This document shows, piece after piece, positions 1-64,000 of a stretch of DNA of 64,000 nucleotides. The notes beneath the pieces were generated by a model. The model was not told the origin of the DNA and made no database searches. It saw only the letters and a list, made by a program, of their open reading frames with translations. Source of the stretch: a virus. Positions within the stretch are counted from its first letter, which is position 1. Each line of letters starts with the position of its first letter. The position numbers and the translations under genes were made by a program. The stretch lies in the IMG/VR virus record IMGVR_UViG_3300009545_000018, positions 51,224 through 115,223 of that record, one strand, 5' to 3'.

Positions 1-72
1 ATTAAAGATTTTGATGTAAGTGAAGCATTTAATATTTTAATGAAATATAAAAATTTAACAGTGTTCTTATGA
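1..72 (+). CDS. 3' end of an upstream small ORF; C-terminus ...KYKNLTVFL* (KLKAF-tail family member, partial)
   Basis: In-frame translation of 1-72 ends LTVFL then TGA overlapping the next ATG at 69. Confidence 0.5.
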   Translation: MKDFDVSEAFNILMKYKNLTVFL

Positions 73-329
73 AATGCCCCTATTGTCATCATAATATCTA
101 TTATAGTATTCAGTGTGCTGATTCTGAACACGAGTTTTATTATGACTCAATAAATGCTTGGTATCTTATTATTGCCGGATATAAATTTAATATGATTGGG
201 GCTATTAATGGTAGATTTTATCTTGGTTCAAATCTTTACTTAAACAAAGATGTTACTATTAATAAATTTAACATTAATGATGCTGTTAAAACAATGATCA
301 AACTTAATAAATTAAATTGTTTTATATAA
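69..329 (+). CDS. small protein, KLKAF-tail family, N-terminal MKCPYC zinc-ribbon-like motif; tail KLNCFI
   Basis: ORF track; N-terminal CPxC; C-terminal family motif; ATGA overlap with neighbours. Confidence 0.6.
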   Translation: MKCPYCHHNIYYSIQCADSEHEFYYDSINAWYLIIAGYKFNMIGAINGRFYLGSNLYLNKDVTINKFNINDAVKTMIKLNKLNCFI

Positions 330-330
330 T

Positions 331-660
331 ATGAGTACACTTATTTATGAAGGACAGATTTTATCTGAGTGGAAACCTGATGAGGGGCATGGTTATAATT
401 GGGTAAGATATGAAAATAAGACTCAAAGTTTTATTGGATTAAATTGTGCAGATGGTATATTATATGACCTCTATAATAAAATAGTAACTGAATCAGATCT
501 TCGATGGAGAATATTTGGTAGAGGATTTTTACAAAAATGTGTAGACCAATATATTAAGATTTATGGATATCAACTATATCGTTATGGTGAATTAGATGAA
601 GTCAAAAATAATATTGATAAAGTTTTGATTTCATTCCCCAAATTAAAAGTTTTTATATGA
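331..660 (+). CDS. small protein, KLKAF-tail family (tail KLKVFI)
   Basis: ORF track; C-terminal motif; stop overlaps next start. Confidence 0.6.
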   Translation: MSTLIYEGQILSEWKPDEGHGYNWVRYENKTQSFIGLNCADGILYDLYNKIVTESDLRWRIFGRGFLQKCVDQYIKIYGYQLYRYGELDEVKNNIDKVLISFPKLKVFI

Positions 661-932
661 AGTGCCCTTATTGTAATCTTGATACTGTAGATAAAACTTT
701 ACATTTATCTTGTAAAGATAATTCACACTGGTTTGTCTTTACTAAAGGAAAACCCAATTATTGGTTCTTACATATTGACAATTTGCCAATATTTAACCAA
801 ATTGGACGTGGCGCAAGTGGATTTTATATAAAACATTTAATGGCAGAATTTATTACTAAATTAGAAAAAATAGATATCAAAAAGTCTAAAGAAATATTAA
901 TTAAGTATAATAAATTAAAAGCATTTATATGA
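657..932 (+). CDS. small protein, KLKAF-tail family, MKCPYC N-terminus (tail KLKAFI)
   Basis: ORF track; paralogous to 929-1204 (shared HWFV...PNYW...LPIFNQIG block). Confidence 0.65.
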   Translation: MKCPYCNLDTVDKTLHLSCKDNSHWFVFTKGKPNYWFLHIDNLPIFNQIGRGASGFYIKHLMAEFITKLEKIDIKKSKEILIKYNKLKAFI

Positions 933-1204
933 AATGTCCATATTGTAACAATAAAACTAAAAATGTAATTGATCAATTACATTGCCAATCAGATACTCAT
1001 TGGTTTGTTTGTGTTAAAAAACAGCCTAATTATTGGTATTTGCAAGTGACAGGTTTGCCAATATTTAACCAAATTGGATTGTGTAAACGCGGATATTATA
1101 TAAGAGGAATAACTGATAATAGTTTTATTCTAATAGAAAAAATAGATATCGAAGAATCTAAAGAATTTTTAATTAAAAAAAATAAGCTAATAGCATTTGC
1201 ATGA
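929..1204 (+). CDS. small protein, KLKAF-tail family, MKCPYC N-terminus (tail KLIAFA)
   Basis: ORF track; clear paralog of 657-932. Confidence 0.65.
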   Translation: MKCPYCNNKTKNVIDQLHCQSDTHWFVCVKKQPNYWYLQVTGLPIFNQIGLCKRGYYIRGITDNSFILIEKIDIEESKEFLIKKNKLIAFA

Positions 1205-1505
1205 TTTTAAAATGAAAAACATTAATTGTATTGTTTGTAATAAAGAAATGTTATTTATCCGAAATAGAGGTTTATTTGGATTATATACTTGTGAACTAGA
1301 TAACCATTATTTTGAAGTAACCGCTGAAGATTGGACATTTATTTTACAAATTGATAATTTGAAAATAAAATCTTTAGGCTATATATCAGGAAGACCTTTT
1401 TCATTTGAAATGAATAAAGGTCAACCAGGTATTCCTTTTGAATTTAAAATGTCTGAAACATATACGACTTTATTAAAGATAAATAAATTATTAAGCTTTA
1501 TGTAA
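1197..1505 (+). CDS. small protein, KLKAF-tail family (tail KLLSFM), internal CxxC
   Basis: ORF track; C-terminal motif variant. Confidence 0.55.
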   Translation: MHDFKMKNINCIVCNKEMLFIRNRGLFGLYTCELDNHYFEVTAEDWTFILQIDNLKIKSLGYISGRPFSFEMNKGQPGIPFEFKMSETYTTLLKINKLLSFM

Positions 1506-1534
1506 ATAATTTAATCAATATAAGGAAAATTAAA

Positions 1535-1723
1535 ATGCAAGAACAAGATTTTATTGGGTTAACTAAAAAGGGTGCACAACAAAAAGCTGAACAATTAAAC
1601 CTAATTTTTCGGCTTATAAGAGTGGATGATAAAACAATGTTCAGTTATCCATCTGATACACGAAACGATAGAGTTTGTGTGGAAATAGATAATGGTGCCG
1701 TAACTATTGCTAAACTACAATAA
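1535..1723 (+). CDS. hypothetical protein
   Basis: ORF with SD-like AAGGAAAA upstream. Confidence 0.5.
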   Translation: MQEQDFIGLTKKGAQQKAEQLNLIFRLIRVDDKTMFSYPSDTRNDRVCVEIDNGAVTIAKLQ

Positions 1724-1994
1724 GTATAATATGTTCTTAACTGAAGAAATAAAAAGCAAACTTACACCTGAACAATTAAAAATTGCCCAAATTTGGGAGG
1801 CGGAAAACATTAAACGAGACAAATTAATGGATCAGGTAGAAAAAGGATCCTTATCTTTATCTGATGCATTAGATCTAATGAAAGATATGACTCCTGAGTT
1901 TTGCGAACATAATAGGTCAATAATGGGAATGTGCTCTGCCTGCGATGAAATTGAAAGAATTATTAATCCAGATGCTTTTAAAGAAGAAGATTAA
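1707..1994 (+). CDS. hypothetical protein, C-terminal CxxC...CxxC
   Basis: ORF track; overlaps upstream ORF by a few nt. Confidence 0.5.
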   Translation: MLNYNKYNMFLTEEIKSKLTPEQLKIAQIWEAENIKRDKLMDQVEKGSLSLSDALDLMKDMTPEFCEHNRSIMGMCSACDEIERIINPDAFKEED

Positions 1995-2194
1995 TATTAC
2001 ATTCTCATTGTAACCATCCCATCAGTAGACGGCACTCAGCAGTTAACTGACAAGATCTTAATTTCTCTTTATCGAGATTAAGTGGTGGAGGCGATTGATA
2101 AGATCGCCCTAAGGTTAAGTGGTCTCCTTAAAACTCTATTTTTAAATATAGACACTATTGTTTATATGCGTTATATCCTTATCTGAGGTATCAG

Positions 2195-2548
2195 ATGAAA
2201 TATTTATTAGCATTATCAATTTTATTAATTACAAGCATTACATTAGCGGCTGCCCCTTTAGATAGAACTATCTTTTCTTCTTTAGAGCCGGGCAAATCTA
2301 AATCATATGATCTTTCCATTCCAAAAGGAAAAACTTCTATAGCTGTCTTGCAAACAGAAGAAAGCAATGAACAAGTTTTTACTTGCGTCTTTTCTTCAGA
2401 CGGTGAAGTGGGTTTAGAGCAAAAGCATGTTGCTAAATGTTTGGGCAAAATGGATCTAAAAGAAGACACTAAAGTATCTTTAAAGATAACAAACGCTTCT
2501 AAGAAGACTGTTGATTTTCAAATTAAACAATTTACTACTAAGCATTAA
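2195..2548 (+). CDS. secreted or periplasmic hypothetical protein with N-terminal signal peptide
   Basis: MKYLLALSILLITSITLAAA signal-like N-terminus; SD GAGG upstream. Confidence 0.55.
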   Translation: MKYLLALSILLITSITLAAAPLDRTIFSSLEPGKSKSYDLSIPKGKTSIAVLQTEESNEQVFTCVFSSDGEVGLEQKHVAKCLGKMDLKEDTKVSLKITNASKKTVDFQIKQFTTKH

Positions 2549-3148
2549 ATGATTACTTTCGCTATTACTGGTAGCATCGCAACTGGGAAAAGTACAGTTA
2601 CTTCAACTATTAGAGATAAATATAATATCCCTATTGTTGACGCTGATGTGATAGCTCGAGAGGTTGTTGAAGTTGGTAGACCTTGTCTAACACATTTAGT
2701 ACATGCTTTTAGTGATAAAATTTTAAACCAAGATGGCACTTTAAATAGAAAGTATCTTGGTAATTTATGCTTTAATAATAAAGATATTCTTAATTCTGTT
2801 AATAGGATAGTAGGTCCCTTTATTAAAGAAGAATCTTTTAAACAAATTCAATCTCTTCATGAATCAGGACATTATTTAGTAGGATATGATAGTGCTCTTT
2901 TAATTGAGATGAAACTACATACATTATACAAACCTATAATAGTAGTAACTTGTTCTCCTGAAACTCAACTGAATAGGTTAATGAACCGCAATAATTTTTC
3001 TAAGGAAGAAGCTATGGCAAGAATTTCTTCCCAGATGAGTCTTAGTGATAAGGTCAAATATGCTGATCTTATCATTAATAATGACAGTGGATTAATGGAA
3101 CTCAATTCAGAGATCTATTCTGTTGTTAATAAATTAAAACAATTATAA
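2549..3148 (+). CDS. coaE: dephospho-CoA kinase
   Basis: P-loop AITGSIATGKSTV at N-terminus, size and layout typical of CoaE; start overlaps upstream stop. Confidence 0.75.
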   Translation: MITFAITGSIATGKSTVTSTIRDKYNIPIVDADVIAREVVEVGRPCLTHLVHAFSDKILNQDGTLNRKYLGNLCFNNKDILNSVNRIVGPFIKEESFKQIQSLHESGHYLVGYDSALLIEMKLHTLYKPIIVVTCSPETQLNRLMNRNNFSKEEAMARISSQMSLSDKVKYADLIINNDSGLMELNSEIYSVVNKLKQL

Positions 3149-3173
3149 CGCCTTACAAGGCAAGGAGGTTTTA

Positions 3174-3686
3174 ATGGATCTTTTTACCATTAAAATGGCA
3201 CTTTCACTAGCATGCTCTGGTCTACCTACTCCTTCGGTAGATGCTTATGCTACTGTAATCTACAATCAATCTGTTAAATTAGAGCAAGACCCTCTAATTA
3301 CTGTTGCTATTATTAAACATGAAAGTAAATGTGTTAGTAGTATTATATCTGATGACGGATTTGATTTTGGGTTAATGCAGATTAGAGCTATGTATTATGG
3401 CGGTCCTTCCGTTAATTTGCTTAATCCTTGGGTAAATATTACAGTAGGTTCTTATTGGATTCAATCAAGCCAAGACTTTTGTCATAAACAATTGGGAAGA
3501 GAGCCTGCTGCAACGGAATATTTAAGTTGTTATACTGGCGCTTGTAAAACCAAAGGTAAATGGTGTCAACCAACTAAAATGTCTAGAGATATTGCAGAGT
3601 ATGCTGCTTGTTTACAAGATAACTTATCAGTAAAGATGTCAGTACATAATTGTGACGCCATCTATCTTAGGGGAATGAAAATCTAA
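3174..3686 (+). CDS. lytic transglycosylase (SLT domain) protein
   Basis: Catalytic E-S ... GLMQI ... Y motifs of the SLT/goose-lysozyme fold; SD GGAGG upstream. Confidence 0.65.
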   Translation: MDLFTIKMALSLACSGLPTPSVDAYATVIYNQSVKLEQDPLITVAIIKHESKCVSSIISDDGFDFGLMQIRAMYYGGPSVNLLNPWVNITVGSYWIQSSQDFCHKQLGREPAATEYLSCYTGACKTKGKWCQPTKMSRDIAEYAACLQDNLSVKMSVHNCDAIYLRGMKI

Positions 3687-3690
3687 AAAT

Positions 3691-4020
3691 ATGATAATAG
3701 ATTTATGTGATTTTCTAAAAGATAAACCACATATTTATGTGTCTGATTATAGCATAAACTATGGAAATAGTATTAGGTTTGTAGATGATAATGTAACAGG
3801 ATTTCTATTTAATATAGAGGTCGGTGATAAATTTATTATTGAATTGTTTAAAAATCCTAATAGAGTAAAATATTACGGGTACCACATAATAATCTGGGAT
3901 CATGAAAATGATTCTTCTATTTATGAAAAAGATAATATTACAGGCTCTTTAATCAAAGAGGAATTAATCAACTGTATCACATATTGTGAAAAATATTTAA
4001 ATTTAATTGTCTTCTCATGA
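3691..4020 (+). CDS. small protein, KLKAF-tail family variant (tail NLIVFS)
   Basis: ORF track; tandem array with overlapping stops. Confidence 0.5.
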   Translation: MIIDLCDFLKDKPHIYVSDYSINYGNSIRFVDDNVTGFLFNIEVGDKFIIELFKNPNRVKYYGYHIIIWDHENDSSIYEKDNITGSLIKEELINCITYCEKYLNLIVFS

Positions 4021-4319
4021 ATTCATTTTTACAATTAGATTGTGGAAAATATCCATATTATTTAGCAAACTATTATAATTATAGTATTAGTTATTTATTA
4101 GAAAATAATATAGAAGGCATTGTTTTTAATATAAATTTTCATCAACATAAAGTAAGTGTAATTTTTTCTTATGAAGAAAAATTATATGCTATATATTGTA
4201 GTACTAATAAAATGGTTGTTAATATATATGATTGTTATTCATTAAAACAAACATTAAATAAATGTCAAGAGTTAATTAATTATTATACTAGAATTGATAA
4301 ATTGAAATCATTTTCATAA
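4017..4319 (+). CDS. small protein, KLKAF-tail family (tail KLKSFS)
   Basis: ORF track. Confidence 0.55.
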   Translation: MNSFLQLDCGKYPYYLANYYNYSISYLLENNIEGIVFNINFHQHKVSVIFSYEEKLYAIYCSTNKMVVNIYDCYSLKQTLNKCQELINYYTRIDKLKSFS

Positions 4320-4323
4320 AATT

Positions 4324-4680
4324 ATGTTTGATAGAGAACTGCTTAAAAAAGAATATTATTCTAAGTTAAATCTTAATGGTGGAGAATTATATTTAAACTC
4401 TTCTTTTCAAAAAGATTTTAATAAATATTATGGATATATGTCTATCGTATATAAAAGTTTTAGTATAGAGGTATTAAGAGTTCCACATTTATTTAAAATA
4501 AATAACTTCAAAATTAAAGTTTGGGATCATACAAAAATATATTATAATCATTTTGCGGGAGATTATTATAAGTGTCATTTAGAAATTATCCATATACCAA
4601 AATCTCATTTATTAAATGAGCTTCAAAAGCAAATTGATTTCTTTCATAGAAGATATATTAAACTAGCAGCTTTTACATGA
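4324..4680 (+). CDS. small protein, KLKAF-tail family (tail KLAAFT)
   Basis: ORF track. Confidence 0.55.
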   Translation: MFDRELLKKEYYSKLNLNGGELYLNSSFQKDFNKYYGYMSIVYKSFSIEVLRVPHLFKINNFKIKVWDHTKIYYNHFAGDYYKCHLEIIHIPKSHLLNELQKQIDFFHRRYIKLAAFT

Positions 4681-4994
4681 GTGATGTTTTCAAAAAATCA
4701 TATTATAATCTTTTAGATTTAAAAGGTGGCAAAATAGATATTTGTGACTTTAACATTAAATATTTTAATAACTATAATAATTATGTTACCATACTAAATA
4801 TTAATTATGAAAAATACTATATATCATTAACTCATCAAACGAATATGATCTTCGCAGTTCATACTTTATTTTTTAATTCTTTTGATACTCCTAGTAGTAC
4901 TTATAATGTAAACAAATATAGTGTACTTACAACATTGCAAAACACTATTAATTTTAATTATAAAAAATATATAAAACTGTCAGTATTTACATAA
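4677..4994 (+). CDS. small protein, KLKAF-tail family (tail KLSVFT)
   Basis: ORF track. Confidence 0.55.
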   Translation: MSDVFKKSYYNLLDLKGGKIDICDFNIKYFNNYNNYVTILNINYEKYYISLTHQTNMIFAVHTLFFNSFDTPSSTYNVNKYSVLTTLQNTINFNYKKYIKLSVFT

Positions 4995-5242
4995 CCTATG
5001 AATGAATTAAAAGTATTACAAGATCAAATAATTAATTTTAGTTTCGATAAATTCAATTGATCAACGTACTTATACTAAAAGTATGTTCATTGAATATGAA
5101 TTATTTGCTTTATATTTTGTATTTGATGAATTAAATAATTTACTTAAAGCAAATACGGCTTATATTTCAGACTTATATCATTATGAAGAATGGACAGAAA
5201 TTAAAAAATTTTCCTCCATAGAAGATATACAAAATATTATAG

Positions 5243-5521
5243 ATGAATGATTATTTAATTAAATTTTCTAAATCATTAAATTATCATAGTGGACATTTTA
5301 GTATTATTAGCAATAGTATTTATGTTGATTCTCCTAAAAAAATTTTAGATTATAAAATATGTTTTAATTTTACGAATAAAACAATTTTCATTTCTGATTT
5401 ATATACAAACATAAAATGGACTAAAATTAAAGATAATTTTACAGAAAAAGATGTGCAACCAACAATAGATTTTTATTATAATTATTATAATAAGTTACAA
5501 AAACTAAAGTCATTTATTTAA
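5243..5521 (+). CDS. small protein, KLKAF-tail family (tail KLKSFI)
   Basis: ORF track. Confidence 0.55.
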   Translation: MNDYLIKFSKSLNYHSGHFSIISNSIYVDSPKKILDYKICFNFTNKTIFISDLYTNIKWTKIKDNFTEKDVQPTIDFYYNYYNKLQKLKSFI

Positions 5522-5535
5522 AAGGAATAACAACA

Positions 5536-5895
5536 ATGAAAACTCGCATTATGTATCTACGTGACAATAACAATCCACAAGGCAAAGGTAATCCAATTGG
5601 ATGCCTAGCTATTGATGTTCTTAAGGGACAAGACAATCGAATTGCTATTAACTACCAAGTATCTGTACTGCACCCTACCGATGTATTTGATCGTAAGTTA
5701 GGTCAATTAAAAGCTACTAGTAAGTTAGATGGTTCACCTATTTGTGCCGATGTAGTCTTCGAAAATGACATTTCAATACATCAAGTATCTTCTATTGTTA
5801 TGAACCATTTGGTTAGTAATAAGAAAGTTCCAACGCGGGCGCGCAAAGCAGCCGCTCGTTGGCTAGTTAATGCTAATAATTTAGTTACAAAGTAA
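5536..5895 (+). CDS. hypothetical protein
   Basis: SD AAGGAAT 8 nt upstream; followed by a hairpin terminator. Confidence 0.6.
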   Translation: MKTRIMYLRDNNNPQGKGNPIGCLAIDVLKGQDNRIAINYQVSVLHPTDVFDRKLGQLKATSKLDGSPICADVVFENDISIHQVSSIVMNHLVSNKKVPTRARKAAARWLVNANNLVTK

Positions 5896-5903
5896 TAAGA
5901 GAA

Positions 5904-5936
5904 CTTCCCATCGTATAACGGTGGGAAGCTTCTTTT
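5904..5936 (+). terminator. rho-independent terminator (CTTCCCA...TGGGAAG stem then TTCTTTTT)
   Basis: Perfect 7-bp inverted repeat followed by a T-run immediately after the stop at 5895. Confidence 0.6.
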
Positions 5937-5947
5937 TGTAGGATAAA

Positions 5948-6382
5948 ATGAACTCAATCGATTTAATTACAAAAATGGGTGGATTGTTTGCAATATTTAC
6001 ATTTGTTCACTTCTTGGTGGACTGGATTCTGCAAACTCATGCAGAGGCTATGGCTAAACATAATAACTGGAAAGTTAGGGCAAGGCACTGTGTAATCTAC
6101 ACAATTGGCTTTGTTCCTCTAATGTTGATATTAAAACTGTCAACATTAGAATTTATGTTTGGTCTTAATATTCTTTTTTGGTCTCACTTCATAGAAGATA
6201 GTTATATTCCTGTGTTTCTATGGGCGAAATATATTCGCAAGCCTCCAGAGATGAATGCTAACCCTAAAGAAGGTTTTATACAATTTGTATCTACTCCACT
6301 AGGAAAGATACTAATGATTGCTGTCGATCAAATTATTCATTTGGCTTTTTTGTTTCCATTAGTTTGGATGTCTATTAATTAA
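5948..6382 (+). CDS. integral membrane protein (about 4 TM)
   Basis: Hydrophobic segments throughout. Confidence 0.5.
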   Translation: MNSIDLITKMGGLFAIFTFVHFLVDWILQTHAEAMAKHNNWKVRARHCVIYTIGFVPLMLILKLSTLEFMFGLNILFWSHFIEDSYIPVFLWAKYIRKPPEMNANPKEGFIQFVSTPLGKILMIAVDQIIHLAFLFPLVWMSIN

Positions 6383-6398
6383 ATTTCGGAGAAATATA

Positions 6399-6644
6399 AT
6401 GAGCAATACTCAACACATTGATGATTCGTTAACCAAGATTCGCGCTATTTTTGAAAAGGCTTCCGATCGTATCGAAGCTTTGCAACCTGGGGAAAAGATT
6501 CCTGCTACTAAGTTAGCTGAAGATTTAGCTAGTGAAATTGGTATGACAGGCGCAAGCTTATATCCTACTTTACGTTTCTTATTTGAAAGTTATCCTGGAG
6601 TTACGGTTACTCGTGGAGCACATGGAGGCATTAAGAAACTTTAA
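6399..6644 (+). CDS. hypothetical protein with VTRGAHGGI motif (paralog of 37109-37471)
   Basis: SD GGAGAAATATAATG; shared C-terminal block with 37109 ORF. Confidence 0.55.
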   Translation: MSNTQHIDDSLTKIRAIFEKASDRIEALQPGEKIPATKLAEDLASEIGMTGASLYPTLRFLFESYPGVTVTRGAHGGIKKL

Positions 6645-7305
6645 TTTCGGGCCATATTTTTTCATGTTTTATTAAACTGATAGTGGCTTCAGAAACTGAA
6701 AATTGTTTAGCAATAATTCTATTTTTGACGCCACTATTGATTAGTAATTTAATTTGTTTAACATCATCCGATTTAAGTTTACCTTTATTTTCTTTCCATT
6801 CTATGGTTTGATGTTTTCCAAATTGTGAATGTCTTTCTCCACTTTGAGCTTCAGATAATGCTTTTTTGTGTTCATCACTAAAAGTTTTACCTTTACGTGA
6901 TTCAGACATTTTCTTTTTTGATTCTTCTGTATGTTTCCATCCAGAAATTCCAGAATTGGATCTACCGCCATTTCCTATATTATAAATTTCAATATTATTA
7001 TCCCTAGCATTTTTAATCTCAATCACTTCTAAATCAAGCGATTCTTGTTTAGTTGACACTGTATGAATAATTTCAAACTTAAAATTATCAATACTATATT
7101 TTGTAATAGCTGCATGAATAATATGAAATTTGCCAGGATATTTAGCTTTGCCGCCACGCGCAATTTTACGATGATCTAAAAATCTTTGCTTAGGATCTTT
7201 AGTCTCACCAACATAAAATTTACCGTTGATTAAATTTGTAATTTTATAAACATAAAACATATCAACAATTTGAGACTTTTTGTAAGGACAAATATCTAAT
7301 TGCAA
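6631..7305 (-). CDS. GIY-YIG homing endonuclease
   Basis: N-terminal GIY-YIG module (VYKITN...KFYVGETKD...R..H) plus NUMOD-like repeats (KGKTFSDEHKKALSEA); lone minus-strand gene among + strand genes. Confidence 0.7.
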   Translation of the reverse strand: MQLDICPYKKSQIVDMFYVYKITNLINGKFYVGETKDPKQRFLDHRKIARGGKAKYPGKFHIIHAAITKYSIDNFKFEIIHTVSTKQESLDLEVIEIKNARDNNIEIYNIGNGGRSNSGISGWKHTEESKKKMSESRKGKTFSDEHKKALSEAQSGERHSQFGKHQTIEWKENKGKLKSDDVKQIKLLINSGVKNRIIAKQFSVSEATISLIKHEKIWPEIKVS

Positions 7306-7629
7306 ATTATTTCTCTAGAAAATGCACAAGTTTCTATTAACAGAATAGATTTAATCTTTAAAGATTTTAAAGTAAACTCTAAGTTTCTTCAAAAAGAATC
7401 ATTAGATGATAGTGCTTTTATCTTTGTACTAAAGTACAACAATTTATTTGGCATAGATGCCTATGTAGCAAAAGATTATTCAATTTCTATTAGATTATTT
7501 CATTATAATAAATTTACTCATGAGCTTGTAGATTTACAATATGTGCCTCCATTTCATATTATTCCTGCCTTAAATGAAGTAATTAATTTTAATTATAAAT
7601 ATTTTGAAAAGATGAAAGTTTTTGCTTAA
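7300..7629 (+). CDS. small protein, KLKAF-tail family variant (tail KMKVFA)
   Basis: ORF track; paralogous to 7629-7997. Confidence 0.5.
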   Translation: MQIISLENAQVSINRIDLIFKDFKVNSKFLQKESLDDSAFIFVLKYNNLFGIDAYVAKDYSISIRLFHYNKFTHELVDLQYVPPFHIIPALNEVINFNYKYFEKMKVFA

Positions 7630-7997
7630 TGCTGGATCTTAAAGAGGGCGGCAATGTTACTGTTAATAAAATTGATGTTTTAGTTAAACATAACTTTATC
7701 ATTAATGATTTAGTTCTAAGAGAACTAGAATCAAATAGTGGTCAGACTTATATTTTCTGCATAAAATATCCTACATATTTTGCCATTGATTGTTATTTAG
7801 ATGTAAATAATATGATTAATATTAGGACATTTGTTTATATAAGCCCCTCTAATAGAACTGAACTTGACAGATCATATAATATAGAGTATAGTTTTATTGG
7901 TAAAAAATTAGTAAATATATCTGAATTTATTCCTACATTAAATTATATTATAAACTATAATCATAAAAAATATTTTACATTAAAAGCATTTGGATAA
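7629..7997 (+). CDS. small protein, KLKAF-tail family (tail TLKAFG)
   Basis: ORF track. Confidence 0.5.
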   Translation: MLDLKEGGNVTVNKIDVLVKHNFIINDLVLRELESNSGQTYIFCIKYPTYFAIDCYLDVNNMINIRTFVYISPSNRTELDRSYNIEYSFIGKKLVNISEFIPTLNYIINYNHKKYFTLKAFG

Positions 7998-8003
7998 CAT
8001 TCA

Positions 8004-8234
8004 ATGATCACTATACTAATATTTTTATCAATAGCATTTGTTATGTCGCCCATTTTATATAGTGCATTATGGGTAACTAATAATAAAAAACCTCATGTTT
8101 CAGGTAATTCCAAACATGAAAAAGTTAAGGATGATTTGGAATCAAATTGTGCCGCTGTTGTGATTGATATTGATAATAGTCATTCACATAACAGTAGCCA
8201 TAACTGTAGTCACAGTTGTAGTAGTAGTCACTAA
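8004..8234 (+). CDS. small membrane-anchored protein with a Ser/His/Cys-rich tail
   Basis: N-terminal TM; low-complexity SHSHNSSHNCSHSCSSSH C-terminus. Confidence 0.4.
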   Translation: MITILIFLSIAFVMSPILYSALWVTNNKKPHVSGNSKHEKVKDDLESNCAAVVIDIDNSHSHNSSHNCSHSCSSSH

Positions 8235-8245
8235 TTAAGGAGATA

Positions 8246-8467
8246 TTGTATATGTTATATGATGAATTAGAGGAAGCCTTAGATGATCTGTTACCAGCAG
8301 GATATTCAATTTCTATTAATCGTCGGGGCGAAGTTGTAATCTTTACTAATTGTCGTAAGGATGATGATGGAGAATTAGTTTCTATGGATGAAGAAATAGA
8401 TGAAGATTCATCTTTTAACGATGAAGATACTATTCCTCTAGAAGACGAAGTTGATGAAGATGAATGA
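8246..8467 (+). CDS. small highly acidic protein
   Basis: SD AAGGAGAT; D/E-rich C-terminal half. Confidence 0.5.
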   Translation: MYMLYDELEEALDDLLPAGYSISINRRGEVVIFTNCRKDDDGELVSMDEEIDEDSSFNDEDTIPLEDEVDEDE

Positions 8468-8705
8468 ATGGACATTAATTAAAATATTAATGATCTTATC
8501 ATTGACATTAACTGGATGCAGTACCATGTATTTTAGTCCAGTATCTTGGTTTAAATATTATGGACATAAGGATCCTGAGACATCAGCTACTGTGTATGGA
8601 GACTGTACTACTGATGCTCAGTGTGAAGAGTTAGTTCCGGGTCAAAATTATTTTTGTTACAAAACTACATCTTATGTAGGTCAATGTATTAATATAGTGG
8701 AATAA
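8451..8705 (+). CDS. lipoprotein
   Basis: Signal peptide with lipobox LTGC. Confidence 0.5.
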   Translation: MMKMNEWTLIKILMILSLTLTGCSTMYFSPVSWFKYYGHKDPETSATVYGDCTTDAQCEELVPGQNYFCYKTTSYVGQCINIVE

Positions 8706-8989
8706 TGTCAGATATTAATTCGATTAAAGACTCTTTAGAGTTTGCTTATAATAAATTTTGTGTATCTAAAAATTTTGATAAAAAAATCAAATCCGCTACA
8801 ATCTCAATTAGAATGCGAACTGAAGACTTTAAAATTCTTCAAAAATCTTTTAAAGATACTAAGGAAGCGCATTGGCACTTTATTGATTTGCCTAAATCAT
8901 TTTTTTCAGAATTTGAACAAGAAGTTAAAATAGAAGAATTTATAGTTCATAAATCAAACTATGATGAAGGTATAAAAAATTGTCTCTGA
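8705..8989 (+). CDS. hypothetical protein
   Basis: ORF track; ATGA overlap. Confidence 0.5.
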   Translation: MSDINSIKDSLEFAYNKFCVSKNFDKKIKSATISIRMRTEDFKILQKSFKDTKEAHWHFIDLPKSFFSEFEQEVKIEEFIVHKSNYDEGIKNCL

Positions 8990-9124
8990 AACAATGACAG
9001 TATTTATTGATTTCTTTTTTGAAGACGGAGAATTTAGTCATAGAAATTTTGATTCTTCTAAACATAATACTCCTATAGTTACTATTTTAAACAAAGAAGA
9101 TAGACATGCGTTATAATTTAATGT

Positions 9125-9403
9125 ATGCCTGTTAATAGAAAAAATAGAGTTACAGTAAAGAAAAAGATGTTTAATCGTAAAGTTTTCACCTTAAATAAAG
9201 GCGGAGTAATTTCAAGTAAAATTTTACTTGATGATGAAAATTTTCCAGCCGAAATAATTATATTAACTGATGGCGAGCAAATAATTAAAAATAATTCTGC
9301 AAATGGTTGCACTTGCCGGAAGTGTGGTAATTTTAATGAGTACGCAGAACCGAACCAACAGGATGGAACTTTTGTGTGTTTTGGTTGTAAAAGTGGATTA
9401 TAA
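9125..9403 (+). CDS. hypothetical protein with C-terminal zinc ribbon (CTCRKC...CFGC)
   Basis: ORF track. Confidence 0.45.
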   Translation: MPVNRKNRVTVKKKMFNRKVFTLNKGGVISSKILLDDENFPAEIIILTDGEQIIKNNSANGCTCRKCGNFNEYAEPNQQDGTFVCFGCKSGL

Positions 9404-9432
9404 TATGGAATAATGTGATATATAATTTACAT

Positions 9433-9521
9433 TAGGGAATAGAGTAACAGGCAGCTCCCCATGCTTTGAACATGGTTTTGCGAAAGCAATAGTGTAGGTT
9501 CGAATCCTTCTTCCCTAGCCA
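9433..9521 (+). tRNA. tRNA with anticodon UUG (Gln-reading) but a class II-like long variable arm; CCA encoded
   Basis: Manual fold: acceptor TAGGGAA/TTCCCTA, D stem GAGT/GCTC, anticodon stem CCATG/CATGG with loop CTTTGAA, variable hairpin TTGC-GAAA-GCAA, T arm GTAGG-TTCGAAT-CCTTC, then G-CCA. Confidence 0.55.
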
Positions 9522-9525
9522 CTAT

Positions 9526-9608
9526 GGTGATATGGCGTAACTGGCAGCCGCACAATACTTAAAATATTGCGTTAATTCGTGGGGGTTCAAATCCCTCTAT
9601 CACCACCA
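9526..9608 (+). tRNA. tRNA-Leu (anticodon UAA), CCA encoded
   Basis: Acceptor GGTGATA/TATCACC perfect, anticodon stem CAATA/TATTG with loop CTTAAAA, extra arm, T loop TTCAAAT. Confidence 0.65.
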
Positions 9609-9633
9609 ACATTACCTATTTAGGATTTTTATT

Positions 9634-9930
9634 ATGTTAAATGAACTTCAATTTCTTGATGCTTTAAAAGCAGCCATTATTAATGGTAAGTATAATTTTG
9701 TTAAGCAAGAAACTGAAAAATTAATAAATACTTGGCAATTAAAGATTTTGGATGCCGCAAACAAAGGAAATAAATCAGTAGATATTTTCTTGGGAGATAG
9801 TGAGCCACCACAAGTTTATTTAGATGGAGCCTTTAAATTCTTTAAAGAATGCCGTTTACAATTATCTTATTATACAAATAATACTCCTAAAAATCATACA
9901 CATTATTATGTTAGTATAACATGGAATTAA
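9634..9930 (+). CDS. hypothetical protein
   Basis: ORF track. Confidence 0.5.
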   Translation: MLNELQFLDALKAAIINGKYNFVKQETEKLINTWQLKILDAANKGNKSVDIFLGDSEPPQVYLDGAFKFFKECRLQLSYYTNNTPKNHTHYYVSITWN

Positions 9931-10244
9931 ATATGTCAGATTTTTATAAAGAAATCATTAATCTTACTAAAGAATCTAAGGCGTCACAATTAAACGCTTT
10001 ACTATCATCTTCTATTATTGCAATTAAAGATCATATTAAAACTGCTGCTCTTCGCGGAGAAGATGATATTGTTCTAGAATTACCGCATCTTTCTAAAGAA
10101 ATTAAAGAAGAGTTAGCTCATCGATTTTATAAATTGGGATTTAATGCCTGTGTTAAAAAAGTAAATTTAGAAGCTAATGCCTACACCTATAATGATCCTA
10201 TAGGTAGATTTGAAGCTGATTGCTTATGTATTAACTGGAAATGA
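9921..10244 (+). CDS. hypothetical protein
   Basis: ORF track. Confidence 0.5.
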   Translation: MELNMSDFYKEIINLTKESKASQLNALLSSSIIAIKDHIKTAALRGEDDIVLELPHLSKEIKEELAHRFYKLGFNACVKKVNLEANAYTYNDPIGRFEADCLCINWK

Positions 10245-10381
10245 AAAAGACTAAACCACCACGTAACAAATTTGTCATAGCTATGAAGAAGGGGCGGAAA
10301 GGTGGTCCCATGAAAAATAAAAAAGACAAACGTAAATCTGGTAAGAATAAACAAAAAGATTATCTTAAAGATAATTATTAG
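10241..10381 (+). CDS. small (46 aa) extremely basic Lys/Arg-rich peptide
   Basis: ATG overlaps upstream TGA (ATGA); translation MKKTKPPRNKFVIAMKKGRKGGPMKNKKDKRKSGKNKQKDYLKDNY; below the ORF-track size cutoff. Confidence 0.35.
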   Translation: MKKTKPPRNKFVIAMKKGRKGGPMKNKKDKRKSGKNKQKDYLKDNY

Positions 10382-10395
10382 ATTTAGAAAATAAA

Positions 10396-10896
10396 ATGCC
10401 ATATTCCCTAATCGTTGTAGATCTACAAAAAGAATTTACTGCCGCCAATAATATTTCCACCATTAATGCTTGTCAAAACTTATTGATCCAAGCTATGGAA
10501 GACAATGCAACGATCATCTTCTTAGAGTTTATTGGATGTGGTAGAACTATGGAAACCATCTATGATTTGGTAGATAACTATTATAATATATATGTTCTAA
10601 AGAAACCGAGCTGTGATGGAAGTTCTTATATTAAGAAACTGACAGCAAGTTTTGAAATACCTACCATGCACTTTAAAGTATGTGGTGTTAATACTGATGC
10701 TTGTGTATTAGATACTGTCTTAGGGTTAAGCCACAGTTATCCAGATGCAGTAGTTGAAGTTATTGAATCTGCCTGTAATTCAGATTTAGATCATAACAAA
10801 GCAATAAGTATAATGGAAAAGAAAAGCAATGTTGTGGTAACTAACAGACGAATTATTATAGAGCACGACACACTTAGAGTAGCTAATGTCAACTAA
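10396..10896 (+). CDS. isochorismatase-family cysteine hydrolase (nicotinamidase PncA-like)
   Basis: VVDLQKEF N-terminal motif and catalytic-Cys block VCGVNTDACV typical of the family. Confidence 0.6.
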   Translation: MPYSLIVVDLQKEFTAANNISTINACQNLLIQAMEDNATIIFLEFIGCGRTMETIYDLVDNYYNIYVLKKPSCDGSSYIKKLTASFEIPTMHFKVCGVNTDACVLDTVLGLSHSYPDAVVEVIESACNSDLDHNKAISIMEKKSNVVVTNRRIIIEHDTLRVANVN

Positions 10897-11293
10897 TATT
10901 TATATTATCATAGCGACTATTCTTTGGGGAGTGGGAGCCATTTTTACTAAGGTAGGCGCTAACAATTTACATCCTTTAATGTTAGCATTAGTGGCAGAAT
11001 TGTTCTATATAATATTTGTACCTTTAGGTATTTGGTTTACTAAAACTCCAATTCAAATGAACACTACGGGATTTATTTTTGGATTTATTTCGGCGGCATG
11101 TGTTGGGGCAGGGTCCTTAGCTTATTACTTTGCTTTGCAGAAGGGTGCTGCGGGCACCATTGCAGCAGCAACAAGTGTATACCCTGTGTTAACTTTAATT
11201 ATTTCCGTTGCAATTTTAAACGAAGAAATAAGTTTAAGAAAAATAATTGGCTGCCTTCTTGCTATTATTTCTGTTATTATTATTTCAAAATGA
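10886..11293 (+). CDS. small integral membrane protein, EamA/DMT-like (4 TM)
   Basis: Four hydrophobic helices, Gly-rich. Confidence 0.45.
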   Translation: MSTNIYIIIATILWGVGAIFTKVGANNLHPLMLALVAELFYIIFVPLGIWFTKTPIQMNTTGFIFGFISAACVGAGSLAYYFALQKGAAGTIAAATSVYPVLTLIISVAILNEEISLRKIIGCLLAIISVIIISK

Positions 11294-11607
11294 AATGTCC
11301 TATTTGTCAGAAATTATTATTAACTAATATTAATGAAAAATGGTGTGAACAAACCGTTTTTACTAATGATAGTGCAAATTTACATTATGTAGTTTTTAAT
11401 ATTAAAAATAATAATATGGCTTTATTTTTTAAATATAAAGATCATTCATATGAATTTGACTATTTTTCTTCATCTCAAAAAACAAATATAACATATTATA
11501 TGGGCAAAACTACTCATGATAGTGATTTTTATTTAGGGGAAATGAAAAATCTAGAAGAACTCTATAAGGCAACACTTAAGTATTTAAAAAACAAAGCATT
11601 CTTATGA
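11290..11607 (+). CDS. small protein, KLKAF-tail family variant, MKCPIC N-terminus (tail KNKAFL)
   Basis: Start set at the ATG overlapping the upstream TGA; the track's longer 11098 start lies inside the previous gene. Confidence 0.55.
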   Translation: MKCPICQKLLLTNINEKWCEQTVFTNDSANLHYVVFNIKNNNMALFFKYKDHSYEFDYFSSSQKTNITYYMGKTTHDSDFYLGEMKNLEELYKATLKYLKNKAFL

Positions 11608-11921
11608 TAATGAAATGTCCCTTTTGTAAAGAAGAACTACAATTAGGTATAGAAATATATTTTTGTAATAATGATAAATTTATTTATCATGATGTAAGTT
11701 TTAATACAATAACAAAAGATATACATTTAGCATTTTTATCAGAAAATAAAGAAATAGAATATGAATTTGAATATCTTTCAGATAAAAAACTTGTAAGTCT
11801 ATTTGTGTACTCTAACAATCCAGTTACAAGTTTTCTATCTTTAAATTTCGGGGAAATAAATTCTTTGGATGAATTTTATACTAAAACAAAATCTTACGTC
11901 AAAAATATAGCATTTCAATGA
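11604..11921 (+). CDS. small protein, KLKAF-tail family variant, MKCPFC N-terminus (tail KNIAFQ)
   Basis: ORF track. Confidence 0.55.
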   Translation: MIMKCPFCKEELQLGIEIYFCNNDKFIYHDVSFNTITKDIHLAFLSENKEIEYEFEYLSDKKLVSLFVYSNNPVTSFLSLNFGEINSLDEFYTKTKSYVKNIAFQ

Positions 11922-12640
11922 TTGAACAATTAAAAACATTATACAACACTTCTCCTCTTGCTTCTAACTGGATTAAAGAAAATGAACCTGATCCAAATCT
12001 TATTTATAACAGTGGAGTTGGGCATCAAGTTAAGCAAGGAATAGCATTATCTAACTTAGTTAGGTTTGATTTAGATGAGCCTAGGGTGGCAGCCACTCAT
12101 AGAAGTAAATCTTGCATACTTCCAGTCTTAATGTTTAAGGTTTGGCATTATGATAATGGAGGTGCCTTTTGCTTTATAAGAGATAATTTTCATGATGTCA
12201 AGCTATCAGTAGTATCTGAGTTTCCTATTGATATTAATTATAATTATATACATCATGAAATGTCTCAAGAAGAATATGATGCTGAAAAGAAACGCTGTAT
12301 TGATTATGATAATAAAGGAACTCCCAGATTAACTGAAGATGAGAAATCTGGAGATGGTTGGATAAATGGTTGGTCCGGCAATAAAATTATCAGGAAAGAT
12401 AATAAGATTTGGAAAGCCTATAACGTTAATGAAGTGTATTGTGAAGGCATTAATAGATTAAATTTGCCCAATGAAGTCTTTCGACCTTATGAAGAAGGTT
12501 ATGATATGTTTACAATTGCGGCAGGATCTTTTGCACATGTTGCTTATTTATTTGAACATCTTCAAAACGAAATACAACATAAGGTTTATTTAAAATTAAA
12601 ACAAATTAGGGATCAAAATGATAATCTCAAAAGTATGTGA
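11918..12640 (+). CDS. hypothetical protein
   Basis: ORF track. Confidence 0.5.
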   Translation: MIEQLKTLYNTSPLASNWIKENEPDPNLIYNSGVGHQVKQGIALSNLVRFDLDEPRVAATHRSKSCILPVLMFKVWHYDNGGAFCFIRDNFHDVKLSVVSEFPIDINYNYIHHEMSQEEYDAEKKRCIDYDNKGTPRLTEDEKSGDGWINGWSGNKIIRKDNKIWKAYNVNEVYCEGINRLNLPNEVFRPYEEGYDMFTIAAGSFAHVAYLFEHLQNEIQHKVYLKLKQIRDQNDNLKSM

Positions 12641-13103
12641 GAAAATTTCCAAAAGTTTGCCAGGTATAACTATTCGTTTGCCAAACCCTAAAACAAAAAT
12701 TAAACAAGATTATTTAAGTCGTTTCTATTTTTTCTTAGCTGATCGAGATTTTGGAAACATATTCTTACATCACTTTCATAGTTCAGATTTAGATGTAGGT
12801 GAAGGTGGATTTGGATTATTACATAATCATCCATTTTCCTGGTCATTATCATTTGTATTAGTCAATGGTTATTGGGAAGAAAGATTAAATCCAGACCAAA
12901 CAGTTTCACGAAGATTTGTTAAACCATTTTCTTTTAACTTCCTATCTCGTAAAGATTTCCATCGGGTAGACTTAGTTGATGGTAAAAAAGCTTGGACTAT
13001 ATTTTTTACTGGTTCCCGTTCTAGTCGTGGCAGTTGGGGATTTTATGATAGGATAACTAAACAATATAAAGACTTTACCACTTCACCTAATGCAATTAAA
13101 TAA
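12618..13103 (+). CDS. hypothetical protein
   Basis: ORF track. Confidence 0.45.
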   Translation: MIISKVCEKISKSLPGITIRLPNPKTKIKQDYLSRFYFFLADRDFGNIFLHHFHSSDLDVGEGGFGLLHNHPFSWSLSFVLVNGYWEERLNPDQTVSRRFVKPFSFNFLSRKDFHRVDLVDGKKAWTIFFTGSRSSRGSWGFYDRITKQYKDFTTSPNAIK

Positions 13104-13114
13104 GGAAATATAAT

Positions 13115-13489
13115 ATGTCTACATCAAATTATAAAAGCAGATTATTAAATCCATTCTATCTAGGAATTTATAAGGATAGTCGTGAAGATTATCTTACATA
13201 TGTTGTTTATTTAAACGTCGCAACTGAAGAGGAACAAAAAGAGTTTAATGAAATATTTCGTGCTAAAGTATTAGCAGCATGGAATAAGCATATTAAGGAT
13301 TGCGATAAACAAAGAGAAGAACATCAATCTCATATTGAACTTCAAAAGAAAGAAATTATTAAGTTAAGGCAACTTGGTCGTTTAGATATGGCGAATAAGC
13401 GTGAAGAGTTTGTTCTTCTTTTAGAAAAAAAAGAATTTCCAGGTTATACAACCTGGAGCTATAGATCGTTTGATTTAGGTTGGGATTAA
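13115..13489 (+). CDS. hypothetical protein, coiled-coil segment
   Basis: SD AAGGAAATATAATATG. Confidence 0.5.
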   Translation: MSTSNYKSRLLNPFYLGIYKDSREDYLTYVVYLNVATEEEQKEFNEIFRAKVLAAWNKHIKDCDKQREEHQSHIELQKKEIIKLRQLGRLDMANKREEFVLLLEKKEFPGYTTWSYRSFDLGWD

Positions 13490-13505
13490 TATATTTGAAA
13501 TATAA

Positions 13506-13805
13506 ATGAACTGCCCCTTTTGTAAAAAATCTCTTATAAAAGAACCTGGCGGATATTTTTGTAAAAAAAACAAGACGCATGAATTTTCTATAGGTAACGA
13601 TCCGTCTTCTGTAAATGATGAACCATATTGGCTTTTATATATTCATGAAGATAAAATTCAGATAGGGAAATATCCAAAGGGTAATTATATTACTTTTAGA
13701 AATAGAGATGGCTTTGGTGGAGAAATAATTAATATTGATCCATTTTCAATAAAAGATTCCCACTCAATTATTAATAAATATAAAAAGTTAAAAGCCTTTT
13801 TATAA
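13506..13805 (+). CDS. small protein, KLKAF-tail family, MNCPFC N-terminus (tail KLKAFL)
   Basis: ORF track. Confidence 0.6.
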   Translation: MNCPFCKKSLIKEPGGYFCKKNKTHEFSIGNDPSSVNDEPYWLLYIHEDKIQIGKYPKGNYITFRNRDGFGGEIINIDPFSIKDSHSIINKYKKLKAFL

Positions 13806-13817
13806 TCGTAATTATAT

Positions 13818-14120
13818 ATGACATTTAATATATGCCCACTTTGTCAATCTAAACTACCAGATAAGGGTGTAAGTTATTATACTTGTTATGATAATAATCA
13901 TGTTTATATTTATACTGGTGGTAATAAATGTTGGTATTTTAAAGATTGTAGAAAAAACATTAGAGTAGGTAAAGATCTATATAATTATTATATAGTTTTT
14001 GATAAAGTATCTTTTGGTAAAAATAATATGATAACATTACAACCTTTTAATGTTCAAGATTCTATGGAAATAATTGATAAATTTTATGTTAGATATCAAA
14101 AGCTGAAAGCGTTCACTTAA
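13818..14120 (+). CDS. small protein, KLKAF-tail family, CPLC N-terminus (tail KLKAFT with codons CTG/GCG/TTC)
   Basis: ORF track; tail encoded by synonymous codons. Confidence 0.6.
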   Translation: MTFNICPLCQSKLPDKGVSYYTCYDNNHVYIYTGGNKCWYFKDCRKNIRVGKDLYNYYIVFDKVSFGKNNMITLQPFNVQDSMEIIDKFYVRYQKLKAFT

Positions 14121-14131
14121 TAAAGGAATTC

Positions 14132-14866
14132 ATGAATTTTAAATCACTACTATCTAATAAATGGTTTTTAGCCGCAACATTTTTCTTAATTTATACTTGG
14201 CTAATAAACTGGAAGTTTACCATAGTATTAATGTGTTCTATTGGCTTCCATGAGTCTGGTCACTTATGGGCAGCTAATAAAAAAGGTTTATCCACTGGTG
14301 GTTTTGTTTTTATTCCATTTTTGGGAGGCTTAGCTGCCATCACAGAAAATTATAAAACTTTTGCACAACAAGCCTATATTGCTATCATGGGTCCTATTTG
14401 GGGATTAACTTTAGCAACTATAACAATGTTATTAGGAATTAGTCTGTCTAATAGTTTTTTAACAATTACTGCTACTTGGATGGGAATTTTTAATTTATTT
14501 AACTTAATACCCGTAACCTTTTTAGATGGCGGACAAATATTAAAAACAATTGTACTTTCTCTTTCAAAGATTTATGGATTTACAATAATAAACTATTTAA
14601 CAATAGTGACTGCTGGAATATTCTTTTATTATATTCATTCCCCTTTAATTATCTTTGCCACTATTATTTCAGTTCTACAAAATATAGTTGAAGCTAAACA
14701 ATATTTAAAGTCTAAGTCTTCTTTACCTAGAGATCTAACTAATAACCAGATGATTAAAACTATAATAAGTTATGTGTCAACAATAATACTATTAGTTATT
14801 ATTATATGTATTGGGTTTACATATACTCATATATTTACTGGTCATTATAGCTTTATTGTTAAATAG
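14132..14866 (+). CDS. polytopic membrane protein with HExxH (HESGH) motif, site-2/M50-like metalloprotease candidate
   Basis: About 6 TM segments, HESGHLWAA in the second helix. Confidence 0.45.
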   Translation: MNFKSLLSNKWFLAATFFLIYTWLINWKFTIVLMCSIGFHESGHLWAANKKGLSTGGFVFIPFLGGLAAITENYKTFAQQAYIAIMGPIWGLTLATITMLLGISLSNSFLTITATWMGIFNLFNLIPVTFLDGGQILKTIVLSLSKIYGFTIINYLTIVTAGIFFYYIHSPLIIFATIISVLQNIVEAKQYLKSKSSLPRDLTNNQMIKTIISYVSTIILLVIIICIGFTYTHIFTGHYSFIVK

Positions 14867-15063
14867 GTTTGAAGCTATGAGTTAACTTATATATATGCTA
14901 CTCCCCTATAGATCCCCTCAACAGATGTCGAGAAAAAGTTCGTTTAATTTTTAATAATTGATTATTTAAAGTTTAAAATATCATACCCTCAACTTGTCTC
15001 GTAGCCGCAGATATAGTACGTAACAATAATATAAATTAGTTTATAATTAGTAATAAGGTAAAA

Positions 15064-16233
15064 ATGTCTATTGCAGATCTCTTAAATAAAAAGGTTCGTC
15101 TCTTCGTATTTGCCACAGGAGCGGGGGCAGGAGCCCAGAAAACATTATGGGACATTCCTGGATGTTCAAGTTTTCTTGTAGGAGCTGGATTTACATATGA
15201 TACTAAACTTACCTCTAAGATAATTGGATATACTCCAAAGCAATTTGCTAGTTTAGATACAGCCGCTGAATTAGCTATGGCAGCTTATATGGAAGCATAT
15301 GATCCCACTCTTAAAGATCATGATACAATTGGTATTGGTCTTTCAGCTTCTGTAGCATCAACTGTTGCACATAAGGGTGATCATAGAATACATTTAGTTG
15401 CAATTAGTAATAAAAAAGTTTATACTATTTCCTTTATTGTTAATAAAGGAACTGGTGAGCCTCAGAGAAAAAATGATGGTGAGATTGCTGATCGTCTTAT
15501 TATAGAAACTATAAAGGGCATTACTAATGTAAATGGATTAAGTGGTTTGGATTCATTTAAATATATGTATAGTGGTTCTTGTTATGTTTCTAACATAGTA
15601 AGTGATGAAAATTCTAGTATAGTTAAAGATTTATTATTACAACGTCCCTTCTTTAAATCTGATGGAACTAAATGTTCAACCAAAGATTTTTTTGGAGAGG
15701 TGACAGAATACCCAAATTATATTTTTTATCCTGGTAGTTTTAATCCGCTGCATCATGGACATTTAAATGCGGCGAAACAATCATATAAGACAGCAGTTCA
15801 TTTAAATGATAATGTTGAAGGTGTAATATTTACTACTTGTATTAATCCAAAACATAAAGCAGAACCAACAGTTCCAGAGTTACTACAGCGTATTAAACAG
15901 ATGCGAGGACATAATTTTCTACTTACAATGGATGACCCACTCTTTATTGATAAAGCAAAGATGTTTCCAGGGTCTATGATTACTATTGGAACTGATGTAT
16001 TATTATCTTTGTTTGACCCTAAGTGGGGAGTTGATGCAGTAGAAATGCTAGAAATATTTAGGGAAAACAATGTTCGGTTTCTAGTGCAGGGGCGTTTAGT
16101 TGATGATAAATTTGTTTCTTTGCGAAATGTTCGAGATCAAAATAAATTAATGCAAGATAATAAATACTATAAATTATTTGCGCATGTAGAAGGTAGGGTT
16201 GATATTTCTTCTACTGAACTTAGAAATAAATGA
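15064..16233 (+). CDS. two-domain protein: N-terminal unknown domain plus C-terminal nicotinamide/nicotinate mononucleotide adenylyltransferase (NMNAT/NadD-like)
   Basis: Nucleotidyltransferase motif FYPGSFNPLHHGHL and terminal ISSTELR characteristic of NadD/NMNAT. Confidence 0.6.
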   Translation: MSIADLLNKKVRLFVFATGAGAGAQKTLWDIPGCSSFLVGAGFTYDTKLTSKIIGYTPKQFASLDTAAELAMAAYMEAYDPTLKDHDTIGIGLSASVASTVAHKGDHRIHLVAISNKKVYTISFIVNKGTGEPQRKNDGEIADRLIIETIKGITNVNGLSGLDSFKYMYSGSCYVSNIVSDENSSIVKDLLLQRPFFKSDGTKCSTKDFFGEVTEYPNYIFYPGSFNPLHHGHLNAAKQSYKTAVHLNDNVEGVIFTTCINPKHKAEPTVPELLQRIKQMRGHNFLLTMDDPLFIDKAKMFPGSMITIGTDVLLSLFDPKWGVDAVEMLEIFRENNVRFLVQGRLVDDKFVSLRNVRDQNKLMQDNKYYKLFAHVEGRVDISSTELRNK

Positions 16234-16568
16234 CAGATAATCCAGAAATAGATGAGTATGGAATTAAGCGATGGTTTAATGAAAATGGTGAGTTACATCG
16301 TTTAGATGGTCCTGCAGTAATTGGACATGGATATGAAAGTTGGTATGTTAATGGAAAAAGACATCGAGATAATGGTCCGGCAGTAAGCATTGTTTATGAA
16401 GATGGAGTTCTTTGCCAAGAATGGTATATAAATAATCTTCTACATAGATTAGATGGTCCCGCAATTATTGATGAATATGGTCCGGCTTGGTATGTAAATG
16501 ACAATAAAATTGAATGCTCCTCTCAAGAAGAATTTAAAAAGTTACTTAAATTGAAAGCCTTTTGGTAA
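16230..16568 (+). CDS. MORN-like repeat protein (WYxNGxxHRxDGPA x3) with KLKAF tail (KLKAFW)
   Basis: Three tandem repeats visible in translation; family tail. Confidence 0.55.
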   Translation: MTDNPEIDEYGIKRWFNENGELHRLDGPAVIGHGYESWYVNGKRHRDNGPAVSIVYEDGVLCQEWYINNLLHRLDGPAIIDEYGPAWYVNDNKIECSSQEEFKKLLKLKAFW

Positions 16569-16807
16569 TGAAAGATTGGAATGAAAAAGCCGCCAAGAAA
16601 TGGCTCTACCTTGCGGCTATGGATATAATTTCTGATGGATTATATGCTGAAGGTGGAGAATTAATTTATTATTATAAATTTAATAAGAAAACAATATCTA
16701 GAGAATATTTTATCTTTATTATTAAAGATGTTCTTAGTTGGGACCATGATATGATAGAAGATGCAATAGAAGAAGTAAGAAAGTTAGCTTTATCAGCCTT
16801 TATTTAA
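16562..16807 (+). CDS. small protein, KLKAF-tail family variant (tail ALSAFI)
   Basis: ORF track. Confidence 0.45.
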   Translation: MVMKDWNEKAAKKWLYLAAMDIISDGLYAEGGELIYYYKFNKKTISREYFIFIIKDVLSWDHDMIEDAIEEVRKLALSAFI

Positions 16808-16808
16808 T

Positions 16809-16994
16809 ATGGAAAAGCAATCAATATATCCTTGTCCTATTTGTCAACAACCAATGACAATTATTGGGCTTAATAATAAAAATAAAAAGATTGCAAGTTG
16901 TGGGCACGTTTTTTCATTTAGAAAAACCAAATCAGCCAAGATGCTAGATCGTAAATACATTCAAACACCATTTGGGCTAGAATTACGAAAGTAA
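16809..16994 (+). CDS. small zinc-ribbon protein (CPIC ... CGH)
   Basis: ORF track. Confidence 0.45.
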   Translation: MEKQSIYPCPICQQPMTIIGLNNKNKKIASCGHVFSFRKTKSAKMLDRKYIQTPFGLELRK

Positions 16995-17058
16995 TTTTTA
17001 AATTTGACAAACGCCAAATCATGGCAATCTTTCGGGCTCAACATACAGGGAATTAATT

Positions 17059-17385
17059 ATGAAGCATAGTAAAACAATAAATTTGATTTTCATTAATGCA
17101 TTAGCAGCATCTATTTTGGGTTGTAGTAGCTCTGAAGAAGTTAAGCACTGTGTTGATGAAAATGGTGTTGTAATTGATGAGTCTAATTGTGATCAAGGCA
17201 ACCCTCATTACAGCCCACATTTTCGTTGGTACTATGGTGGCGGATTATTTAATAGGGGTTCTAGAGTATCAGGTGGAGGATATCATCCTCTTTCTGGTCA
17301 TAGTTATTCCAGCCCTTCTCATGGCTCATCTTCAATTACTCGTGGTGGATTTGGTAGCCTTGGTCATGTTAGTTCTGGTGGATAA
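17059..17385 (+). CDS. Gly/Ser-rich lipoprotein
   Basis: Lipobox ILGCSS; SD AGGGAATTAATTATG. Confidence 0.5.
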   Translation: MKHSKTINLIFINALAASILGCSSSEEVKHCVDENGVVIDESNCDQGNPHYSPHFRWYYGGGLFNRGSRVSGGGYHPLSGHSYSSPSHGSSSITRGGFGSLGHVSSGG

Positions 17386-17387
17386 TT

Positions 17388-18530
17388 ATGCAAAGAAAAA
17401 GTATTACAGCACGTTCTAATTGGGAAAAAACTGTTGAGTCACAGGGGTTTCTTTTTCATTCAGTAGAGGGACAACCATATTGGGACGAGTCTCATTACTA
17501 TGAGTTTACTTCGTCCGAAGTAGATGAATTAGAAAAAGCCACCAATAATTTGCATGAGTTATGTTTAAATGCAGTTCAGCACGTTATTGATAATAATTTA
17601 TATTCTAAATTATTTATTCCACAACATGCCATACCATTAATTGAATCCTCTTGGAATAATGAGACTCCTGCTATTTATGGTAGGTTTGATTTATCTTATG
17701 ATGGTAAGTCTTCTCCGAAGATGTTGGAATATAATGCTGATACGCCTACTTCTCTATTAGAATCAGCAGTTATTCAATGGTATTGGTTGAAAGATCAGTT
17801 TCCTTCTTGTGATCAATTTAATTCCATCCACGAAAGATTAGTAAGTAAGTGGAAAGAATTAGGAGATTATTTAAATCCTGGACCATTATATTTAACTGGA
17901 CTTGATATGATTGAGGATTATATGAATCTTCAATATATGGCAGAGACCGCCAAGCAAGCAGGATTAGAAACTAAAGACATTAATATTGTTGATGTTGGTT
18001 GGGATTCTAAAGATAAAAAGTTTGTTGATAATGAATTTTATTCAATCACTAATGTCTTTAAATTGTATCCTTGGGAATGGTTATTGAATGAAGAGTTTGG
18101 TAAAAACATAGGCGAATGTTTTGATAAGACTTGTTGGATTGAACCCCCATGGAAAATGATTTTATCCAACAAAGGAATTCTTCCTATCTTATGGCAACTA
18201 AATCCTAATCATCCTAATCTATTACCGGCATTTTTTGATGATAAAAGTGTCTTGTTGAATAAGAGTTTAGTTAAAAAGCCGTTTTATTCTAGAGAAGGTG
18301 CTAACATTTCCATTGAAGAAAATGGGAAAATCATATCCAGTTCTGATGGTGAGTATGGAGAAGAAGGATTTATTTACCAGAAGTTTGCCCCATTACCTAA
18401 CTTTGATGGCAATCACCCTATGATTGGATCATGGGTTATTGATGGAGTATCTGCCGGAATTGGTATTCGAGAAGATAATAGTTTGATTACAGGCAACCTT
18501 AGTAGATTTGTGCCACATATATTTAAATAA
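17388..18530 (+). CDS. glutathionylspermidine synthase-like ATP-grasp family protein
   Basis: About 380 aa, matching stand-alone Gsp-synthetase-like proteins; recalled similarity only, no diagnostic motif verified. Confidence 0.45.
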   Translation: MQRKSITARSNWEKTVESQGFLFHSVEGQPYWDESHYYEFTSSEVDELEKATNNLHELCLNAVQHVIDNNLYSKLFIPQHAIPLIESSWNNETPAIYGRFDLSYDGKSSPKMLEYNADTPTSLLESAVIQWYWLKDQFPSCDQFNSIHERLVSKWKELGDYLNPGPLYLTGLDMIEDYMNLQYMAETAKQAGLETKDINIVDVGWDSKDKKFVDNEFYSITNVFKLYPWEWLLNEEFGKNIGECFDKTCWIEPPWKMILSNKGILPILWQLNPNHPNLLPAFFDDKSVLLNKSLVKKPFYSREGANISIEENGKIISSSDGEYGEEGFIYQKFAPLPNFDGNHPMIGSWVIDGVSAGIGIREDNSLITGNLSRFVPHIFK

Positions 18531-18548
18531 TTATAGAAAGAAAATAAT

Positions 18549-18992
18549 ATGAAAAAAGATTTAGTAAAATCAATAAAATCCATTTTAAGTAACGGTCAGC
18601 CTATGAAACTTATTAATATTTATAATAAGATTGTTGATGAGGGTGATGTAACTTCGCCTAACACATATATGTCAACTTATCTTGCATTAAGAGAAAATAT
18701 TCATCTATTTGAAAAAGTATCTAAAGGCTATTACAAAATTAGAGATGAAAAAGAAACTAAAGCTTTTTTGCAATTGAAAAAAGATCCTGAAGAAGCTTTA
18801 GATGAGATATACGATTTTGTTAGCAAAAATCCAAACAAAACACCAACAGCTATCCATCAAGCTATTAATAATAGTGGAACCTATATTAGTTATAAGTCGG
18901 TTTGTCATCATTTAAGAAAAAATTGCTTTACAAGCAAGCTAGATAAAGTAAAAATTAATAAATATACTAGTGTTTATTCTACTGAAGAATAA
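18549..18992 (+). CDS. hypothetical protein
   Basis: ORF track. Confidence 0.5.
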   Translation: MKKDLVKSIKSILSNGQPMKLINIYNKIVDEGDVTSPNTYMSTYLALRENIHLFEKVSKGYYKIRDEKETKAFLQLKKDPEEALDEIYDFVSKNPNKTPTAIHQAINNSGTYISYKSVCHHLRKNCFTSKLDKVKINKYTSVYSTEE

Positions 18993-19290
18993 TATGTCTT
19001 TAGATAAAGTTTATCGTATAAAGTCTGTAAGAGAATACAATAGTTACGGTAGTAGTAAAAAATTTAAATTTAAAATACAAAGAAGAGTAAAATTTTTATT
19101 TATATCCATTTGGGTAGATGAGTTATCAGACACTTATGATACAATTCAAACAGCAGAAAATTATCTCAAATCTTATTTAGAAGATAAACATTTTATTAAA
19201 TACTTTTGTATTATAAGTAATTTTTCTGTTTTTGATGGCGAGACTTTAGTTGAATTAGAAAAGAAAACTAAATTAAAGGCATTTCTATAA
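18970..19290 (+). CDS. small protein, KLKAF-tail family (KLKAFL)
   Basis: ORF track. Confidence 0.55.
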   Translation: MFILLKNNMSLDKVYRIKSVREYNSYGSSKKFKFKIQRRVKFLFISIWVDELSDTYDTIQTAENYLKSYLEDKHFIKYFCIISNFSVFDGETLVELEKKTKLKAFL

Positions 19291-19571
19291 TGTACAGAAT
19301 AGTCTGGGATCCTGAATATCATTATATTATACAAAAAAGATTTTTATATTTCTTTTGGTATACAATACGATATGATGGTGCATTATGTATTTCTTATTCG
19401 AAAAGAGAGCATGCAGAAGAAGTTTTAGAAAAATATATTGATAAAAAGAACTTGCAAAAATCTGGAATAAATCCAGATATAAAATATTATTTAAATAGTA
19501 ATAATAAATTGTTATCTGGAGATACTATTAATGAAGTAAATAAAAAGAGTAAGTTAAAGGCATTTTTATAA
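19290..19571 (+). CDS. small protein, KLKAF-tail family (KLKAFL); paralog of 19571-19846
   Basis: Shared MYRI...ERRFLYFFW block. Confidence 0.6.
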   Translation: MYRIVWDPEYHYIIQKRFLYFFWYTIRYDGALCISYSKREHAEEVLEKYIDKKNLQKSGINPDIKYYLNSNNKLLSGDTINEVNKKSKLKAFL

Positions 19572-19846
19572 TGTATAGAATTAGTTATCATCGAGTATAT
19601 AAATTTATAATAGAAAGAAGATTTTTATATTTTTTCTGGATTATAATACGAGATCAAGAAGGGAATTTTGGCTGGAATTACCCTACAAAAGAAGAGGCAG
19701 AAAAGGATCTACAAAAGTATTTAGATTTTAAAGCTACTAAAACAGATACTAATGTAAGTTATTATATGTTTCACAATAGTAAGTTGCTCTCTGGCACTTC
19801 AGTTAAGGAAGTAAAGAAAAAACGTAAATTAATAGGATTTTTGTGA
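19571..19846 (+). CDS. small protein, KLKAF-tail family variant (KLIGFL)
   Basis: Paralog of 19290-19571. Confidence 0.6.
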   Translation: MYRISYHRVYKFIIERRFLYFFWIIIRDQEGNFGWNYPTKEEAEKDLQKYLDFKATKTDTNVSYYMFHNSKLLSGTSVKEVKKKRKLIGFL

Positions 19847-20193
19847 TAGCAACCAGTTCTTCTAAAGAAGTTTGTATTTATAAAGCTTTTGAGTGTAAAT
19901 CATTATTAGAGTTTATGTTTTGTCTTAAGGAAGAATTAGTTCGTGGAATAACTTTTATATCATGCCTTAGAAATCAAGTCTCATGTGACTCAGAATTAGA
20001 TGCCATATTAAGTAATGATCATTTTTACCATGTTACAGAAGATGGGGTGGCATATTCAATATTAGATTATAATTATTATAACGGTTTTCTTTATAAAGAA
20101 ATTCGACTATTAAATACTGATAAATTCTATCAATTTATTAAGGATAATGCTGATCGAATCGATAAGCTATATAAAATGAAAGCTTTTATATGA
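19843..20193 (+). CDS. small protein, KLKAF-tail family (KMKAFI)
   Basis: ORF track. Confidence 0.55.
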   Translation: MIATSSSKEVCIYKAFECKSLLEFMFCLKEELVRGITFISCLRNQVSCDSELDAILSNDHFYHVTEDGVAYSILDYNYYNGFLYKEIRLLNTDKFYQFIKDNADRIDKLYKMKAFI

Positions 20194-20492
20194 ACACCAA
20201 AAATATAGTTGAAGCAAAGTCTATGATAGAGTGGTTGTGTTTAATTGCACATGAATTTATTAATAATAAAGATTTAACGATAGATACAGGGCTTATTGAT
20301 TTGTTATATCCTAAATATTATTATATAGAATCAAATGATAAGATCATAGCAATACCAAAAAAGCTTCATAATTGGAAGAGCATTAAAGATTTTGGGTTAG
20401 ATATTTCCGATGCGGAATATGATTTAATTGCATTTATTGCTCGTAATTGTGAAAAGCTAGATAAGATTTATAAATTGAAAGCCTTCATTTAA
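20190..20492 (+). CDS. small protein, KLKAF-tail family (KLKAFI, codons TTG/GCC/TTC)
   Basis: ORF track. Confidence 0.55.
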   Translation: MNTKNIVEAKSMIEWLCLIAHEFINNKDLTIDTGLIDLLYPKYYYIESNDKIIAIPKKLHNWKSIKDFGLDISDAEYDLIAFIARNCEKLDKIYKLKAFI

Positions 20493-20562
20493 TAATTTAT
20501 TTTTATAAAATGTCCCATCATTTGACGGCAGTAATTGGATAATTACAACATATTAATGTTTT

Positions 20563-20638
20563 GCCTTCGTAGCTTAATGGATAAAGTGCGATTTTTCTAA
20601 ATTCGAAGATATAGGTTCGAGTCCTATCGAAGGTACCA
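20563..20638 (+). tRNA. tRNA-Arg (anticodon UCU), CCA encoded
   Basis: 76-nt cloverleaf: acceptor GCCTTCG/CGAAGGT, anticodon loop TTTCTAA, T arm ATAGG-TTCGAGT-CCTAT. Confidence 0.7.
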
Positions 20639-20639
20639 A

Positions 20640-20864
20640 ATGAATTATGATGAAGCTTTTTTAAAGTTTAAAGAACAATATTCATCTCATCCTCGTGTGA
20701 TGAAAATCATGATGGAACAATTTGGAGGAGATGAATTTTGTGTACTTTATCATGACAAGCATGATACATCTTCACCCATTTCAGTAACCTCGTATGAGGG
20801 GTTTCCAGACTACTTTCGATCCATTAGTCAGCAAATTGCTGAATATGAGATAGGATTATTATAA
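20640..20864 (+). CDS. hypothetical protein
   Basis: Starts 2 nt after the tRNA. Confidence 0.45.
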   Translation: MNYDEAFLKFKEQYSSHPRVMKIMMEQFGGDEFCVLYHDKHDTSSPISVTSYEGFPDYFRSISQQIAEYEIGLL

Positions 20865-20994
20865 TGCCTTTTCACTTTTGTATTGATGAAGCTATGATGA
20901 TAATGGCAATGATTCCTTTTATAGGAATTTATTTTAAAAAACTTCACCTTTGGTATCATACCAAAGTAAAACATCGCAGTCATGATGGTCCCAA

Positions 20995-22650
20995 ATGAAT
21001 GATTATTACAACTTATTAAATACTTGTGCTAAGCCTGTTCCTGGATTAAAGACAAAAGCTATTGCTTTTTATGATGATTATAATTATCCGGTTTATTCAG
21101 AAGATACTTTTAAACCAGTAACTCAAAAAGCTAAATCTATTATCAATGGTATTACTTTACTTGAAAAGATAGATTTAAACAAATATGTTTCTTTAAGAGA
21201 GAATGTTGGAACAAAAGTTATTTGTTCCAGACTCTTAGAGCTAATTCAAGATCCAACAGATATTTCTCATCTTCCAGCTAAGTTCTGGGACGTGCATTTT
21301 CCTATCTTTGCTAGACCTTGTCCTTTAAAGCCTCGTCATGGATTCATAGATAGCAGAGTTATTTCGACTAAATCAGAATTAGAGAAATTACTTTCGGAAG
21401 TTAAATCAGTAGATCCAAAAGGCGAAATCATTTTAATGCCTTTTATTAAAGCTGATTATAATGCTATCTTGTGTAATAGCGGATACTTATCAATTGGTCC
21501 TGGTCATGACGGAGCTACTGCCGGCAATAATTCAGTTTCTTTTCCGGTAGCTCCAGCTAAAATTACTCAAAAAGTAAAGTTTAAATCTGGTTTGTCTTCA
21601 AAATCAACCGTTTTTATTGAGGCTGTCTTTAAAAAGCGTCGTTCGGCAAAACGTTTTGATTATGAATATAGTGTTAATAAATCATTTTTTATTACACAAC
21701 TACGTGGTGGTCCACCAGTTAGTGCGATGAATGATTTTATTCCAGAAAGAATGGATGTTAAAAAAGTAGTTATTCCACATAATAACTTATTAAAATGGGA
21801 GGCAGAAACTAAAAAATTCCCTAAAGGTACAGTTGTGTATGGTAAAGGTCATACTTTAGCTAGTCATGCAGCTATTCACTGCGCCATTAATAAAATACCG
21901 TTTATTACTTCTTTTGAGCCTCATGTTGGTGACAGTATTGCTCCTACCGCAATTAGTAAAGTAAAGTTTAATAAACAACAATTTTTACGTGGAGTTACAG
22001 CCGCTTTAGTTTCTAAAGTTAGTAAAAGAAAAATGCTGCACTTTGCAGCAGTGATACTCCATAATTGGAACTATCTTTCTACTTCAGAACATTCATCTTG
22101 GTTATTAGGCATAGCATCAGTTTATCTTTCGAAAATTTTATGTGCCTTATCATATGGTGAGTATCGGCATTGCCATGGAAAAACTTTAAAATTTAAGAAG
22201 ATTAAATCTTCCCGAACTAGAGGATCTATTTACTCTACCGTTATGGATGAAAAATCTTTTAGTTATTACATTAGAAATGCTTATAAAATTAAAAAAGAAT
22301 TTCAATCCAAAGCCAAATTTCGTCGGGGCTATGGTGGTAAGTTATGGGCAAATGCAGTTAAGCAATCCATTAATATCTGGAATACCATTGCTCTTATTCA
22401 AGATTCTAAAAACCTTACAACATCAAAAATTAAAAGCCTAATTAGTTTAGTTAACAAATCTATTAATTTAGTTCATAATAATGGTTGGTTATTTAATAAA
22501 ATAAGTGACAAATCGACTATGACAAAAATATCTGAACAACCAGGTCTTTCAGCGCTGGAATTAGCAGATGTATTTTATGAGCATTTACAAAAAGTAAATT
22601 CTACTAAAAAATTAAAACCTTTAACTAAAGTAAATCTTACAGAAAAATAA
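20995..22650 (+). CDS. large hypothetical protein (551 aa)
   Basis: ORF track; no motif recognised. Confidence 0.5.
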   Translation: MNDYYNLLNTCAKPVPGLKTKAIAFYDDYNYPVYSEDTFKPVTQKAKSIINGITLLEKIDLNKYVSLRENVGTKVICSRLLELIQDPTDISHLPAKFWDVHFPIFARPCPLKPRHGFIDSRVISTKSELEKLLSEVKSVDPKGEIILMPFIKADYNAILCNSGYLSIGPGHDGATAGNNSVSFPVAPAKITQKVKFKSGLSSKSTVFIEAVFKKRRSAKRFDYEYSVNKSFFITQLRGGPPVSAMNDFIPERMDVKKVVIPHNNLLKWEAETKKFPKGTVVYGKGHTLASHAAIHCAINKIPFITSFEPHVGDSIAPTAISKVKFNKQQFLRGVTAALVSKVSKRKMLHFAAVILHNWNYLSTSEHSSWLLGIASVYLSKILCALSYGEYRHCHGKTLKFKKIKSSRTRGSIYSTVMDEKSFSYYIRNAYKIKKEFQSKAKFRRGYGGKLWANAVKQSINIWNTIALIQDSKNLTTSKIKSLISLVNKSINLVHNNGWLFNKISDKSTMTKISEQPGLSALELADVFYEHLQKVNSTKKLKPLTKVNLTEK

Positions 22651-22651
22651 A

Positions 22652-23233
22652 ATGCTTAAATTTATGAAGACCTGCAATCATCAACCGAAAAAGATTTTTT
22701 CGCATGATGGAGTCAATTATTATTCTTCAGATGAAGATAATGCTATTTCATTTGACGGAGATTTAGTTGTTAATTTAACTCAATCGCCAGGGATTAGAAC
22801 ATTATCTGGTGCTTATGATATTCCCGCCTTATCTCCGCATTTGATACAACTACCTCCAGAAATAGTTCTTGGATGGATAGATATGTCTCGACCTCCAGTT
22901 AAAAGCTCTTTTTGGACAGCTTTACATCTTTATTGTAAAAATAATAAGTATAAAGATGTATTGTTCCATTGTGAGCATGGTCATGGTAGAACTGGAACCG
23001 CACTTTGTGCAATGCTAACGGCTCTTAAGCACACATCAATTAAAACTGCTATTGAGGAAGTCAGAGAGTCTCATTGTCAATTTGCAGTTGAAAGTGAAAA
23101 ACAAATTGAGTATCTTTTATTATTAGATAATGAATTAAATGGTAGGCTTCTTCCAGAAGAGGAAGAAGATCTTGAGAAATTAGTGGATAGTTTATTGCCA
23201 CCCAGATTAATTAATCGTTCACTAAAAGGATAG
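22652..23233 (+). CDS. protein tyrosine / dual-specificity phosphatase (CX5R)
   Basis: P-loop HCEHGHGRTG. Confidence 0.65.
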   Translation: MLKFMKTCNHQPKKIFSHDGVNYYSSDEDNAISFDGDLVVNLTQSPGIRTLSGAYDIPALSPHLIQLPPEIVLGWIDMSRPPVKSSFWTALHLYCKNNKYKDVLFHCEHGHGRTGTALCAMLTALKHTSIKTAIEEVRESHCQFAVESEKQIEYLLLLDNELNGRLLPEEEEDLEKLVDSLLPPRLINRSLKG

Positions 23234-23236
23234 ATA

Positions 23237-24388
23237 ATGTTAACTTTAAATATTTCAGATACAGATGTTACAACAGGATCGGTTCCAATTACTTGGTGTT
23301 TAGATAATGAAGACATCAAAAATATTATGGAATCATTTGATAATGATCCTATTGTTCTTATTGTAGTTGCTCCGCAACAGAGATATTCGGCAAGAAAAGA
23401 AATAAGATATATTGTTCCATTAAAAGATTTAATGACTTATATTTCTTTTAAAAGACCTGGTCCTAATAAAATTTTCGCGGCAGTTCTTGATATGGATATT
23501 AAAACTGCTCGCGATGTATTCCTACGAAAATATGATAGGGAATATTTATCTCATGCCCTTAATTATGAGGGAACAAAGATACAACATTCTAAATTTAATG
23601 AAACATCACTAGATGTAAATGTGCCAGAGGAAGCCTTTGCTCCAGAACCACCACAATGGGAAAAAGATTGGGTCCTTTGGTTGGTTAGTGATAAAGGTTT
23701 AGATCAATGTGATTTTCGTAAAAGAAAGATTTTTGCATACACATTACAGCCAATCATCTTTGCTTTAAATTATTTATTTAGAGCATTGTTGATCTTTATT
23801 TCTGCCTCGCTTTTGCTTGAAAGCTGTAGTCTTAAATTATTAACTAAACCATTACAAAATAATCTTTGTGATTCTTTTGATTTATTTTATGAACGCTGTT
23901 TAGCATTTGGTGAAACTAGGGAGTCTGGTTGGAAATTAACAAATCAACACTCTTGTACTTTTAAAAATTATACGTTGACTTGTTGGTATAGTTTTACTAA
24001 ATTTGGTGGATTACTATTTTTACCAGTATTATGGTTATGTGTTTTTGCACTTTATCATTTCTTTGGGGCGCATGTAATTATTAGTCTTGGCATTTTTTGT
24101 GCCATTAATATATTTTTATTGATTTTAGTGGGAGCATTAGGTACCTTGGTAGGAAAAATTGCTTGGACATTTATTAAGCGTGATGTTAAAGAAAAGACCA
24201 AGAACACTGACAATGTTAGTAAAAACAAAACCTTTTTTAATAAAAAAGAAATTGAATATATTGCTTGTAATCCAGTTAACATGCAACCATCTTATGTGAA
24301 AGTAGAAGCCTTGCCTATTCAAAAGCGCTCAATTAAATTGCGCTATCAACAACTTAAGTCCAAAATTTGTCGTCCATTTCCAGGATAA
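23237..24388 (+). CDS. membrane protein (several TM in central region)
   Basis: Hydrophobic segments. Confidence 0.5.
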   Translation: MLTLNISDTDVTTGSVPITWCLDNEDIKNIMESFDNDPIVLIVVAPQQRYSARKEIRYIVPLKDLMTYISFKRPGPNKIFAAVLDMDIKTARDVFLRKYDREYLSHALNYEGTKIQHSKFNETSLDVNVPEEAFAPEPPQWEKDWVLWLVSDKGLDQCDFRKRKIFAYTLQPIIFALNYLFRALLIFISASLLLESCSLKLLTKPLQNNLCDSFDLFYERCLAFGETRESGWKLTNQHSCTFKNYTLTCWYSFTKFGGLLFLPVLWLCVFALYHFFGAHVIISLGIFCAINIFLLILVGALGTLVGKIAWTFIKRDVKEKTKNTDNVSKNKTFFNKKEIEYIACNPVNMQPSYVKVEALPIQKRSIKLRYQQLKSKICRPFPG

Positions 24389-24392
24389 TCTT

Positions 24393-24773
24393 ATGTTTGC
24401 TTTAGGACATATTCATTTTAAAAAATATACTTTGTATGTAACTTTGCCTGTAATCTCTGAAGTAAAAGAATATCAGCAAGGGGCTGATAATCAATCATAT
24501 TATGAAGTGCTCTTATCAAAGAAGGAGTTACTTCAAGAAGGATCGACCATTCCAGTTACACAACTGTATAATTTTTATGTTGATATTATGTCGGAACCTC
24601 TTTTAAGAAGTGTTATGGAGGTTGATGAAAAACTTCATCCAATAAAGGATTTTACTGATATGGTTCAATATCAAGCTTATTTGGATCGTAAAAGTAGTTC
24701 TCAACCTTTATACAAACTATCTCATAAGAATGTAACTATGTTAATAGGTATGCTAGAGGTATTAGACAAATAA
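24393..24773 (+). CDS. hypothetical protein
   Basis: ORF track. Confidence 0.5.
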   Translation: MFALGHIHFKKYTLYVTLPVISEVKEYQQGADNQSYYEVLLSKKELLQEGSTIPVTQLYNFYVDIMSEPLLRSVMEVDEKLHPIKDFTDMVQYQAYLDRKSSSQPLYKLSHKNVTMLIGMLEVLDK

Positions 24774-24889
24774 AATTATAAATTATTTTAGGCGCCTCCC
24801 ATCGTCTAACGGCAGTAATATTATAATATAGACTTTAAGATAAGCTTTATTAATCCCCTCCTTTTTCTAATAGAGCTTATCTTAATTAT

Positions 24890-24975
24890 GCTATTGTGGT
24901 GTAATGGCAGCCACGTATCGCTTAGAACGATATGTCCGTAAGGACGTAGGGGTTCAAGTCCCTTCAGTAGCACCA
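24890..24975 (+). tRNA. tRNA-Leu (anticodon UAG), class II with variable hairpin GTCC-GTAA-GGAC; CCA encoded
   Basis: Acceptor GCTATTG/CAGTAGC, anticodon stem TATCG/CGATA with loop CTTAGAA, T loop TTCAAGT. Confidence 0.7.
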
Positions 24976-24982
24976 ATTTCAA

Positions 24983-25456
24983 ATGAAGTATTCAAAAGAA
25001 TTACTATCTAAACTAGTTTCTGAATGTACTACTGTTGCAGAGCTAATGAGAAAGTTAGGACTCCAACAATCTGGAGGAACACATTCATTTTTAACTAAAA
25101 GAATAAAATCATTTAGTATTGACACATCTCATTTTGTTGGTTCTGCTTTTAATGCGGGACTAAATCATGTAGGCGGTCCAGAGAAACTATGTTCAACAGA
25201 TGTTTTAGTCCTAGATAGGCTTAACGGTCAAAGAGAGAAATCTTTTAGATTAAAGAGAGCATTATTAGAATCTAACATAAAAGAAGAGTGTGAACAATGT
25301 GGTGTGAGTACTATTTGGAATAATAAACCAATTACACTTCATATTGATCATAGAGATGGTAATGGTCTAAATAATTGTATAGAAAATTTAAGGTTCCTTT
25401 GTCCTAATTGTCATTCTCAAACGGACAATTATGGATCTAAAAATATTGGAAAATAA
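24983..25456 (+). CDS. HNH homing endonuclease
   Basis: C-terminal HIDHRDGNGLNN...NLRFLCPNCH HNH motif; directly upstream of lysS with ATGA overlap. Confidence 0.7.
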   Translation: MKYSKELLSKLVSECTTVAELMRKLGLQQSGGTHSFLTKRIKSFSIDTSHFVGSAFNAGLNHVGGPEKLCSTDVLVLDRLNGQREKSFRLKRALLESNIKEECEQCGVSTIWNNKPITLHIDHRDGNGLNNCIENLRFLCPNCHSQTDNYGSKNIGK

Positions 25457-27075
25457 TGTCAGAAGAATCCCTTATAGAAACCCGTCGCCAGAAGCATATT
25501 AAAGCTAATGGTGGAACTTACCCCATTGCTAATGATAGTAATTCAATTGATGATATCATTGGGCATAATTTAATTATGCGGTTTAAACAACCAGAATCTG
25601 ACATTAAAACAACTATCTGCTTCTCTGATTTAGAAGGAGAAGAACTCGTTAAGGTTCATGGCAGACTAACCAGTATCAGAAATACTGGCGGCATTACTTT
25701 TCTTAAAATTAAAGATAATACTGGTGCAATACAAATAATTGTTTCAAAAAAAGAATTATCTAATTATAAAGATTTAGCTAATTTAGATTTAGGCGACATT
25801 GTTGAAGTCGAAGGTAAAGTGGTTTTTTCTAAGACCAAAGAATTATCGGTTCTTATGTCTAGCTGGATCTTATTGTCTAAAGCTATTAGACCTTTACCAG
25901 AAAAATATCATGGCATTACAGATGTAGAATTAAAATATCGCAAGAGATATCTAGATTTAATTTGTTCGGATGAGTCAAGAGAGATCTTTAAATTAAGGTC
26001 ACTTGTTATTTCTTCCATAAGAAATTTTTTAATTCAGGACGGTTTTATGGAAGTAGAGACTCCAACATTAAATATAGTTAATAGTGGGGCTAATGCCAAA
26101 CCATTCCAGACACACCACAATTCTTTAGATATGGATCTTAATTTGAGAATTGCTCCGGAGCTTAATCTCAAGCGATTAATTGTGGGAGGATTTGATAAAG
26201 TATTTGAAATTGGTAAGAATTTTCGTAATGAAGGGCTGTCTACTAGACATAATCCAGAATTTACTATGCTTGAATTTTATGAGGCTTATAGTAATTTTGG
26301 TAATTTAATAGATAAAACAATGCGGCTTTTCAATTATATTGAGGGTGATTTAGAAACTTACTATCAAAGTAAACCAGAAGAAAAAGTATTATTTGATAAA
26401 TGGAAAACTGCTCGCCCCTTTTCTTTTTCCTTTTGGAAAGAATTACCTATGTGGGATTTAGTACTTCATGCTTGTAATAAAGCAGAAATATTAATTCATC
26501 ACGGAATTCATCCTCTAGTAAAAGACAGCCCAACAGATGGTGCTCCTTTATTAGAAAGAATTAATTTAAATAATGAAAGATTATTAAAAATTGATTGGAA
26601 AGATTTGTTAGACAAATTAAATCTGGAAAAAGATAATGGTCAAATAATAGGATTATTATTTGAATATCTTGCTGAACCATTTCTTACTGAAGATTATAGA
26701 ACTGCTGATGGTACACATTCTTTGCCAGTCATTGTAACGCAATTCCCCACAGAGCTTTGTCCTTTAGCCAGAGCTTATGATAAAGCCCCAACATTATGTG
26801 AGCGTTTTGAGCTTTACATAGATGGCAAAGAAATTGCTAATGCCTTTCAAGAACTTAATGATCCAGTAGAACAAAGAAAAAGGTTTGATGAACAGCTAGT
26901 AAGCAATCAAAGAGATGCTATGGATATCGACAATGATTACATTGAAGCTTTAGAATATGGCATGCCTCCAACTGTTGGTTTGGGTCTAGGAATAGATCGT
27001 TTGGTAATGTTATTAACTAATTCATCATCCATTAAAGATGTAATTTTATTTCCTACAATGAAGCCATTAAAGTAA
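25456..27075 (+). CDS. lysS: lysyl-tRNA synthetase, class II
   Basis: Class II motif 2 FRNEGLSTRHNPEFTMLEFYEAY, motif 3 GLGIDRLVMLLT, N-terminal OB anticodon-binding region. Confidence 0.85.
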   Translation: MSEESLIETRRQKHIKANGGTYPIANDSNSIDDIIGHNLIMRFKQPESDIKTTICFSDLEGEELVKVHGRLTSIRNTGGITFLKIKDNTGAIQIIVSKKELSNYKDLANLDLGDIVEVEGKVVFSKTKELSVLMSSWILLSKAIRPLPEKYHGITDVELKYRKRYLDLICSDESREIFKLRSLVISSIRNFLIQDGFMEVETPTLNIVNSGANAKPFQTHHNSLDMDLNLRIAPELNLKRLIVGGFDKVFEIGKNFRNEGLSTRHNPEFTMLEFYEAYSNFGNLIDKTMRLFNYIEGDLETYYQSKPEEKVLFDKWKTARPFSFSFWKELPMWDLVLHACNKAEILIHHGIHPLVKDSPTDGAPLLERINLNNERLLKIDWKDLLDKLNLEKDNGQIIGLLFEYLAEPFLTEDYRTADGTHSLPVIVTQFPTELCPLARAYDKAPTLCERFELYIDGKEIANAFQELNDPVEQRKRFDEQLVSNQRDAMDIDNDYIEALEYGMPPTVGLGLGIDRLVMLLTNSSSIKDVILFPTMKPLK

Positions 27076-27082
27076 AATAATT

Positions 27083-28141
27083 ATGACTGAAATTTTATTA
27101 GCAAAACCAAAATTATCTTCTGATTTTATTGATTCTTCCGTTGGCGAGCCTTACATTATTCGCAAGCATCTCTTTGATATGTTTACATGGGACGAGGATG
27201 TTGGAGCTGTTGATCTATCATATCCTTTTCCTCAAGGATATGAGCCGTTAGTTAAGATGTTGGAAGATAAACATCAAGCTCCAGTTATTATAACAAATGG
27301 CGCAAAACAAGCCTTGGGTGGGGCTTTTTACTCTCTACAAAAAATGGGTAAAATTAGAATGGGAATGAGAAAGCCATATTGGGCACTCATTCCTCCACTA
27401 GCAGAAATGCATGGAATTGTTCCGACTTTTCCAAAACAAGATGTGGATTGTCACCCAAATTTAACAATAGCTAAATTTAAGGATGACTTTAATCCAAAAG
27501 ATTTAGATAGTTATTTATGTATAAATCCTAACAATCCTGATGGTTGGGTATCAAATGATATAGAAAATTTGTATTTATTATTTGAGAGTCACAAGATTCC
27601 ATTCATATTTGATGGCGCTTATTATCATGATATGTATATGCAAGGCACATATCCTAAACATAAGCAACTTGGTGACGTTCAAATTTATACTTTTTCTAAG
27701 TCTTTAGGTTTATCTGGACTTAGATTAGGGTACGCTGTTTGTCATAATACAGAGTTTTATAAACACATGTCTGCTTATATGGAAGCTATGACAGTTGGAG
27801 TATCAACTATATCTCAAAGATATCTTTATAATTTACTTCAATCTATGAATCAGGATCCGGAACTAGTTCGTTCTTTTGAAGAAAGATGTTTTCTTTCTTT
27901 GTTAGAAAACAAAAAAGAATGTTTAAATATTAATCCGGAAGTTTTGGAATTGCCAAGTAATTTTACAGATATTCCAGGAATGTTTGGATGGTGTAAAGTA
28001 GGACCTAAAGCTGATTTTAATAAAGCTAAAATTCATTTTGTTGGTGGTAAGTTATTTGGTGCTGAGGATATGATACGAATAAATTTAGCTTTTGAAAATC
28101 ATGTAATCAAAGATATTGTAAATAGATTGAATTCATTATGA
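27083..28141 (+). CDS. PLP-dependent aminotransferase, class I/II fold
   Basis: Lys-containing FSKSLGLSGLRLGY block typical of fold-type I aminotransferases. Confidence 0.55.
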   Translation: MTEILLAKPKLSSDFIDSSVGEPYIIRKHLFDMFTWDEDVGAVDLSYPFPQGYEPLVKMLEDKHQAPVIITNGAKQALGGAFYSLQKMGKIRMGMRKPYWALIPPLAEMHGIVPTFPKQDVDCHPNLTIAKFKDDFNPKDLDSYLCINPNNPDGWVSNDIENLYLLFESHKIPFIFDGAYYHDMYMQGTYPKHKQLGDVQIYTFSKSLGLSGLRLGYAVCHNTEFYKHMSAYMEAMTVGVSTISQRYLYNLLQSMNQDPELVRSFEERCFLSLLENKKECLNINPEVLELPSNFTDIPGMFGWCKVGPKADFNKAKIHFVGGKLFGAEDMIRINLAFENHVIKDIVNRLNSL

Positions 28142-28476
28142 AATCATTTGTAGCTGTTATTACTTGTCTAACTTCAGAATATCATAAAGCTATTTCTCCA
28201 TCTTTAATTACTTTAGGCTATGAAGTATCAGCCGGGGCAGCGTCTGGTAAAATATCTGTTGATAAATCGGCAATTTCAACTATAGGTTATTTATTAAAAA
28301 TTGAAAGTAAAAATGCTAACCAGGTTCGTGATGATATTAAACAGATATGTGATAGTAATAAAGTGTACTATTATTCTTGTGTGGTATTTCAATTATCAGA
28401 ATCTGCATGGTGTCTCGGAAACATAGAATGTGAAACAGATCCAACGAGAGTGTTACAATTAAAAGCATTATGGTAA
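28138..28476 (+). CDS. hypothetical protein with family-like tail LQLKALW
   Basis: ORF track. Confidence 0.45.
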   Translation: MKSFVAVITCLTSEYHKAISPSLITLGYEVSAGAASGKISVDKSAISTIGYLLKIESKNANQVRDDIKQICDSNKVYYYSCVVFQLSESAWCLGNIECETDPTRVLQLKALW

Positions 28477-28477
28477 G

Positions 28478-28681
28478 ATGACTAAAATTCCTTATGATTT
28501 AATTGCTATTGAAGCAGATAAATTAATTACGGAAATGGTGGTGTCTCCTATGTATGAACATAATGTTTTTTATATAAAATATTTATTTTATCTTAATGCT
28601 TGCGGGTGGACTGATAAAGAATTTGATCGTGAAACTCTTCGAAGAATAGATTGTTCTTGGGAGGAAAGGTTTTTAAATTAA
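28478..28681 (+). CDS. hypothetical protein
   Basis: ORF track. Confidence 0.4.
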   Translation: MTKIPYDLIAIEADKLITEMVVSPMYEHNVFYIKYLFYLNACGWTDKEFDRETLRRIDCSWEERFLN

Positions 28682-29055
28682 TGATTATTGTTATAATACT
28701 GTTGATGCTTTTTTGCCTAGCGGGTTTTCAAATATATCAAAGTAAACCTAAGCCAACTAAACCATTAGTTAAATTTAAAGTTGATGATATAAGTGTCACT
28801 TTATTTTTTGAAAAGGGACAAGAATTACATAAAAAATTTGAAGGTAGAGTATATAAAACATGTTATCCAACAGCGCACCGTGTGTTTTATTATTACGAAA
28901 CTGTTAAAGCAGAAGATACTATGTTGCGCTGGTTACAGAAAAATAAAGAAAGCGGATTTGTTGCCATTGATGATTCTACTCTATTACCAGTAGAACAAAT
29001 TACTAATATTAATATAGATAAATCTTCCAGAGAAATTGAGTTAGAAGCATTATGA
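28651..29055 (+). CDS. N-terminally membrane-anchored protein
   Basis: N-terminal TM. Confidence 0.45.
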   Translation: MFLGGKVFKLMIIVIILLMLFCLAGFQIYQSKPKPTKPLVKFKVDDISVTLFFEKGQELHKKFEGRVYKTCYPTAHRVFYYYETVKAEDTMLRWLQKNKESGFVAIDDSTLLPVEQITNINIDKSSREIELEAL

Positions 29056-29116
29056 AAATTTTGTTTATTATTATAATTCTTTCTGCATTTTATTTTATAT
29101 TGATGAAATCAGGAAA

Positions 29117-29740
29117 ATGGAATCAATGAAACAAAAAATCAGAACCATTCCTAATCTAGCTGATACTTCTCCTGCACATCTTTCTGCTATAGAAAAAGGA
29201 TTAGAACATTTTGGATCTTGGCAGTATAATGTAGAAGATAGATTTAAATCTTTGGCTCAAGAAGAAATTAAAGCAGAATTAAGGCGCACAGCTTTTCCAT
29301 ATGCTGTATTATTTGAACACCTCATTGGAGATTTTAATTTAGGAACTGGTATTAGAAATGCTAATGCCTTTAATGCCAGAGAAGTATTTTATCTCGGAAA
29401 TAAAAAATGGGATAAGCGAGGAGCTACTGGAGTATATAATTATACTGATATCACCTTTCTATCTACCATAGATGAAGTAATAGAGTTGCAATCTAAATAT
29501 ACTTTTATTGGAGTAGATAATGTTCCTGGAAGTATTCCGCTAAATGAAATAGAGTATCAACCAAACACTCTTTTTGTTTTTGGAGAAGAGGGGGTAGGTT
29601 TAACTCCTGCGATGCAATCTTTTTGTAAAAACATTGTTTACATTAAACAATACGGATCAGTAAGATCTTTGAATGTTGGAACTGCTAGTGGTATTATAAT
29701 GCATGATTTTGTCACCAGATTCAAACCACACAATTTATAA
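29117..29740 (+). CDS. SpoU/TrmH-family RNA 2'-O-methyltransferase-like
   Basis: VFGEEGVGLTP ... SLNVGTASGI motifs resemble SPOUT motifs 2/3. Confidence 0.5.
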   Translation: MESMKQKIRTIPNLADTSPAHLSAIEKGLEHFGSWQYNVEDRFKSLAQEEIKAELRRTAFPYAVLFEHLIGDFNLGTGIRNANAFNAREVFYLGNKKWDKRGATGVYNYTDITFLSTIDEVIELQSKYTFIGVDNVPGSIPLNEIEYQPNTLFVFGEEGVGLTPAMQSFCKNIVYIKQYGSVRSLNVGTASGIIMHDFVTRFKPHNL

Positions 29741-30244
29741 TTTTAAAAATAGGCAGCCCTTGACAATTTATTTATAGAAATAATGTTATAGGTGGCAATT
29801 ATGCCTAGTCTTTGCAATGCAGAATAACTGTCTGCTAGTGAGGTTTAAGCTCATGAAAACGGGAGTAGTTACCCGAAGAAGTAGCCGGCTCGGCTGTTCC
29901 AAAAGAACAATAGTTTGCTAACAAGGATAGCGATACAATTATCATAATAAGTCTTATGAAAGTCAAAACGAACTTTTGATATAAGTAAGAACTAAAAGGT
30001 ATGTAGAAGCGGAACACTTAGATACATAGGAATAAGGTGTAACAGCTTTATTCCGCTGAAACAAGTTAAACCGTATCCGTAATTTTTAATATGTCCAAAT
30101 TAATATATACAACAATACTTTCATTTATTACGCTATACTTACTCAATGCATTATGGCTCTTTGTGGTATACAAATGTAATATATTTCATTTAGATTTTGT
30201 ATGGGGACCATTTGGTGCTCTAATTTTATTCCAATCTGTTATGA
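29741..30244 (+). ncRNA. about 500-nt ORF-free, locally GC-enriched region; candidate structured RNA or long leader
   Basis: No ORF >60 aa on the + strand; GC-rich tracts (GGGAGTAGTTACCCGAAGAAGTAGCCGGCTCGGCTG); TTGACA motif at 29759. Confidence 0.3.
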
Positions 30245-30694
30245 TTGGAATTGGTCGTAGCATATAGGTTTAATATGAGACACGCTGCTGTTATGTTAAT
30301 TATAAACAGAGAAGGTAAAATTTTAGCCGTTTCTCGCCGTTATGACTCATCTAAGTTCGGACTTCCAGGCGGCAAACTTGAGGAAGGCGAATCTACCTCT
30401 GATGCTGCCCGAAGAGAAACCCTAGAGGAAACAGGAGTAAAAGTTACCGCCTGTGACTTAATTTATACTAGAGTTGAAAAGAAACATAATGATAGTGGGG
30501 AAGATTTCAATACACATTGTTTTTATGCTACTGAATTTGATGATTCAGGATTAGTAAAATCTTCAGAAGAAGGAACGGTAAAGTGGATGAGTTCTTCAGA
30601 ATTAACTTCTATGGAACACGGGGCTTTTCCGGATTATAATTCTAAAACAATAGAATCGTTTAAATTAAAATACCCAGAGATTAAAATATCATAA
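30245..30694 (+). CDS. Nudix hydrolase
   Basis: Nudix box GLPGGKLEEGESTSDAARRETLEETGV; alternative start at 30275. Confidence 0.75.
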   Translation: MELVVAYRFNMRHAAVMLIINREGKILAVSRRYDSSKFGLPGGKLEEGESTSDAARRETLEETGVKVTACDLIYTRVEKKHNDSGEDFNTHCFYATEFDDSGLVKSSEEGTVKWMSSSELTSMEHGAFPDYNSKTIESFKLKYPEIKIS

Positions 30695-30714
30695 TAAAGT
30701 TAGGAATAATTAAA

Positions 30715-31338
30715 ATGAAATTAAATAGTATTGTTTGTGCGTTTATGATTGCTACTTGCGCTATTACATCAACTGGTTGTGGTCTTTTAGATCAAGGTGT
30801 GCAAAAATATGACACTTTAGTAGATAAAGATGAAAAGTGTAACCAGGCTTGGTCAGACTATGAGGCACAATTACAAAGACGTTCTGATATGATTCCAAAT
30901 TTAGTAGCTGTTGTAAAAGGTTCTGCTGCACATGAGCATAGTACTCTTAAAGATGTAATTGATGCTAGGGCTAGTGCCACTCAAGTTAAATTAAATGCTG
31001 ATGATTTAACCGATCCAGCTAAGGTTGAAGCATTTAAAAATGCTCAAGCAGGTTTGACGGGCGCGTTAAGTAAGCTTATGAGCATTCAAGAACAGTATCC
31101 AACACTTCAAGCTAATGCTCAATTCCATGATTTAATGATCCAAATGGAAGGAACAGAAAATCGCATTTTGACAGCACGTCGAGATTATAATACATCAGTA
31201 CAAAGTTTTAACTTAGAGTTACGACGTGTTAGTGGAAAAGTGGTTAATCCATTGACTGGCAGGGAATTTAAACCACGAGTTTATTTTTCTGCTGATGCTG
31301 ATGCTAAGACCGCTCCCAAAGTTTCTTTTGATAAATAA
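30715..31338 (+). CDS. LemA-family lipoprotein
   Basis: Lipobox STGC; LemA hallmark RRDYNTSVQSFN...FP region. Confidence 0.65.
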   Translation: MKLNSIVCAFMIATCAITSTGCGLLDQGVQKYDTLVDKDEKCNQAWSDYEAQLQRRSDMIPNLVAVVKGSAAHEHSTLKDVIDARASATQVKLNADDLTDPAKVEAFKNAQAGLTGALSKLMSIQEQYPTLQANAQFHDLMIQMEGTENRILTARRDYNTSVQSFNLELRRVSGKVVNPLTGREFKPRVYFSADADAKTAPKVSFDK

Positions 31339-31413
31339 TATCTAAAAATGATATACGTAATAATGTATTTTCTATTTATGATATTTTGTTGTTGGCGAAT
31401 GGAGTCCAGATAA

Positions 31414-31608
31414 ATGACATTTTTATTATTTGTACTAGCGGTAGTGGTATTGATATTAGCAATACGTTATGGTTTTGTTGGTATCCTATTAGATATATTC
31501 TTTGCCATTGTTACTGGCGGAAGCTCTTCTGGTAGTTCTGGTAAGAGTGGAGGAAGTGGATTTGGTGGAGGAGATTCTGGGGGATCTGGTGCCTCTAGTG
31601 ATTTTTAA
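31414..31608 (+). CDS. small membrane protein with Gly/Ser-rich C-tail ending GFGGGDSGGSGASSDF
   Basis: TM N-terminus; tail nearly identical to the C-terminus of the TPM protein at 32838-33965. Confidence 0.45.
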   Translation: MTFLLFVLAVVVLILAIRYGFVGILLDIFFAIVTGGSSSGSSGKSGGSGFGGGDSGGSGASSDF

Positions 31609-31621
31609 TTGGAGATTTAAG

Positions 31622-32512
31622 ATGAAGAAAAGTATTTATACATTAATTGGTTTATTAGCATTATCAACTTTAGGTTGTTCAAGTGAAGAAATTCCAGCCG
31701 CTCATAAAGGCAGAATGTTTGAAAAGACGGGCGCGCTCGCCTTTTATAGTGGCGAGGTAGGTTTTACAGGACCTATTCTTGGTCCAGGAACGCATTATAC
31801 TGGATTGTACAATGAACTTAAAATGGTAGAGTGTGCCCAAGGAACCAAAAAAGAAACGCTGCCATCCTTAACAAAGGATGGAGTACAATTTAGCGTGGAT
31901 GTCTATACAAGATTTTCTGCTAATTGTGACGATGATGCTGCATTAAAATCTATCTTAGATAAGTTTTCTCCTGGATGGACCGACGATGAAAAGCACCCAG
32001 AATGGAAACATGTAATCTTTGGTGTTCAATTATATGATCAACTAGCTCGCCCAGCTCTTGGTTCTTCTGTCAGAAAATCAGTATCTCCTTATATTGCTAA
32101 TGATATTAACAATAATCGAGAAAAGATATTTGATGAAACCACCAAATCATTCTTAGACGATATTAATAATCAAAAGCCCAAGATGATTAATATCTTAGAA
32201 ATTAATCTTTCTAATTTAGATTTTCCTGATGAATTAGATAAGGCTAACGTAGCTCGGGCGGAACAAGCCGTTTTCAAAGATAAGGCTATTGCTGAACGTG
32301 AGAGAGTAACGGCTGAAATTGAAACTATGAAAATGAGAAAAGATTTAGCCACTAGTGAATCTAATAATGAAGCAGTTCGTATTGATGCCCTTGGTTCTGC
32401 CTATCGTCGCAACCCAGAATATGTTCAATTAGAATCTATTCGGGTAGCGGCTGAAAAAGGGAATTTAATTATAGCTCAACCAGGGACCGGGCTAATCATT
32501 CAACATAAGTAA
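31622..32512 (+). CDS. SPFH/band-7-like lipoprotein
   Basis: Start taken at MKKSIYT (lipobox LGCSS; GGAG SD); the track's 31502 start is an upstream extension; LTKDGVQFSVDVYTRF resembles band-7 core. Confidence 0.5.
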   Translation: MKKSIYTLIGLLALSTLGCSSEEIPAAHKGRMFEKTGALAFYSGEVGFTGPILGPGTHYTGLYNELKMVECAQGTKKETLPSLTKDGVQFSVDVYTRFSANCDDDAALKSILDKFSPGWTDDEKHPEWKHVIFGVQLYDQLARPALGSSVRKSVSPYIANDINNNREKIFDETTKSFLDDINNQKPKMINILEINLSNLDFPDELDKANVARAEQAVFKDKAIAERERVTAEIETMKMRKDLATSESNNEAVRIDALGSAYRRNPEYVQLESIRVAAEKGNLIIAQPGTGLIIQHK

Positions 32513-32517
32513 AAAAT

Positions 32518-32826
32518 ATGAGATTTGTTTTAGAGTTTGCGGTTTTAATTGGTATTGTTACTTTAATTGTTTTCATAGTTAAAGTATCATATGCAGCATG
32601 GTCTAAAAGACGAGATATAATTGCCAAAAAAGAAGAAGCTATGTGGCAGGATCTTCGCCAGGCGTTAAGTAATAACTCTAAACAAAGATTAGAGGACTGT
32701 CTTATATTACATAATAAAAATATTCCAAAAGAAATAAAACCAATAATTCAATCTAGAATTGATGATTTAGCAATTAAAGAATCTGATGATAAGGCTTTAA
32801 AGATTATACATTTTACAGATAAATAG
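32518..32826 (+). CDS. small N-terminally membrane-anchored protein
   Basis: ORF track. Confidence 0.45.
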   Translation: MRFVLEFAVLIGIVTLIVFIVKVSYAAWSKRRDIIAKKEEAMWQDLRQALSNNSKQRLEDCLILHNKNIPKEIKPIIQSRIDDLAIKESDDKALKIIHFTDK

Positions 32827-32837
32827 GATTTAAATAA

Positions 32838-33965
32838 ATGAAAAAATATATTTCGTTATTGTTCGCCGTATTAATTACGGCTTTTACGGCAAATGCTATG
32901 GCATTTGCCCCTCCACCTAAACCAGATAATGGTTGGTACATTGTTGATCAGGCAAATAAATTATCTGAAGATCAAAAATCTAATCTCAATAAAAAGATTG
33001 ATGGTATTAATAAAAATACTAAGAATGAATTTGCTGTTTTAATTATCACATCTATGGATGGAGATAATATTGAGGATGTGGCTCAAAACACCTTTCGTAG
33101 TTGGGGTGTTGGTAAAGCCGGGTTAAATAACGGAGTATTACTTGCTATTTCAGTAGGTGAACGTAAGATGCGTTTACAAACTGGCAAAGGGGTAGAGGGT
33201 GATTTACCAGATCTTAGAGCAAAAGATATCTTAGATCAAACTCTTAAACCACATTTAAAGAATGGTGATTTTTATGGAGGTATTGATGCGACTATTGATG
33301 CAACATCTTCTTTTCTAGAATCACGTGCCAACAAACAAGCTTCTCCGGCTCCAGATTCTCAAGAAAGCCCAGTATCATCTACTACAGAAAATTCTAGTTC
33401 TGCTGGTGTTTTTCTCTTGATTTTATTTTTAGGTCTTGGAGGTGGTGGTTTATTTTTCTATTGGCTTATTCGTCGGGCAGAGCGTAAAGAAAAGGAAGCT
33501 AGTCTTCGTGATTGGCAAAAAGAGCAAGACATTTATAATAAATACGTTCAAAAACAACAAGATATTATTAATAAATATGCTGCTGATGTTGCTAAAGCTA
33601 AAAGACAAAAATCTGCTGCGGCACCTAATATTAATCATTCCGCTGTTAATTCAGTTACTGCTGGTACAGTAGCTGTCGCTGTTGTTGGAACATCCGCCGT
33701 AGCAGCTTCTCATTTATCATCTGATGATGAGGTTAAAAAGCGCAAGAAGCGAGAAGCTGAACAAGCCCGTGAAGCTGAAGCTGCATCTAGAAAACGTCGA
33801 GATGAGGAAGAAGCAGCTGCTCGTAGACGCAGAGAAGAAAGTTCTTCATACTCTAGCTATGATTCTGGGAGTAGTAGCAGTTATGATTCTGGTAGTAGCT
33901 ATGACTCTGGTGGTGGATTTGGTGGAGGAGACTCGGGTGGGTCCGGCGCCAGCAGTGATTGGTGA
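32838..33965 (+). CDS. TPM-domain protein with TM segment, charged coiled region and Gly-rich tail
   Basis: TPM core (WYIVDQANKLS...GVLLAISVGERKMRLQTGKGVEG), then TM, then GGGFGGGDSGGSGASSDW tail. Confidence 0.75.
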   Translation: MKKYISLLFAVLITAFTANAMAFAPPPKPDNGWYIVDQANKLSEDQKSNLNKKIDGINKNTKNEFAVLIITSMDGDNIEDVAQNTFRSWGVGKAGLNNGVLLAISVGERKMRLQTGKGVEGDLPDLRAKDILDQTLKPHLKNGDFYGGIDATIDATSSFLESRANKQASPAPDSQESPVSSTTENSSSAGVFLLILFLGLGGGGLFFYWLIRRAERKEKEASLRDWQKEQDIYNKYVQKQQDIINKYAADVAKAKRQKSAAAPNINHSAVNSVTAGTVAVAVVGTSAVAASHLSSDDEVKKRKKREAEQAREAEAASRKRRDEEEAAARRRREESSSYSSYDSGSSSSYDSGSSYDSGGGFGGGDSGGSGASSDW

Positions 33966-33971
33966 AAATTT

Positions 33972-34175
33972 ATGGTAAAAGTAATTTCTAAAAAACCAGT
34001 TTCTTCTAAGAAGTGTATCTGTTCTAATTGTGGATATAAACTAGAGTATACTATAGAAGATGTTAAACGGCACGACTATACAGATTATGCCGGTTATTCT
34101 GATACATATTACTATATAATTTGTCCACGTACAAATTGTAATAACAAGAATGAAGTAAAGCAATATATTGTTTAA
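33972..34175 (+). CDS. small zinc-ribbon protein
   Basis: CICSNC ... CPRTNC. Confidence 0.45.
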   Translation: MVKVISKKPVSSKKCICSNCGYKLEYTIEDVKRHDYTDYAGYSDTYYYIICPRTNCNNKNEVKQYIV

Positions 34176-34187
34176 AAGATTAGGAAA

Positions 34188-34586
34188 TTGTTAATGGATA
34201 ATAAAAGATTTTTAATACAATGTGCCGGTAGAAATGCATTTGATTTGGCTATGAAAGTAGCATTTATTACTGAATATGATGACAATGATCCTAAAATGAA
34301 GGTCTCTCATTATTTTGAAGATCCAGAAAAAGGATTAGTCTTTCTTTGGTCTGAAGATAAATCGGTTAATTCTATTAAATTACCAGTTGATTTGAATTGG
34401 GAAGGTGCTGCTAATCTGGCGTGGCAGTGGTTACAAAATCAGCCAAATGAAAAATATCAAGAAGATCTTGATCATGCTGGAAGTAATAGTAAAGGATTTA
34501 GAGTTTATAATGAAGCTTGGGGACATATCAAGTCACATTATGCTGTTGTAGGAATAGTTCCTATTTGGGCTTGGCACGGGAAGTAA
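34188..34586 (+). CDS. hypothetical protein
   Basis: SD AGGAAATTGTTAATG. Confidence 0.5.
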   Translation: MLMDNKRFLIQCAGRNAFDLAMKVAFITEYDDNDPKMKVSHYFEDPEKGLVFLWSEDKSVNSIKLPVDLNWEGAANLAWQWLQNQPNEKYQEDLDHAGSNSKGFRVYNEAWGHIKSHYAVVGIVPIWAWHGK

Positions 34587-34588
34587 TA

Positions 34589-34861
34589 ATGGAAAACCCA
34601 GCAACGTGGAATCAATGTATTAGAATATTAAATAATAGTCTCAATTATGGAAATGATTCTATGTTAACGACAGATAAAGTTTTATCAATTTTAATTAATA
34701 ATAATTTTCTTATACCTGAAGATAAAAATAATCAAAAAATTATTGATGCTATTGACAAGTCTATAGCAAGTCATCAATATGCTATTGATAATCAATGTTG
34801 CGGGAATAGTATTGGAAACATAATTTATTTTAATTTGAAACCTTTAGGTGTTGTAGAATAA
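34589..34861 (+). CDS. hypothetical protein
   Basis: Start moved to the ATG just after the upstream stop (TAATAATG); the track start is inside the previous gene. Confidence 0.45.
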   Translation: MENPATWNQCIRILNNSLNYGNDSMLTTDKVLSILINNNFLIPEDKNNQKIIDAIDKSIASHQYAIDNQCCGNSIGNIIYFNLKPLGVVE

Positions 34862-34952
34862 CTAATGTCGAGATGGCGAAAAGGTAAACGCGGAAGAATT
34901 ATGGGTATAATACATAATTCATCTGGGAAACTGTAATTATACTACATAACCC

Positions 34953-35255
34953 TTGCAGGTTCAAGTCCTTGCTCTCGACACCATAATGAATAAATATGAT
35001 AATGAATATTGGTCAATAATTGAAGAGGCTCAACTTTATTTAAATATAGATGTTCTTAATTATGCTAAAAATAATAAACATGGAGTTTTTTATCTTTATG
35101 AAAGTCCATGGACCGGAGAGCTAATAGCAAAATATGAAGATGATATATTTGAATTCCGATATTATAATGAATGGAAATATCTCATTAAATATAATAATGA
35201 GTTAATTTTTGAACAAGAATTAATTAAAAGAATAAAACTTATTGCCTTTATTTAA
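34953..35255 (+). CDS. small protein, KLKAF-tail family variant (KLIAFI)
   Basis: ORF track. Confidence 0.5.
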   Translation: MQVQVLALDTIMNKYDNEYWSIIEEAQLYLNIDVLNYAKNNKHGVFYLYESPWTGELIAKYEDDIFEFRYYNEWKYLIKYNNELIFEQELIKRIKLIAFI

Positions 35256-35269
35256 AGTTTGTTGTTGAA

Positions 35270-35665
35270 ATGAAAGATATTTGTAATATGCAAATTAAAA
35301 TGTTTAAATCTAAAATTCATCGTGCTACCTTAACTGGAGCAAATCTCGAATATGAAGGATCAATTAAAATTGATTCTGATCTTTTAGATGCTGCTAATAT
35401 ACTTGAATATGAATCAGTTTATGTATGGAATATTAATAATGGTAATAGGTTAATGACATACACTTTACGAGGTGAAGCTGGTTCAGGCATTGTAGAATTA
35501 AATGGCAGTGCTGCCAGATTAGGTCATAAAGGTGATTTAATAATCATTACTACCTTTGCTGACATGACCCCCTTAGAAGCTAAAGAATTTAAACCTACTG
35601 TTGTTTTAGTAGATTCTTTTAATAAAGTTAAATCTATATCAGATAGATCAGGCGGATTAACATGA
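35270..35665 (+). CDS. panD: aspartate 1-decarboxylase
   Basis: KIHRATLTGANLEYEGSIKID...NGSAARLGHKGDLIIITTF closely parallels PanD including the pyruvoyl-forming GS site; true start may be 35288. Confidence 0.85.
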   Translation: MKDICNMQIKMFKSKIHRATLTGANLEYEGSIKIDSDLLDAANILEYESVYVWNINNGNRLMTYTLRGEAGSGIVELNGSAARLGHKGDLIIITTFADMTPLEAKEFKPTVVLVDSFNKVKSISDRSGGLT

Positions 35666-35856
35666 GCAATAAAACATCTAAGAAAAAGAAAGCTCCCAAG
35701 AAAATTAAAAGAATTGACGAAGATAATCCTGAACATTTTGAAGAGAAAATATCAGAACAAATTAAACAACAAGATAAAGTTCAAACTGAAATTATAATAA
35801 ATAATGGAGTAGTGATAGTAAATCCCGTTTACAATCCACTTGATGAAAATAAATAA
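35662..35856 (+). CDS. small basic protein
   Basis: ORF track; ATGA overlap. Confidence 0.4.
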   Translation: MSNKTSKKKKAPKKIKRIDEDNPEHFEEKISEQIKQQDKVQTEIIINNGVVIVNPVYNPLDENK

Positions 35857-35864
35857 ATCATTAA

Positions 35865-36476
35865 ATGCAAACATTAAAACTTATTCAACTTAATAATTGT
35901 CTAATTAATTATAAATTAGGAAAAGAAATTGGTTGTGGGGCTGATGGACAACTATTTGAACTTGCAGACTTTAAAGATAAAGTAATTAAGATATCAGTAA
36001 TATTTGATTTAGATTTTATTGGTAAAGATGTATTAAATAATAAATATGATGCATTTTCTAAAAACCTAAGTTATTTACAACAACACAATACTATTTTTGC
36101 AAAAGTCTTTGATTTTCAAAAGATTGGAATCTTTAAAAGATTATTCAATAACATAGATCAATATTATTTATTACATTATTGTGTAATGGAAAAATGCTTT
36201 AAGCTTACTGAAGATGAGAAAAAAGTATTTCATACAATTATTTCTCATGAAGATCGTGGAATAACAAAAAAATTTTCAACAGAAAAAATTGAAGAAATAT
36301 TATTTGGATTATCGCGGGGGCTTGACTTTGATTCTAAAAAGATTAAATTGTTTTATGAATCAGTGATGACATCACCCATTAAACATTTAGATTTGCATCC
36401 CAGAAATATTATGAAAGATATTAATGGGAATTTTAGATTAATAGATTTTGACCGAATTCAATTGGAGATTACATGA
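35865..36476 (+). CDS. protein-kinase-like (eukaryotic-like / aminoglycoside-phosphotransferase fold) protein
   Basis: Gly-rich loop GCGADGQ then K, catalytic-loop-like LDLHPRNIMKD and DFD. Confidence 0.5.
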   Translation: MQTLKLIQLNNCLINYKLGKEIGCGADGQLFELADFKDKVIKISVIFDLDFIGKDVLNNKYDAFSKNLSYLQQHNTIFAKVFDFQKIGIFKRLFNNIDQYYLLHYCVMEKCFKLTEDEKKVFHTIISHEDRGITKKFSTEKIEEILFGLSRGLDFDSKKIKLFYESVMTSPIKHLDLHPRNIMKDINGNFRLIDFDRIQLEIT

Positions 36477-36790
36477 AAGTTAATATTACATATTTAAAAA
36501 AACTAGTTGATCAATTAGAGACAGAGTTAAAGACGTCTGAAATGGATACTGGCACCGCACTCTCTAAAGAGGCTCAAGAAGCGCTAGAACATGAAAAACT
36601 AATTGCTTTGAATAAGGCGGGTGGCGTTTGTATGGGCATTTATCAAGAAGCTATAATGTTAGTCTCTGATATTCATAAAGTAGTAGCATCATCTTTTGGT
36701 CCTCCAAAATCATCAAAGGATGATGTTGTAGAGACTTTGTTGGGCTCCTTTAATAAATCATTTAAAGTTAATGGCGATAAAAATAATTAG
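36473..36790 (+). CDS. hypothetical protein
   Basis: ORF track. Confidence 0.45.
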   Translation: MKVNITYLKKLVDQLETELKTSEMDTGTALSKEAQEALEHEKLIALNKAGGVCMGIYQEAIMLVSDIHKVVASSFGPPKSSKDDVVETLLGSFNKSFKVNGDKNN

Positions 36791-36799
36791 GAGATTAAA

Positions 36800-37081
36800 A
36801 TGTATTCAGCATCAAAAAATGATATAAAGACTTTTGCACAAAAAATAGAGATCTTGGCTAAAGAGGTTTCTTCTACCATTGATAATGGTGGCGATGTATT
36901 AGCGGTGGCTAACAAATTAGTAAGTAATAGTAATACATTCGTTTTTGTTTTGGGTGAAGTGTATGCCGTAGACCAGTTAGCAAAAAATACGCCTACACCA
37001 CAAACAAATAAAATTTCTACGGTTAAAAATTCTAACTATCATAATGTTAGAGACAGTTTGGGACGCTTTAAAAAAGCATAA
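36800..37081 (+). CDS. hypothetical protein
   Basis: SD AGGAGATTAAAATG. Confidence 0.5.
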   Translation: MYSASKNDIKTFAQKIEILAKEVSSTIDNGGDVLAVANKLVSNSNTFVFVLGEVYAVDQLAKNTPTPQTNKISTVKNSNYHNVRDSLGRFKKA

Positions 37082-37108
37082 TTTTATATTAAATATTGGA
37101 GTAAAATC

Positions 37109-37471
37109 ATGAGTAACAATGTAACAAGAGCTACAGAAAAGTTTGAGAGTATTGCTAAGGCTACAGAAGATGCCTTAAATAGTTGGAGCGGTGAAGGATG
37201 TTTACAGTTTCCAACCTTATTGGGAATGATGGCTGTAAAATTCAATTGGGATGAACAAGAGGTTCGTAAAAACGATCCATTGATTAGGTTTTTTATTAGA
37301 GAGCATGATGATTGGCACGTTACTCGTGGTGCTCATGGTGGTATCATGAGAATGTCCGAGAAACAGAAGAAAGAGCAAAGTCGAGTGGCTAAGAATGCCG
37401 CCAAAGAAGCAGCTCGCGTAGCTGTCGAAAATGCAACAAACATATCAACTACCTCTGAAACACAAGAGTGA
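37109..37471 (+). CDS. hypothetical protein with VTRGAHGGI motif (paralog of 6399-6644)
   Basis: SD GGAG; followed by a strong terminator. Confidence 0.55.
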   Translation: MSNNVTRATEKFESIAKATEDALNSWSGEGCLQFPTLLGMMAVKFNWDEQEVRKNDPLIRFFIREHDDWHVTRGAHGGIMRMSEKQKKEQSRVAKNAAKEAARVAVENATNISTTSETQE

Positions 37472-37476
37472 GTTGC

Positions 37477-37515
37477 CAAAAGGGACGTGAGAAAAAACTC
37501 ACGTCCCTTTTATTT
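37477..37515 (+). terminator. rho-independent terminator (AAAAGGGACGTGAG ... CTCACGTCCCTTTTATTT)
   Basis: 11-bp perfect stem plus T-run. Confidence 0.75.
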
Positions 37516-37542
37516 ATCTGATATATGTAGTGTGAGGTATTT

Positions 37543-38094
37543 ATGAGTTCTTTATCTAAAATTTTAATTGTTAGTTTACTGTTTTGTACGGCATCATGTA
37601 CTTCTTGTTCTAAGAAAAATGTAACTGATCCACCAAAACCATTACCCACTTCTACTGAGACGGTAATAGTTCCTCCAGTACCCACTACACAATTAGTAGA
37701 ATCATATCATGCAAGTGTAACTGTTCCATTACTCTTTCAAGACCAGCATAAAGATACTACTAATGATCCTAATTATAGGCTTTTTGCCAATATGAATGCT
37801 AATGAATTACTTTCATTAGATGCTGAGGCGTTTTCCTCTTCATATGAAGAATATGTATTAGAGGCTATAAGATTTATAAAAGAAACTGGCGGCACCATAC
37901 AATCAGCCAATTCTGTAACTCTTAATGGACAGAAAATGACATTGATAGAATCTTCTAGGGAAGGTATTGTGGCTTATTTTTGGGTAACAACCAAAGATGG
38001 GTATGGTTATACTTTTACTTGTGGTGGAGAAGAAACATCTTCTACTATAGAAGATACCTGTGCGATGCTATCTACGACTTTTCAAATTAAGTGA
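37543..38094 (+). CDS. lipoprotein or secreted protein
   Basis: Signal peptide, Cys-rich lipobox region. Confidence 0.5.
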   Translation: MSSLSKILIVSLLFCTASCTSCSKKNVTDPPKPLPTSTETVIVPPVPTTQLVESYHASVTVPLLFQDQHKDTTNDPNYRLFANMNANELLSLDAEAFSSSYEEYVLEAIRFIKETGGTIQSANSVTLNGQKMTLIESSREGIVAYFWVTTKDGYGYTFTCGGEETSSTIEDTCAMLSTTFQIK

Positions 38095-38420
38095 AAACAT
38101 GGAAAATAGAGATGGCAGTAGTTGCTATCATTCTTTTATTGGTTAATTTGTTAACTCATAAATTATTTACCATAGAAATAATATCTGCTGTTGCTGTTTT
38201 GTTGACTTTCGGTTATGCCCAAATATCTAGTAGATTAAGTGAACATCAATCTATTATAGAACAGCCTACGATAGATTGCTATCGCAAACTTATCCTATAT
38301 TATATAGGAAAAGAGGTTTGCTGGTTTGGATATTTTTTATTAACTAAATCTTACTCTGCTTTAGTTGGTGTATTAGTATTTCTCTTATATCCGTTATGGA
38401 GGAAGTACTATAAATCATGA
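38091..38420 (+). CDS. small membrane protein (3 TM)
   Basis: Hydrophobic segments. Confidence 0.45.
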   Translation: MKTWKIEMAVVAIILLLVNLLTHKLFTIEIISAVAVLLTFGYAQISSRLSEHQSIIEQPTIDCYRKLILYYIGKEVCWFGYFLLTKSYSALVGVLVFLLYPLWRKYYKS

Positions 38421-38842
38421 AAGTAAAATGTCCTATTTGTGCGACTTGGTTAACCAAAAAATCAAGACGTGATTATTGGAATTATGAAAAAATATACACT
38501 TCATTAATTTGCAATCATTGTGTTCAAAAACAAGGTTACTTCTTTAAAGTAGATTTGTGTGATAATAATGAAGAAGATTTTTATTTATCAATGGCTATGT
38601 CTTTTGTGCATAAAAAATATTATTGTAATGGTAAAATCGTAAATTACAAAAACAATGATATAGATATTTGTTTTTATGTATTCGGCATGCCACATGGTAA
38701 TTTAAAAGATATTACATATGAGAAAAAATTTAACTTTAATGATCTCTGTGATAAAAACATAGATATTTTAGATTACAATGAAGTATATTGGCTTTTTAAA
38801 AAAGAGGCTCGCAGGTGGTCTAAACTACAGGTATTTTCATAA
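38417..38842 (+). CDS. small protein, KLKAF-tail family variant, CPIC N-terminus (KLQVFS)
   Basis: ORF track. Confidence 0.5.
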   Translation: MKVKCPICATWLTKKSRRDYWNYEKIYTSLICNHCVQKQGYFFKVDLCDNNEEDFYLSMAMSFVHKKYYCNGKIVNYKNNDIDICFYVFGMPHGNLKDITYEKKFNFNDLCDKNIDILDYNEVYWLFKKEARRWSKLQVFS

Positions 38843-39720
38843 TGGATAAAATATTGTTAATAGATGGGATGAATCAAATGTGGCGAGCTAATACTACCTT
38901 TGGTCCGCCAATCAAACATATTCAAATTGAAGATAAATGCGCTTGTAAGTCTCCTTGGAATGTTACAGATAACTTTTGTTATGGGGAAAAATATGGTGTA
39001 GTTTTTAATTTCTTTAGAAATCTTAGACCATTAATTGAATTATTTCAGCCCAATAAATGTTTCTTTGTTTTAGAGGGTCATCCTCAATTTAGATATGATT
39101 TATTTTCTGACTACAAAGCTAATAGAATTATCAAGACTGCTTCTGCAGTTAAACAGGAAATATTTGATAAATTTGAAATTATTAAAACACTTATTCGTTA
39201 TTTGCCAATAACAATAGTCAAATCAGATAATTATGAATGTGATGACGTCATTGCAACTCTGGCAGAAAATTTAAAAGATGAAGATGTTACTATACTAAGT
39301 AATGATTCTGATTATATTCAATTATTGCAAAAAGGATATAAAAATCTTTGCATTTATAATCCAATAAAAAAAGTTGCTATGGAAGCTCCATCTTATCCTT
39401 ACGTAGCTTGGAAAAGTTTAGCCGGTGATAAATCTGACAATATTCCCTCACTGTTAACACCCAAGAAAGTTATAAAATGCATGGAAGATCCGACAGCTTT
39501 TCAGGCGTTCCTATCCAGCGAAGAGAATAGAGCAAATTTTAATATTAATCGTCAACTGATAGAGTTTAGGTCAGTACCTGAAGAAGAAATTTCTTTTGTT
39601 GAAGGTATATCTAATTTTGATGCATTACGTAAAGAATTTATCAAAATGAAATTTGACACAATAACAAATGATAAAAGTTGGGAAAAGTATATTAATACAT
39701 TTGATTGTATCAACTTATAG
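38842..39720 (+). CDS. 5'-3' exonuclease / flap endonuclease (RNase H-like, FEN family)
   Basis: N-terminal LLIDGMNQMWRA and GDKSDNIP motifs of the PIN-like 5' nuclease family. Confidence 0.75.
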   Translation: MDKILLIDGMNQMWRANTTFGPPIKHIQIEDKCACKSPWNVTDNFCYGEKYGVVFNFFRNLRPLIELFQPNKCFFVLEGHPQFRYDLFSDYKANRIIKTASAVKQEIFDKFEIIKTLIRYLPITIVKSDNYECDDVIATLAENLKDEDVTILSNDSDYIQLLQKGYKNLCIYNPIKKVAMEAPSYPYVAWKSLAGDKSDNIPSLLTPKKVIKCMEDPTAFQAFLSSEENRANFNINRQLIEFRSVPEEEISFVEGISNFDALRKEFIKMKFDTITNDKSWEKYINTFDCINL

Positions 39721-39728
39721 GAGTATAA

Positions 39729-40193
39729 ATGAAAATATTAAATATTAAATATATTCCGTTCGAGCCTGTTAAGCCTTCTCCGCCATTAGAGTATATTAAA
39801 AAATATAATCCTATTGATGTGGGTTATTATGAAAAAGAATTTACCATTGCAGATATTGAAAAGAAATTACCTCCCAATATCATGTTGAGCGATGTAATTT
39901 TTGTTCTTGAATCTTCTTATGAAGATGATAGTACTACTATTACTACTACTTCTATTTTTTATCTTACTAAAATTAAAAATCCCAAATACGAATCGGAATT
40001 GAAAAAATATAATAAAGAAATTGAAATTTACAATAAAAAATATTCTAAATTTCAAGTAGAATTAAAAGAATATGAAGAACAACAAGCCGCGAAGCAGCTA
40101 TTATTGGAAAGCCAGGCTTTACAAAGAGCAGAGAAAGAATTATTGGCAGCTCAGCGTAAAGTAGAAAAACTTAAGAAAAAATTAAAAGTATAA
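39729..40193 (+). CDS. hypothetical coiled-coil protein
   Basis: SD AGGAGTATAAATG. Confidence 0.5.
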   Translation: MKILNIKYIPFEPVKPSPPLEYIKKYNPIDVGYYEKEFTIADIEKKLPPNIMLSDVIFVLESSYEDDSTTITTTSIFYLTKIKNPKYESELKKYNKEIEIYNKKYSKFQVELKEYEEQQAAKQLLLESQALQRAEKELLAAQRKVEKLKKKLKV

Positions 40194-40787
40194 ATGAATA
40201 TATTTATAATTGGATTACCACGATCAGGTCGCACTACAATTGCAAAAGAAATTTCTAAGAAATTAGGATATACTTATGTATCAAGCACTGATTGGATTAA
40301 ACAAACTTTTAGATTGCAAAATCCAGATGAACATGAGCAGTCTTATGTGGAAGAATATCAAAAATATGTTTTTGATAGATTAAAAGTAAATCCAGATCTT
40401 AATGTAAAAAATATTGTAGATACCATGGCTTGCCAGAAAGATAATAATTTTATTATTGATGGCATTAGTTCCCCCCGAGACTTTGTTAATTTATTTGACT
40501 ACAATAAAGATATTGTAGTTATTTTGAATAGAGTTGATAACGAACATTATCATAAAGATTATGATGGTATCTTTATTTCAGCCGTTAAAGATTATTGTTT
40601 TTGGTTAGCTGCCGCCGAATTATTAGAAAAATCACATTGGCTTGAATATAATTTTAAAATAAAGGGAGAGCCTTTAGATATTGTTAAACCTATGGGGGCA
40701 AAAAATTCTGTTTTCTTGGTCAAGAATATTAATCGAGTTATATCTCACTTAGAAGAACAAGTGAGGAATGTTGTTAAATTATCCTAA
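40194..40787 (+). CDS. P-loop nucleoside/nucleotide kinase-like protein
   Basis: Walker A GLPRSGRTT at N-terminus; about 200 aa. Confidence 0.5.
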   Translation: MNIFIIGLPRSGRTTIAKEISKKLGYTYVSSTDWIKQTFRLQNPDEHEQSYVEEYQKYVFDRLKVNPDLNVKNIVDTMACQKDNNFIIDGISSPRDFVNLFDYNKDIVVILNRVDNEHYHKDYDGIFISAVKDYCFWLAAAELLEKSHWLEYNFKIKGEPLDIVKPMGAKNSVFLVKNINRVISHLEEQVRNVVKLS

Positions 40788-41535
40788 TGATTTTATAAAT
40801 AAAATTATTTGTGGCGACTCAATTGAAATAATGAAACAGATGCCCAACGAATCTGTTGATTTAGTTATTACGTCACCACCATATAATCTTAATATAAGAA
40901 AAACATATGCCAATACTGCAAAGAATTTCAAAGGCAAATGGAATAACTCTAAATTACAATTATCTGGTTATGATTCTCATTTAGATAATATGCCGGAAGA
41001 TAAATATATTGAGTGGCAGCAAAATATTCTTAAAGAATGTTTCAGGTTAATTAAAGATGATGGTGCAATATTTTACAATCACAAATGGAGAGTTCAAAAG
41101 GGACTTTATCAGCAAAGATTAGAAATTATACAAGGATTACCATTAAGGCAAATTATTATCTGGAAAAAAGCAGGTGGTATTAATTTTAATGAAGGTTATT
41201 ATTTGCCAACATATGAAATTATTTATTTGATAACTAAGCCTAAATTTAAAATTGCTAATAAATCATATAAGTATGGTGATGTTTGGGAAATACCACAACA
41301 AAAAGGTAGTTGGCACCCAGCTCCATTTCCTTTAGAAATACCTAAACGATGTTTAGAGTCTACTAACGGAGATGTAATTCTAGATCCTTTTATGGGGTCC
41401 GGAACTGTTGCTGAGGCTTGTATTAAAGCAAACAAGAACTATATAGGAATTGATATTTCTTCAGAATACTGTACAGAAACTGAGAAGCGACTTAGCTCAA
41501 TCGTCCAACCCAGTAATGTGCAAATTATTAAGTAA
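40768..41535 (+). CDS. DNA methyltransferase, N6-adenine/N4-cytosine, beta-class (SPPY)
   Basis: Motif IV DLVITSPPYN then FxGxG-type AdoMet motif DPFMGSGTV at C-terminus (circularly permuted beta order). Confidence 0.75.
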   Translation: MLLNYPNDFINKIICGDSIEIMKQMPNESVDLVITSPPYNLNIRKTYANTAKNFKGKWNNSKLQLSGYDSHLDNMPEDKYIEWQQNILKECFRLIKDDGAIFYNHKWRVQKGLYQQRLEIIQGLPLRQIIIWKKAGGINFNEGYYLPTYEIIYLITKPKFKIANKSYKYGDVWEIPQQKGSWHPAPFPLEIPKRCLESTNGDVILDPFMGSGTVAEACIKANKNYIGIDISSEYCTETEKRLSSIVQPSNVQIIK

Positions 41536-41666
41536 TTCTTGAAAAATCTTATCAGCATACTCTTTTGAATCTTGAGTGGTTGATTGATTAGCTTTATCAA
41601 TTGCATCTTGAGCCGTTTTGTTAAGTTTAGCTTCCTTAACAATTTTATTTATAATATTTTTCTTGT

Positions 41667-42419
41667 TCATAGTAATCCGCCTTGTAAGTGATTTATAATT
41701 TTTGAAGTTGTTTCAGTTAATGGTATAAAGAACTTAACTTGATTATATTTAGTATATAATTCATTACCATACTGTATTAGTTTTTCTATTTCTTCTTTAG
41801 GGCTATCAGCATTTACAGATAATATTTCATTCTTAAAAATTAAAAATTTACTACTATGTTCAGCATATACCCTAACTTCATTTTGTTGTTCTGCATAATT
41901 ATTCATAGCCTTATTTAATTCTTTGGTTGTCTTTGCTAAATATGCAGTATCATTATTTTGTTTAGCAACAGCCACATTATTTATCAAATTTTCAAATAAG
42001 ATATTTTTTTCGGACATTAATTTTCGTATAATTGATTTTTTTATTTCATGTTTTTGTGTAGCAATTCTGGTTTGCAACTGTAAACATAGCCCTTCTAAGT
42101 TATTTGATTTTTTTATTTCTCTTAGTTTGGTTGCTATTTCCTTATTTTTATTTTGTCTTTCAATAAATTTTGGATGATTTTCTAGCTCTAAATTTATCAG
42201 CTGTAATTCTTTTTCTAAATCTTGTTTTTTTGCCGGATCTATTTCGTTTTTTAAAAGTTGTAAAACTATTTTTTTACGATTTAATAATTCAGATCCATCA
42301 TAAAACTTTGATAAATATTTTCTTTGTCTTTCTTTTGCTTTAGAACGATATAAAGATCTTTTATTAGGATCCATCATAATTTTTTTATATTGTTCTTTTC
42401 TTTTATCTATTTTGGGCAT
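41667..42419 (-). CDS. coiled-coil protein, paralog of the C-terminal half of 42423-43808
   Basis: Shared blocks (QTRIATQK, NKAMNNYAEQQNEVRVYAEHS) with the upstream minus-strand gene. Confidence 0.55.
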   Translation of the reverse strand: MPKIDKRKEQYKKIMMDPNKRSLYRSKAKERQRKYLSKFYDGSELLNRKKIVLQLLKNEIDPAKKQDLEKELQLINLELENHPKFIERQNKNKEIATKLREIKKSNNLEGLCLQLQTRIATQKHEIKKSIIRKLMSEKNILFENLINNVAVAKQNNDTAYLAKTTKELNKAMNNYAEQQNEVRVYAEHSSKFLIFKNEILSVNADSPKEEIEKLIQYGNELYTKYNQVKFFIPLTETTSKIINHLQGGLL

Positions 42420-42422
42420 AAA

Positions 42423-43808
42423 TTATAATTTGCTTTGCAAATAGCTAACGATTTGAGATGTTGTATCTACAACAGTTTTAAAAAATTTAACTTGTTGGTA
42501 ATTCATACAAAGTTCTTTGCCATTATCAATTAGTGCTTGCACAGCAGGTTTAGCCTCTTCTGGTACGCCAGAATCTAACCAACCTAATTTATTTAATTCT
42601 TTAACTTGATCTTTGTAAGCTTTGAATTTCAAACTATGTTCAACATATACTTTAACTTCATTTTGTTGATCGGCATATGCACTCATTGCCTTATTTAATT
42701 CTTTTGTGGCAGCTGTTAATGCTACAGTATCATTTGCTTCTTTAGCTTTTTCAATAGCGTCTAATTGTGGCTTAAACATAGAATCTTTATTGGCTAATAA
42801 TTTATCAGTTATACTTTGTTTTACTACAATTTTTTGAGTGGCTATTCTTTGTTGTAAATGAGTTAATAAACCATCTAAATTACCACTTTCTTTAACATTT
42901 CTAATCTTTGTAGCAACATCCTTATTCTTATCATGGCGTCTTAGAAAGTCTTTTTGTTTTTGTAGCTCTTGATCTATTTCCAATAACTCTTGTTCTAGTT
43001 TGTGAGTCTTTTCAACACTAGTTTCATTTTTAAGCATTCTGATAATCAATTCTTTACGAGCTTGTAAATCAGTACCAGATTTAAATTTTTCTAAATATTT
43101 CGCTTGTCTTTCTTTAGCTTTAGTACGATAAATTCCTTTTTTAATAGGATCATCCATTATATCTCTGTATAATTTACGACGAGATTCGATATAAGAACGA
43201 TATTGTGGATGGTTAGGATTTAGTTTTTTTAAAGCCATTAGGTTTTCAAACCAGCGTTTTTTAGCTTCTAAATTTTGTCTAACTTTATCTCCAGTCCAAG
43301 TAATGTTTTTGTCGCCCTTATCAATGCCTTGTTGATTAAACTCTTTAGCTAATTGGGCAGCTTTCATATCAGAAATTTCAAAGTCTTCACCAGCAAAAGA
43401 CTTTAATTTATTAGCGGCATCATCATATACTTGTACTACAAAGGTTAAGAAGTCGGCAGGATTAAAGTTTTCGTCCCATCCTTGTTCTTCTGTTAGATTA
43501 AAGTATGGATTTTTAATGATTCTTTCTAATCTTTTTTCTAGAGTTGTTAAGAGTTCACCAGCATCTTCGAAGTTTTCTGGGTCTAAATGTTCTGAATCTG
43601 TCTTAAGAGTATTCATTAGCTCTTTATATCCAGACATGAATGTCTCAAATTGTTGAAACAGCTCTTCATCTCTAATATCATAATCTTCAGATTTGGTTAA
43701 AATATCTGCAACTGAAGCTGCTATTTTAACCATATGATACTCAAAATGAGCATCAATGGAGAATTTTTCTATACGATTGACAAGTTGTGCTAGTTTATCC
43801 ATCTTCAC
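42423..43808 (-). CDS. large coiled-coil protein (461 aa)
   Basis: Minus-strand ORF; C-terminal 250 aa paralogous to 41667-42419. Confidence 0.55.
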   Translation of the reverse strand: MKMDKLAQLVNRIEKFSIDAHFEYHMVKIAASVADILTKSEDYDIRDEELFQQFETFMSGYKELMNTLKTDSEHLDPENFEDAGELLTTLEKRLERIIKNPYFNLTEEQGWDENFNPADFLTFVVQVYDDAANKLKSFAGEDFEISDMKAAQLAKEFNQQGIDKGDKNITWTGDKVRQNLEAKKRWFENLMALKKLNPNHPQYRSYIESRRKLYRDIMDDPIKKGIYRTKAKERQAKYLEKFKSGTDLQARKELIIRMLKNETSVEKTHKLEQELLEIDQELQKQKDFLRRHDKNKDVATKIRNVKESGNLDGLLTHLQQRIATQKIVVKQSITDKLLANKDSMFKPQLDAIEKAKEANDTVALTAATKELNKAMSAYADQQNEVKVYVEHSLKFKAYKDQVKELNKLGWLDSGVPEEAKPAVQALIDNGKELCMNYQQVKFFKTVVDTTSQIVSYLQSKL

Positions 43809-43859
43809 CTTTAATTCAAAAGTATTCGATTTTATTACCTAAGATGATATATCATTTGT

Positions 43860-44768
43860 ATGAATAAAACAATAAAATCTCCTTATTCTTTATTTGGAGG
43901 AAAATCTAAAGTATCTTCTATAATTTGGGAAAGATTAGGTGAAGTTTCTAATTATATTGAGCCATTTGCTGGAACTTTGGCGGTTTTATTAGGAAACCCT
44001 AATATTCCAAAAATAGAAACAGTTAATGATATAAATTGTTATATTGCTAATTTTTGGCGAGCTGTTGCTGCTGAACCGGATAAAGTAGCAAGTTTTGCAG
44101 ATTACCCATTAACACAAACCGACTTGCATGCCCGCCATAGATGGTTAGTTTCCAGCACCAATGATAATTTTCGATTAAAAATGGATACAGATCCTGACTT
44201 TTATGATGTAAAAATTGCAGGATGGTGGTTATGGGGAATAGGCGCATCTATTGGAAATAATTGGTTAAATTCGAAGGGGTTAAATTCTATGCCTTTATTG
44301 TCTTCCGCAGGGGGAGGCATTCATGGATTAACCAATAATATTGATGACTGGATGCATCAATTACAAAAAAGAATGCGCCGAGTTCGGGTAGCATGTGGCG
44401 ATTGGAAAAAAATACTTACTCCATCTATTAGCTTTAATAACAAAGGATTAACTGATAAAGATATAACTGGAATTTTGTTAGATCCGCCATATGATTTTAC
44501 TTCAAGATCTAAAGTTTATGATAATGATGAAGATATTTTTCTTAATGTAGTTAAGTGGGCTGTTGAAAATGGTAGCAACCCTAGATTAAGAATAGCTTTA
44601 TGTGGTTATGATGGAGATTGGGGAATTCCAGATTCTTGGGAGAAATATAACTGGAAAGCCAATGGCGGGATGGCAAACCTGGGAAATAAACAAGGCAAAC
44701 AAAATGCTAATAAAGAAGTAATATGGTTTTCTCCTTTTTGTTTAAAGTCAGAAAATGAAATTATATAA
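43860..44768 (+). CDS. Dam-like DNA N6-adenine methyltransferase (alpha-class, DPPY)
   Basis: N-terminal FGGK ... EPFAGTLAV AdoMet motif and DPPY catalytic motif. Confidence 0.75.
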   Translation: MNKTIKSPYSLFGGKSKVSSIIWERLGEVSNYIEPFAGTLAVLLGNPNIPKIETVNDINCYIANFWRAVAAEPDKVASFADYPLTQTDLHARHRWLVSSTNDNFRLKMDTDPDFYDVKIAGWWLWGIGASIGNNWLNSKGLNSMPLLSSAGGGIHGLTNNIDDWMHQLQKRMRRVRVACGDWKKILTPSISFNNKGLTDKDITGILLDPPYDFTSRSKVYDNDEDIFLNVVKWAVENGSNPRLRIALCGYDGDWGIPDSWEKYNWKANGGMANLGNKQGKQNANKEVIWFSPFCLKSENEII

Positions 44769-45003
44769 TAACTTAAAAAAACATCTTAATAAGTCTAATC
44801 TAGAATTAACTCAAGATATGGCATATTATATAGCTCTTGCCATTAAAGAGTATTTGCCTAGCTTTTACGAAAGAGCTAAGAAATCTGATTGTGATGATTT
44901 AAAGTTAGTAAAATATACTGATGCTTTAGATTTAACTGAAGAGGAAATTATAAAGATATTAAAGTATGCTGGTAAAATTGGAAATTTAAAAGCTTTTATT
45001 TAA
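44755..45003 (+). CDS. small protein, KLKAF-tail family (NLKAFI)
   Basis: ORF track; four-gene paralogous array 44755-45709 sharing Y..A.....P(E/S)FY. Confidence 0.55.
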   Translation: MKLYNNLKKHLNKSNLELTQDMAYYIALAIKEYLPSFYERAKKSDCDDLKLVKYTDALDLTEEEIIKILKYAGKIGNLKAFI

Positions 45004-45008
45004 AGATT

Positions 45009-45239
45009 ATGAAACTAAAACAAGGTTTTTCTAAAACAAAAATAACAAAAGACATGTATCCTATGTTATTATTTGCTATTAAGCAAGTATTGCCAGAATT
45101 TTATAATGCATGTTACAGTAGAAGAATGAATGAAACGACTATAATTTTATTCGCCTTAAACGAAAGTATTGATGAAATATCTTATTATAAAATAATTGAT
45201 ATCTGTGAAAAATATAAATCTATGCAGGCATTTTCATGA
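45009..45239 (+). CDS. small protein, KLKAF-tail family variant (SMQAFS)
   Basis: ORF track. Confidence 0.5.
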   Translation: MKLKQGFSKTKITKDMYPMLLFAIKQVLPEFYNACYSRRMNETTIILFALNESIDEISYYKIIDICEKYKSMQAFS

Positions 45240-45472
45240 CATCAATTAATAAAATTTTAGATTACAAGGCAATAGATATTGTAAAAAATTACCCAATTCT
45301 TATTTTAGTTATTAAAGAAATTTTTCCAGACATATATGACAGCAAGAAAATAGAAAATTGGTCTGACTTAACTATTATCTCTTATATTTTAAATTTAAAA
45401 ATAAATACAATTACAGTAGGCAAATTTCTTTTGTTATATGATAGGTATCAAAAATTTTATGTGTTTAGTTAA
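45236..45472 (+). CDS. small protein, KLKAF-tail family variant (KFYVFS)
   Basis: ORF track. Confidence 0.5.
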   Translation: MTSINKILDYKAIDIVKNYPILILVIKEIFPDIYDSKKIENWSDLTIISYILNLKINTITVGKFLLLYDRYQKFYVFS

Positions 45473-45709
45473 ATGAAAATTAATACATTAATGTATAGTT
45501 GTGATTGGGAAGTTTTATTTCTAGCAATTAGTCAAGTGTATCCAGAAATGGTTATAGAGGCTAAAAAATATTTAGTTGGAAAATACGGACATTATATTTC
45601 AAATGAAACTATTATTGGCTATTGTGCAGTACAAATTGACTCTAGTTTAGATTCAAAATTAGTTGTTGATGTCTATAATAGATTATTGAAGTTAAAAAGT
45701 TTTACTTAA
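45473..45709 (+). CDS. small protein, KLKAF-tail family (KLKSFT)
   Basis: ORF track. Confidence 0.5.
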   Translation: MKINTLMYSCDWEVLFLAISQVYPEMVIEAKKYLVGKYGHYISNETIIGYCAVQIDSSLDSKLVVDVYNRLLKLKSFT

Positions 45710-45741
45710 CGGGCACTTATATCGATGAAGAAAGAAAAATT

Positions 45742-46932
45742 ATGCAAGTAATATATACTGGTGAAAAAATACCTAAGAAGATAACGAAATCAATATTTTT
45801 GGCTGGACCATCTGCTCGTCCTGGACAAGAAGATGAAGTAGCTCATTGGCGTCATGATGCTATTAAGATCTTAGAAGATAAGGGGTTTGACGGAGTAATA
45901 TTTAGTCCAGAAAATAGGGACGGTTCTTTTGGTAAGGATTTTGATTATGATGATCAAATAGATTGGGAAGATGAGTGTCTTAATATTGCTGATTGTATTT
46001 TGTTTTGGGTTCCACGAGATTTATCACTAGATTCTAATGGTAATTTGAAATTAGGAGGACTTACAACTAATGTGGAATTTGGCGCATGGTGTAATTCTGG
46101 CAAAGTATTATTTGGTGCTCCCCCTAAAGCAGATAAAGTAAGATATTTACAACGTTATGCTGATACCTATAATTTAGGTAATTATGAAAATTTAACGGAA
46201 CTATTACAGGCAGCTATAGATAAATTGGGAAATGGCGCTGAAAGAAATGAGGGGGAAAGATATGTTCCATTAATGATTTGGAATACTCCATCTTTTCAAT
46301 CTTGGTATACAGCGCAAACTAATGCTGGTAATGTCTTAGAGACTGCCAAATTATTATATTCTTTTCGACCCGGGTTTAAAGACTTTGTATTTCTCTGGAT
46401 TCTTAAAGTTGAAGTTTATATTACATCAGAAAAAAGAAGCAAAACAAATGAATTTGTTCTCGCCAGAACAGATACATCTTCTGTTGTTATGTGGTATCCA
46501 GAAGGTGAATCTATTGAGGAGAATTTAGTTGTCTTAATAAAAGAATTTAGATCTCCAGCATCTACGGAAGATGGTTTCATTTATGAAAATGCCGGCGGAT
46601 CTTCTCATAATCCAAAAGAAGATGCTTTTGACACTGCTATTGAAGAAGTACACGAGGAGACAGGGCTTATGATTGATAGTAAAAGATTAAAATCAATGCA
46701 ATCTAGACAAGTCTGTGGAACATTATCTTCTCATAAAAATTATTTATATTCTTATCAATTAAATAAAGAAGAATTAGATTGGCTAAAATCTCAAGATGGA
46801 ATTGCTCATGGAGTAGAAGAAGATACGGAAAGATCTTTTGTTACTATTTCTAGTGTGGGAGAAATATTGCAAAGCACTAATGTAGATTGGGCTAATTTGG
46901 GCGCTATATTATCAGTAATAGTTAAAAATTAA
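45742..46932 (+). CDS. fusion protein: N-terminal nucleoside 2-deoxyribosyltransferase-like domain plus C-terminal Nudix hydrolase domain
   Basis: N-terminal FLAGP...WE...ADCILFW resembles the NDT / deoxyribonucleotide-N-hydrolase fold; C-terminal Nudix-box remnant AIEEVHEETGL. Confidence 0.5.
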   Translation: MQVIYTGEKIPKKITKSIFLAGPSARPGQEDEVAHWRHDAIKILEDKGFDGVIFSPENRDGSFGKDFDYDDQIDWEDECLNIADCILFWVPRDLSLDSNGNLKLGGLTTNVEFGAWCNSGKVLFGAPPKADKVRYLQRYADTYNLGNYENLTELLQAAIDKLGNGAERNEGERYVPLMIWNTPSFQSWYTAQTNAGNVLETAKLLYSFRPGFKDFVFLWILKVEVYITSEKRSKTNEFVLARTDTSSVVMWYPEGESIEENLVVLIKEFRSPASTEDGFIYENAGGSSHNPKEDAFDTAIEEVHEETGLMIDSKRLKSMQSRQVCGTLSSHKNYLYSYQLNKEELDWLKSQDGIAHGVEEDTERSFVTISSVGEILQSTNVDWANLGAILSVIVKN

Positions 46933-46957
46933 ATCTATTAAAAATAACATATGTATT

Positions 46958-47119
46958 TATGTTATTTGATAAAAGCAAACATGTTTTATTTAGATGTGAG
47001 TCTTGTGGAACAATTGTGTCTGTTGATTTTGAAGACGAAGATGATATTGAAAAGTTAGATGAAAATAAAATTGTATTAGAGTGCCCTTGTGGGGGAAGTT
47101 CCGAGATTTTAAGAAATTA
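46958..47119 (+). CDS. small (53 aa) zinc-ribbon protein MLFDKSKHVLFRCESCG...ECPCGG
   Basis: Below the ORF-track cutoff; four Cys in a CxxC...CxC arrangement. Confidence 0.35.
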
Positions 47120-47171
47120 ATTTTATAAATTATTAAGATATTGACAATATTGGCGAGCACCTTAAATTAGA

Positions 47172-47756
47172 GTGTGCCTAGATTATAAATTTACTATTAC
47201 AGAAAATTATATGACTAATAACTCTTTCATAAATGAATTGTCTCAGTTGCGCCCTAATTCTACCTTTTTAGTCCTTAAAGGTTATCGAAATTCTTATTCT
47301 GAAGTTTCAGATTATAATATAGTTTTTAATGTTAATTATCAAAATGCATTGCAGAAAAGCATTAATTTTCTACAAAATTATACGCCCCTTTCTTCTTTAG
47401 AAATTCAAGCAAAAGATGAATTAATTGCTAGTTATCAAAAATCTTTAACTAAAATGGAAACAATTCCATTTGAGGAACTTGAAGATAATTATCTTCATTT
47501 TAAAGATGATAATGGAGATTATATTAAAGGGGTAAAGTATCATTTGAAATCTGATACTATTCATTTATATGGATTTGTGGTGCATAAAAAAATTATTATC
47601 CCAGGCAATTACCCCCAAGTTAATAAAAGGGAATTAACACTTGTTAAAGATAAATTATCTAAACTAACAATCGTATCAAAATTTAGACAATTTAAGATTG
47701 TACCAGAACAATTAGATTATATTAAAGTTAATAAATTAACAATATTTCCTGAATGA
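47172..47756 (+). CDS. hypothetical protein
   Basis: TTGACA-16-TAAATT promoter-like element just upstream (47149-47176). Confidence 0.5.
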   Translation: MCLDYKFTITENYMTNNSFINELSQLRPNSTFLVLKGYRNSYSEVSDYNIVFNVNYQNALQKSINFLQNYTPLSSLEIQAKDELIASYQKSLTKMETIPFEELEDNYLHFKDDNGDYIKGVKYHLKSDTIHLYGFVVHKKIIIPGNYPQVNKRELTLVKDKLSKLTIVSKFRQFKIVPEQLDYIKVNKLTIFPE

Positions 47757-48508
47757 GAACTATTAATAAATCTACACTTGACTCTATTAAAATAAGGGTT
47801 GAAAAATTTCTTAATAAAAAAGATATTTTATTTTACGATTATGAAAATATGCGAGAAAATATTCTTTTTCTTATTAAAGAGAATGCTGTTCTTAAAGAAA
47901 AATTATTTGATTTAGAACAAGAATTGCCTGATGATAAACGTTGGGAAAACATTTTAGCTTCTAAATTAGAATTAGCATTTTTAGAAAATGAAGCTAAAGA
48001 GTTCTTTGAAATAAATAATTCTATCAATAATCAAACATATACAATTATCATTCAGAAAAAGTTTGGGAAAACACCTAAACAACTTTTGAAATCTTCCGAG
48101 ATTCGTCGTTTAAAAGCAATTAGAAAAATTGTAAGCTTACAAAAGCATATAATAGAATTACAAAAAACTTGCACCGATTATAATAATCAAATTGGTGCTT
48201 TGACAAACATTGTAAGCAAACCTTTTCAAAATGATGAGTCTGTACGATTATCTCGACAAATTGTTGAGGCTGCGCTTCTTAAAGCACAACAATTAGCACA
48301 TTCATTTAATACTCAGTTCATAAAATATGAAACTGTTAAATTACATAAATCATTTACAGCATCTTATTATGAAAGCTGGCGCCGTGCTTCTGACGCAGAA
48401 AGTCAAGTAGAAAAGTTGAAAAACGAAATTAGTAAAATAAAAAGAGTCATTTTGCAAAAGAAATATCCATTCTGTCGGATATATAAAGGAAGATTAAAGA
48501 AAAAATAA
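47753..48508 (+). CDS. coiled-coil hypothetical protein
   Basis: ORF track. Confidence 0.5.
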   Translation: MRTINKSTLDSIKIRVEKFLNKKDILFYDYENMRENILFLIKENAVLKEKLFDLEQELPDDKRWENILASKLELAFLENEAKEFFEINNSINNQTYTIIIQKKFGKTPKQLLKSSEIRRLKAIRKIVSLQKHIIELQKTCTDYNNQIGALTNIVSKPFQNDESVRLSRQIVEAALLKAQQLAHSFNTQFIKYETVKLHKSFTASYYESWRRASDAESQVEKLKNEISKIKRVILQKKYPFCRIYKGRLKKK

Positions 48509-48600
48509 TTTTATTATTTGCAAAACCTTGACGGCAATATACAATGATTTAACTTGTTTGCCTCACAATTCGTTGAATTTATTTCAAATATAAAAGGAGA

Positions 48601-50181
48601 TTGATTATGGTATCTAAAAATTTATTTAAGTCTACAGGTTCAGTTAAGAAAGCAATTAAACCAGTTAATGCTGTTAATAATGCGGGCGGTGTGGCTTATA
48701 CTATGGATGATAAGGCTGCCTTAGCGCAACTTGCCATGACTGGTTGTTTTAATGGAACTTATTATGTTGATGCTAAAGATCAACTTAATCAAGTTGTTGC
48801 TCTTGCTAATAAGCTTCCAGTAGAGTTCGTGGCAAAGTTAGCAGTATATGCTCGCCAAGAAGGTTTTATGAAGGATATGCCTGCAGTATTAGCCGCAGTT
48901 GTTGCTAGCAAAGATACTGTTCTTTTATCCAAGATCTTTCCAAAGGTTATTGATAATCCAAAAATGGTTCGTAACTTTGTACAAGTTATTCGTTCTGGAG
49001 TAACAGGCAGAAAAAGTTTGGGAACCCGTCCTAAGAAATTAATTCAAAATTATTTGAATTCATTAACTGATGAGCAGTTGTTTAAGGCTGATGTAGGTAA
49101 TAGCCCTTCATTACAAGATATTATTAAGTTAGCTCGTCCTAAGCCAGCTACTAAGAATCGCTCTGCTTTGTATGGTTATTTGCTAGACAAGGAATATAAT
49201 CCAGAAGACTTATGTTCCTTGGTTCAAGAGTTTGAATCTTTCAAAAAAGAAATGAGTTTGGATATTCCAAATGTTCCATTTCAAATGTTAACAGCTTTGC
49301 CATTAACTGATAAGCATTGGAGCAAGATTGCTGAAAATGCAACCTGGAATCAAACCAGAATGAATTTAAATACTTTTGCTCGTCATAAGGTATTTGAAGA
49401 TGCTACTACTTTAAACCTATTGGCTGAGAGATTAGCTGATTCTTCACAAATTGCAAAAGCAAAGGTATTCCCATATCAATTGTTTGCTGCATTTAAAAAT
49501 GTAACTGCAGATGTTCCTAAGAAATTAACTAATGCTTTACAAAAAGCAGCGGATGCTTCGCTGGAAAATATTCCAGCTATTGAAGGTGAAGTTCACGTTT
49601 TAGTTGATGTATCAGGCAGCATGAGTAGCCCAGTCACTGGTAATCGTGGTTTTGTCACTAGTACTATGCGTTGTATTGATGTAGCAGCCTTAATGGCTTC
49701 TGCATTAATGCGCAAGAATGAAGATACTAAGGTATATCCATTTGATACTAGAGTTCATAATCATTCATTGAATCCAATGGATTCAGTGATGACTAATGCG
49801 GCAACTCTTGCTGCATTTGGTGGTGGAGGAACTGATTGTGGTATGGCGTTAGAGAATTTAAATAAGCAGAAAGCCAAAGGCAATCTTGTTATTTATGTTT
49901 CTGATAATGAGTCTTGGGTAGATACTACTCCTAATTCCTATTATTCTCAAAGAGGTACTAAGGTAATGGAAGAGTGGAATAAATATAAAGCTCGTAATCC
50001 AAAAGCCAAATTGGTTTGTATTGATGTCACTCCTAATAAAACCACTCAAGCTCATAATAGAGAAGATATAATCAACATTGCAGGATTTTCTGATCAAGTA
50101 TTCGATGTTATTGCATTATTCCAAAAATTTGGCAATAATAAAGATCTTTGGGTTCAAACCATTGACTCAGTAGAAATGTAA
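48601..50181 (+). CDS. rsr: Ro60-like TROVE-domain protein with C-terminal vWA (MIDAS) domain (Rsr ortholog)
   Basis: N-terminal TROVE-like region (NAGGVAY...TGCFNGTYY), C-terminal MIDAS VLVDVSGSMS; 526 aa like bacterial Rsr; SD AAAGGAGATTGATTATG. Confidence 0.6.
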   Translation: MIMVSKNLFKSTGSVKKAIKPVNAVNNAGGVAYTMDDKAALAQLAMTGCFNGTYYVDAKDQLNQVVALANKLPVEFVAKLAVYARQEGFMKDMPAVLAAVVASKDTVLLSKIFPKVIDNPKMVRNFVQVIRSGVTGRKSLGTRPKKLIQNYLNSLTDEQLFKADVGNSPSLQDIIKLARPKPATKNRSALYGYLLDKEYNPEDLCSLVQEFESFKKEMSLDIPNVPFQMLTALPLTDKHWSKIAENATWNQTRMNLNTFARHKVFEDATTLNLLAERLADSSQIAKAKVFPYQLFAAFKNVTADVPKKLTNALQKAADASLENIPAIEGEVHVLVDVSGSMSSPVTGNRGFVTSTMRCIDVAALMASALMRKNEDTKVYPFDTRVHNHSLNPMDSVMTNAATLAAFGGGGTDCGMALENLNKQKAKGNLVIYVSDNESWVDTTPNSYYSQRGTKVMEEWNKYKARNPKAKLVCIDVTPNKTTQAHNREDIINIAGFSDQVFDVIALFQKFGNNKDLWVQTIDSVEM

Positions 50182-50189
50182 GCAGGTAT

Positions 50190-50510
50190 ATGCAAATGAA
50201 AATTGTTGAGCATAGATTTGGAAAATATACAGCTCATGAGCCGCAAGAATGTTATTTTGCCGTAGTGGAACCAAATATGGAAGATTATCCGCCCGTACTT
50301 ATTTTTATTTCAGATAAAGAGACTTGGGATAAAAATAAATATACTGGGGATGTTAAGTTTGAAGACGGAATTCTTCCAGAAGAATTTGTGGAGTGGGTAG
50401 AGTCTGTTTATGAATCAAATTCTACGTCGCAAGAAATAAAAGAGGCTTTACTAAAAGTAGGCTTTACTTATTGTCAAGAGATGGAGTCTTGTATAGAAGA
50501 GTATAATTAA
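50190..50510 (+). CDS. hypothetical protein; paralog of 51908-52213
   Basis: Shared ECYF...EDYP..VLI...WDKN blocks. Confidence 0.5.
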   Translation: MQMKIVEHRFGKYTAHEPQECYFAVVEPNMEDYPPVLIFISDKETWDKNKYTGDVKFEDGILPEEFVEWVESVYESNSTSQEIKEALLKVGFTYCQEMESCIEEYN

Positions 50511-50514
50511 ACTA

Positions 50515-50838
50515 ATGAAAACCATGTTGTTTGAAAAAACTATTAATTTAGTTAAAACTTTAAGAGAAACATTCACAACTCGATGTTTACATAATCAAAA
50601 ATTGCCCCTTTTTAGTTGGTTACATAGAAATTCTAGTAACTTTTCGAATGAAGAGTTTGAAGAGTTTTGGAAATTTTTAGTAATTTTATTTAAATATAAA
50701 TATAAGGATATGAGCTTATTTTATGAAGCAGGAGAGTCTCCATTAGAAATGTTTGATTTTAGAGCAAACAAAGATCAAATCAATGACTTTATTTCTTTAT
50801 TAGAAAATAAAATTAATAAATTGAAAGCTTTTATTTAA
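50515..50838 (+). CDS. small protein, KLKAF-tail family (KINKLKAFI); paralog of 52210-52497
   Basis: Identical tail KINKLKAFI. Confidence 0.55.
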   Translation: MKTMLFEKTINLVKTLRETFTTRCLHNQKLPLFSWLHRNSSNFSNEEFEEFWKFLVILFKYKYKDMSLFYEAGESPLEMFDFRANKDQINDFISLLENKINKLKAFI

Positions 50839-51674
50839 TGATTAAAAGAAATGGTATTGAAATTAAGACTGCCCAAGCTCCAAATATAGTAGCAGCAAAA
50901 GATACTTTAAATATTCTTAAGAATAAAAATTATCTTGTTAAAGATAAGATCATAGATATTTCAGTGGCATTAGATAATTCAATTAAAAATACTAAGTTAT
51001 ATTTGCCAGAAGATTGTTTTAATAGTAAAAATAATTTAATTAAACCTACTATAGAGGTAACAAATGAAACTACTACCTCTGCTGGGTTAAGATTATTAAA
51101 TAGTGGTTTAGAAAATATTGTAGCTTTGAATTTTGCCTCAGCTAGAAATGTTGGGGGCGGATTTTTAGCGGGGGCAGTTGCCCAAGAAGAAGATTTGTGT
51201 CGGTGTTCTGGATTATATCTTTGTATTAAAAGCAAACCTATCTTTTATAATAAAAACATTTTATGTGATGATACTTTCTATACTAATCATATTATTTACT
51301 CACCCAATGTTCCTTTCTTTCGTAATGATAATCTAGATCTTTTAGAAGAGATATTCCACATTTCTATTATTTCTGCGCCCGCACCTAATGTTAGAGCTAT
51401 GGAGAATGTTGATGAAGATAATTTAAGAAGCATATTAGAAATAAGGGCAGCTAGAATTTTACAGATTGCTATTGAAAATAATCATGAAAATATTATCTTA
51501 GGAGCTTGGGGCTGTGGTGCTTTTGGTAATGATTCTAAAATGATAATTGAGGTTTTTCAAAAGGTATTAAATAGATATCCTCATTTCAAACATGTTTGTT
51601 TTGCCGTCTTTGATAATAAAATAAATGCCCCTATTTTCAATGCATTTAAAGAAGCATTTGAAAATAATGAATGA
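50838..51674 (+). CDS. bacterial-type poly(ADP-ribose) glycohydrolase (macrodomain, DUF2263-like)
   Basis: PARG signature GGG-x7-QEE (VGGGFLAGAVAQEE) in a macrodomain-sized protein. Confidence 0.65.
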   Translation: MIKRNGIEIKTAQAPNIVAAKDTLNILKNKNYLVKDKIIDISVALDNSIKNTKLYLPEDCFNSKNNLIKPTIEVTNETTTSAGLRLLNSGLENIVALNFASARNVGGGFLAGAVAQEEDLCRCSGLYLCIKSKPIFYNKNILCDDTFYTNHIIYSPNVPFFRNDNLDLLEEIFHISIISAPAPNVRAMENVDEDNLRSILEIRAARILQIAIENNHENIILGAWGCGAFGNDSKMIIEVFQKVLNRYPHFKHVCFAVFDNKINAPIFNAFKEAFENNE

Positions 51675-51894
51675 TTTTAAAGTTGGAGATTTTGTTAAAT
51701 TGGCACTTGTAGCTAAAGATGTTATGCCTTTAAATTATTCTCTGTATCAATTTAGTATTGGTAAAATTACTCATATACAATATCATGTGATACAACAATG
51801 TAATTATATATCAGTGTGTTGGTCTAATGACACCAGAACTTATGTTTATATGGATAAACATTTAGTTAAAACAAATTTAAAAGCTTTCGTGTAA
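51667..51894 (+). CDS. small protein, KLKAF-tail family variant (NLKAFV)
   Basis: Start set at the ATG overlapping the PARG stop (ATGAATGA); the track start lies inside PARG. Confidence 0.5.
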   Translation: MNDFKVGDFVKLALVAKDVMPLNYSLYQFSIGKITHIQYHVIQQCNYISVCWSNDTRTYVYMDKHLVKTNLKAFV

Positions 51895-51907
51895 AGGAAA
51901 TATTAAA

Positions 51908-52213
51908 ATGAAAATAGAAAATGATACAGAAATATATGTTCCAAATGAATGTTACTTTGGAATTGATGAAAGTGAAGATTATCCAACGACCGTTCTTATT
52001 GTGAATAAAGATTATTGGGATAAAAATCAATGTACCAACGAATCTATTGGAGATCAATCGTTTGAATCAACTATTATTCCAAATGATTTTTATAATGTTA
52101 TGGAAGCCACTTGGGAAACCCAAATGCCTATGGAAAAAGCCAAACTAATTTTAGAGAAATCTGGTTTTACTTTTAATAAATCATTATCTGAGTTTGTAGC
52201 AGATTATGTATGA
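51908..52213 (+). CDS. hypothetical protein; paralog of 50190-50510
   Basis: SD AAGGAAATATTAAAATG. Confidence 0.5.
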   Translation: MKIENDTEIYVPNECYFGIDESEDYPTTVLIVNKDYWDKNQCTNESIGDQSFESTIIPNDFYNVMEATWETQMPMEKAKLILEKSGFTFNKSLSEFVADYV

Positions 52214-52497
52214 TACCACAAGAATTTCATAATAAAGCCATAGAAATACTTACAAAATGGAGGAAAACTCCTTGTATGTATGCTTCTGATTATGAAGCTT
52301 GGATGACTATGGTTCTTGCAATTATGGAATTTGTTGATGTAAGAAATGAATCTCCTGGATTTTTTAAAAAACATATAGGTACTTATGGTAATTCATATCT
52401 AAATTTAGATAAGAAATTAGATGATGAATGGGCTCATAAAGTTATAGATGAAGCAATTAATATTATTAAAATAAATAAATTAAAAGCTTTTATTTAA
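52210..52497 (+). CDS. small protein, KLKAF-tail family (KINKLKAFI)
   Basis: ORF track. Confidence 0.55.
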   Translation: MIPQEFHNKAIEILTKWRKTPCMYASDYEAWMTMVLAIMEFVDVRNESPGFFKKHIGTYGNSYLNLDKKLDDEWAHKVIDEAINIIKINKLKAFI

Positions 52498-52557
52498 ATT
52501 TATTTTAAATAACTGAAGATATATTTTTTCTTGCACTTCATTGGCAAGAGGATATTT

Positions 52558-53247
52558 ATGACAAAAGAAAATTATACATTAGTAGGCGTAGTAATAGATC
52601 GTAGCGGGTCTATGAGTTCATTAGTTTCTGATACAATTGGTGGATTTAATTCCCTTTTAAAAGAACAAAAAAACGAGCCTGGACAAGCTTCTGTTAGTTT
52701 ATGTTTATTTAGTACAGATTATAAACTTACTCATTATGATGATATTAATCAGGTTGAAGAATTAAATGAAATTTCTTATAGACCAGGTGGTGGTACTGCA
52801 CTATTAGATGCTTTGGGTACTACAATTGATGAGATTGGAGTTAGATTAGCTGCTAAAAATGAAGAAGATAGACCATCTAAAGTAATTATTATAGTGATTA
52901 CTGATGGTCAGGAAAATTCATCTAGAAAATATTCTAAAAATAAAATTAAAGAAATGATTTCTCACCAAGAAGAAAAATATAATTGGTCATTTACTTTTAT
53001 TGGCGCCAATATGGATGCAGTTAGTGCTGGCGACTCTATTGGGTTTTCTGCCAATAATTCTTATAATTATTCCGCTTCCGCTGGTGGGACTCAAAAAGTA
53101 TATGCTACCATGAATAATTCTTTAAAAAGAGCTAGAGTTATGGGAAGTGGCATGAAATCTAATGAATCCTTATTTACTCCAGAAGAGGCGCAAAGCTTAT
53201 TAGATTCTGATAAAAAGGTGAAAGATAATGCAGAAAATAAGTCATAA
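52558..53247 (+). CDS. vWA-domain protein (MIDAS DRSGSMSS)
   Basis: Start at MTKEN with SD AAGAGGATATTTATG; MIDAS motif plus TDGQEN. Confidence 0.6.
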   Translation: MTKENYTLVGVVIDRSGSMSSLVSDTIGGFNSLLKEQKNEPGQASVSLCLFSTDYKLTHYDDINQVEELNEISYRPGGGTALLDALGTTIDEIGVRLAAKNEEDRPSKVIIIVITDGQENSSRKYSKNKIKEMISHQEEKYNWSFTFIGANMDAVSAGDSIGFSANNSYNYSASAGGTQKVYATMNNSLKRARVMGSGMKSNESLFTPEEAQSLLDSDKKVKDNAENKS

Positions 53248-53719
53248 AATATTAGTGCTATTTCTGTTGTGCTTTGGATGTTCTTCTGTAACTTCTACTA
53301 TAAAAGATCCTGTAACTACCAAACATTCTTTACAAGTAGATCGAATATTAAATAATCCAGAAGCACCACACCTGGCAGACCCTTCTTCAGAAGCAGAAAG
53401 AATTTGTATAAAACAAGGTGGCAGAATTATAGGTCTAAATCATAGTTCTTTTAATTGTCAATTAGATAATGAAACTATTTTTTCTTATTATATAATACCC
53501 ATTTCTTCAGATGAAAGTAAGATTGTTGGAATGCGAGTTTTCTTTCATCATGATAATGGTTCTTTATTACAACTTGCCACCCAAAAATTTGGACAACCTA
53601 CTTTATGGAAAGATAATGTTGCTTCTTGGTATAATGAAAATAATGGAGTAGTTATGTCTATAGAATCTCATGATAAAATCACTATTATCAGTTTTTATAT
53701 TGCAGCGGCATTTATGTAA
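53228..53719 (+). CDS. lipoprotein
   Basis: Lipobox LCFGCSS. Confidence 0.5.
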   Translation: MQKISHKILVLFLLCFGCSSVTSTIKDPVTTKHSLQVDRILNNPEAPHLADPSSEAERICIKQGGRIIGLNHSSFNCQLDNETIFSYYIIPISSDESKIVGMRVFFHHDNGSLLQLATQKFGQPTLWKDNVASWYNENNGVVMSIESHDKITIISFYIAAAFM

Positions 53720-53916
53720 TGACAAGTGAAAAATGGGTCGCCGGAGAAAATAGTATTTTTTGGTTTCTGCCAGGAACCGATCTGTTACATCGTATAGATG
53801 GTCCAGCTATAGAATATTCTCATGGTGTTAATTATTGGTACTATAATGGCATTCAAATTGACTGTCAATCTCAAGAAGAGTTCAATCGTAAAATTAAACT
53901 CTTAGCATTTTTATAG
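53719..53916 (+). CDS. MORN-like repeat mini-protein with family tail (KLLAFL)
   Basis: HRIDGPA and WYYNG repeat elements as in 16230-16568. Confidence 0.5.
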   Translation: MTSEKWVAGENSIFWFLPGTDLLHRIDGPAIEYSHGVNYWYYNGIQIDCQSQEEFNRKIKLLAFL

Positions 53917-53924
53917 GGGTTTAT

Positions 53925-54644
53925 ATGGATCCAAAATGGAAAAATCCTGATTTATCATTAGGTGAGCGATGTGTAGCTTTTGCAGAAAATGAAATGAATA
54001 ATGGAGTAAAAGAAGATAAACCTAATTCTTTTACTTCGCCCCGATTAAGAGAATACTTTGCCATTTGCACTCGTTTAGTTAATGGTAAAGAAGTTTCTAT
54101 GAAAAGCTTTACTGCTGGTAATTGGTGTGCCGCTGGCGTCTCTTTTTGTTTACATGAAAGTCTATTACTTAATGAAATGGCGCCTCATGGTTATCGTTTA
54201 GGTGTAGTTGAATTAGTAGCAGATATGCAACACAATAAAACTTATTTTACTATTGATGAGGTTCGCAAAGGACTATATACTCTTAAAGTTGGCGATATTA
54301 TTATTTTTGATAGAAGCAATCCTAATAAACCAGAAACTCAATGGTTTCGTCATGTTGGAAGAATTTATAGTGTAGATGGTTTGGATTCTTTTAAATGTAT
54401 CTCTGGTAATTCTGGGGGACAATGGAGAATTAGTTCTCATAATTTATCTCAAACTAATTTGTTAGGGTTTGGTTATTATCCAGAAAAAGCGGCTCCTACA
54501 ACAGTAAATCCAGTTCAACCAAGACAACCATTATCATTTGATAATGTTGATATTTTATCTCTTGCCCCCTTAGAAGATTCTGGTAAATTTATTTCTCAAG
54601 GGTTTTTTGATAAATTTTTTAATTTGTTTGGAAATAAATCATGA
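53925..54644 (+). CDS. putative CHAP / NlpC-P60-like cysteine peptidase (possible cell-wall hydrolase)
   Basis: Cys (GNWCAAGVSFC) and downstream His (WFRHVGRIY) spacing resembling papain-like amidases; weak. Confidence 0.35.
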   Translation: MDPKWKNPDLSLGERCVAFAENEMNNGVKEDKPNSFTSPRLREYFAICTRLVNGKEVSMKSFTAGNWCAAGVSFCLHESLLLNEMAPHGYRLGVVELVADMQHNKTYFTIDEVRKGLYTLKVGDIIIFDRSNPNKPETQWFRHVGRIYSVDGLDSFKCISGNSGGQWRISSHNLSQTNLLGFGYYPEKAAPTTVNPVQPRQPLSFDNVDILSLAPLEDSGKFISQGFFDKFFNLFGNKS

Positions 54645-54937
54645 TTGATATTGAAGATATGGTTGAGCAATTGTATCAAGCTTCTTTAGATCAAACAAAT
54701 GTTTCTAAAGAAAAAATGCGTTTAATATTAAATTTAGCATTACAAAAGCAATGTAATAATAATTTAGATATTATTTATAAATATCTAAATCAATGGAGCG
54801 CAACTAAAGTATTAGGCTCTGAAGATAATGATCCGACCTCAAGATTAATTAAATTATTGTTCAGTTTAATCACTGATGATATTAATGATGAAGTTAAAGA
54901 ATATGGAAAGCTATCTGTTAATTATAATATAAAATAA
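54641..54937 (+). CDS. hypothetical protein
   Basis: ORF track. Confidence 0.45.
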   Translation: MIDIEDMVEQLYQASLDQTNVSKEKMRLILNLALQKQCNNNLDIIYKYLNQWSATKVLGSEDNDPTSRLIKLLFSLITDDINDEVKEYGKLSVNYNIK

Positions 54938-54944
54938 TATTGCG

Positions 54945-55244
54945 ATGGATCAAAAAGATTTAATAATACAAGAATTACATAATATCATTTATAAATATGG
55001 CGTCAAAGCTTTAATGGAATTTGAGTCTAGGTTTCCGTGTGATCAATTAAGTTGTGTTAAAGTTCCATATAATCATATTCCTAACAATTCAAAATTCATA
55101 GAGAGAAATTTTGGATATGGAATTTTTGTTTGGCAAGGAATTTCTTATAATGATGCATATTTATTTAGAATTCAATCATATGAGAAATTTTGGATCGATT
55201 GGAATCAATTTAAACGTTATCTAGAATTATTAGCATTTACATGA
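54945..55244 (+). CDS. small protein, KLKAF-tail family variant (ELLAFT)
   Basis: ORF track. Confidence 0.5.
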   Translation: MDQKDLIIQELHNIIYKYGVKALMEFESRFPCDQLSCVKVPYNHIPNNSKFIERNFGYGIFVWQGISYNDAYLFRIQSYEKFWIDWNQFKRYLELLAFT

Positions 55245-55603
55245 AGACTAAAAAAGATATTGCAGATTTACTTCGACCTATGCTTGAAAAATATGGAAGA
55301 GAATATCTTGTTAATTTTAACTTATTGATTAATAACGTTACTTGGGACGGCACTCTTAGTGAGTATGTTTCTATTCCTTTTAATAACATAAGTGAACACA
55401 GAGTTAATTGTAGTTCTTTTTTAGAGCTTAAACAACATATTAATAATTTAGAGATGAAAAGAACTTGGGGAAATTCGTGGACATATATTGAAGTTCCATC
55501 TGATTGTAATGATTTTTTTCATCTTAGAATTGATGGTGTTGAAAATTTTTACATTAAGTGGGAAAAATATCAAAGATACTTAAATTTGAAAGCTTTTATA
55601 TAA
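55241..55603 (+). CDS. small protein, KLKAF-tail family (NLKAFI)
   Basis: ORF track. Confidence 0.5.
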   Translation: MKTKKDIADLLRPMLEKYGREYLVNFNLLINNVTWDGTLSEYVSIPFNNISEHRVNCSSFLELKQHINNLEMKRTWGNSWTYIEVPSDCNDFFHLRIDGVENFYIKWEKYQRYLNLKAFI

Positions 55604-55947
55604 TGACAACAGAAGAAGATTTTAGAAAAAGTTTATCTTGTATTATTGAAAAATTTGGTCCAGAACATTTTAGTGTTATTTTAACAATTGCACAAAATTC
55701 AAGCTTTTATTTTAAAAGTAAAAATATGTTATTAATACCATTTAAATCTAATTCTTCGTTTAAAAGAGTAAATGTTAAATATGAGGAGTGTGCCGCTGTT
55801 GTATGGAAAAATTATGCTAATCATAAATATTTTCCATTTCCTCCAGATTGTGATGATTGGTATTGTATGCTTGGTGATTCTTTTGAAAGTATACTAACTC
55901 TGTATAATGTTGGTAGCAAAATGATAAAAATGAAAGCTTTTATATAA
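55604..55947 (+). CDS. small protein, KLKAF-tail family (KMKAFI)
   Basis: Start at the ATG following the upstream TAA (TAATG); the track start is inside the previous gene. Confidence 0.5.
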
Positions 55948-56441
55948 TGACAATTGGAATATTTGCTGGCAGTTTTGATCCTATTACTTTAGGGCATTTA
56001 GATATTATAAATCGTAGTTTAACTTTTTTAGATAAATTAATAGTGTTAATAGCAGTTAACCCAAATAAGAAAACCACTTTCTCTTTAAATAAAAGAAAAT
56101 CTTTAATTATAGAGAGTCTTTTCGAAACATCAACGAGATCTGCAGATGTTATAGTGGATTCATATGATGGATTGGTTGTTAATTATGCTAAGTTACATGG
56201 AGCTTCAGTTTTGATTAGAGGTGTTCGTACCTCAACAGATTTTGAATATGAAACTAATTTAGCTAATGGTAATAGATTATTAGCACCAGAGATTGAAACT
56301 GTCTTTATACCAACTCGTCCAGAATTATCTGTAGTATCTTCTTCCATGGCTAAAGAAATTAATAAATGGAATGGTGATGTATCTAAATTAGTTACAGTTA
56401 AAGTTAAAAATGCTCTGAATGAAATTGTGAGTTTAAAATGA
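55947..56441 (+). CDS. coaD: phosphopantetheine adenylyltransferase
   Basis: N-terminal GIFAGSFDPITLGHLDII (T/HxGH nucleotidyltransferase motif of CoaD), about 160 aa. Confidence 0.85.
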   Translation: MTIGIFAGSFDPITLGHLDIINRSLTFLDKLIVLIAVNPNKKTTFSLNKRKSLIIESLFETSTRSADVIVDSYDGLVVNYAKLHGASVLIRGVRTSTDFEYETNLANGNRLLAPEIETVFIPTRPELSVVSSSMAKEINKWNGDVSKLVTVKVKNALNEIVSLK

Positions 56442-56689
56442 AAGTTAAAGAATTTAATAAAAGAGATAAAGCTATAGGTACTTTAGTACATACCACAGAG
56501 TATATTTATAGTGTTATTTACCCTTTCTTCCAACCAGGTTTTTGTGAAGGCGTAATTGATCTTATTAAAGATACTAAGTATGTACATATAATTGTTGATA
56601 ATAATTTATCTAAAAATAAAATCGAAGCTATTGTTGAATCTGATTTTCAAGAAGAAAAAGAATATATTGTAATTGAAACCGCCGATTAA
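56438..56689 (+). CDS. hypothetical protein
   Basis: ORF track. Confidence 0.45.
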   Translation: MKVKEFNKRDKAIGTLVHTTEYIYSVIYPFFQPGFCEGVIDLIKDTKYVHIIVDNNLSKNKIEAIVESDFQEEKEYIVIETAD

Positions 56690-56718
56690 TTTATTTTTTA
56701 AAATAACGGGCGTTGACA

Positions 56719-56747
56719 ACAAGTAAGTCGGAGTTATAATATGCCTT
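56719..56747 (+). promoter_or_regulatory. sigma70-consensus promoter TTGACA-N16-TATAAT
   Basis: Exact -35 and -10 hexamers with 16-nt spacer immediately upstream of a GTG-start ORF at 56748. Confidence 0.5.
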
Positions 56748-56936
56748 GTGCTAAGCAATGATGATTTATTGGGATTAGAGGAATCAGTAGCTATTAAGTT
56801 ATTAAAAGATTCTAATAGTTCTTTTAGAATTACTAAGAGAGATAATCAGCATTATATTGTAACTCGAGACTTTAAACCAGAAAGATTTAATTTAGAAATT
56901 AAAGATGCTTTAATTGTTAAAGTAACAAAAGGATAA
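56748..56936 (+). CDS. hypothetical small protein (GTG start)
   Basis: ORF track; would be nearly leaderless relative to the promoter. Confidence 0.35.
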   Translation: MLSNDDLLGLEESVAIKLLKDSNSSFRITKRDNQHYIVTRDFKPERFNLEIKDALIVKVTKG

Positions 56937-56989
56937 AAATCTAGGAATAACATGATATAAATAATACGTATTTGTTATTTTAAGTTTAT

Positions 56990-57079
56990 GGGGAAGTAGC
57001 TCAGCCGGCCAGAGCGCTTTACTGTTTTATAAAACGAATAGTGAAGAGGTCGATGGTTCAAATCCATCCTTCCCCACCA
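56990..57079 (+). tRNA. tRNA-like gene (90 nt, CCA encoded) with canonical acceptor, D and T arms but a 20-nt anticodon loop
   Basis: GGGGAAG/CTTCCCC acceptor, D arm GCTC-AGCCGGCCA-GAGC, T arm GATGG-TTCAAAT-CCATC, variable AGGTC; anticodon stem CTTTA/TGAAG enclosing CTGTTTTATAAAACGAATAG. Confidence 0.5.
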
Positions 57080-57156
57080 TGAATCAAATGCAGATAAGAT
57101 TACATTTAACAGTTAATTAAAAAAGCATCTTATCAATAATTTGTTGATTCATTTAA

Positions 57157-57240
57157 TGCCGTAGTTGGACAGTGTGGTGAGTCCAAGACGCTGTAAACGT
57201 CCCGGTAAACTTTGTAGGTTCGATTCCTACCTGCGGCACC
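57157..57240 (+). tRNA. tRNA-Tyr (anticodon GUA), long variable region, CCA encoded
   Basis: Acceptor GCCGTAG/CTGCGGC, D arm GGAC...GTCC, anticodon loop CTGTAAA, T arm GTAGG-TTCGATT-CCTAC. Confidence 0.65.
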
Positions 57241-57294
57241 AAAAGATAAAGCAAAGTAATTTGCCTTGTTATTTGACAACTTAATAGTTATGTA

Positions 57295-57369
57295 TTGGGT
57301 AGTAATGTCAACCTGGTAGACGCCTCCGTTTGGATCGGAGAAGTTGCGAGTTCAAATCCCGCCTACCCA
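57295..57369 (+). tRNA. tRNA-Pro (anticodon UGG)
   Basis: Acceptor TGGGTAG/CTACCCA, anticodon stem CTCCG/CGGAG with loop TTTGGAT, T loop TTCAAAT; one extra nt at the acceptor/D junction; no encoded CCA. Confidence 0.55.
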
Positions 57370-57430
57370 ACAAATATAAATGATTTCATATAGTTAGCAA
57401 AGCCAAAGTATTTGGTCAACAAAGTATGGT

Positions 57431-58399
57431 TTGAACTGTTATATATTCTGTATGATTGTCATACAGAAACGATCTTTTTCTTTAGAAGAGTTAAGAGAAA
57501 TATTCAAAAGTTCATTGTCAAAGCAAGATGTTGCCATAAAGTTAGGTTTTACTTATAGTAATGGGAAAGTTTATAAAAAAATTGAGAAACTTTCTATTGA
57601 ATATAATTTATCGACGGATCATTTTGATCCATTTTTAAGTCAAAGATTAAATACAAAATTTCCTAAAATAGAAAAAGAATGTCCTATATGCGGTAATTTA
57701 TTTGAAACTAAACATGGACATCGTGATGAAAAAATTACTTGCTCAATATCATGCTCTAATACTTATTTTGCTCCTAGTAAACACACTGAATTATCAAATT
57801 TAAAAAGATCGTTAAAGCTTTTAAAAAATTCAAAAAATGAAACTGTCAATATAATAAAAGTTCGTAAAAAACGTAAAAAGAATTTTAAATTAAAAGCTGT
57901 TGTTTTATATATTAAGTCTTGTGAATTTTGTGATTATGATTTTGAAACTTATAATAAAAATAAAAGATTTTGCAATATATCATGTCAAATCAAACATAAT
58001 TGGGAAGATCCCAATTATCGTATTAATATTATAAATAAAGCTAATGAAAGAGTTACAAATGGAACCCATAATGGGTGGTCATCAAGATCAAAACTAAAAC
58101 CTTCTTATGCTGAACAATATGTTATCAATCTTTTAGATGAGTTAAAAATAACAAATATTACTCGAGAATACAAAATTAACAAATGGTTTATTGATTTTGC
58201 TGATATAGATAGAAAATTAGCTTTAGAAATAGATGGTAAACAACATGAATTACCAGAACGTAAGGCTTCGGATCAAGTTAAAGATCAATATTTAAAAGAT
58301 AATGGTTGGACCATTTTAAGAATAAAATGGAAAAAGATAACAGCAGAATTTAGAGAAGAATTAATAAAAGTTTTGCAAAATTTCACAAGGATCATATAA
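57431..58399 (+). CDS. homing-endonuclease-like protein: N-terminal zinc-finger/DNA-binding region plus C-terminal DUF559 (Vsr-like PD-(D/E)XK) nuclease domain
   Basis: C-terminal KWFIDFADIDRKLALEIDGKQHE...DQ..D..L...GW.ILRI pattern typical of DUF559; several CxxC pairs upstream; embedded in the tRNA region. Confidence 0.5.
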   Translation: MNCYIFCMIVIQKRSFSLEELREIFKSSLSKQDVAIKLGFTYSNGKVYKKIEKLSIEYNLSTDHFDPFLSQRLNTKFPKIEKECPICGNLFETKHGHRDEKITCSISCSNTYFAPSKHTELSNLKRSLKLLKNSKNETVNIIKVRKKRKKNFKLKAVVLYIKSCEFCDYDFETYNKNKRFCNISCQIKHNWEDPNYRINIINKANERVTNGTHNGWSSRSKLKPSYAEQYVINLLDELKITNITREYKINKWFIDFADIDRKLALEIDGKQHELPERKASDQVKDQYLKDNGWTILRIKWKKITAEFREELIKVLQNFTRII

Positions 58400-58803
58400 T
58401 GAATTTTAAAGATGCTCAAGACAAGTTTGATAATGAAATTAAATCAAAATCAACTATTGTAACACATAATAAAAATGCTGTAAATCAATATAGATGTTTC
58501 GACGCTGGTCTTGTCTTAAGAACGTTAAGACAACTATCTATTTCGAATCATATAGTTGATTTATATAATTTTTTTACATCACATCCATTTAAAATTAATA
58601 ATACTTCAGATTTAGATAATTTAAGAAATAAAATTAAACTTGCAAACCAAGATTTGAGTAAATTTAGGGAGGTGGAGTTTAATTCTTATAAAGTAATAAA
58701 TGAATCTTTGATTTTATCAATTGAAAAAGATATAGAATTTATTATTTCTTCTTTTAAAGAATTAGAAAAAGCTCTACGTGATATACAAGATTCAGAAATT
58801 TAA
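58399..58803 (+). CDS. hypothetical protein
   Basis: ATGA overlap with upstream gene. Confidence 0.45.
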   Translation: MNFKDAQDKFDNEIKSKSTIVTHNKNAVNQYRCFDAGLVLRTLRQLSISNHIVDLYNFFTSHPFKINNTSDLDNLRNKIKLANQDLSKFREVEFNSYKVINESLILSIEKDIEFIISSFKELEKALRDIQDSEI

Positions 58804-58830
58804 TATTACAACATTAAAGGAAAACACAAC

Positions 58831-58992
58831 ATGAACGAAATAACTGATTTAAAACCGTATTTAAAATATAACAATGGCGTGGTTACCGTCTTGAAGGTAT
58901 TAGCCTTCCCATTAAACTGGGTAGCTGATGTATTCGAAAATTGGAGTCGCAAGCGCACACAAAAGAAATGTGAAAAGTGGCTATCTGAATAA
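58831..58992 (+). CDS. small (53 aa) hypothetical protein
   Basis: SD AAAGGAAAACACAACATG; followed by a hairpin terminator; below the track cutoff. Confidence 0.35.
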   Translation: MNEITDLKPYLKYNNGVVTVLKVLAFPLNWVADVFENWSRKRTQKKCEKWLSE

Positions 58993-58997
58993 TTTTA

Positions 58998-59020
58998 TAC
59001 TACTAGAGTAGTATTCTTTT
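58998..59020 (+). terminator. rho-independent terminator (TACTAC-TAGA-GTAGTA then TTCTTTT)
   Basis: Inverted repeat plus T-run right after the small ORF. Confidence 0.5.
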
Positions 59021-59096
59021 ATCTATACTGGTTGAGTTACCCAGCTAAAATATAAACTTCCAGGCACGGTAGCCTGGTTAATCAAAACCGATTTAT

Positions 59097-59174
59097 AGGC
59101 TTCTAGCTTAACTTTTAGAGCAAGGGACATAAAGAGTCCCGTGGATCTTGGTGTAAATCCAAGGGAGCCTGCCA
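59097..59174 (+). tRNA. tRNA-like gene (CCA encoded) with unusual anticodon loop ATAAAGA and T loop TGTAAAT
   Basis: Acceptor AGGCTTC/GGAGCCT, D arm GCTT...GAGC, anticodon stem GGGAC/GTCCC, T stem CTTGG/CCAAG, G-CCA. Confidence 0.45.
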
Positions 59175-59179
59175 TTTAT

Positions 59180-59261
59180 TGCGGGGTAGAGGAGTATGGT
59201 TATCTCACCAGCCTCATAAGCTGTGGTATACGTGGGTTCAAATCCCACCCTTCCGCAACCA
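59180..59261 (+). tRNA. tRNA with CAU anticodon (Met/fMet/Ile2-type), CCA encoded, slightly oversized D loop and variable region
   Basis: Acceptor TGCGGGG/TTCCGCA, anticodon loop CTCATAA, T arm GTGGG-TTCAAAT-CCCAC. Confidence 0.5.
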
Positions 59262-59329
59262 CTGGATGGTGGTTACCAAATCCGCAAAGGGGTATAGAAA
59301 TATACTCGGAGGATTGAATCCACTATTAT

Positions 59330-59464
59330 GCAATTCTGGTATAATGGCATTACTGACTCTAAAAAGAGTATCACTTACAAAGAAACCTGTGAGGCTACCA
59401 GGAAATTATTGTAAGAATAACGCCTTGCCTGGCGTAGATGTTGGTTCGATTCCAACGGATTGCA
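59330..59464 (+). ncRNA. extended tRNA-like element (135 nt): canonical acceptor and T arm flanking a roughly 60-nt internal insertion
   Basis: 5' GCAATTC pairs with 3' GGATTGC directly after T arm GTTGG-TTCGATT-CCAAC; internal hairpins ACTCT-AAAA-AGAGT and ACGCC-TTGCCT-GGCGT. Confidence 0.4.
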
Positions 59465-59469
59465 TTAAG

Positions 59470-59558
59470 TGATGTTTGATAAGTAATCACGCCAGAAACA
59501 TGATTTATCATGTTTGCCCTGATCAGCCTGGTAGTTAGGTGCAAATCCTAAGCATCAC
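59470..59558 (+). ncRNA. tRNA-like element (about 89 nt) with D-loop-like AGCCTGGTAG sequence and TGCAAAT loop
   Basis: 5' GTGATGT pairs with 3' GCATCAC flanking a TTAGG-TGCAAAT-CCTAA arm. Confidence 0.35.
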
Positions 59559-59925
59559 AACAACTGAGTTTATATGCCCGAATCCCTATATTGGTTAAGA
59601 CATATAGACAATAGTCCGGTCTTAGGCTACCATTAAGGAGTAATCCTTTTAGAGACCACTGCTTCGGTGTGGGCAAACCCGGCATTTAGGTGGAAAGCCT
59701 AATAAATTTTGCTTGATTAAATAGTTTCTTGCTACAAGATCAACGGTGTACAACGAATCTTGCTATTTAATTGGGAAGTCTTATAATTGTGGACTTGGTG
59801 AAACAGGTATAAGGCGAATTACGCTCGATATTGGATAAAACTAACATTGGGCGCCATGAATCAAATCCGTATAGGAATACATTCGGAAAAAATAAATCTT
59901 ATACACTACTTGTTGATTCAATTAT

Positions 59926-60002
59926 TGTCGATTAGCTCATCGTTAGAGCGCCCGGCCGTAAGAGTCTGGAGGTACTAGGTTCAATTCCTAGATCGACAAC
60001 CA
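59926..60002 (+). tRNA. tRNA-like gene (77 nt, CCA encoded) with an irregular, enlarged anticodon arm
   Basis: Acceptor TGTCGAT/ATCGACA, D arm GCTC-ATCGTTA-GAGC, T arm CTAGG-TTCAATT-CCTAG; anticodon region CCCGGCCGTAAGAGTCTGG does not give a 5-bp/7-nt arm. Confidence 0.45.
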
Positions 60003-60242
60003 TGTAACAAATGCCAGGGCAGCATTACATTTATTGGAATTAAATCCGATGAGGCTCGACTCCTCTTAAGGTCCGGTGACAGGCAAAACATGTTGCTCAT
60101 TATTTGTTGTTACAAATTTTTGACAGTATATCTAAACTGTATAGTGTGAGTTATGCGCAAGGGATAATTACCTAAGTAGCAACTATAGGTTTGCTAGTTA
60201 ATCCTACACATGAATCAGAGTTAACCTGAAAACTAGCACAAT

Positions 60243-60316
60243 GCGAGTATGGCATAATGGTTGTGTCCCATGTTTCCAACTTGGTTATCTCAGTTCGATT
60301 CTGAGTACTCGCTCCA
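60243..60316 (+). tRNA. tRNA-Gly (anticodon UCC), CCA encoded
   Basis: Acceptor GCGAGTA/TACTCGC, anticodon loop TTTCCAA (stem with one U-U), T arm CTCAG-TTCGATT-CTGAG. Confidence 0.55.
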
Positions 60317-60394
60317 TGCCCACTAACTTAATTACATAAAAGTAAGGTTGTCGGGGCGCCAAATTTACGTTCTGGTCGTCTAAATAATTAGGAC

Positions 60395-60450
60395 ATCTCC
60401 GCGAAAGGGGAAGATATTGGAGAATTACCAATCTGGAGCGCCATAAGTTA
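60395..60450 (+). repeat. copy A of an about 60-75 nt structured repeat (GGACATCTCC...GGAGAATTACCAA...GCGCCA)
   Basis: About 80% identical to copy B at 60553-60608, same order of hairpins TTGG-AGAATTR-CCAA. Confidence 0.5.
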
Positions 60451-60552
60451 GTGGCTGGAAATCATTTAAGCGAGTTCAAATGCAATAACAGTCCGCCTAA
60501 TTGCTCGTATATTAGGTAACTTAATTTTATGCCCCTGTCGTCGTAAAAAGTC

Positions 60553-60608
60553 AGGACATCTCCAGTAATAGGAGAAGATGTTGGAGAATTGCCAACTGGG
60601 GGTGCCAA
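60553..60608 (+). repeat. copy B of the structured repeat
   Basis: Direct comparison with copy A. Confidence 0.5.
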
Positions 60609-61007
60609 AGGCAAGTAAGGACCAGGAAGCCTTATGAGCTGCTGGTTTTTCATATAGGGAACTAGCCTGGTTAGTCCTATATGAGAACCAACCAATGTCT
60701 TTAAATAAAGAAATTTATATAAGGACACCATGATTAATTTGTGCAGCTGACTTATATTGGATTTCGCGATCTGATATATGAGTGCTGGAAAATACGGAAA
60801 GTTGGAAAACTGATGCACACCGTATAAGTTAACTAAATCACTAACTGTTATTATCTACGCGAATAGATAAAAACAAAGTAATTAGTTAATTATAATTAAT
60901 CAAAAACTTTAGCAAATGCAGTAAGGATTACATTGGTTATAGTCAATCGAAAGATTGATGGTGGGTATCGATTCCCACAGTATCTTTACAAAACTTGTTG
61001 CTATTAT

Positions 61008-61144
61008 TCCGAGGTACGTCTAATGGTAAGACACGCGGCTGTGGGAACTATAGGTTAATAATAAGTCCCGTTCGATTCGGGCAGTTCCAAGAATAACCGC
61101 GCGGTGGTAACACTTTGTAGGTTCGAGTCCTACCCTCGGAGCCA
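61008..61144 (+). ncRNA. extended tRNA-like gene (137 nt, CCA encoded): tRNA-His-like (GUG) frame with a roughly 51-nt insertion in the anticodon loop containing its own mini T-arm-like hairpin
   Basis: Acceptor TCCGAGG/CCTCGGA perfect, T arm GTAGG-TTCGAGT-CCTAC, anticodon stem CGCGG/CCGCG enclosing CTGTGGG + GAACTATAGG...CCCGTTCGATTCGGG... Confidence 0.45.
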
Positions 61145-61334
61145 TTATATTAAATAAAAGGAAAGTACTATGCAAGTTCAAATACATCTTTACAATCAAT
61201 CCAATCCTATTGTGTTGGAACATGTAACTAATGCTTATCAAAAAGGTGATTTTTATTGTGTTATGTTTGCTAGTAAACTAGTTCAAAAGTTTCCAATTCA
61301 ACATATATTTAGAATAATAGAAACTCCTTAATGT

Positions 61335-61610
61335 ATGATTTCAAAATTAACAATCAAATCTTATGGAGTGACAGTAACTCTTCCCAGTGAAATTCTAATT
61401 TTAGAAGATTGTATCTGGGCTAAAACTGGTGAACATTTAGCTTTAGGAAAAGACAAAAATATTATGGGTAATGATTGTTTTATTGTCCTTAGAAAAAACG
61501 GAGTTGTTATTTCTGGACCTTCTCCTTTAATTCATTCGGTTGGAGCAAATAGTTTAATTTATCAAGAGTGTTCGGTAGAAAAATATTATAAAATGAAAGC
61601 ATTTTTGTAA
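61335..61610 (+). CDS. small protein, KLKAF-tail family (KMKAFL)
   Basis: ORF track. Confidence 0.55.
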   Translation: MISKLTIKSYGVTVTLPSEILILEDCIWAKTGEHLALGKDKNIMGNDCFIVLRKNGVVISGPSPLIHSVGANSLIYQECSVEKYYKMKAFL

Positions 61611-61879
61611 TGATCAAATATGTTGATGATAACGGTAAAGAAAAAATTTTACCTGAAAAAATAGTTATACTAAAATGTCCTGATAGTTGGCTTATTGAGC
61701 CTGGAGATTATATAGAATTTATTCATACATATTATCTTCATATGAGGATCTCCAGCTTTGAAATCAAAGTTTTAAAAGGATATCATAAGAATAAAATATT
61801 TGATTTACTCTTTAGTCATTTATCTAAGATTGAATATGTAAGCATAGAAAAGTTTGAAAAACTAAAGGCGTTTGTTTAA
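61610..61879 (+). CDS. small protein, KLKAF-tail family (KLKAFV; codons CTA/AAG/GCG)
   Basis: ORF track. Confidence 0.55.
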   Translation: MIKYVDDNGKEKILPEKIVILKCPDSWLIEPGDYIEFIHTYYLHMRISSFEIKVLKGYHKNKIFDLLFSHLSKIEYVSIEKFEKLKAFV

Positions 61880-62107
61880 ATGGAAACCAAGTGGATTTTA
61901 GTAACACAACAAAACTCTGTTTACTATAATAAAATCTTAGAATTAAAAGAAGGTTGGACATCAACCATTTATAATGGGACTATTGTTTGGTTTATTGAGT
62001 CAGTAAATGGTCAAGTTAGACATTATCCGGATTGGTTTGAGTTAAACGATTTGCCAACACATACAGTAGTAACAAAGGATGCCCTTAATTTATTAGCCTT
62101 TTTATAA
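61880..62107 (+). CDS. small protein, KLKAF-tail family variant (NLLAFL)
   Basis: ORF track. Confidence 0.5.
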   Translation: METKWILVTQQNSVYYNKILELKEGWTSTIYNGTIVWFIESVNGQVRHYPDWFELNDLPTHTVVTKDALNLLAFL

Positions 62108-62486
62108 AAAACTTTAGATGAATGCCGCAATGGAATACATATACAACCGATAGCTGAATGTCGCAAGACATTCAATATCTCCGATTTCATAAAAGAGATA
62201 TGAACCAACCTAAAGGAATTCCTATAAGGATAAACTATGTGACTGACAAACTTGAAGCCAGTTAAAGCTCAAGTCCTCTATGGTATTATTAGGATAAGAT
62301 ATACTGTGCTATTGGATAAAATTAATCGCACTTTCTATTGCATTCTTGTCATCTAATTAACTTTTCATTTAAATGAATGCCGATTCGGGAATACATTAAA
62401 CACAAAGATACTGCAGCATGTGCCAGGCTAATCCACATGTACCTTAGGAGTACTCAGGGTAAAGTGTACCGACTTCTCAATCACCT

Positions 62487-62786
62487 TTGTCATTTAACAT
62501 GAATTACTTAAAACACACATTAGATAACGGCACAGTATTAGAAATACCAGAAGAATTTATGGTATTAGATAATTTACCATCAGAAGATCTACATTACAAA
62601 GTAGAATTAATTCTTGATTTTATTAGAGGCTGGGTATTTAAAATAACCCATATAAATGGTTTAGAACTAACTCAATATAAAGAAGATCCAACATGGATTT
62701 GTTATTTTAGTCCAGAAAAGATTTTTAATAAAAAAATTATACCATGTTCACTTGAAAAATTTAACAATATGAAAGCATTTTTATAA
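62487..62786 (+). CDS. small protein, KLKAF-tail family (NMKAFL)
   Basis: ORF track. Confidence 0.55.
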   Translation: MSFNMNYLKHTLDNGTVLEIPEEFMVLDNLPSEDLHYKVELILDFIRGWVFKITHINGLELTQYKEDPTWICYFSPEKIFNKKIIPCSLEKFNNMKAFL

Positions 62787-62980
62787 TGTCAAAAGAAGAA
62801 AAACCATTATCACCTTATGAGATAAGAAGATTAGGTCATTGCAAAGAAACAGAGCAGTGTGTTGATGATCTATATTGTAATTGTCCTTGTTTACCTTGTT
62901 CTAAGCAAGATTGTTTTAGACCAGGATGTAAATGTGGTAGAACTCATCCATATAAAAATTAATGTACTTACATATCCATG
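62786..62980 (+). CDS. small (64 aa) Cys-rich protein (CxxxxxC...CNCPCLPC...CFRPGCKCG)
   Basis: Manual translation from the ATG overlapping the upstream TAA (TAATG); not in the supplied ORF track, so possibly a reading error. Confidence 0.35.
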
Positions 62981-63231
62981 ATAAAGATGTTCCATCTTCT
63001 ATTTTAGTTTTAGAAGACTCAAAAACTCACACCATTGAAAAGAATTCTCATTTTGTTTTTAGAAAAATTAAGTATAATGAATATTGTGTTGATTTTTTTA
63101 ATGGTAAAGATAATCGTTATTCTTATGCAAGATATTCAGAAGATGATTTATATCGTATGTTTTTTGATGGCAAATTAAAATATAAAGAATTTTCTTTAGC
63201 CCAGTTTAATAAAATAAAAGCATTTTTATGA
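62962..63231 (+). CDS. small protein, KLKAF-tail family (KIKAFL)
   Basis: ORF track. Confidence 0.55.
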   Translation: MYLHIHDKDVPSSILVLEDSKTHTIEKNSHFVFRKIKYNEYCVDFFNGKDNRYSYARYSEDDLYRMFFDGKLKYKEFSLAQFNKIKAFL

Positions 63232-63494
63232 AATATTATATTATTGAGGATACAGTAGTTCCAAGTGAGTTCATTATAATTCATGATACAGATTTATGTA
63301 GAATTTATAATATTTATCCAGAGTTTAATAGAAATATTTATACTCATAAGAATTTTTTTGATTATATAAGCTACGATCTTGATTATAATTTTATTTCGAT
63401 TGCTACCATGCCAGGCAGTCAATTACTAAGTTATATTGATAATAATAAGTTATTTCCAATAGAAAAGTTTAATAGTTTAAAGGCTTTCTTATGA
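63228..63494 (+). CDS. small protein, KLKAF-tail family (SLKAFL)
   Basis: ORF track. Confidence 0.55.
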   Translation: MKYYIIEDTVVPSEFIIIHDTDLCRIYNIYPEFNRNIYTHKNFFDYISYDLDYNFISIATMPGSQLLSYIDNNKLFPIEKFNSLKAFL

Positions 63495-63739
63495 AATATA
63501 TTCAAACTGCTAAATATAATTATCCAGAAGAAATATTTGTAACACAAAGTTTCTTTAGACACGAGTGGACTAATAAACACTTGGTATTAAAACAATATAA
63601 TGAATATGTATTAAGTGTATTTTTAATAAATGGGGAAGAGCCCTCACATCCAATGGCTATTACCAATAATTTCATTCATGAGGCTAATTTTTTAGAAATG
63701 TCTTTAGAAAGATATTTAAAGATTAAATCTTTCTTATAA
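63491..63739 (+). CDS. small protein, KLKAF-tail family (KIKSFL)
   Basis: ORF track. Confidence 0.55.
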   Translation: MKYIQTAKYNYPEEIFVTQSFFRHEWTNKHLVLKQYNEYVLSVFLINGEEPSHPMAITNNFIHEANFLEMSLERYLKIKSFL

Positions 63740-63762
63740 TAACTTGATATATAGTAATTCAT

Positions 63763-63836
63763 GCCTTCATCGTTCAATGGTAGGACGCTGGATTGTCACT
63801 TCAGTAACAGCGGATCGTAACCGCTTGGAGGCGCCA
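63763..63836 (+). tRNA. tRNA-Asp (anticodon GUC), CCA encoded, non-canonical T loop ATCGTAA
   Basis: Acceptor GCCTTCA/TGGAGGC, D arm GTTC-AATGGTA-GGAC, anticodon stem CTGGA/TTCAG with loop TTGTCAC, T stem AGCGG/CCGCT. Confidence 0.6.
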
Positions 63837-63843
63837 TTATTAT

Positions 63844-63919
63844 CCGCTATGAGTCTCTTGGTTGAGCTGAAGGTTCTTATAAAGCTTTTGGACAAGTTCA
63901 AATCTTGTATGGCGGACCA
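63844..63919 (+). tRNA. tRNA (76 nt, CCA encoded); anticodon arm not confidently resolved by eye (possibly UAU/AAU region TTCTTATAA)
   Basis: Acceptor CCGCTAT/ATGGCGG, T arm ACAAG-TTCAAAT-CTTGT, A-CCA. Confidence 0.45.
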
Positions 63920-63975
63920 TGAGGAATATTCCTCACTTTGCACATGGTATCCATGTGATAATTTAGGAGCACTCA
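63920..63975 (+). terminator. two consecutive hairpins (TGAGGAATATTCCTCA; CACATGG-TAT-CCATGTG) after the tRNA pair
   Basis: Perfect palindromes directly downstream of the tRNA. Confidence 0.4.
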
Positions 63976-64000
63976 TGTTAGATAATAGAGATGGTTATAT

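Follow-up and report, generated by a model that had tools for sequence, protein, structure and literature searches.

A conserved C-terminal tail shared by arrays of small, dissimilar proteins in huge phages

In phage T4, a short terminal signal, the capsid-targeting sequence, is common to otherwise unrelated small internal proteins, whose genes occupy a variable region flanking the tRNA cluster and whose products enter the head and are co-injected. We identified a locus that may resemble this system in an uncultured giant phage with a genome of roughly 450 kb, in which mostly unrelated small proteins share a short terminal sequence and many are encoded among tRNA genes. Within the window (the whole 64-kb stretch of DNA analyzed), 43 complete ORFs, all on the + strand, and another truncated at the window edge end in the pattern [KR]-Φ-x-K-[LM]-K-[A/V/S]-F-x-stop, where Φ is hydrophobic, with the tail covering ten residues. 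The members are as follows.

1..72, + strand: member 3' end, truncated by window edge, ends ...MKYKNLTVFL; whole ORF in L046:447-728
69..329, + strand: CPxC zinc-ribbon member, 86 aa, ends ...IKLNKLNCFI
331..660, + strand: member, 109 aa, ends ...SFPKLKVFI
657..932, + strand: CPxC zinc-ribbon member, 91 aa, ends ...KYNKLKAFI
929..1204, + strand: CPxC zinc-ribbon member, 91 aa, ends ...KKNKLIAFA
1212..1505, + strand: CxxC zinc-ribbon-like member, 97 aa, ends ...KINKLLSFM; start from gene call
3691..4020, + strand: Tyr/Asn-rich member, 109 aa, ends ...KYLNLIVFS
4017..4319, + strand: member, 100 aa, ends ...RIDKLKSFS
4324..4680, + strand: member, 118 aa, ends ...RYIKLAAFT
4677..4994, + strand: member, 105 aa, ends ...KYIKLSVFT
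5243..5521, + strand: member, 92 aa, ends ...KLQKLKSFI
7300..7629, + strand: member, 109 aa, ends ...YFEKMKVFA
7629..7997, + strand: member, 122 aa, ends ...KYFTLKAFG
11290..11607, + strand: CPxC zinc-ribbon member, 105 aa, ends ...KYLKNKAFL; start from gene call
11604..11921, + strand: CPxC zinc-ribbon member, 105 aa, ends ...SYVKNIAFQ
13506..13805, + strand: CPxC zinc-ribbon member, 99 aa, ends ...KYKKLKAFL
13818..14120, + strand: CPxC zinc-ribbon member, 100 aa, ends ...RYQKLKAFT
16230..16568, + strand: MORN-like repeat member, 112 aa, ends ...SSQEEFKKLLKLKAFW
16568..16807, + strand: member with weakest tail and helical-looking body, 79 aa, ends ...RKLALSAFI; start from gene call
18994..19290, + strand: member, 98 aa, ends ...KKTKLKAFL; start from gene call
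19290..19571, + strand: member, 93 aa, ends ...KKSKLKAFL
19571..19846, + strand: member, 91 aa, ends ...KKRKLIGFL
19843..20193, + strand: member, 116 aa, ends ...KLYKMKAFI
20190..20492, + strand: member, 100 aa, ends ...KIYKLKAFI
34953..35255, + strand: isolated member, 100 aa, ends ...KRIKLIAFI
38417..38842, + strand: isolated member with two CxxC knuckles, 141 aa (longest), ends ...RWSKLQVFS
44755..45003, + strand: helical-looking member, 82 aa, ends ...KIGNLKAFI
45009..45239, + strand: member, 76 aa, ends ...KYKSMQAFS
45236..45472, + strand: member, 78 aa, ends ...RYQKFYVFS
45473..45709, + strand: member, 78 aa, ends ...RLLKLKSFT
50515..50838, + strand: member, 107 aa, ends ...KINKLKAFI
51625..51894, + strand: member, up to 89 aa, start uncertain, ends ...VKTNLKAFV; ORF overlaps PARG gene end
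52210..52497, + strand: helical-looking member, 95 aa, ends ...KINKLKAFI
53719..53916, + strand: short MORN-like member, 65 aa, ends ...SQEEFNRKIKLLAFL
54945..55244, + strand: member, 99 aa, ends ...RYLELLAFT
55241..55603, + strand: member, 120 aa, ends ...RYLNLKAFI
55603..55947, + strand: member, 114 aa, ends ...KMIKMKAFI; start from gene call
61335..61610, + strand: member, 91 aa, array 61335-63739, ends ...EKYYKMKAFL
61610..61879, + strand: member, 89 aa, ends ...EKFEKLKAFV
61880..62107, + strand: member with weak tail, 75 aa, ends ...DALNLLAFL
62499..62786, + strand: member, 95 aa, ends ...EKFNNMKAFL; start from gene call
62962..63231, + strand: member, 89 aa, ends ...AQFNKIKAFL
63228..63494, + strand: member, 88 aa, ends ...EKFNSLKAFL
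63491..63739, + strand: member, 82 aa, ends ...ERYLKIKSFL

Complete members range from 65 to 141 aa (median 99, n=43), account for 43 of 124 non-overlapping + strand ORFs, about a third, and sum to 12,714 nt (12.7 kb) of coding sequence. The initial annotation had described approximately 45 members taking up one third of the ORFs and some 13 kb; the family is real, and every array listed was found in place, the actual count being 43 complete members and 1 partial. ORF 53228-53719, with a lipoprotein-like N-terminus, an AAAFM ending, and a PSSM score of 0.3 bits, was left out of the family. Among the genes of the window, the tail is confined to small proteins, with no member (0/43) longer than 145 aa compared with 37 of 81 other genes (p = 4e-9). 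Many members form tandem arrays among tRNA genes, and the arrays are set among auxiliary metabolic genes, not structural genes.

In the right-justified logo of the 43 members, an analysis that the initial annotation had proposed, Phe occupies position -2, always penultimate, in 43/43. K/R was found at -9 in 37/43, Y/F/I/L/K at -8, K at -6 in 32/43, L/M at -5 in 38/43, K at -4 in 27/43, A/V/S at -3 in 41/43, and mostly I/L/S/T at -1, with no conservation upstream of about -11 and no conserved protease site ahead of the tail. Exactly one residue follows the Phe in all 13 strict K[LM]KAF matches and in 33 of 36 loose matches, and this last residue follows array or body type, being S/T in 3691-4994, L/V in 61335-63739, and W in MORN-like proteins. 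Loose tail matches were seen in 33-35 of 136 ORFs against 0.09 predicted from amino-acid composition. With a leave-one-out PSSM, at least 5 bits were reached by 41 of 43 members and by 1 of 17,530 internal 11-mers, and by none of 57 minus-strand ORF ends and no non-member + strand end. Approximately 60 unrelated AT-rich viral loci matched by DNA patterns contained essentially no ORFs with the tail. These controls confirm that the shared tail lies far above chance expectation.

The bodies that carry the tail include CPxC zinc-ribbon types, two MORN-like proteins, and helical types, and the tail-less proteins fell into about 29 phmmer clusters. No profile-profile similarity was detected among 10 body groups (hhalign probability at most 9.7%), supporting at sequence level the earlier view that one tail is borne by bodies lacking detectable homology to one another. 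A MORN-repeat HMM found no repeat trace in the other 41 members. Part of the family nevertheless consists of ordinary tandem paralogues, and since much of the family is paralogous in this way, descent accounts for part of the tail sharing. The tail is not predicted to be a free peptide: in AlphaFold2 models of two different bodies, it makes up the final two turns of a confident C-terminal helix of 13-16 residues (pLDDT 89-93), with pLDDT falling to 64-70 only at the last 1-2 residues. The model of member 657..932 has six beta strands followed by a C-terminal helix at 74-89, and that of member 16230..16568 has beta-hairpin repeats followed by a helix at 99-111. Hydrophobic positions in the tail recur every 3 residues, with the moment peaking at 120 degrees (0.44 compared with 0.26 in controls).

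No match covering the tail was found in Pfam, PHROG, NCBIfam, or PDB, and the tail string was not found as a motif in the literature, in agreement with the initial claim of an undescribed family. The tail is not unique to the source genome; its arrays recur, but only in related huge-phage contigs of 94-446 kb, and searches of cultured phages and cellular genomes did not detect it. Phe is penultimate in all of the approximately 50 members collected from relatives, and the pattern of K/R at -9, K/N at -6, L/I/M at -5, a small residue at -3, and F at -2 is constant across four lineages of 27-35% GC. In a 394-kb relative, 15 genes of the zinc-ribbon type lie in one array. A syntenic relative has an array of 11 genes for variable small proteins that carry a different conserved C-terminal module, which suggests that exchangeable C-terminal modules are a recurrent feature of the group. 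MORN-like proteins of cellular genomes, and most metagenomic ones, share a "(S/T)xEEF" helix start followed by other sequences, and because they end differently, the KLKAF ending is an addition peculiar to these phages. Non-MORN bodies tested had no homologues outside related phages among 5.8 billion proteins, which fits what would be expected of fast-evolving effectors.

The reading we prefer, to which we give about an even chance, is that the tail acts as a portable C-terminal tag recognized by one shared, putative partner. The tail would form the final helix turns, the chain stopping one residue beyond the invariant Phe, and a single common partner, encoded by phage or host, would read it in trans; both the reading in trans and the reader are steps that we infer. 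The small, variable, fast-evolving body of each member would do a specific job, whereas the constant tail would bring all members to one common place or machine. The fixed distance from Phe to chain end, typical of systems reading a free C-terminus, suggests such a tag, as does the apparent independence of the tail from the body across the four lineages and the many body clusters. The different endings of MORN-like proteins elsewhere, selection on the peptide alone, the confinement to small proteins, many of them encoded in tandem among tRNA genes, and the other C-terminal module of the syntenic relative favor the same reading. A version by analogy with T4, in which the tail would sort cargo into the capsid and load small proteins into the head for co-injection, is the concrete use that we favor, though it is unlikely in itself; the metabolic surroundings of the arrays and the lack of a conserved protease site before the tail count against it, and to our knowledge more than 40 cargo species for one packaging signal would be unprecedented.

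Evidence against the tag also bears on the alternative that survives best, which we consider unlikely: that all or most members descend from one small "beta-sheet plus C-terminal helix" protein, whose helix supplies the hydrophobic core of such tiny folds and would thus be the one part unable to drift, with no shared partner. The ordered helix in the AlphaFold2 models suggests that the hydrophobic tail residues may pack on the protein's own body, and the 3-residue periodicity fits a helix partly enclosed by the sheet of the same protein. Covariation of the last residue with body group is the pattern of intra-protein contact or shared ancestry, and the clear tandem paralogy of the arrays likewise favors descent over a tag. 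However, the invariant Phe, small -3 residue, and Lys/Arg at -9/-6 extend across zinc-ribbon, MORN-like, and helical bodies, and the cores of unrelated folds would not require such a pattern. A packing helix also leaves the universal stop one residue after Phe unexplained, MORN-like proteins elsewhere fold with different C-terminal helices, and the other 41 members are blank for the MORN-repeat HMM.

A C-terminal degron or protease tether, docking members on an AAA+ unfoldase, protease, or ring-peptidase for scheduled turnover or as adaptors or decoys, is quite improbable. MuA ends in the ClpX signal ...RRKKAI, SspB binds ClpX through a C-terminal peptide, HslU ends in the tail ...RFIL, and in the Hb-Y-X motif of proteasome activators the penultimate aromatic is invariant and the final residue varies. 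The tail recalls these ends in its strict C-terminal register and its basic residues followed by a hydrophobic end, and the small size of all members is compatible with this role, but it has no sequence identity to any characterized degron, is not LAA-like, and has the predicted structure of an ordered helix, not of a floppy end. Further, no protease or unfoldase gene of matching role was seen in the window, its only peptidase being an M50 membrane protease (14132-14866), and a degron common to dozens of proteins would set them in competition.

We give very little weight to a sliding-clamp (PIP-box-like) or other replisome-hub motif, in which a C-terminal L-x-x-F-Φ would enter a hydrophobic clamp pocket. 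PIP boxes adopt a 3-10 helix and, in archaeal and T4-type proteins, often sit at the C-terminus; the tail matches their [LIM]-x-x-[FY]-[FY] core in its spacing, L(-5)-x-x-F(-2)-Φ(-1), and in its periodicity, and member 38417..38842 lies directly upstream of a 5'-3' exonuclease (flap endonuclease) gene. In contrast, Gln, the residue of PIP position 1, is not among the seven most frequent residues at -8 (together 41/43 members), only about 1 of 43 members ends in an aromatic residue, and more than 40 small competitors per clamp are biologically implausible. Equally improbable is recruitment to the cell membrane through an amphipathic helix like those of MinD/FtsA: the C-terminal site, net charge of +2 to +4, and basic/hydrophobic alternation would suit it, but the alpha-helical moment at 100 degrees (0.25-0.26) equals that of random internal segments, and lipid binding needs neither the invariant Phe, the small -3 residue, nor a fixed chain end.

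Pairwise nucleotide identity at codon positions 1/2/3 was 0.60/0.63/0.45 in the last 9 codons and 0.28/0.31/0.40 in body codons, so that positions 1 and 2 are conserved in the tail and position 3 is at background. Tail codons vary synonymously, as the initial annotation had noted, with usage equal to that genome-wide, and its proposal that selection acts on the peptide, not on a DNA or RNA signal, is supported. The alternative that a nucleotide element where genes end (promoter, ribosome-binding/re-initiation, or recombination site) is conserved with the peptide as a by-product, a reading favored by the 22 of 43 members that overlap the next gene's start as ATGA or TAATG, is effectively refuted by the codon-usage and codon-position results. 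The 12 nt past the stop are at background identity (0.33), and the tail is kept in the 21 members that do not overlap a following gene.

The suggestion of the initial annotation that the tailed proteins may constitute a major phage-host interface system, such as an anti-defense repertoire, is speculative. The tail itself is an undescribed feature that looks like a common docking tag and is conserved across several huge-phage lineages.

On the + strand of the window, 43 complete ORFs, plus 1 truncated by the window edge, end in the consensus [KR]-Φ-x-K-[LM]-K-[A/V/S]-F-x-stop (Φ, hydrophobic), and every tandem array named in the initial annotation was found. The family comprises 12.7 kb in total and 43 of the 124 + strand genes, with protein lengths of 65-141 aa. 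In a right-justified alignment, conservation was confined to the last ~11 residues, with Phe at position -2 in 43/43 members and exactly 1 residue beyond it in 13/13 strict and 33/36 loose motif matches. Composition predicted 0.09 tail-like ends, against 33-35 fitting even a loose pattern. At a leave-one-out PSSM score of >=5 bits, 41 of the 43 members were recovered, compared with 1 of 17,530 internal 11-mers and with none of the 57 minus-strand ORF ends or the other + strand ends. Small proteins alone carry the tail (0/43 exceed 145 aa vs 37/81 other genes, p = 4e-9), and its net charge is always +1 to +5 or neutral, with bodies ranging from -11 to +4. A 112-aa ORF at 28138-28476 (+) ending ...VLQLKALW, with Leu at the invariant Phe position and a PSSM score of -4.8 bits, was left out of the member count but may be related to the family in degenerate form.

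The claim of the initial annotation that selection acts on the peptide held at the codon level. Across the last nine codons, pairwise nucleotide identity at positions 1/2/3 was 0.60/0.63/0.45, compared with 0.28/0.31/0.40 in body codons, so that positions 1 and 2 are conserved and position 3 is near body level. Where Lys, Leu, Ala, or Phe is conserved, synonymous codons are used in genome-wide proportions, and identity in the 12 nt 3' of the stop was at background. Overlap with the next start codon was seen in approximately half of the members, and the tail is kept with or without it. The codon-position pattern, the background level of the downstream nucleotides, and the independence from overlap exclude a nucleotide signal for practical purposes.

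The bodies (proteins minus the tail) had little in common. After the last 8 residues were cut, phmmer placed the 43 proteins in ~29 clusters, the largest being a CPxC...C-x4-H zinc-ribbon group, and hhalign among ten body groups with the last 12 residues cut found no similarity (best probability 9.7%). Members of the same array are clearly diverged tandem paralogues; for example, the 7 ORFs at 61335-63739 share an N-terminal motif. Given this in-array paralogy and the dissimilar bodies, the family combines local duplication with the presence of one tail on unrelated-looking bodies. CPxC...C-x4-H was invariant in an 8-member alignment and in a 15-gene array of the 394-kb relative; the putative zinc-ribbon members matched Pfam zinc ribbons below curated cut-offs, and AlphaFold2 (AF2) placed beta hairpins at that site. 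Several other members are all-helical in appearance.

The MORN repeat was identified in 2 of the 43 members only (16230-16568 and 53719-53916), both with repeated 'WYxNGxLHRxDGPA' units. The repeat HMM gave 1e-31 and 3e-9 for these two and E > 0.3 for the other 41, and the top Foldseek matches of the MORN-like model were MORN proteins, at a probability of 0.97 but E = 0.027. A common origin of the beta-type bodies as degenerate MORN repeats was unsupported, as the repeat HMM found no trace in the other 41.

The initial annotation had not recognized the family as a described one, and the curated collections agree. No Pfam-A model covers the tail or unites the members, with scattered sub-threshold zinc-ribbon matches at N-termini only; four PHROGs matched one member each, none of them annotated and none covering the family; and 0 NCBIfam families were matched by members. 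The tail-bearing proteins from relatives had no curated-family matches either.

AF2 modelled two members with confidence, one MORN-like (pLDDT 95.8) and one of the zinc-ribbon type (pLDDT 92.8). In each, a beta-rich body, consisting of beta-hairpin repeats in the MORN-like model, leads into one C-terminal helix 13-16 residues long, and the conserved tail forms the end of this helix. The pLDDT of the tail was ~89-93, falling to 64-70 in the last one or two residues. Structural neighbours of the zinc-ribbon body were weak, generic beta-meanders only. Hydrophobic positions in the tail recur every three residues (-11, -8, -5, and -2), and its hydrophobic moment peaked at 120 degrees (0.44 vs 0.26 in controls); at the alpha-helical 100 degrees it was 0.25-0.26, equal to internal control segments. 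A peak at 120 rather than 100 degrees argues against a lipid-binding surface helix, and the periodicity is consistent with a helix seated in a groove of its own protein or of a partner.

We retrieved relatives using degenerate DNA patterns for the tail. True members were found only on large phage contigs in IMG/VR, as follows.

IMG/VR contigs with tail family members
3300047994_000374 (394 kb)
3300036715_004471 (446.5 kb)
3300025914_000017; 14 members in 10 kb
3300037475_000199 and _000211
3300033066_001625 and _001740; 3300033069_001588
3300008255_000103; 3300010938_000951

Three loci sampled on the 394-kb contig had >30 members, with a run of 15 zinc-ribbon-plus-tail genes all ending ...AFL, and ~60 chance-match loci used as negative controls contained essentially no tail ORFs. 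Each lineage conserves the same tail positions, with Phe(-2) in all of ~93 sequences. When the zinc-ribbon group and the 61335 group were used as queries, the only homologues came from this phage and from two IMG/VR contigs. MORN-like proteins with the end ...SQEEFEKLLKLKAFW were identified in syntenic relatives as well as in numerous metagenomic clusters. MORN-like proteins from cellular genomes have only an '(S/T)xEEF' helix start in common with these, followed by a different continuation, and the genome-collection matches were MORN-like proteins of many phyla, none with the tail. The tail was not found in cultured phages, and tblastn of a window member against 50,697 phage records returned nothing significant. 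An exhaustive search of 1.84 billion representatives with a 36-position tail profile gave 0 matches at E <= 0.001, a null that is uninformative on absence because independent relatives reached just 6-22 bits in a local tail-only profile test and cannot attain significance. Among PDB sequences, the sole profile match, 9jg8_A (a Bacteroides T6SS adapter ending ...KANKLKSFLxx), was at chance level (E = 1.1), and a related paper contained nothing bearing on the tail.

Other conserved endings were observed in the relatives. A syntenic relative (L042, ENA ERZ27247916 k141_2244422) encodes a different tandem array at positions 30-4082, comprising 11 small ORFs of 84-175 aa with variable N-terminal bodies, some SH3-like (weak DUF4314/Cul7 matches). 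All 11 share a conserved ~35-residue C-terminal module, '(K)IIPDIPxDPTLPxLMAGHLQDRxRKR..', for which there is no Pfam family; KLKAF-type tails are few in this relative and confined to MORN-like proteins. Pairs and arrays of small paralogues with endings related to the tail but distinct from it were also observed, with '...LDPKLW[IA]FK' 10 kb downstream of the window (L047, 13104-13576) and '...DPKL[KR]AFT' in the 394-kb relative. The latter ending looks like a tail sub-type preceded by Asp-Pro.

The source of the window is an uncultured huge phage. Window proteins were matched exactly on ENA, JGI, and Logan contigs, whose lengths included 399,192 bp and reached 447,763 bp, and no close cultured phage was found. 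The window has a GC content of ~30%, with nearly all genes on the + strand and 13 tRNA genes, and its larger genes encode auxiliary functions of the kind usual in huge phages, including lysyl-tRNA synthetase, glutathionylspermidine synthase, a Ro60/TROVE-vWA protein, PARG, dephospho-CoA kinase, aspartate decarboxylase, cytidylyltransferases, DNA methyltransferases, and a flap endonuclease, along with an M50 peptidase, a LemA/TPM/SPFH cluster, and homing endonucleases. A strict sigma-70 pattern had 2 sites on the + strand vs 0.6 expected, too few for assigning a temporal class. The following four genes may belong to a coenzyme A or pantothenate route encoded by the phage.

Window genes with a possible role in coenzyme A or pantothenate metabolism
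2549-3148, +, dephospho-CoA kinase
35270-35665, +, aspartate decarboxylase (PanD)
55947-56441, +, cytidylyltransferase-like protein
15064-16233, +, cytidylyltransferase-like protein

Within the LemA/TPM/SPFH cluster, the same Gly/Ser-rich tail, GGGDSGGSGASSD[FW], occurs on two + strand ORFs, a TPM-domain protein at 32838-33965 and an ORF at 31414-31608 that may be spurious, as it overlaps the SPFH gene. The intergenic motif CCCATCNTNTNACGG was present in 3 copies on the + strand vs 0.06 expected (5907-5921, 20514-20528, and 24798-24812). The first lies inside a terminator-like hairpin and the other two immediately 5' of tRNA-Arg and tRNA-Leu, one of these two being directly 3' of the 18994-20492 array; the motif may be a transcript-processing or terminator element. 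An ARAGORN tRNA of undetermined type at 56990-57079 (+), with a four-base anticodon call (gttt) and confirmed as a tRNA by Rfam at 59.5 bits, could have an odd anticodon loop or an intron. The ARAGORN tRNA-Phe(aaa) and tRNA-Ile(tat) at 59097-59174 and 63844-63919 (+) both fall below the Rfam tRNA gathering score, and either these calls are doubtful or the tRNAs are unusual. Between tRNA genes, 59473-59925 (453 bp) and 60317-61169 (853 bp) are without a convincing + strand ORF, and no Rfam family reached its gathering score in either.

These observations point to a C-terminal tag, an element read in trans, because its register to the chain end is fixed, its conservation (including the non-core Lys/Arg positions) is independent of the body, the MORN fold can dispense with this ending, and the tail is restricted to small proteins. 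A mainly structural role still has room, given that AF2 predicts the helix confidently and that the last residue co-varies with body type.

Among concrete uses of a trans-read tag, loading into the capsid and co-injection would rank first by analogy with phage T4, whose internal proteins IPI, IPII, and IPIII are small and have a capsid-targeting sequence (CTS). Both the CTS and the tail are terminal signals of ~10 residues on small, compact, fast-evolving, otherwise unrelated proteins, and in both cases the genes lie in a variable region adjoining tRNA genes. The CTS is N-terminal and is cleaved by the prohead protease at L/I-x-E, whereas the tail is C-terminal, and the N-termini of members are not conserved across groups. 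No conserved L/I-x-E-type protease site was found near the tail: no residue upstream of -11 is conserved, and Glu occurs in 8/43 members at -12 and 8/43 at -10. The family also differs in scale, with >40 members, as candidate cargo, vs a handful of CTS proteins.

Encapsulin cargo-loading peptides and PTS1 resemble the tail as short C-terminal peptides on unrelated folded proteins, and PTS1 shares its strict register to the free C-terminus. These peptides are read by one receptor, whereas the receptor or shell for the tail is only putative; they have no sequence resemblance to the tail, which is part of an ordered helix, and its last three residues are small-Phe-x and not the [SAC]-[KRH]-[LM]-COOH of PTS1. 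In design, the family parallels the poxvirus ankyrin/PRANC (F-box-like) proteins, themselves a large family, in which a variable N-terminal part binds targets and a constant short C-terminal element plugs all members into one host machine through the receptor Skp1. This is an analogy of design only, as those proteins belong to a eukaryotic virus, their receptor is known, and their C-terminal domain is longer.

Second would come a role as a degron or in tethering to a protease or unfoldase. The chain end matters in the C-terminal signals read by AAA+ proteases and ring peptidases (ssrA LAA, MuA RRKKAI, the SspB ClpX-binding tail, the HslU C-tail, and Hb-Y-X), as it does in the tail. Hb-Y-X likewise combines a hydrophobic/small residue, an invariant penultimate aromatic, and a variable last residue, and MuA has basic residues ahead of a hydrophobic end. 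None of the characterized degron sequences matches the tail: its aromatic is Phe in 43/43 and never the Tyr of Hb-Y-X, and its last three residues are [A/V/S]-F-x and not the L-A-A-COOH of ssrA recognized by ClpX. Further, Hb-Y-X carriers are ring-peptidase activators and ATPases, whereas tail carriers are small proteins.

Clamp binding would follow, the analogy here being the PIP box, Q-x-x-[LIM]-x-x-[FY]-[FY]. The tail has the same [LIM]-x-x-F-Φ spacing (L/M/I at -5, F at -2), a three-residue periodicity, basic flanks, and the frequent C-terminal site. The fit is partial, with Gln absent at -8 (Y15, K7, F6, I6, L5) and an aromatic last residue in ~1/43 members only, and the number of tail carriers is implausible for a clamp role. 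Membrane binding, listed alongside clamp binding, is disfavoured by the hydrophobic-moment test, in which the tail was indistinguishable at 100 degrees from internal controls and so unlike a MinD/FtsA-type amphipathic helix.

The closest published parallel that we found is a lineage-specific expansion of ~35 small zinc-ribbon proteins in Bacillus phage G, for which Iyer et al. (2021, PMC7824862) suggest a role as transcription factors or in DNA binding. Phage G, like the window phage, is huge and AT-rich and encodes dozens of small proteins with a CPxC ribbon first and a conserved C-terminal helix, seen as '...(Y)WKENDRYLAK(I/K)L(S/A)K' in JN638751 at 26153-28126 and 32804-33106. Its proteins end in ...WKENDRYLAKILSK instead of KLKAF and form one paralogous body, whereas the window tail is also found on non-zinc-ribbon bodies. 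Homology was not supported, as hhalign gave 27% probability over 12 columns covering the CPxC knuckle only; phage G is an independent case of a CPxC knuckle with a conserved terminal helix in a huge AT-rich phage. Apart from this remark, searches of the literature for tail motif strings and for papers on paralogues and C-terminal motifs returned nothing relevant. Terminal sorting or docking signals and lineage-specific expansions in jumbo phages are already known as kinds, and a C-terminal tag on dozens of unrelated small phage proteins appears undescribed.

Huge phages encode hundreds of small genes without assigned function, and here about one-third of the genes over 64 kb have one strictly C-terminal peptide that is kept in several related giant phages from different metagenomes. 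The shared tail makes >40 unrelated-looking ORFans one experimentally tractable, directly testable class, and its partner would reveal whether an effector repertoire is sorted, packaged, tethered, or destroyed via one handle. We consider it unlikely, at the bolder end of these readings, that the tail is a true sorting code routing >40 small effectors per genome to one destination, which could be the assembling capsid for co-injection with DNA or a phage-built compartment or machine. Such a code would represent the first description of a C-terminal cargo signal from a bacteriophage and define a programmable tag to load foreign proteins into huge phages, and with the capsid as its destination, an expanded C-terminal counterpart of the T4 CTS. 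As a structural helix only, the tail would still mark a large undescribed protein family and exemplify how little of a small fold must stay constant; as a sorting or packaging signal, it would introduce a new principle to phage cell biology and supply a tag of practical use.

What the first reader, a model, noticed from the sequence alone, without database searches (positions are those of the whole stretch)
29741..30244. 500-nt ORF-free, GC-enriched gap between the SpoU-like methyltransferase and the Nudix gene
In a genome where intergenic spacers are usually 0-30 nt, this gap is an outlier. It has no + strand ORF over 60 aa, locally elevated GC (for example GGGAGTAGTTACCCGAAGAAGTAGCCGGCTCGGCTGTTCC), and a TTGACA -35-like hexamer at its 5' edge. 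It lacks obvious tmRNA, RNase P or tRNA hallmarks. Candidates are a novel structured ncRNA, a long regulatory leader or riboswitch-like element for the downstream Nudix, or the remnant of a deleted gene.
Basis: seen in the sequence. Interest (0 to 1): 0.55.

Follow-up and report, generated by a model that had tools for sequence, protein, structure and literature searches.

The report
New pseudoknotted RNA in huge phages
The "empty" gap between a SpoU methyltransferase gene and a Nudix gene holds a roughly 270-base RNA with a conserved, knotted fold. It recurs in about 40 related huge-phage sequences and matches no catalogued RNA family. Its function is still unknown.

Summary
The gap is real, but only its first about 350 nt are non-coding. 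A 58-codon ORF (30091-30267) fills the rest.

Window 29816-30081 (+) is a conserved structured RNA. It occurs in 41 loci from related huge-phage contigs (about 270-500 kb), always between SpoU and Nudix. An alignment of 35 distinct copies supports 60 base pairs in 14 helices:
- 95% of cells are paired, against 33-48% in slid controls.
- 48 pairs carry compensatory changes.
- 0 of 500 shuffles reach the observed values.

Three helices are tertiary contacts: an L1-L3 kissing loop, L2 with J3/4, and the L6 loop (AAGGA) with the 3' tail (UCCUU). G.U pairs outnumber A.C 109 to 22, so the + strand is the RNA. No frame is conserved and there is no codon periodicity.

No Rfam 15 family, tRNA or tmRNA matches. 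No terminator follows, and the next ORF starts 16-65 nt downstream.

Function is unresolved:
- A discrete, compact trans-acting RNA, about 0.45.
- A riboswitch-like leader of the Nudix operon, about 0.3.
- A processing or stability element, about 0.12.

It is a new RNA family.

The parts
29117..29740 (+). Upstream flank: SPOUT/SpoU-type 2'-O-methyltransferase gene
   Evidence: ORF. Pfam SpoU_methylase E 1.7e-21. Below every NCBIfam equivalog cut-off. Present upstream of the RNA in all loci, but it was also the search anchor.
29761..29766 (+). -35 hexamer TTGACA of the promoter that starts the RNA transcript
   Evidence: Read. TTGAC lies 40-59 nt upstream of P1 in 24 of 35 homologs. Scored 10/12 as TTGACT-16-TATATT in L115 and TTGACC-16-TATATT in L013.
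29785..29790 (+). Candidate -10 (TGTTAT, 18-nt spacer). Weak in the window copy.
   Evidence: By eye. Not listed by the scan tool, which requires A at position 2. Relatives have TATATT or TTATAT at the equivalent place.
29816..30081 (+). Conserved structured RNA, full core from the 5' lead-in of P1 to the 3' tail
   Evidence: nhmmer 29818-30088. Covariance model R1 29810-30096, 211.9 bits, E 2e-55. Alignment A4. Pair statistics. Coordinates mapped.
29819..29835 (+). P1 hairpin (GCAGAA/GUCUGC). Loop L1 UAAC (29825-29828) kisses L3.
   Evidence: Helix 1 is 94% paired, with 4 of 6 pairs showing double changes. Helix 2 (PK1) is 96% paired, with 3 of 4 pairs covarying through UAGC/GCUA, UAAC/GUUA, UAAU/AUUA, UGAU/AUCA and GGUA/UACC.
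29838..29854 (+). P2 hairpin. Loop L2 (29844-29846) pairs with J3/4 (29880-29882) to form PK2.
   Evidence: Helix 3 is 100% paired. Helix 4 (PK2) is 91% paired and all 3 pairs covary; column pair 38-77 is 100% canonical with 4 pair types. PK2 is weak in the window copy, at 2 pairs.
29860..29875 (+). P3 hairpin (CGGG/CCCG). Loop L3 GUUA (29868-29871) is the partner of L1.
   Evidence: Helix 5 is 99% paired. Pair 56-69 shows UA 15, CG 14, GC 3, AU 2.
29884..29908 (+). P4 (29884-29894) and variable P5 (29896-29908) hairpins
   Evidence: Helices 6 and 7 are 98% and 94% paired, and all pairs covary. P5 is absent in L012 and L013. win and L210 show GCC/GGC against GCU/AGC.
29915..29933 (+). P6 hairpin. 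Loop AGGA (29924-29927) pairs with the 3' tail to form PK3.
   Evidence: Helix 8 is 98% paired. Helix 9 (PK3) is 98% paired, covarying through AAGGA/UCCUU, AAAGA/UCUU, AAGGGA/UCCCUU and GGGGA/UCCC.
29934..30005 (+). Central three-tier hairpin P7. It has a variable outer stem, P7b (29953-29957 with 29985-29989), a conserved GAAA/AUAA internal loop, and P7c (29963-29965 with 29977-29979).
   Evidence: Helices 10 and 11 are 92% and 89% paired. The outer stem is seen only in single-sequence folds of all 35 copies.
30009..30074 (+). 3' domain: P8 (GCGG/CCGU), P9 (ACUU/AAGU) and P10 hairpin. The highly conserved joining strands are AGAUAACAACACA and GCnGAAAC in the consensus.
   Evidence: Helices 12-14 are 97%, 93% and 91% paired, with 11 of 12 pairs showing double changes. 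Consensus.
30075..30081 (+). 3' tail AUCCGUA. UCCG (30076-30079) pairs with the P6 loop. Conservation ends here.
   Evidence: The sequence downstream of this point is not conserved.
30091..30267 (+). 58-aa hydrophobic ORF. Not part of the RNA. Lineage-specific insert between the RNA and Nudix.
   Evidence: No Pfam, NCBIfam or PHROG match. Absent in the closest relative L210, where Nudix follows the RNA directly. Unrelated to the 58-aa ORF at the same place in L004.
30275..30694 (+). Downstream flank: MutT-like Nudix hydrolase gene
   Evidence: Pfam NUDIX E 1.2e-18. PHROG 1198 MutT/NUDIX E 1.3e-27. First or second gene after the RNA in 27 of the 29 loci that show a classifiable gene downstream.

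Best explanation
Window 29816-30081 (+) encodes a member of a previously uncatalogued family of about 270-nt RNAs, confined to one clade of huge phages.

Shown:
- The RNA folds into 11 nested helices plus three tertiary pairings: L1-L3 kissing loop, L2 with J3/4, and L6 with the 3' tail.
- The + strand is the folded strand.
- In two thirds of members a sigma-70-type promoter (TTGAC, about 16 nt, TATATT) fires 15-25 nt upstream of the first helix.
- No terminator follows, so the primary transcript continues into the next genes.

Inferred:
- The functional form is a discrete, compact, stable RNA. Its 3' end is tucked into the L6/tail pseudoknot, and it is released from the polycistronic transcript by host or self processing.
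- It then acts in trans as a protein-bound or catalytic particle. It is not a Nudix-specific switch.
- Its neighbourhood (class II aminoacyl-tRNA synthetase, SpoU RNA 2'-O-methyltransferase, Nudix, 13 tRNA genes in the window) makes RNA or translation metabolism the likeliest field of action.
- No partner or reaction could be identified.
For: Conservation:
- nhmmer finds the element in relatives at E 1e-35 to 1e-75.
- Covariance model R1 gives 140-282 bits for the 39 full-length copies among 41 loci; two end-truncated copies score 245 and 102.

Structure:
- 60 pairs, 95.3% of cells paired against 33-48% when partners are slid.
- 48 pairs with changes on both sides.
- 0 of 500 shuffles reach any observed measure.
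- All three pseudoknots covary.
- RNAalifold independently finds 40 of 49 nested pairs with compensatory changes.

Strand: 109 G.U against 22 A.C cells.

Not coding: stops in all frames, inconsistent open frames, no three-base periodicity with values 0.69/0.66/0.59.

Own promoter.

Evidence for trans action rather than Nudix-specific control:
- Size and complexity exceed any single riboswitch aptamer I know of. 37 of 170 unpaired consensus positions are at least 90% conserved.
- The first downstream ORF varies: a 58-aa ORF, a 106-aa family, Nudix, 61-64-aa ORFs, or a 242-aa family.
- In the L007, L108, L117 and L122 lineage the RNA abuts the SpoU stop codon and has no promoter. No Nudix follows where downstream sequence is held (L108 ends too soon to tell). 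It still scores 140-190 bits and carries lineage-specific compensatory changes in PK2 and PK3.
- Relatives L005 and L006 keep SpoU and Nudix but have small ORFs in place of the RNA.
Against: - No terminator follows the RNA in any copy. The next ORF starts only 16-65 nt after the tail. Physically it is therefore a 5' leader or intercistronic segment, which is the classic arrangement of a cis-regulator.
- Nudix is the first or second downstream gene in 27 of the 29 loci that show a classifiable downstream gene.
- No processing sites, partner protein or discrete transcript could be shown with these tools.
- All copies come from one syntenic block, found with SpoU as the anchor. Linkage to SpoU is therefore partly built into the search.
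Confidence: 0.45

Rival explanations
1. Riboswitch-like cis-acting leader of the (106-aa ORF)-Nudix-LemA operon. The RNA senses a ligand or protein. Folding closes the L6(AAGGA)/tail(UCCUU) pseudoknot. When the pseudoknot is open, the pyrimidine-rich, anti-Shine-Dalgarno-like tail is free to pair with the purine-rich ribosome-binding site 10-40 nt downstream and blocks translation. When it is closed, the site is free. Given a Nudix output, a nucleoside-diphosphate derivative would be the natural ligand class.
For: - The order promoter, RNA, ORF lies on one strand with no terminator. The start codon is 16-65 nt after the tail.
- Nudix is the first or second gene downstream in 27 of the 29 loci with a classifiable downstream gene.
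- The last structural element is a covarying pseudoknot that uses an SD-like loop and an anti-SD-like tail.
- In about 10 of 30 copies the minimum-energy fold of tail plus spacer pairs the tail with the downstream AGG/GGA motif, for example L161 AUCCU/AGGAU and L004 AUCC/GGAU. L211 shows AUCC/GGAU by eye in the alignment.
- Many conserved unpaired nucleotides sit in junctions.
Against: - About 270 nt with 14 helices is larger than known single aptamers (background knowledge).
- Tail-RBS hairpins are weak, at 0 to -4.6 kcal/mol, and any SD is complementary to a UCCU tail by definition.
- The window copy has no SD-like motif before its next ORF.
- The first downstream ORF varies, and the L007 lineage lacks Nudix where downstream sequence is held.
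- One third of copies have no promoter and sit inside a polycistron.
- L005 and L006 express the same Nudix without the RNA.
- The gene association cannot be separated from synteny, because there is one block in one clade.
Confidence: 0.3
2. RNA-processing or stability element of the polycistronic transcript. It would be either a new large self-cleaving ribozyme that separates cistrons, or a nuclease-resistant knot that protects the flanking mRNA.
For: - It works equally well at a transcript start or between two ORFs: 24 copies have a promoter and 11 do not.
- The fold is compact and multiply pseudoknotted, with both ends involved in tertiary structure.
- There is no terminator.
- Small self-cleaving ribozymes are common in phage intergenic regions (background knowledge).
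Against: - No match to any ribozyme model in Rfam.
- No recognisable catalytic core.
- A simple stabiliser would not need 37 highly conserved unpaired positions.
- Nothing here tests cleavage.
Confidence: 0.12
3. A highly divergent member of a known RNA family (tmRNA, RNase P RNA, SRP RNA, 6S, group I intron, GOLLD/ROOL, phi29 pRNA) that the models fail to recognise in an AT-rich phage.
For: - Huge phages are known to carry tmRNA and translation-related genes (background knowledge).
- The motifs UGAAAGU and ACACAGA superficially recall RNase P CR-I and CR-V.
- The 4-bp covarying loop-loop contact recalls pRNA.
Against: - No Rfam 15 hit at E<=10 in the window, or at E<=1 in eight homologous loci. 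The only tmRNA line is 10.8 bits on the wrong strand.
- ARAGORN finds no tmRNA here.
- The GAAAGU motif sits in a local hairpin proven by covariation, not in a long-range P4.
- There is no helix joining the 5' and 3' ends and no tRNA-like domain.
Confidence: 0.03
4. Protein-coding sequence or the decayed remnant of a gene, on either strand.
For: - A 60-codon GTG ORF lies on the minus strand at 29835-30017.
- Stop-free stretches of 43-87 codons exist in some frame of every copy.
Against: - Those stretches differ in strand, frame and position between copies.
- There is no three-base periodicity of variation.
- Indels are not multiples of three.
- Variation is organised as compensatory base-pair changes.
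- A decaying remnant would not stay 63% identical, on average per alignment column, across phages whose SpoU proteins are only 50-70% identical.
Confidence: 0.02

Closest known systems
GOLLD and ROOL 'ornate' large RNAs of phages and prophages (Rfam; cryo-EM in PMC12286853)
   Same: Phage-borne. Many helices with pseudoknots and loop-loop contacts. Found near tRNA genes. No coding potential. Function unknown. Discovered as long, GC-richer intergenic stretches.
   Different: About 270 nt against about 580-800 nt. No covariance-model match. Oligomerisation is untested here. The L1-L3 contact may be intramolecular.
raiA motif RNA and similar orphan complex-folded RNAs that sit upstream of one gene
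   Same: About 200-270 nt with multiple pseudoknots. Consistently upstream of one gene family, so the cis or trans question is open in the same way.
   Different: No sequence or model similarity (Rfam search negative). Different host range: huge phages against Firmicutes and Actinobacteria, from background knowledge.
Riboswitches whose 3' tail closes a pseudoknot next to the ribosome-binding site (ZTP, SAM-II, preQ1 classes)
   Same: 5'-UTR position. A covarying pseudoknot is formed by the 3' tail close to the start codon. Junction nucleotides are conserved.
   Different: Three to five times larger. The real ribosome-binding site is not part of the conserved fold. No terminator. Ligand unknown. 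No Rfam match.
phi29-family packaging RNA (pRNA)
   Same: Phage-encoded. A four-base loop-loop pairing changes sequence but keeps complementarity between relatives.
   Different: pRNA loops pair between molecules to build a ring on the portal. It lies at a genome end in small podoviruses. No Rfam pRNA hit here. Here two more pseudoknots and a different helix plan are present.
Stable RNAs processed out of phage tRNA-region transcripts (T4 species 1 and 2 RNAs; background knowledge)
   Same: Non-tRNA stable RNAs encoded among translation-related genes. Made without their own terminator and released by processing. Function unknown.
   Different: The T4 RNAs are about 140 nt with tRNA-like ends. 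There is no evidence of tRNA-like ends here.

Membership tests
Any Rfam 15 family (4227 models) | Covariance-model score at or above the family's gathering score, or at least a low E-value | tested here: not met
   The window at gathering score gives only 11 tRNAs, all elsewhere. For 29600-30400 at E<=10 the best hit is 22 bits against a threshold of 55. Eight homologous loci at E<=1 give nothing at the element.
tmRNA | tRNA-like acceptor/T-arm domain plus a tag reading frame | tested here: not met
   ARAGORN finds 13 tRNAs and no tmRNA. The only tmRNA line is alpha_tmRNA at 10.8 bits, E 0.46, on the minus strand.
RNase P RNA | Long-range P4 helix built from CR-I (GGAAAGUCC) and CR-V (ACAGAA..GGCUUA), with P1 joining the 5' and 3' ends | tested here: not met
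   No RNase P model hit. The GAAAGU-like motif lies in the local P7 hairpin, which is supported by covariation. No terminal helix was found.
Riboswitch (as a functional class) | Conserved, covarying aptamer-like fold with conserved junction nucleotides | tested here: met
Riboswitch (as a functional class) | Same-strand position in the 5' UTR, directly upstream of the regulated ORF | tested here: met
   Promoter in 24 of 35 copies. The ORF starts 16-65 nt after the tail. Eleven copies are intercistronic.
Riboswitch (as a functional class) | Association with one gene family across independent genomic contexts | tested here: inconclusive
   Nudix is first or second downstream in 27 of the 29 loci with a classifiable downstream gene, but all lie in one syntenic block. 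The L007 lineage lacks Nudix where downstream sequence is held. L005 and L006 have Nudix without the RNA.
Riboswitch (as a functional class) | Expression platform: terminator or helix that sequesters the ribosome-binding site | tested here: inconclusive
   No terminator. Tail-RBS pairing is possible in about 10 of 30 copies but weak and expected by composition.
Riboswitch (as a functional class) | Specific ligand binding | not testable with these tools
   Needs in-line probing, ITC or similar.
Independent small/stable RNA gene | Own promoter | tested here: met
   TTGAC at -40 to -59 in 24 of 35 copies. 10/12 consensus matches in L115 and L013. The window has TTGACA at 29761 with a weak -10.
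Independent small/stable RNA gene | Own terminator or defined processing sites that give a discrete transcript | tested here: not met
   No intrinsic terminator after the tail in any copy. Processing is not testable here.
GOLLD/ROOL-type ornate RNAs | Match to the family models; length over 500 nt; homo-oligomeric cage | tested here: not met
   No model match. Length is about 270 nt. Oligomer state is not testable here.
phi29 pRNA | Match to the pRNA model; intermolecular loop-loop pairing; role at the packaging motor | tested here: not met
   No Rfam pRNA hit. Covarying 4-bp loop-loop pairing exists, but whether it is within or between molecules cannot be told. The neighbours are not packaging genes.
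Protein-coding gene or pseudogene | Conserved reading frame with codon-like substitution pattern | tested here: not met

The most novel reading that the evidence does not exclude
The element is the founding member of a new functional class. It could be a large natural ribozyme, a new and unusually large riboswitch that lets huge phages sense a nucleotide-derived signal and switch on a Nudix-led operon, or a self-assembling RNA particle built through its covarying L1/L3 loops. In each case it would be restricted to one clade of 270-500-kb phages.
Probability: 0.35. Interest if true: 0.88.

Novelty: new variant of a known kind. Interest (0 to 1): 0.72.

Why it matters
Complex-folded RNAs with several pseudoknots and dozens of invariant unpaired nucleotides are rare. 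Almost all of them have turned out to be ribozymes, riboswitches or cores of ribonucleoprotein machines.

This one is well enough defined to go straight to the bench. It has 35 distinct aligned sequences (38 known), 60 supported pairs, clear boundaries and a promoter. Possible experiments are structure probing, a self-cleavage assay, ligand screens and cryo-EM.

It also adds a non-coding component to the translation and RNA-metabolism gene set of huge phages. Its place between an RNA 2'-O-methyltransferase and a Nudix hydrolase suggests a testable link to RNA modification or nucleotide signalling during infection.

If it turns out to be only an mRNA leader with a structural role, the interest is more modest.

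Tried and rejected
1. Known RNA families: Rfam at gathering and permissive thresholds on the window and on eight homologs, plus ARAGORN. Nothing found.
2. Stop-codon recoding that might hide a gene. All three stop types interrupt every + frame.
3. GenBank phages: blastn of 29000-31000 finds only a weak LemA match in two Acinetobacter phage records.
4. First protein-pattern scan with the single SpoU sequence in viral contigs found nothing. It worked only with an alignment.
5. DNA-pattern scans of viral contigs re-found only known contigs, plus chance matches inside coding sequence.
6. Cellular genomes:
   - The majority motif has 0 matches in 185,579 species genomes.
   - Of 33 SpoU-anchored loci, only one carries the RNA. 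It is a 19-kb contig binned in a 'Rickettsiales' MAG and is probably phage.
7. A Nudix-anchored scan of viral contigs returned only contigs already known, so RNA-Nudix linkage could not be tested independently of SpoU.
8. A search for pairing between the 5' leader and the body of the RNA found no covariation.
9. An all-against-all column covariation screen is dominated by phylogenetic noise. Only the three pseudoknots stood up.
10. A short ORF starting at the AUG after P6 (SD-like AAGGA, 6 nt, AUG) is not conserved. The window has no AUG there.
11. RNase P-like, hairpin-ribozyme-like, T-loop and tetraloop-receptor resemblances noticed by eye were not borne out by models or by variant sequences.
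12. A flanking-protein clustering for a constant partner protein found only SpoU and Nudix recurring. The 106-aa and 97-aa families and the 58-aa ORF match no Pfam, NCBIfam or PHROG family; the 242-aa family matches only PHROG 2554, of unknown function.
13. Literature searches found no description of this RNA.

Full report
**The observation.** The SpoU-type methyltransferase ORF ends at 29740. The Nudix ORF starts at ATG 30275, or at 30245 if the upstream TTG is used. Pfam confirms both flanks: SpoU_methylase E 1.7e-21 and NUDIX E 1.2e-18. In a crude ORF map of the window the median spacer is 1.5 nt, and only four other spacers exceed 300 nt, two of them tRNA clusters. The gap is therefore a real outlier. 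Two qualifications apply. First, a 58-codon hydrophobic ORF occupies 30091-30267, so the non-coding stretch is about 350 nt. Second, GC enrichment is local. The whole interval is 0.327 against 0.305 for the window, the conserved core is 0.364 (top 12%), and its 5' 120 nt are 0.433 (top 3%). All three stop codons break all three + frames. ARAGORN and Rfam find nothing here.

**Finding relatives.** The window comes from a contig of about 399 kb. The same sequence is in Logan run SRR6056501 (locus L001; cluster data). GenBank phages hold nothing similar. The SpoU protein has hundreds of relatives at 58-73% identity on contigs of up to 486 kb. I aligned 30 of them (A1) and used the alignment to fetch loci from viral contigs (L002-L081), metagenomes (L097-L176) and species genomes (L177-L209). 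nhmmer with the gap as query hit the + strand just downstream of SpoU in eight loci (E 1e-35 to 2e-7). A profile raised this to 35 distinct sequences. Covariance model R1, built from their alignment A4, finds the element in 41 loci. The 39 full-length copies score 140-282 bits. The window copy is 29810-30096, 211.9 bits, E 2e-55.

**The structure is real.**
- RNAalifold on nine sequences gave 46 pairs, 28 with compensatory changes. On 35 sequences it gave 49 pairs, 40 with compensatory changes.
- Reading the alignment and a column-pair screen revealed three further contacts, which I checked row by row:
  - The P1 loop pairs with the P3 loop. Variants are UAGC/GCUA, UAAC/GUUA in the window, UAAU/AUUA, UGAU/AUCA and GGUA/UACC.
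  - The P2 loop pairs with the strand after P3. Variants are UGG/CCA, AAGAU/AUCUU and AGG/CCU.
  - The P6 loop pairs with the 3' tail. Variants are AAGGA/UCCUU, AAAGA/UCUU, AAGGGA/UCCCUU and GGGGA/UCCC.
- The formal count on all 60 pairs in 14 helices gives 95.3% of cells paired, against 33-48% when the 3' partners are slid by 1-3 columns. 48 pairs have changes on both sides, and 0 of 500 shuffles reach any observed measure. Every helix is 89-100% paired.
- G.U cells outnumber A.C cells 109 to 22, so the + strand is the folded one.
- The central domain is a three-tier hairpin with an invariant GAAA/AUAA internal loop.
- 37 of 170 unpaired consensus positions are at least 90% conserved.
- Coding is excluded. 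Open stretches differ in strand and frame between copies, and there is no three-base periodicity.
- The closest relative, L210, shows fresh compensatory changes against the window copy in P4, P7c and P10.

**Transcription signals.** It is usually preceded by an A-rich tract and followed after about 16 nt by TATATT. The scan tool scores it 10/12 in L115 and L013. Eleven copies have no promoter. In L007, L108, L117 and L122 the RNA starts at the SpoU stop codon. No copy is followed by a terminator, and the next ORF begins 16-65 nt after the AUCC tail.

**Context and distribution.**
- Gene order is SpoU, 0-2 small ORFs, RNA, an optional 106-aa ORF, Nudix, a 97-aa ORF, then LemA.
- Nudix is the first or second gene after the RNA in 27 of the 29 loci that show a classifiable downstream gene. 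In the L007 lineage a 242-aa protein follows instead.
- The window's 58-aa ORF is a private insertion.
- Relatives L005 and L006 keep SpoU and Nudix but have small ORFs in place of the RNA.
- DNA-pattern scans and a Nudix-anchored scan of viral contigs found no copy outside this block.
- The majority motif is absent from 185,579 species genomes. Of 33 cellular SpoU loci, only a 19-kb contig binned in a 'Rickettsiales' MAG has the RNA.
- The family is therefore confined, as far as sampled, to one clade of huge phages and to one locus.

**What it is not.** Membership in tmRNA, RNase P RNA, GOLLD/ROOL, pRNA and every other Rfam family was tested and not met. Resemblances I noticed by eye do not hold. 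The RNase P CR-I-like GAAAGU lies in a local hairpin proven by covariation. There is no helix joining the two ends. Hairpin-ribozyme-like and T-loop-like words are not kept in variant sequences. Literature searches found no description of this RNA.

**How it most likely works.**
- Shown: a compact, multiply pseudoknotted + strand RNA with its own promoter in most members, made as the first part, or an internal part, of a longer transcript.
- Inferred, and my preferred reading at about 0.45: it is released as a discrete stable RNA whose 3' end is protected in the L6/tail pseudoknot, and it acts in trans as a protein-bound or catalytic particle. The arguments are its size and density of conserved unpaired nucleotides, the variable first downstream ORF, and its persistence under selection where Nudix is gone. 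A further argument is the existence of SpoU-Nudix pairs without it.
- Main rival, at about 0.3: a riboswitch-like leader. The promoter-RNA-ORF layout without a terminator, the near-constant Nudix output, and a terminal pseudoknot built from an SD-like loop and an anti-SD-like tail close to the start codon all fit. A simple model follows: tail free blocks the ribosome-binding site, and tail in PK3 opens the site. However, tail-RBS pairing is weak and compositionally expected. The window copy has no SD-like motif before its next ORF, and the gene association cannot be separated from synteny.
- Third reading, at about 0.12: a processing or stability element.
- Divergent known family: about 0.03. 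Coding remnant: about 0.02.

**Novelty and score.** This is a new RNA family with no detectable relation to any catalogued one. The broad kind, an orphan complex-folded RNA of phages or a riboswitch-like leader, is known. I therefore rate it a new variant of a known kind, with a substantial chance (about 0.35) that its function defines a new class. Interest is 0.72. The structure evidence is as strong as comparative analysis can give with 35 sequences. The element is experimentally tractable, and RNAs of this complexity have a strong record of turning out to be ribozymes, riboswitches or RNP cores. The function remains open.

Noticed in passing
window 56990-57079 (+): This tRNA scores 59.5 bits in Rfam, but ARAGORN cannot type it ('tRNA-???', four-base 'gttt'). 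The Rfam alignment shows a 16-nt insertion in the anticodon-loop region. It may be an intron-bearing or otherwise unusual tRNA.
   Followed up: no
window 9433-63919: The 64-kb window holds 13 tRNA genes. A class II Asp/Asn/Lys-type aminoacyl-tRNA synthetase (25456-27075) and an aminotransferase (27083-28141) lie just upstream of SpoU, forming a translation-related neighbourhood.
   Followed up: partly
window 62108-62486, 34587-34952, 1995-2194, 10897-11097: These are other long ORF-poor spacers without tRNA genes (GC 0.36, 0.28, 0.36 and 0.33). They have no Rfam hit at gathering score and were not compared with relatives.
   Followed up: no
window 30091-30267 (+): This 58-aa hydrophobic ORF lies between the RNA and Nudix. 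It is absent in the closest relative L210 and unrelated to the 58-aa ORF at the same place in L004. It has no family match and is probably a small lineage-specific membrane protein.
   Followed up: partly
L177 3674-3962 (contig CAZTUN010000023.1): A 19-kb contig binned in an 'uncultured Rickettsiales' MAG carries a 63%-identical SpoU and the RNA (197 bits). It is most likely a phage contig binned by composition, and at best a weak host hint.
   Followed up: partly
upstream of the RNA in relatives, e.g. L013 4950-4995 and L115 3700-3745: A GC-rich dyad brackets the -35 TTGAC. It is preceded by AAAAATT and followed by a T-rich stretch. By eye this looks like a terminator of the upstream gene overlapping the RNA promoter, or like an UP element. 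The scan tool does not flag it.
   Followed up: partly
L013 5098-5115: The P6 hairpin followed by UGUUUU is flagged as terminator-like in some copies. The U run is not conserved; the window has GAUACAAUU.
   Followed up: partly
L005 4605-5161; L006 4610-4957: Related huge phages (SpoU 58-59% identical) carry one or two small ORFs (85 and 67 aa, or 115 aa) in the SpoU-Nudix interval instead of the RNA. The RNA is therefore a clade-specific gain or loss.
   Followed up: yes
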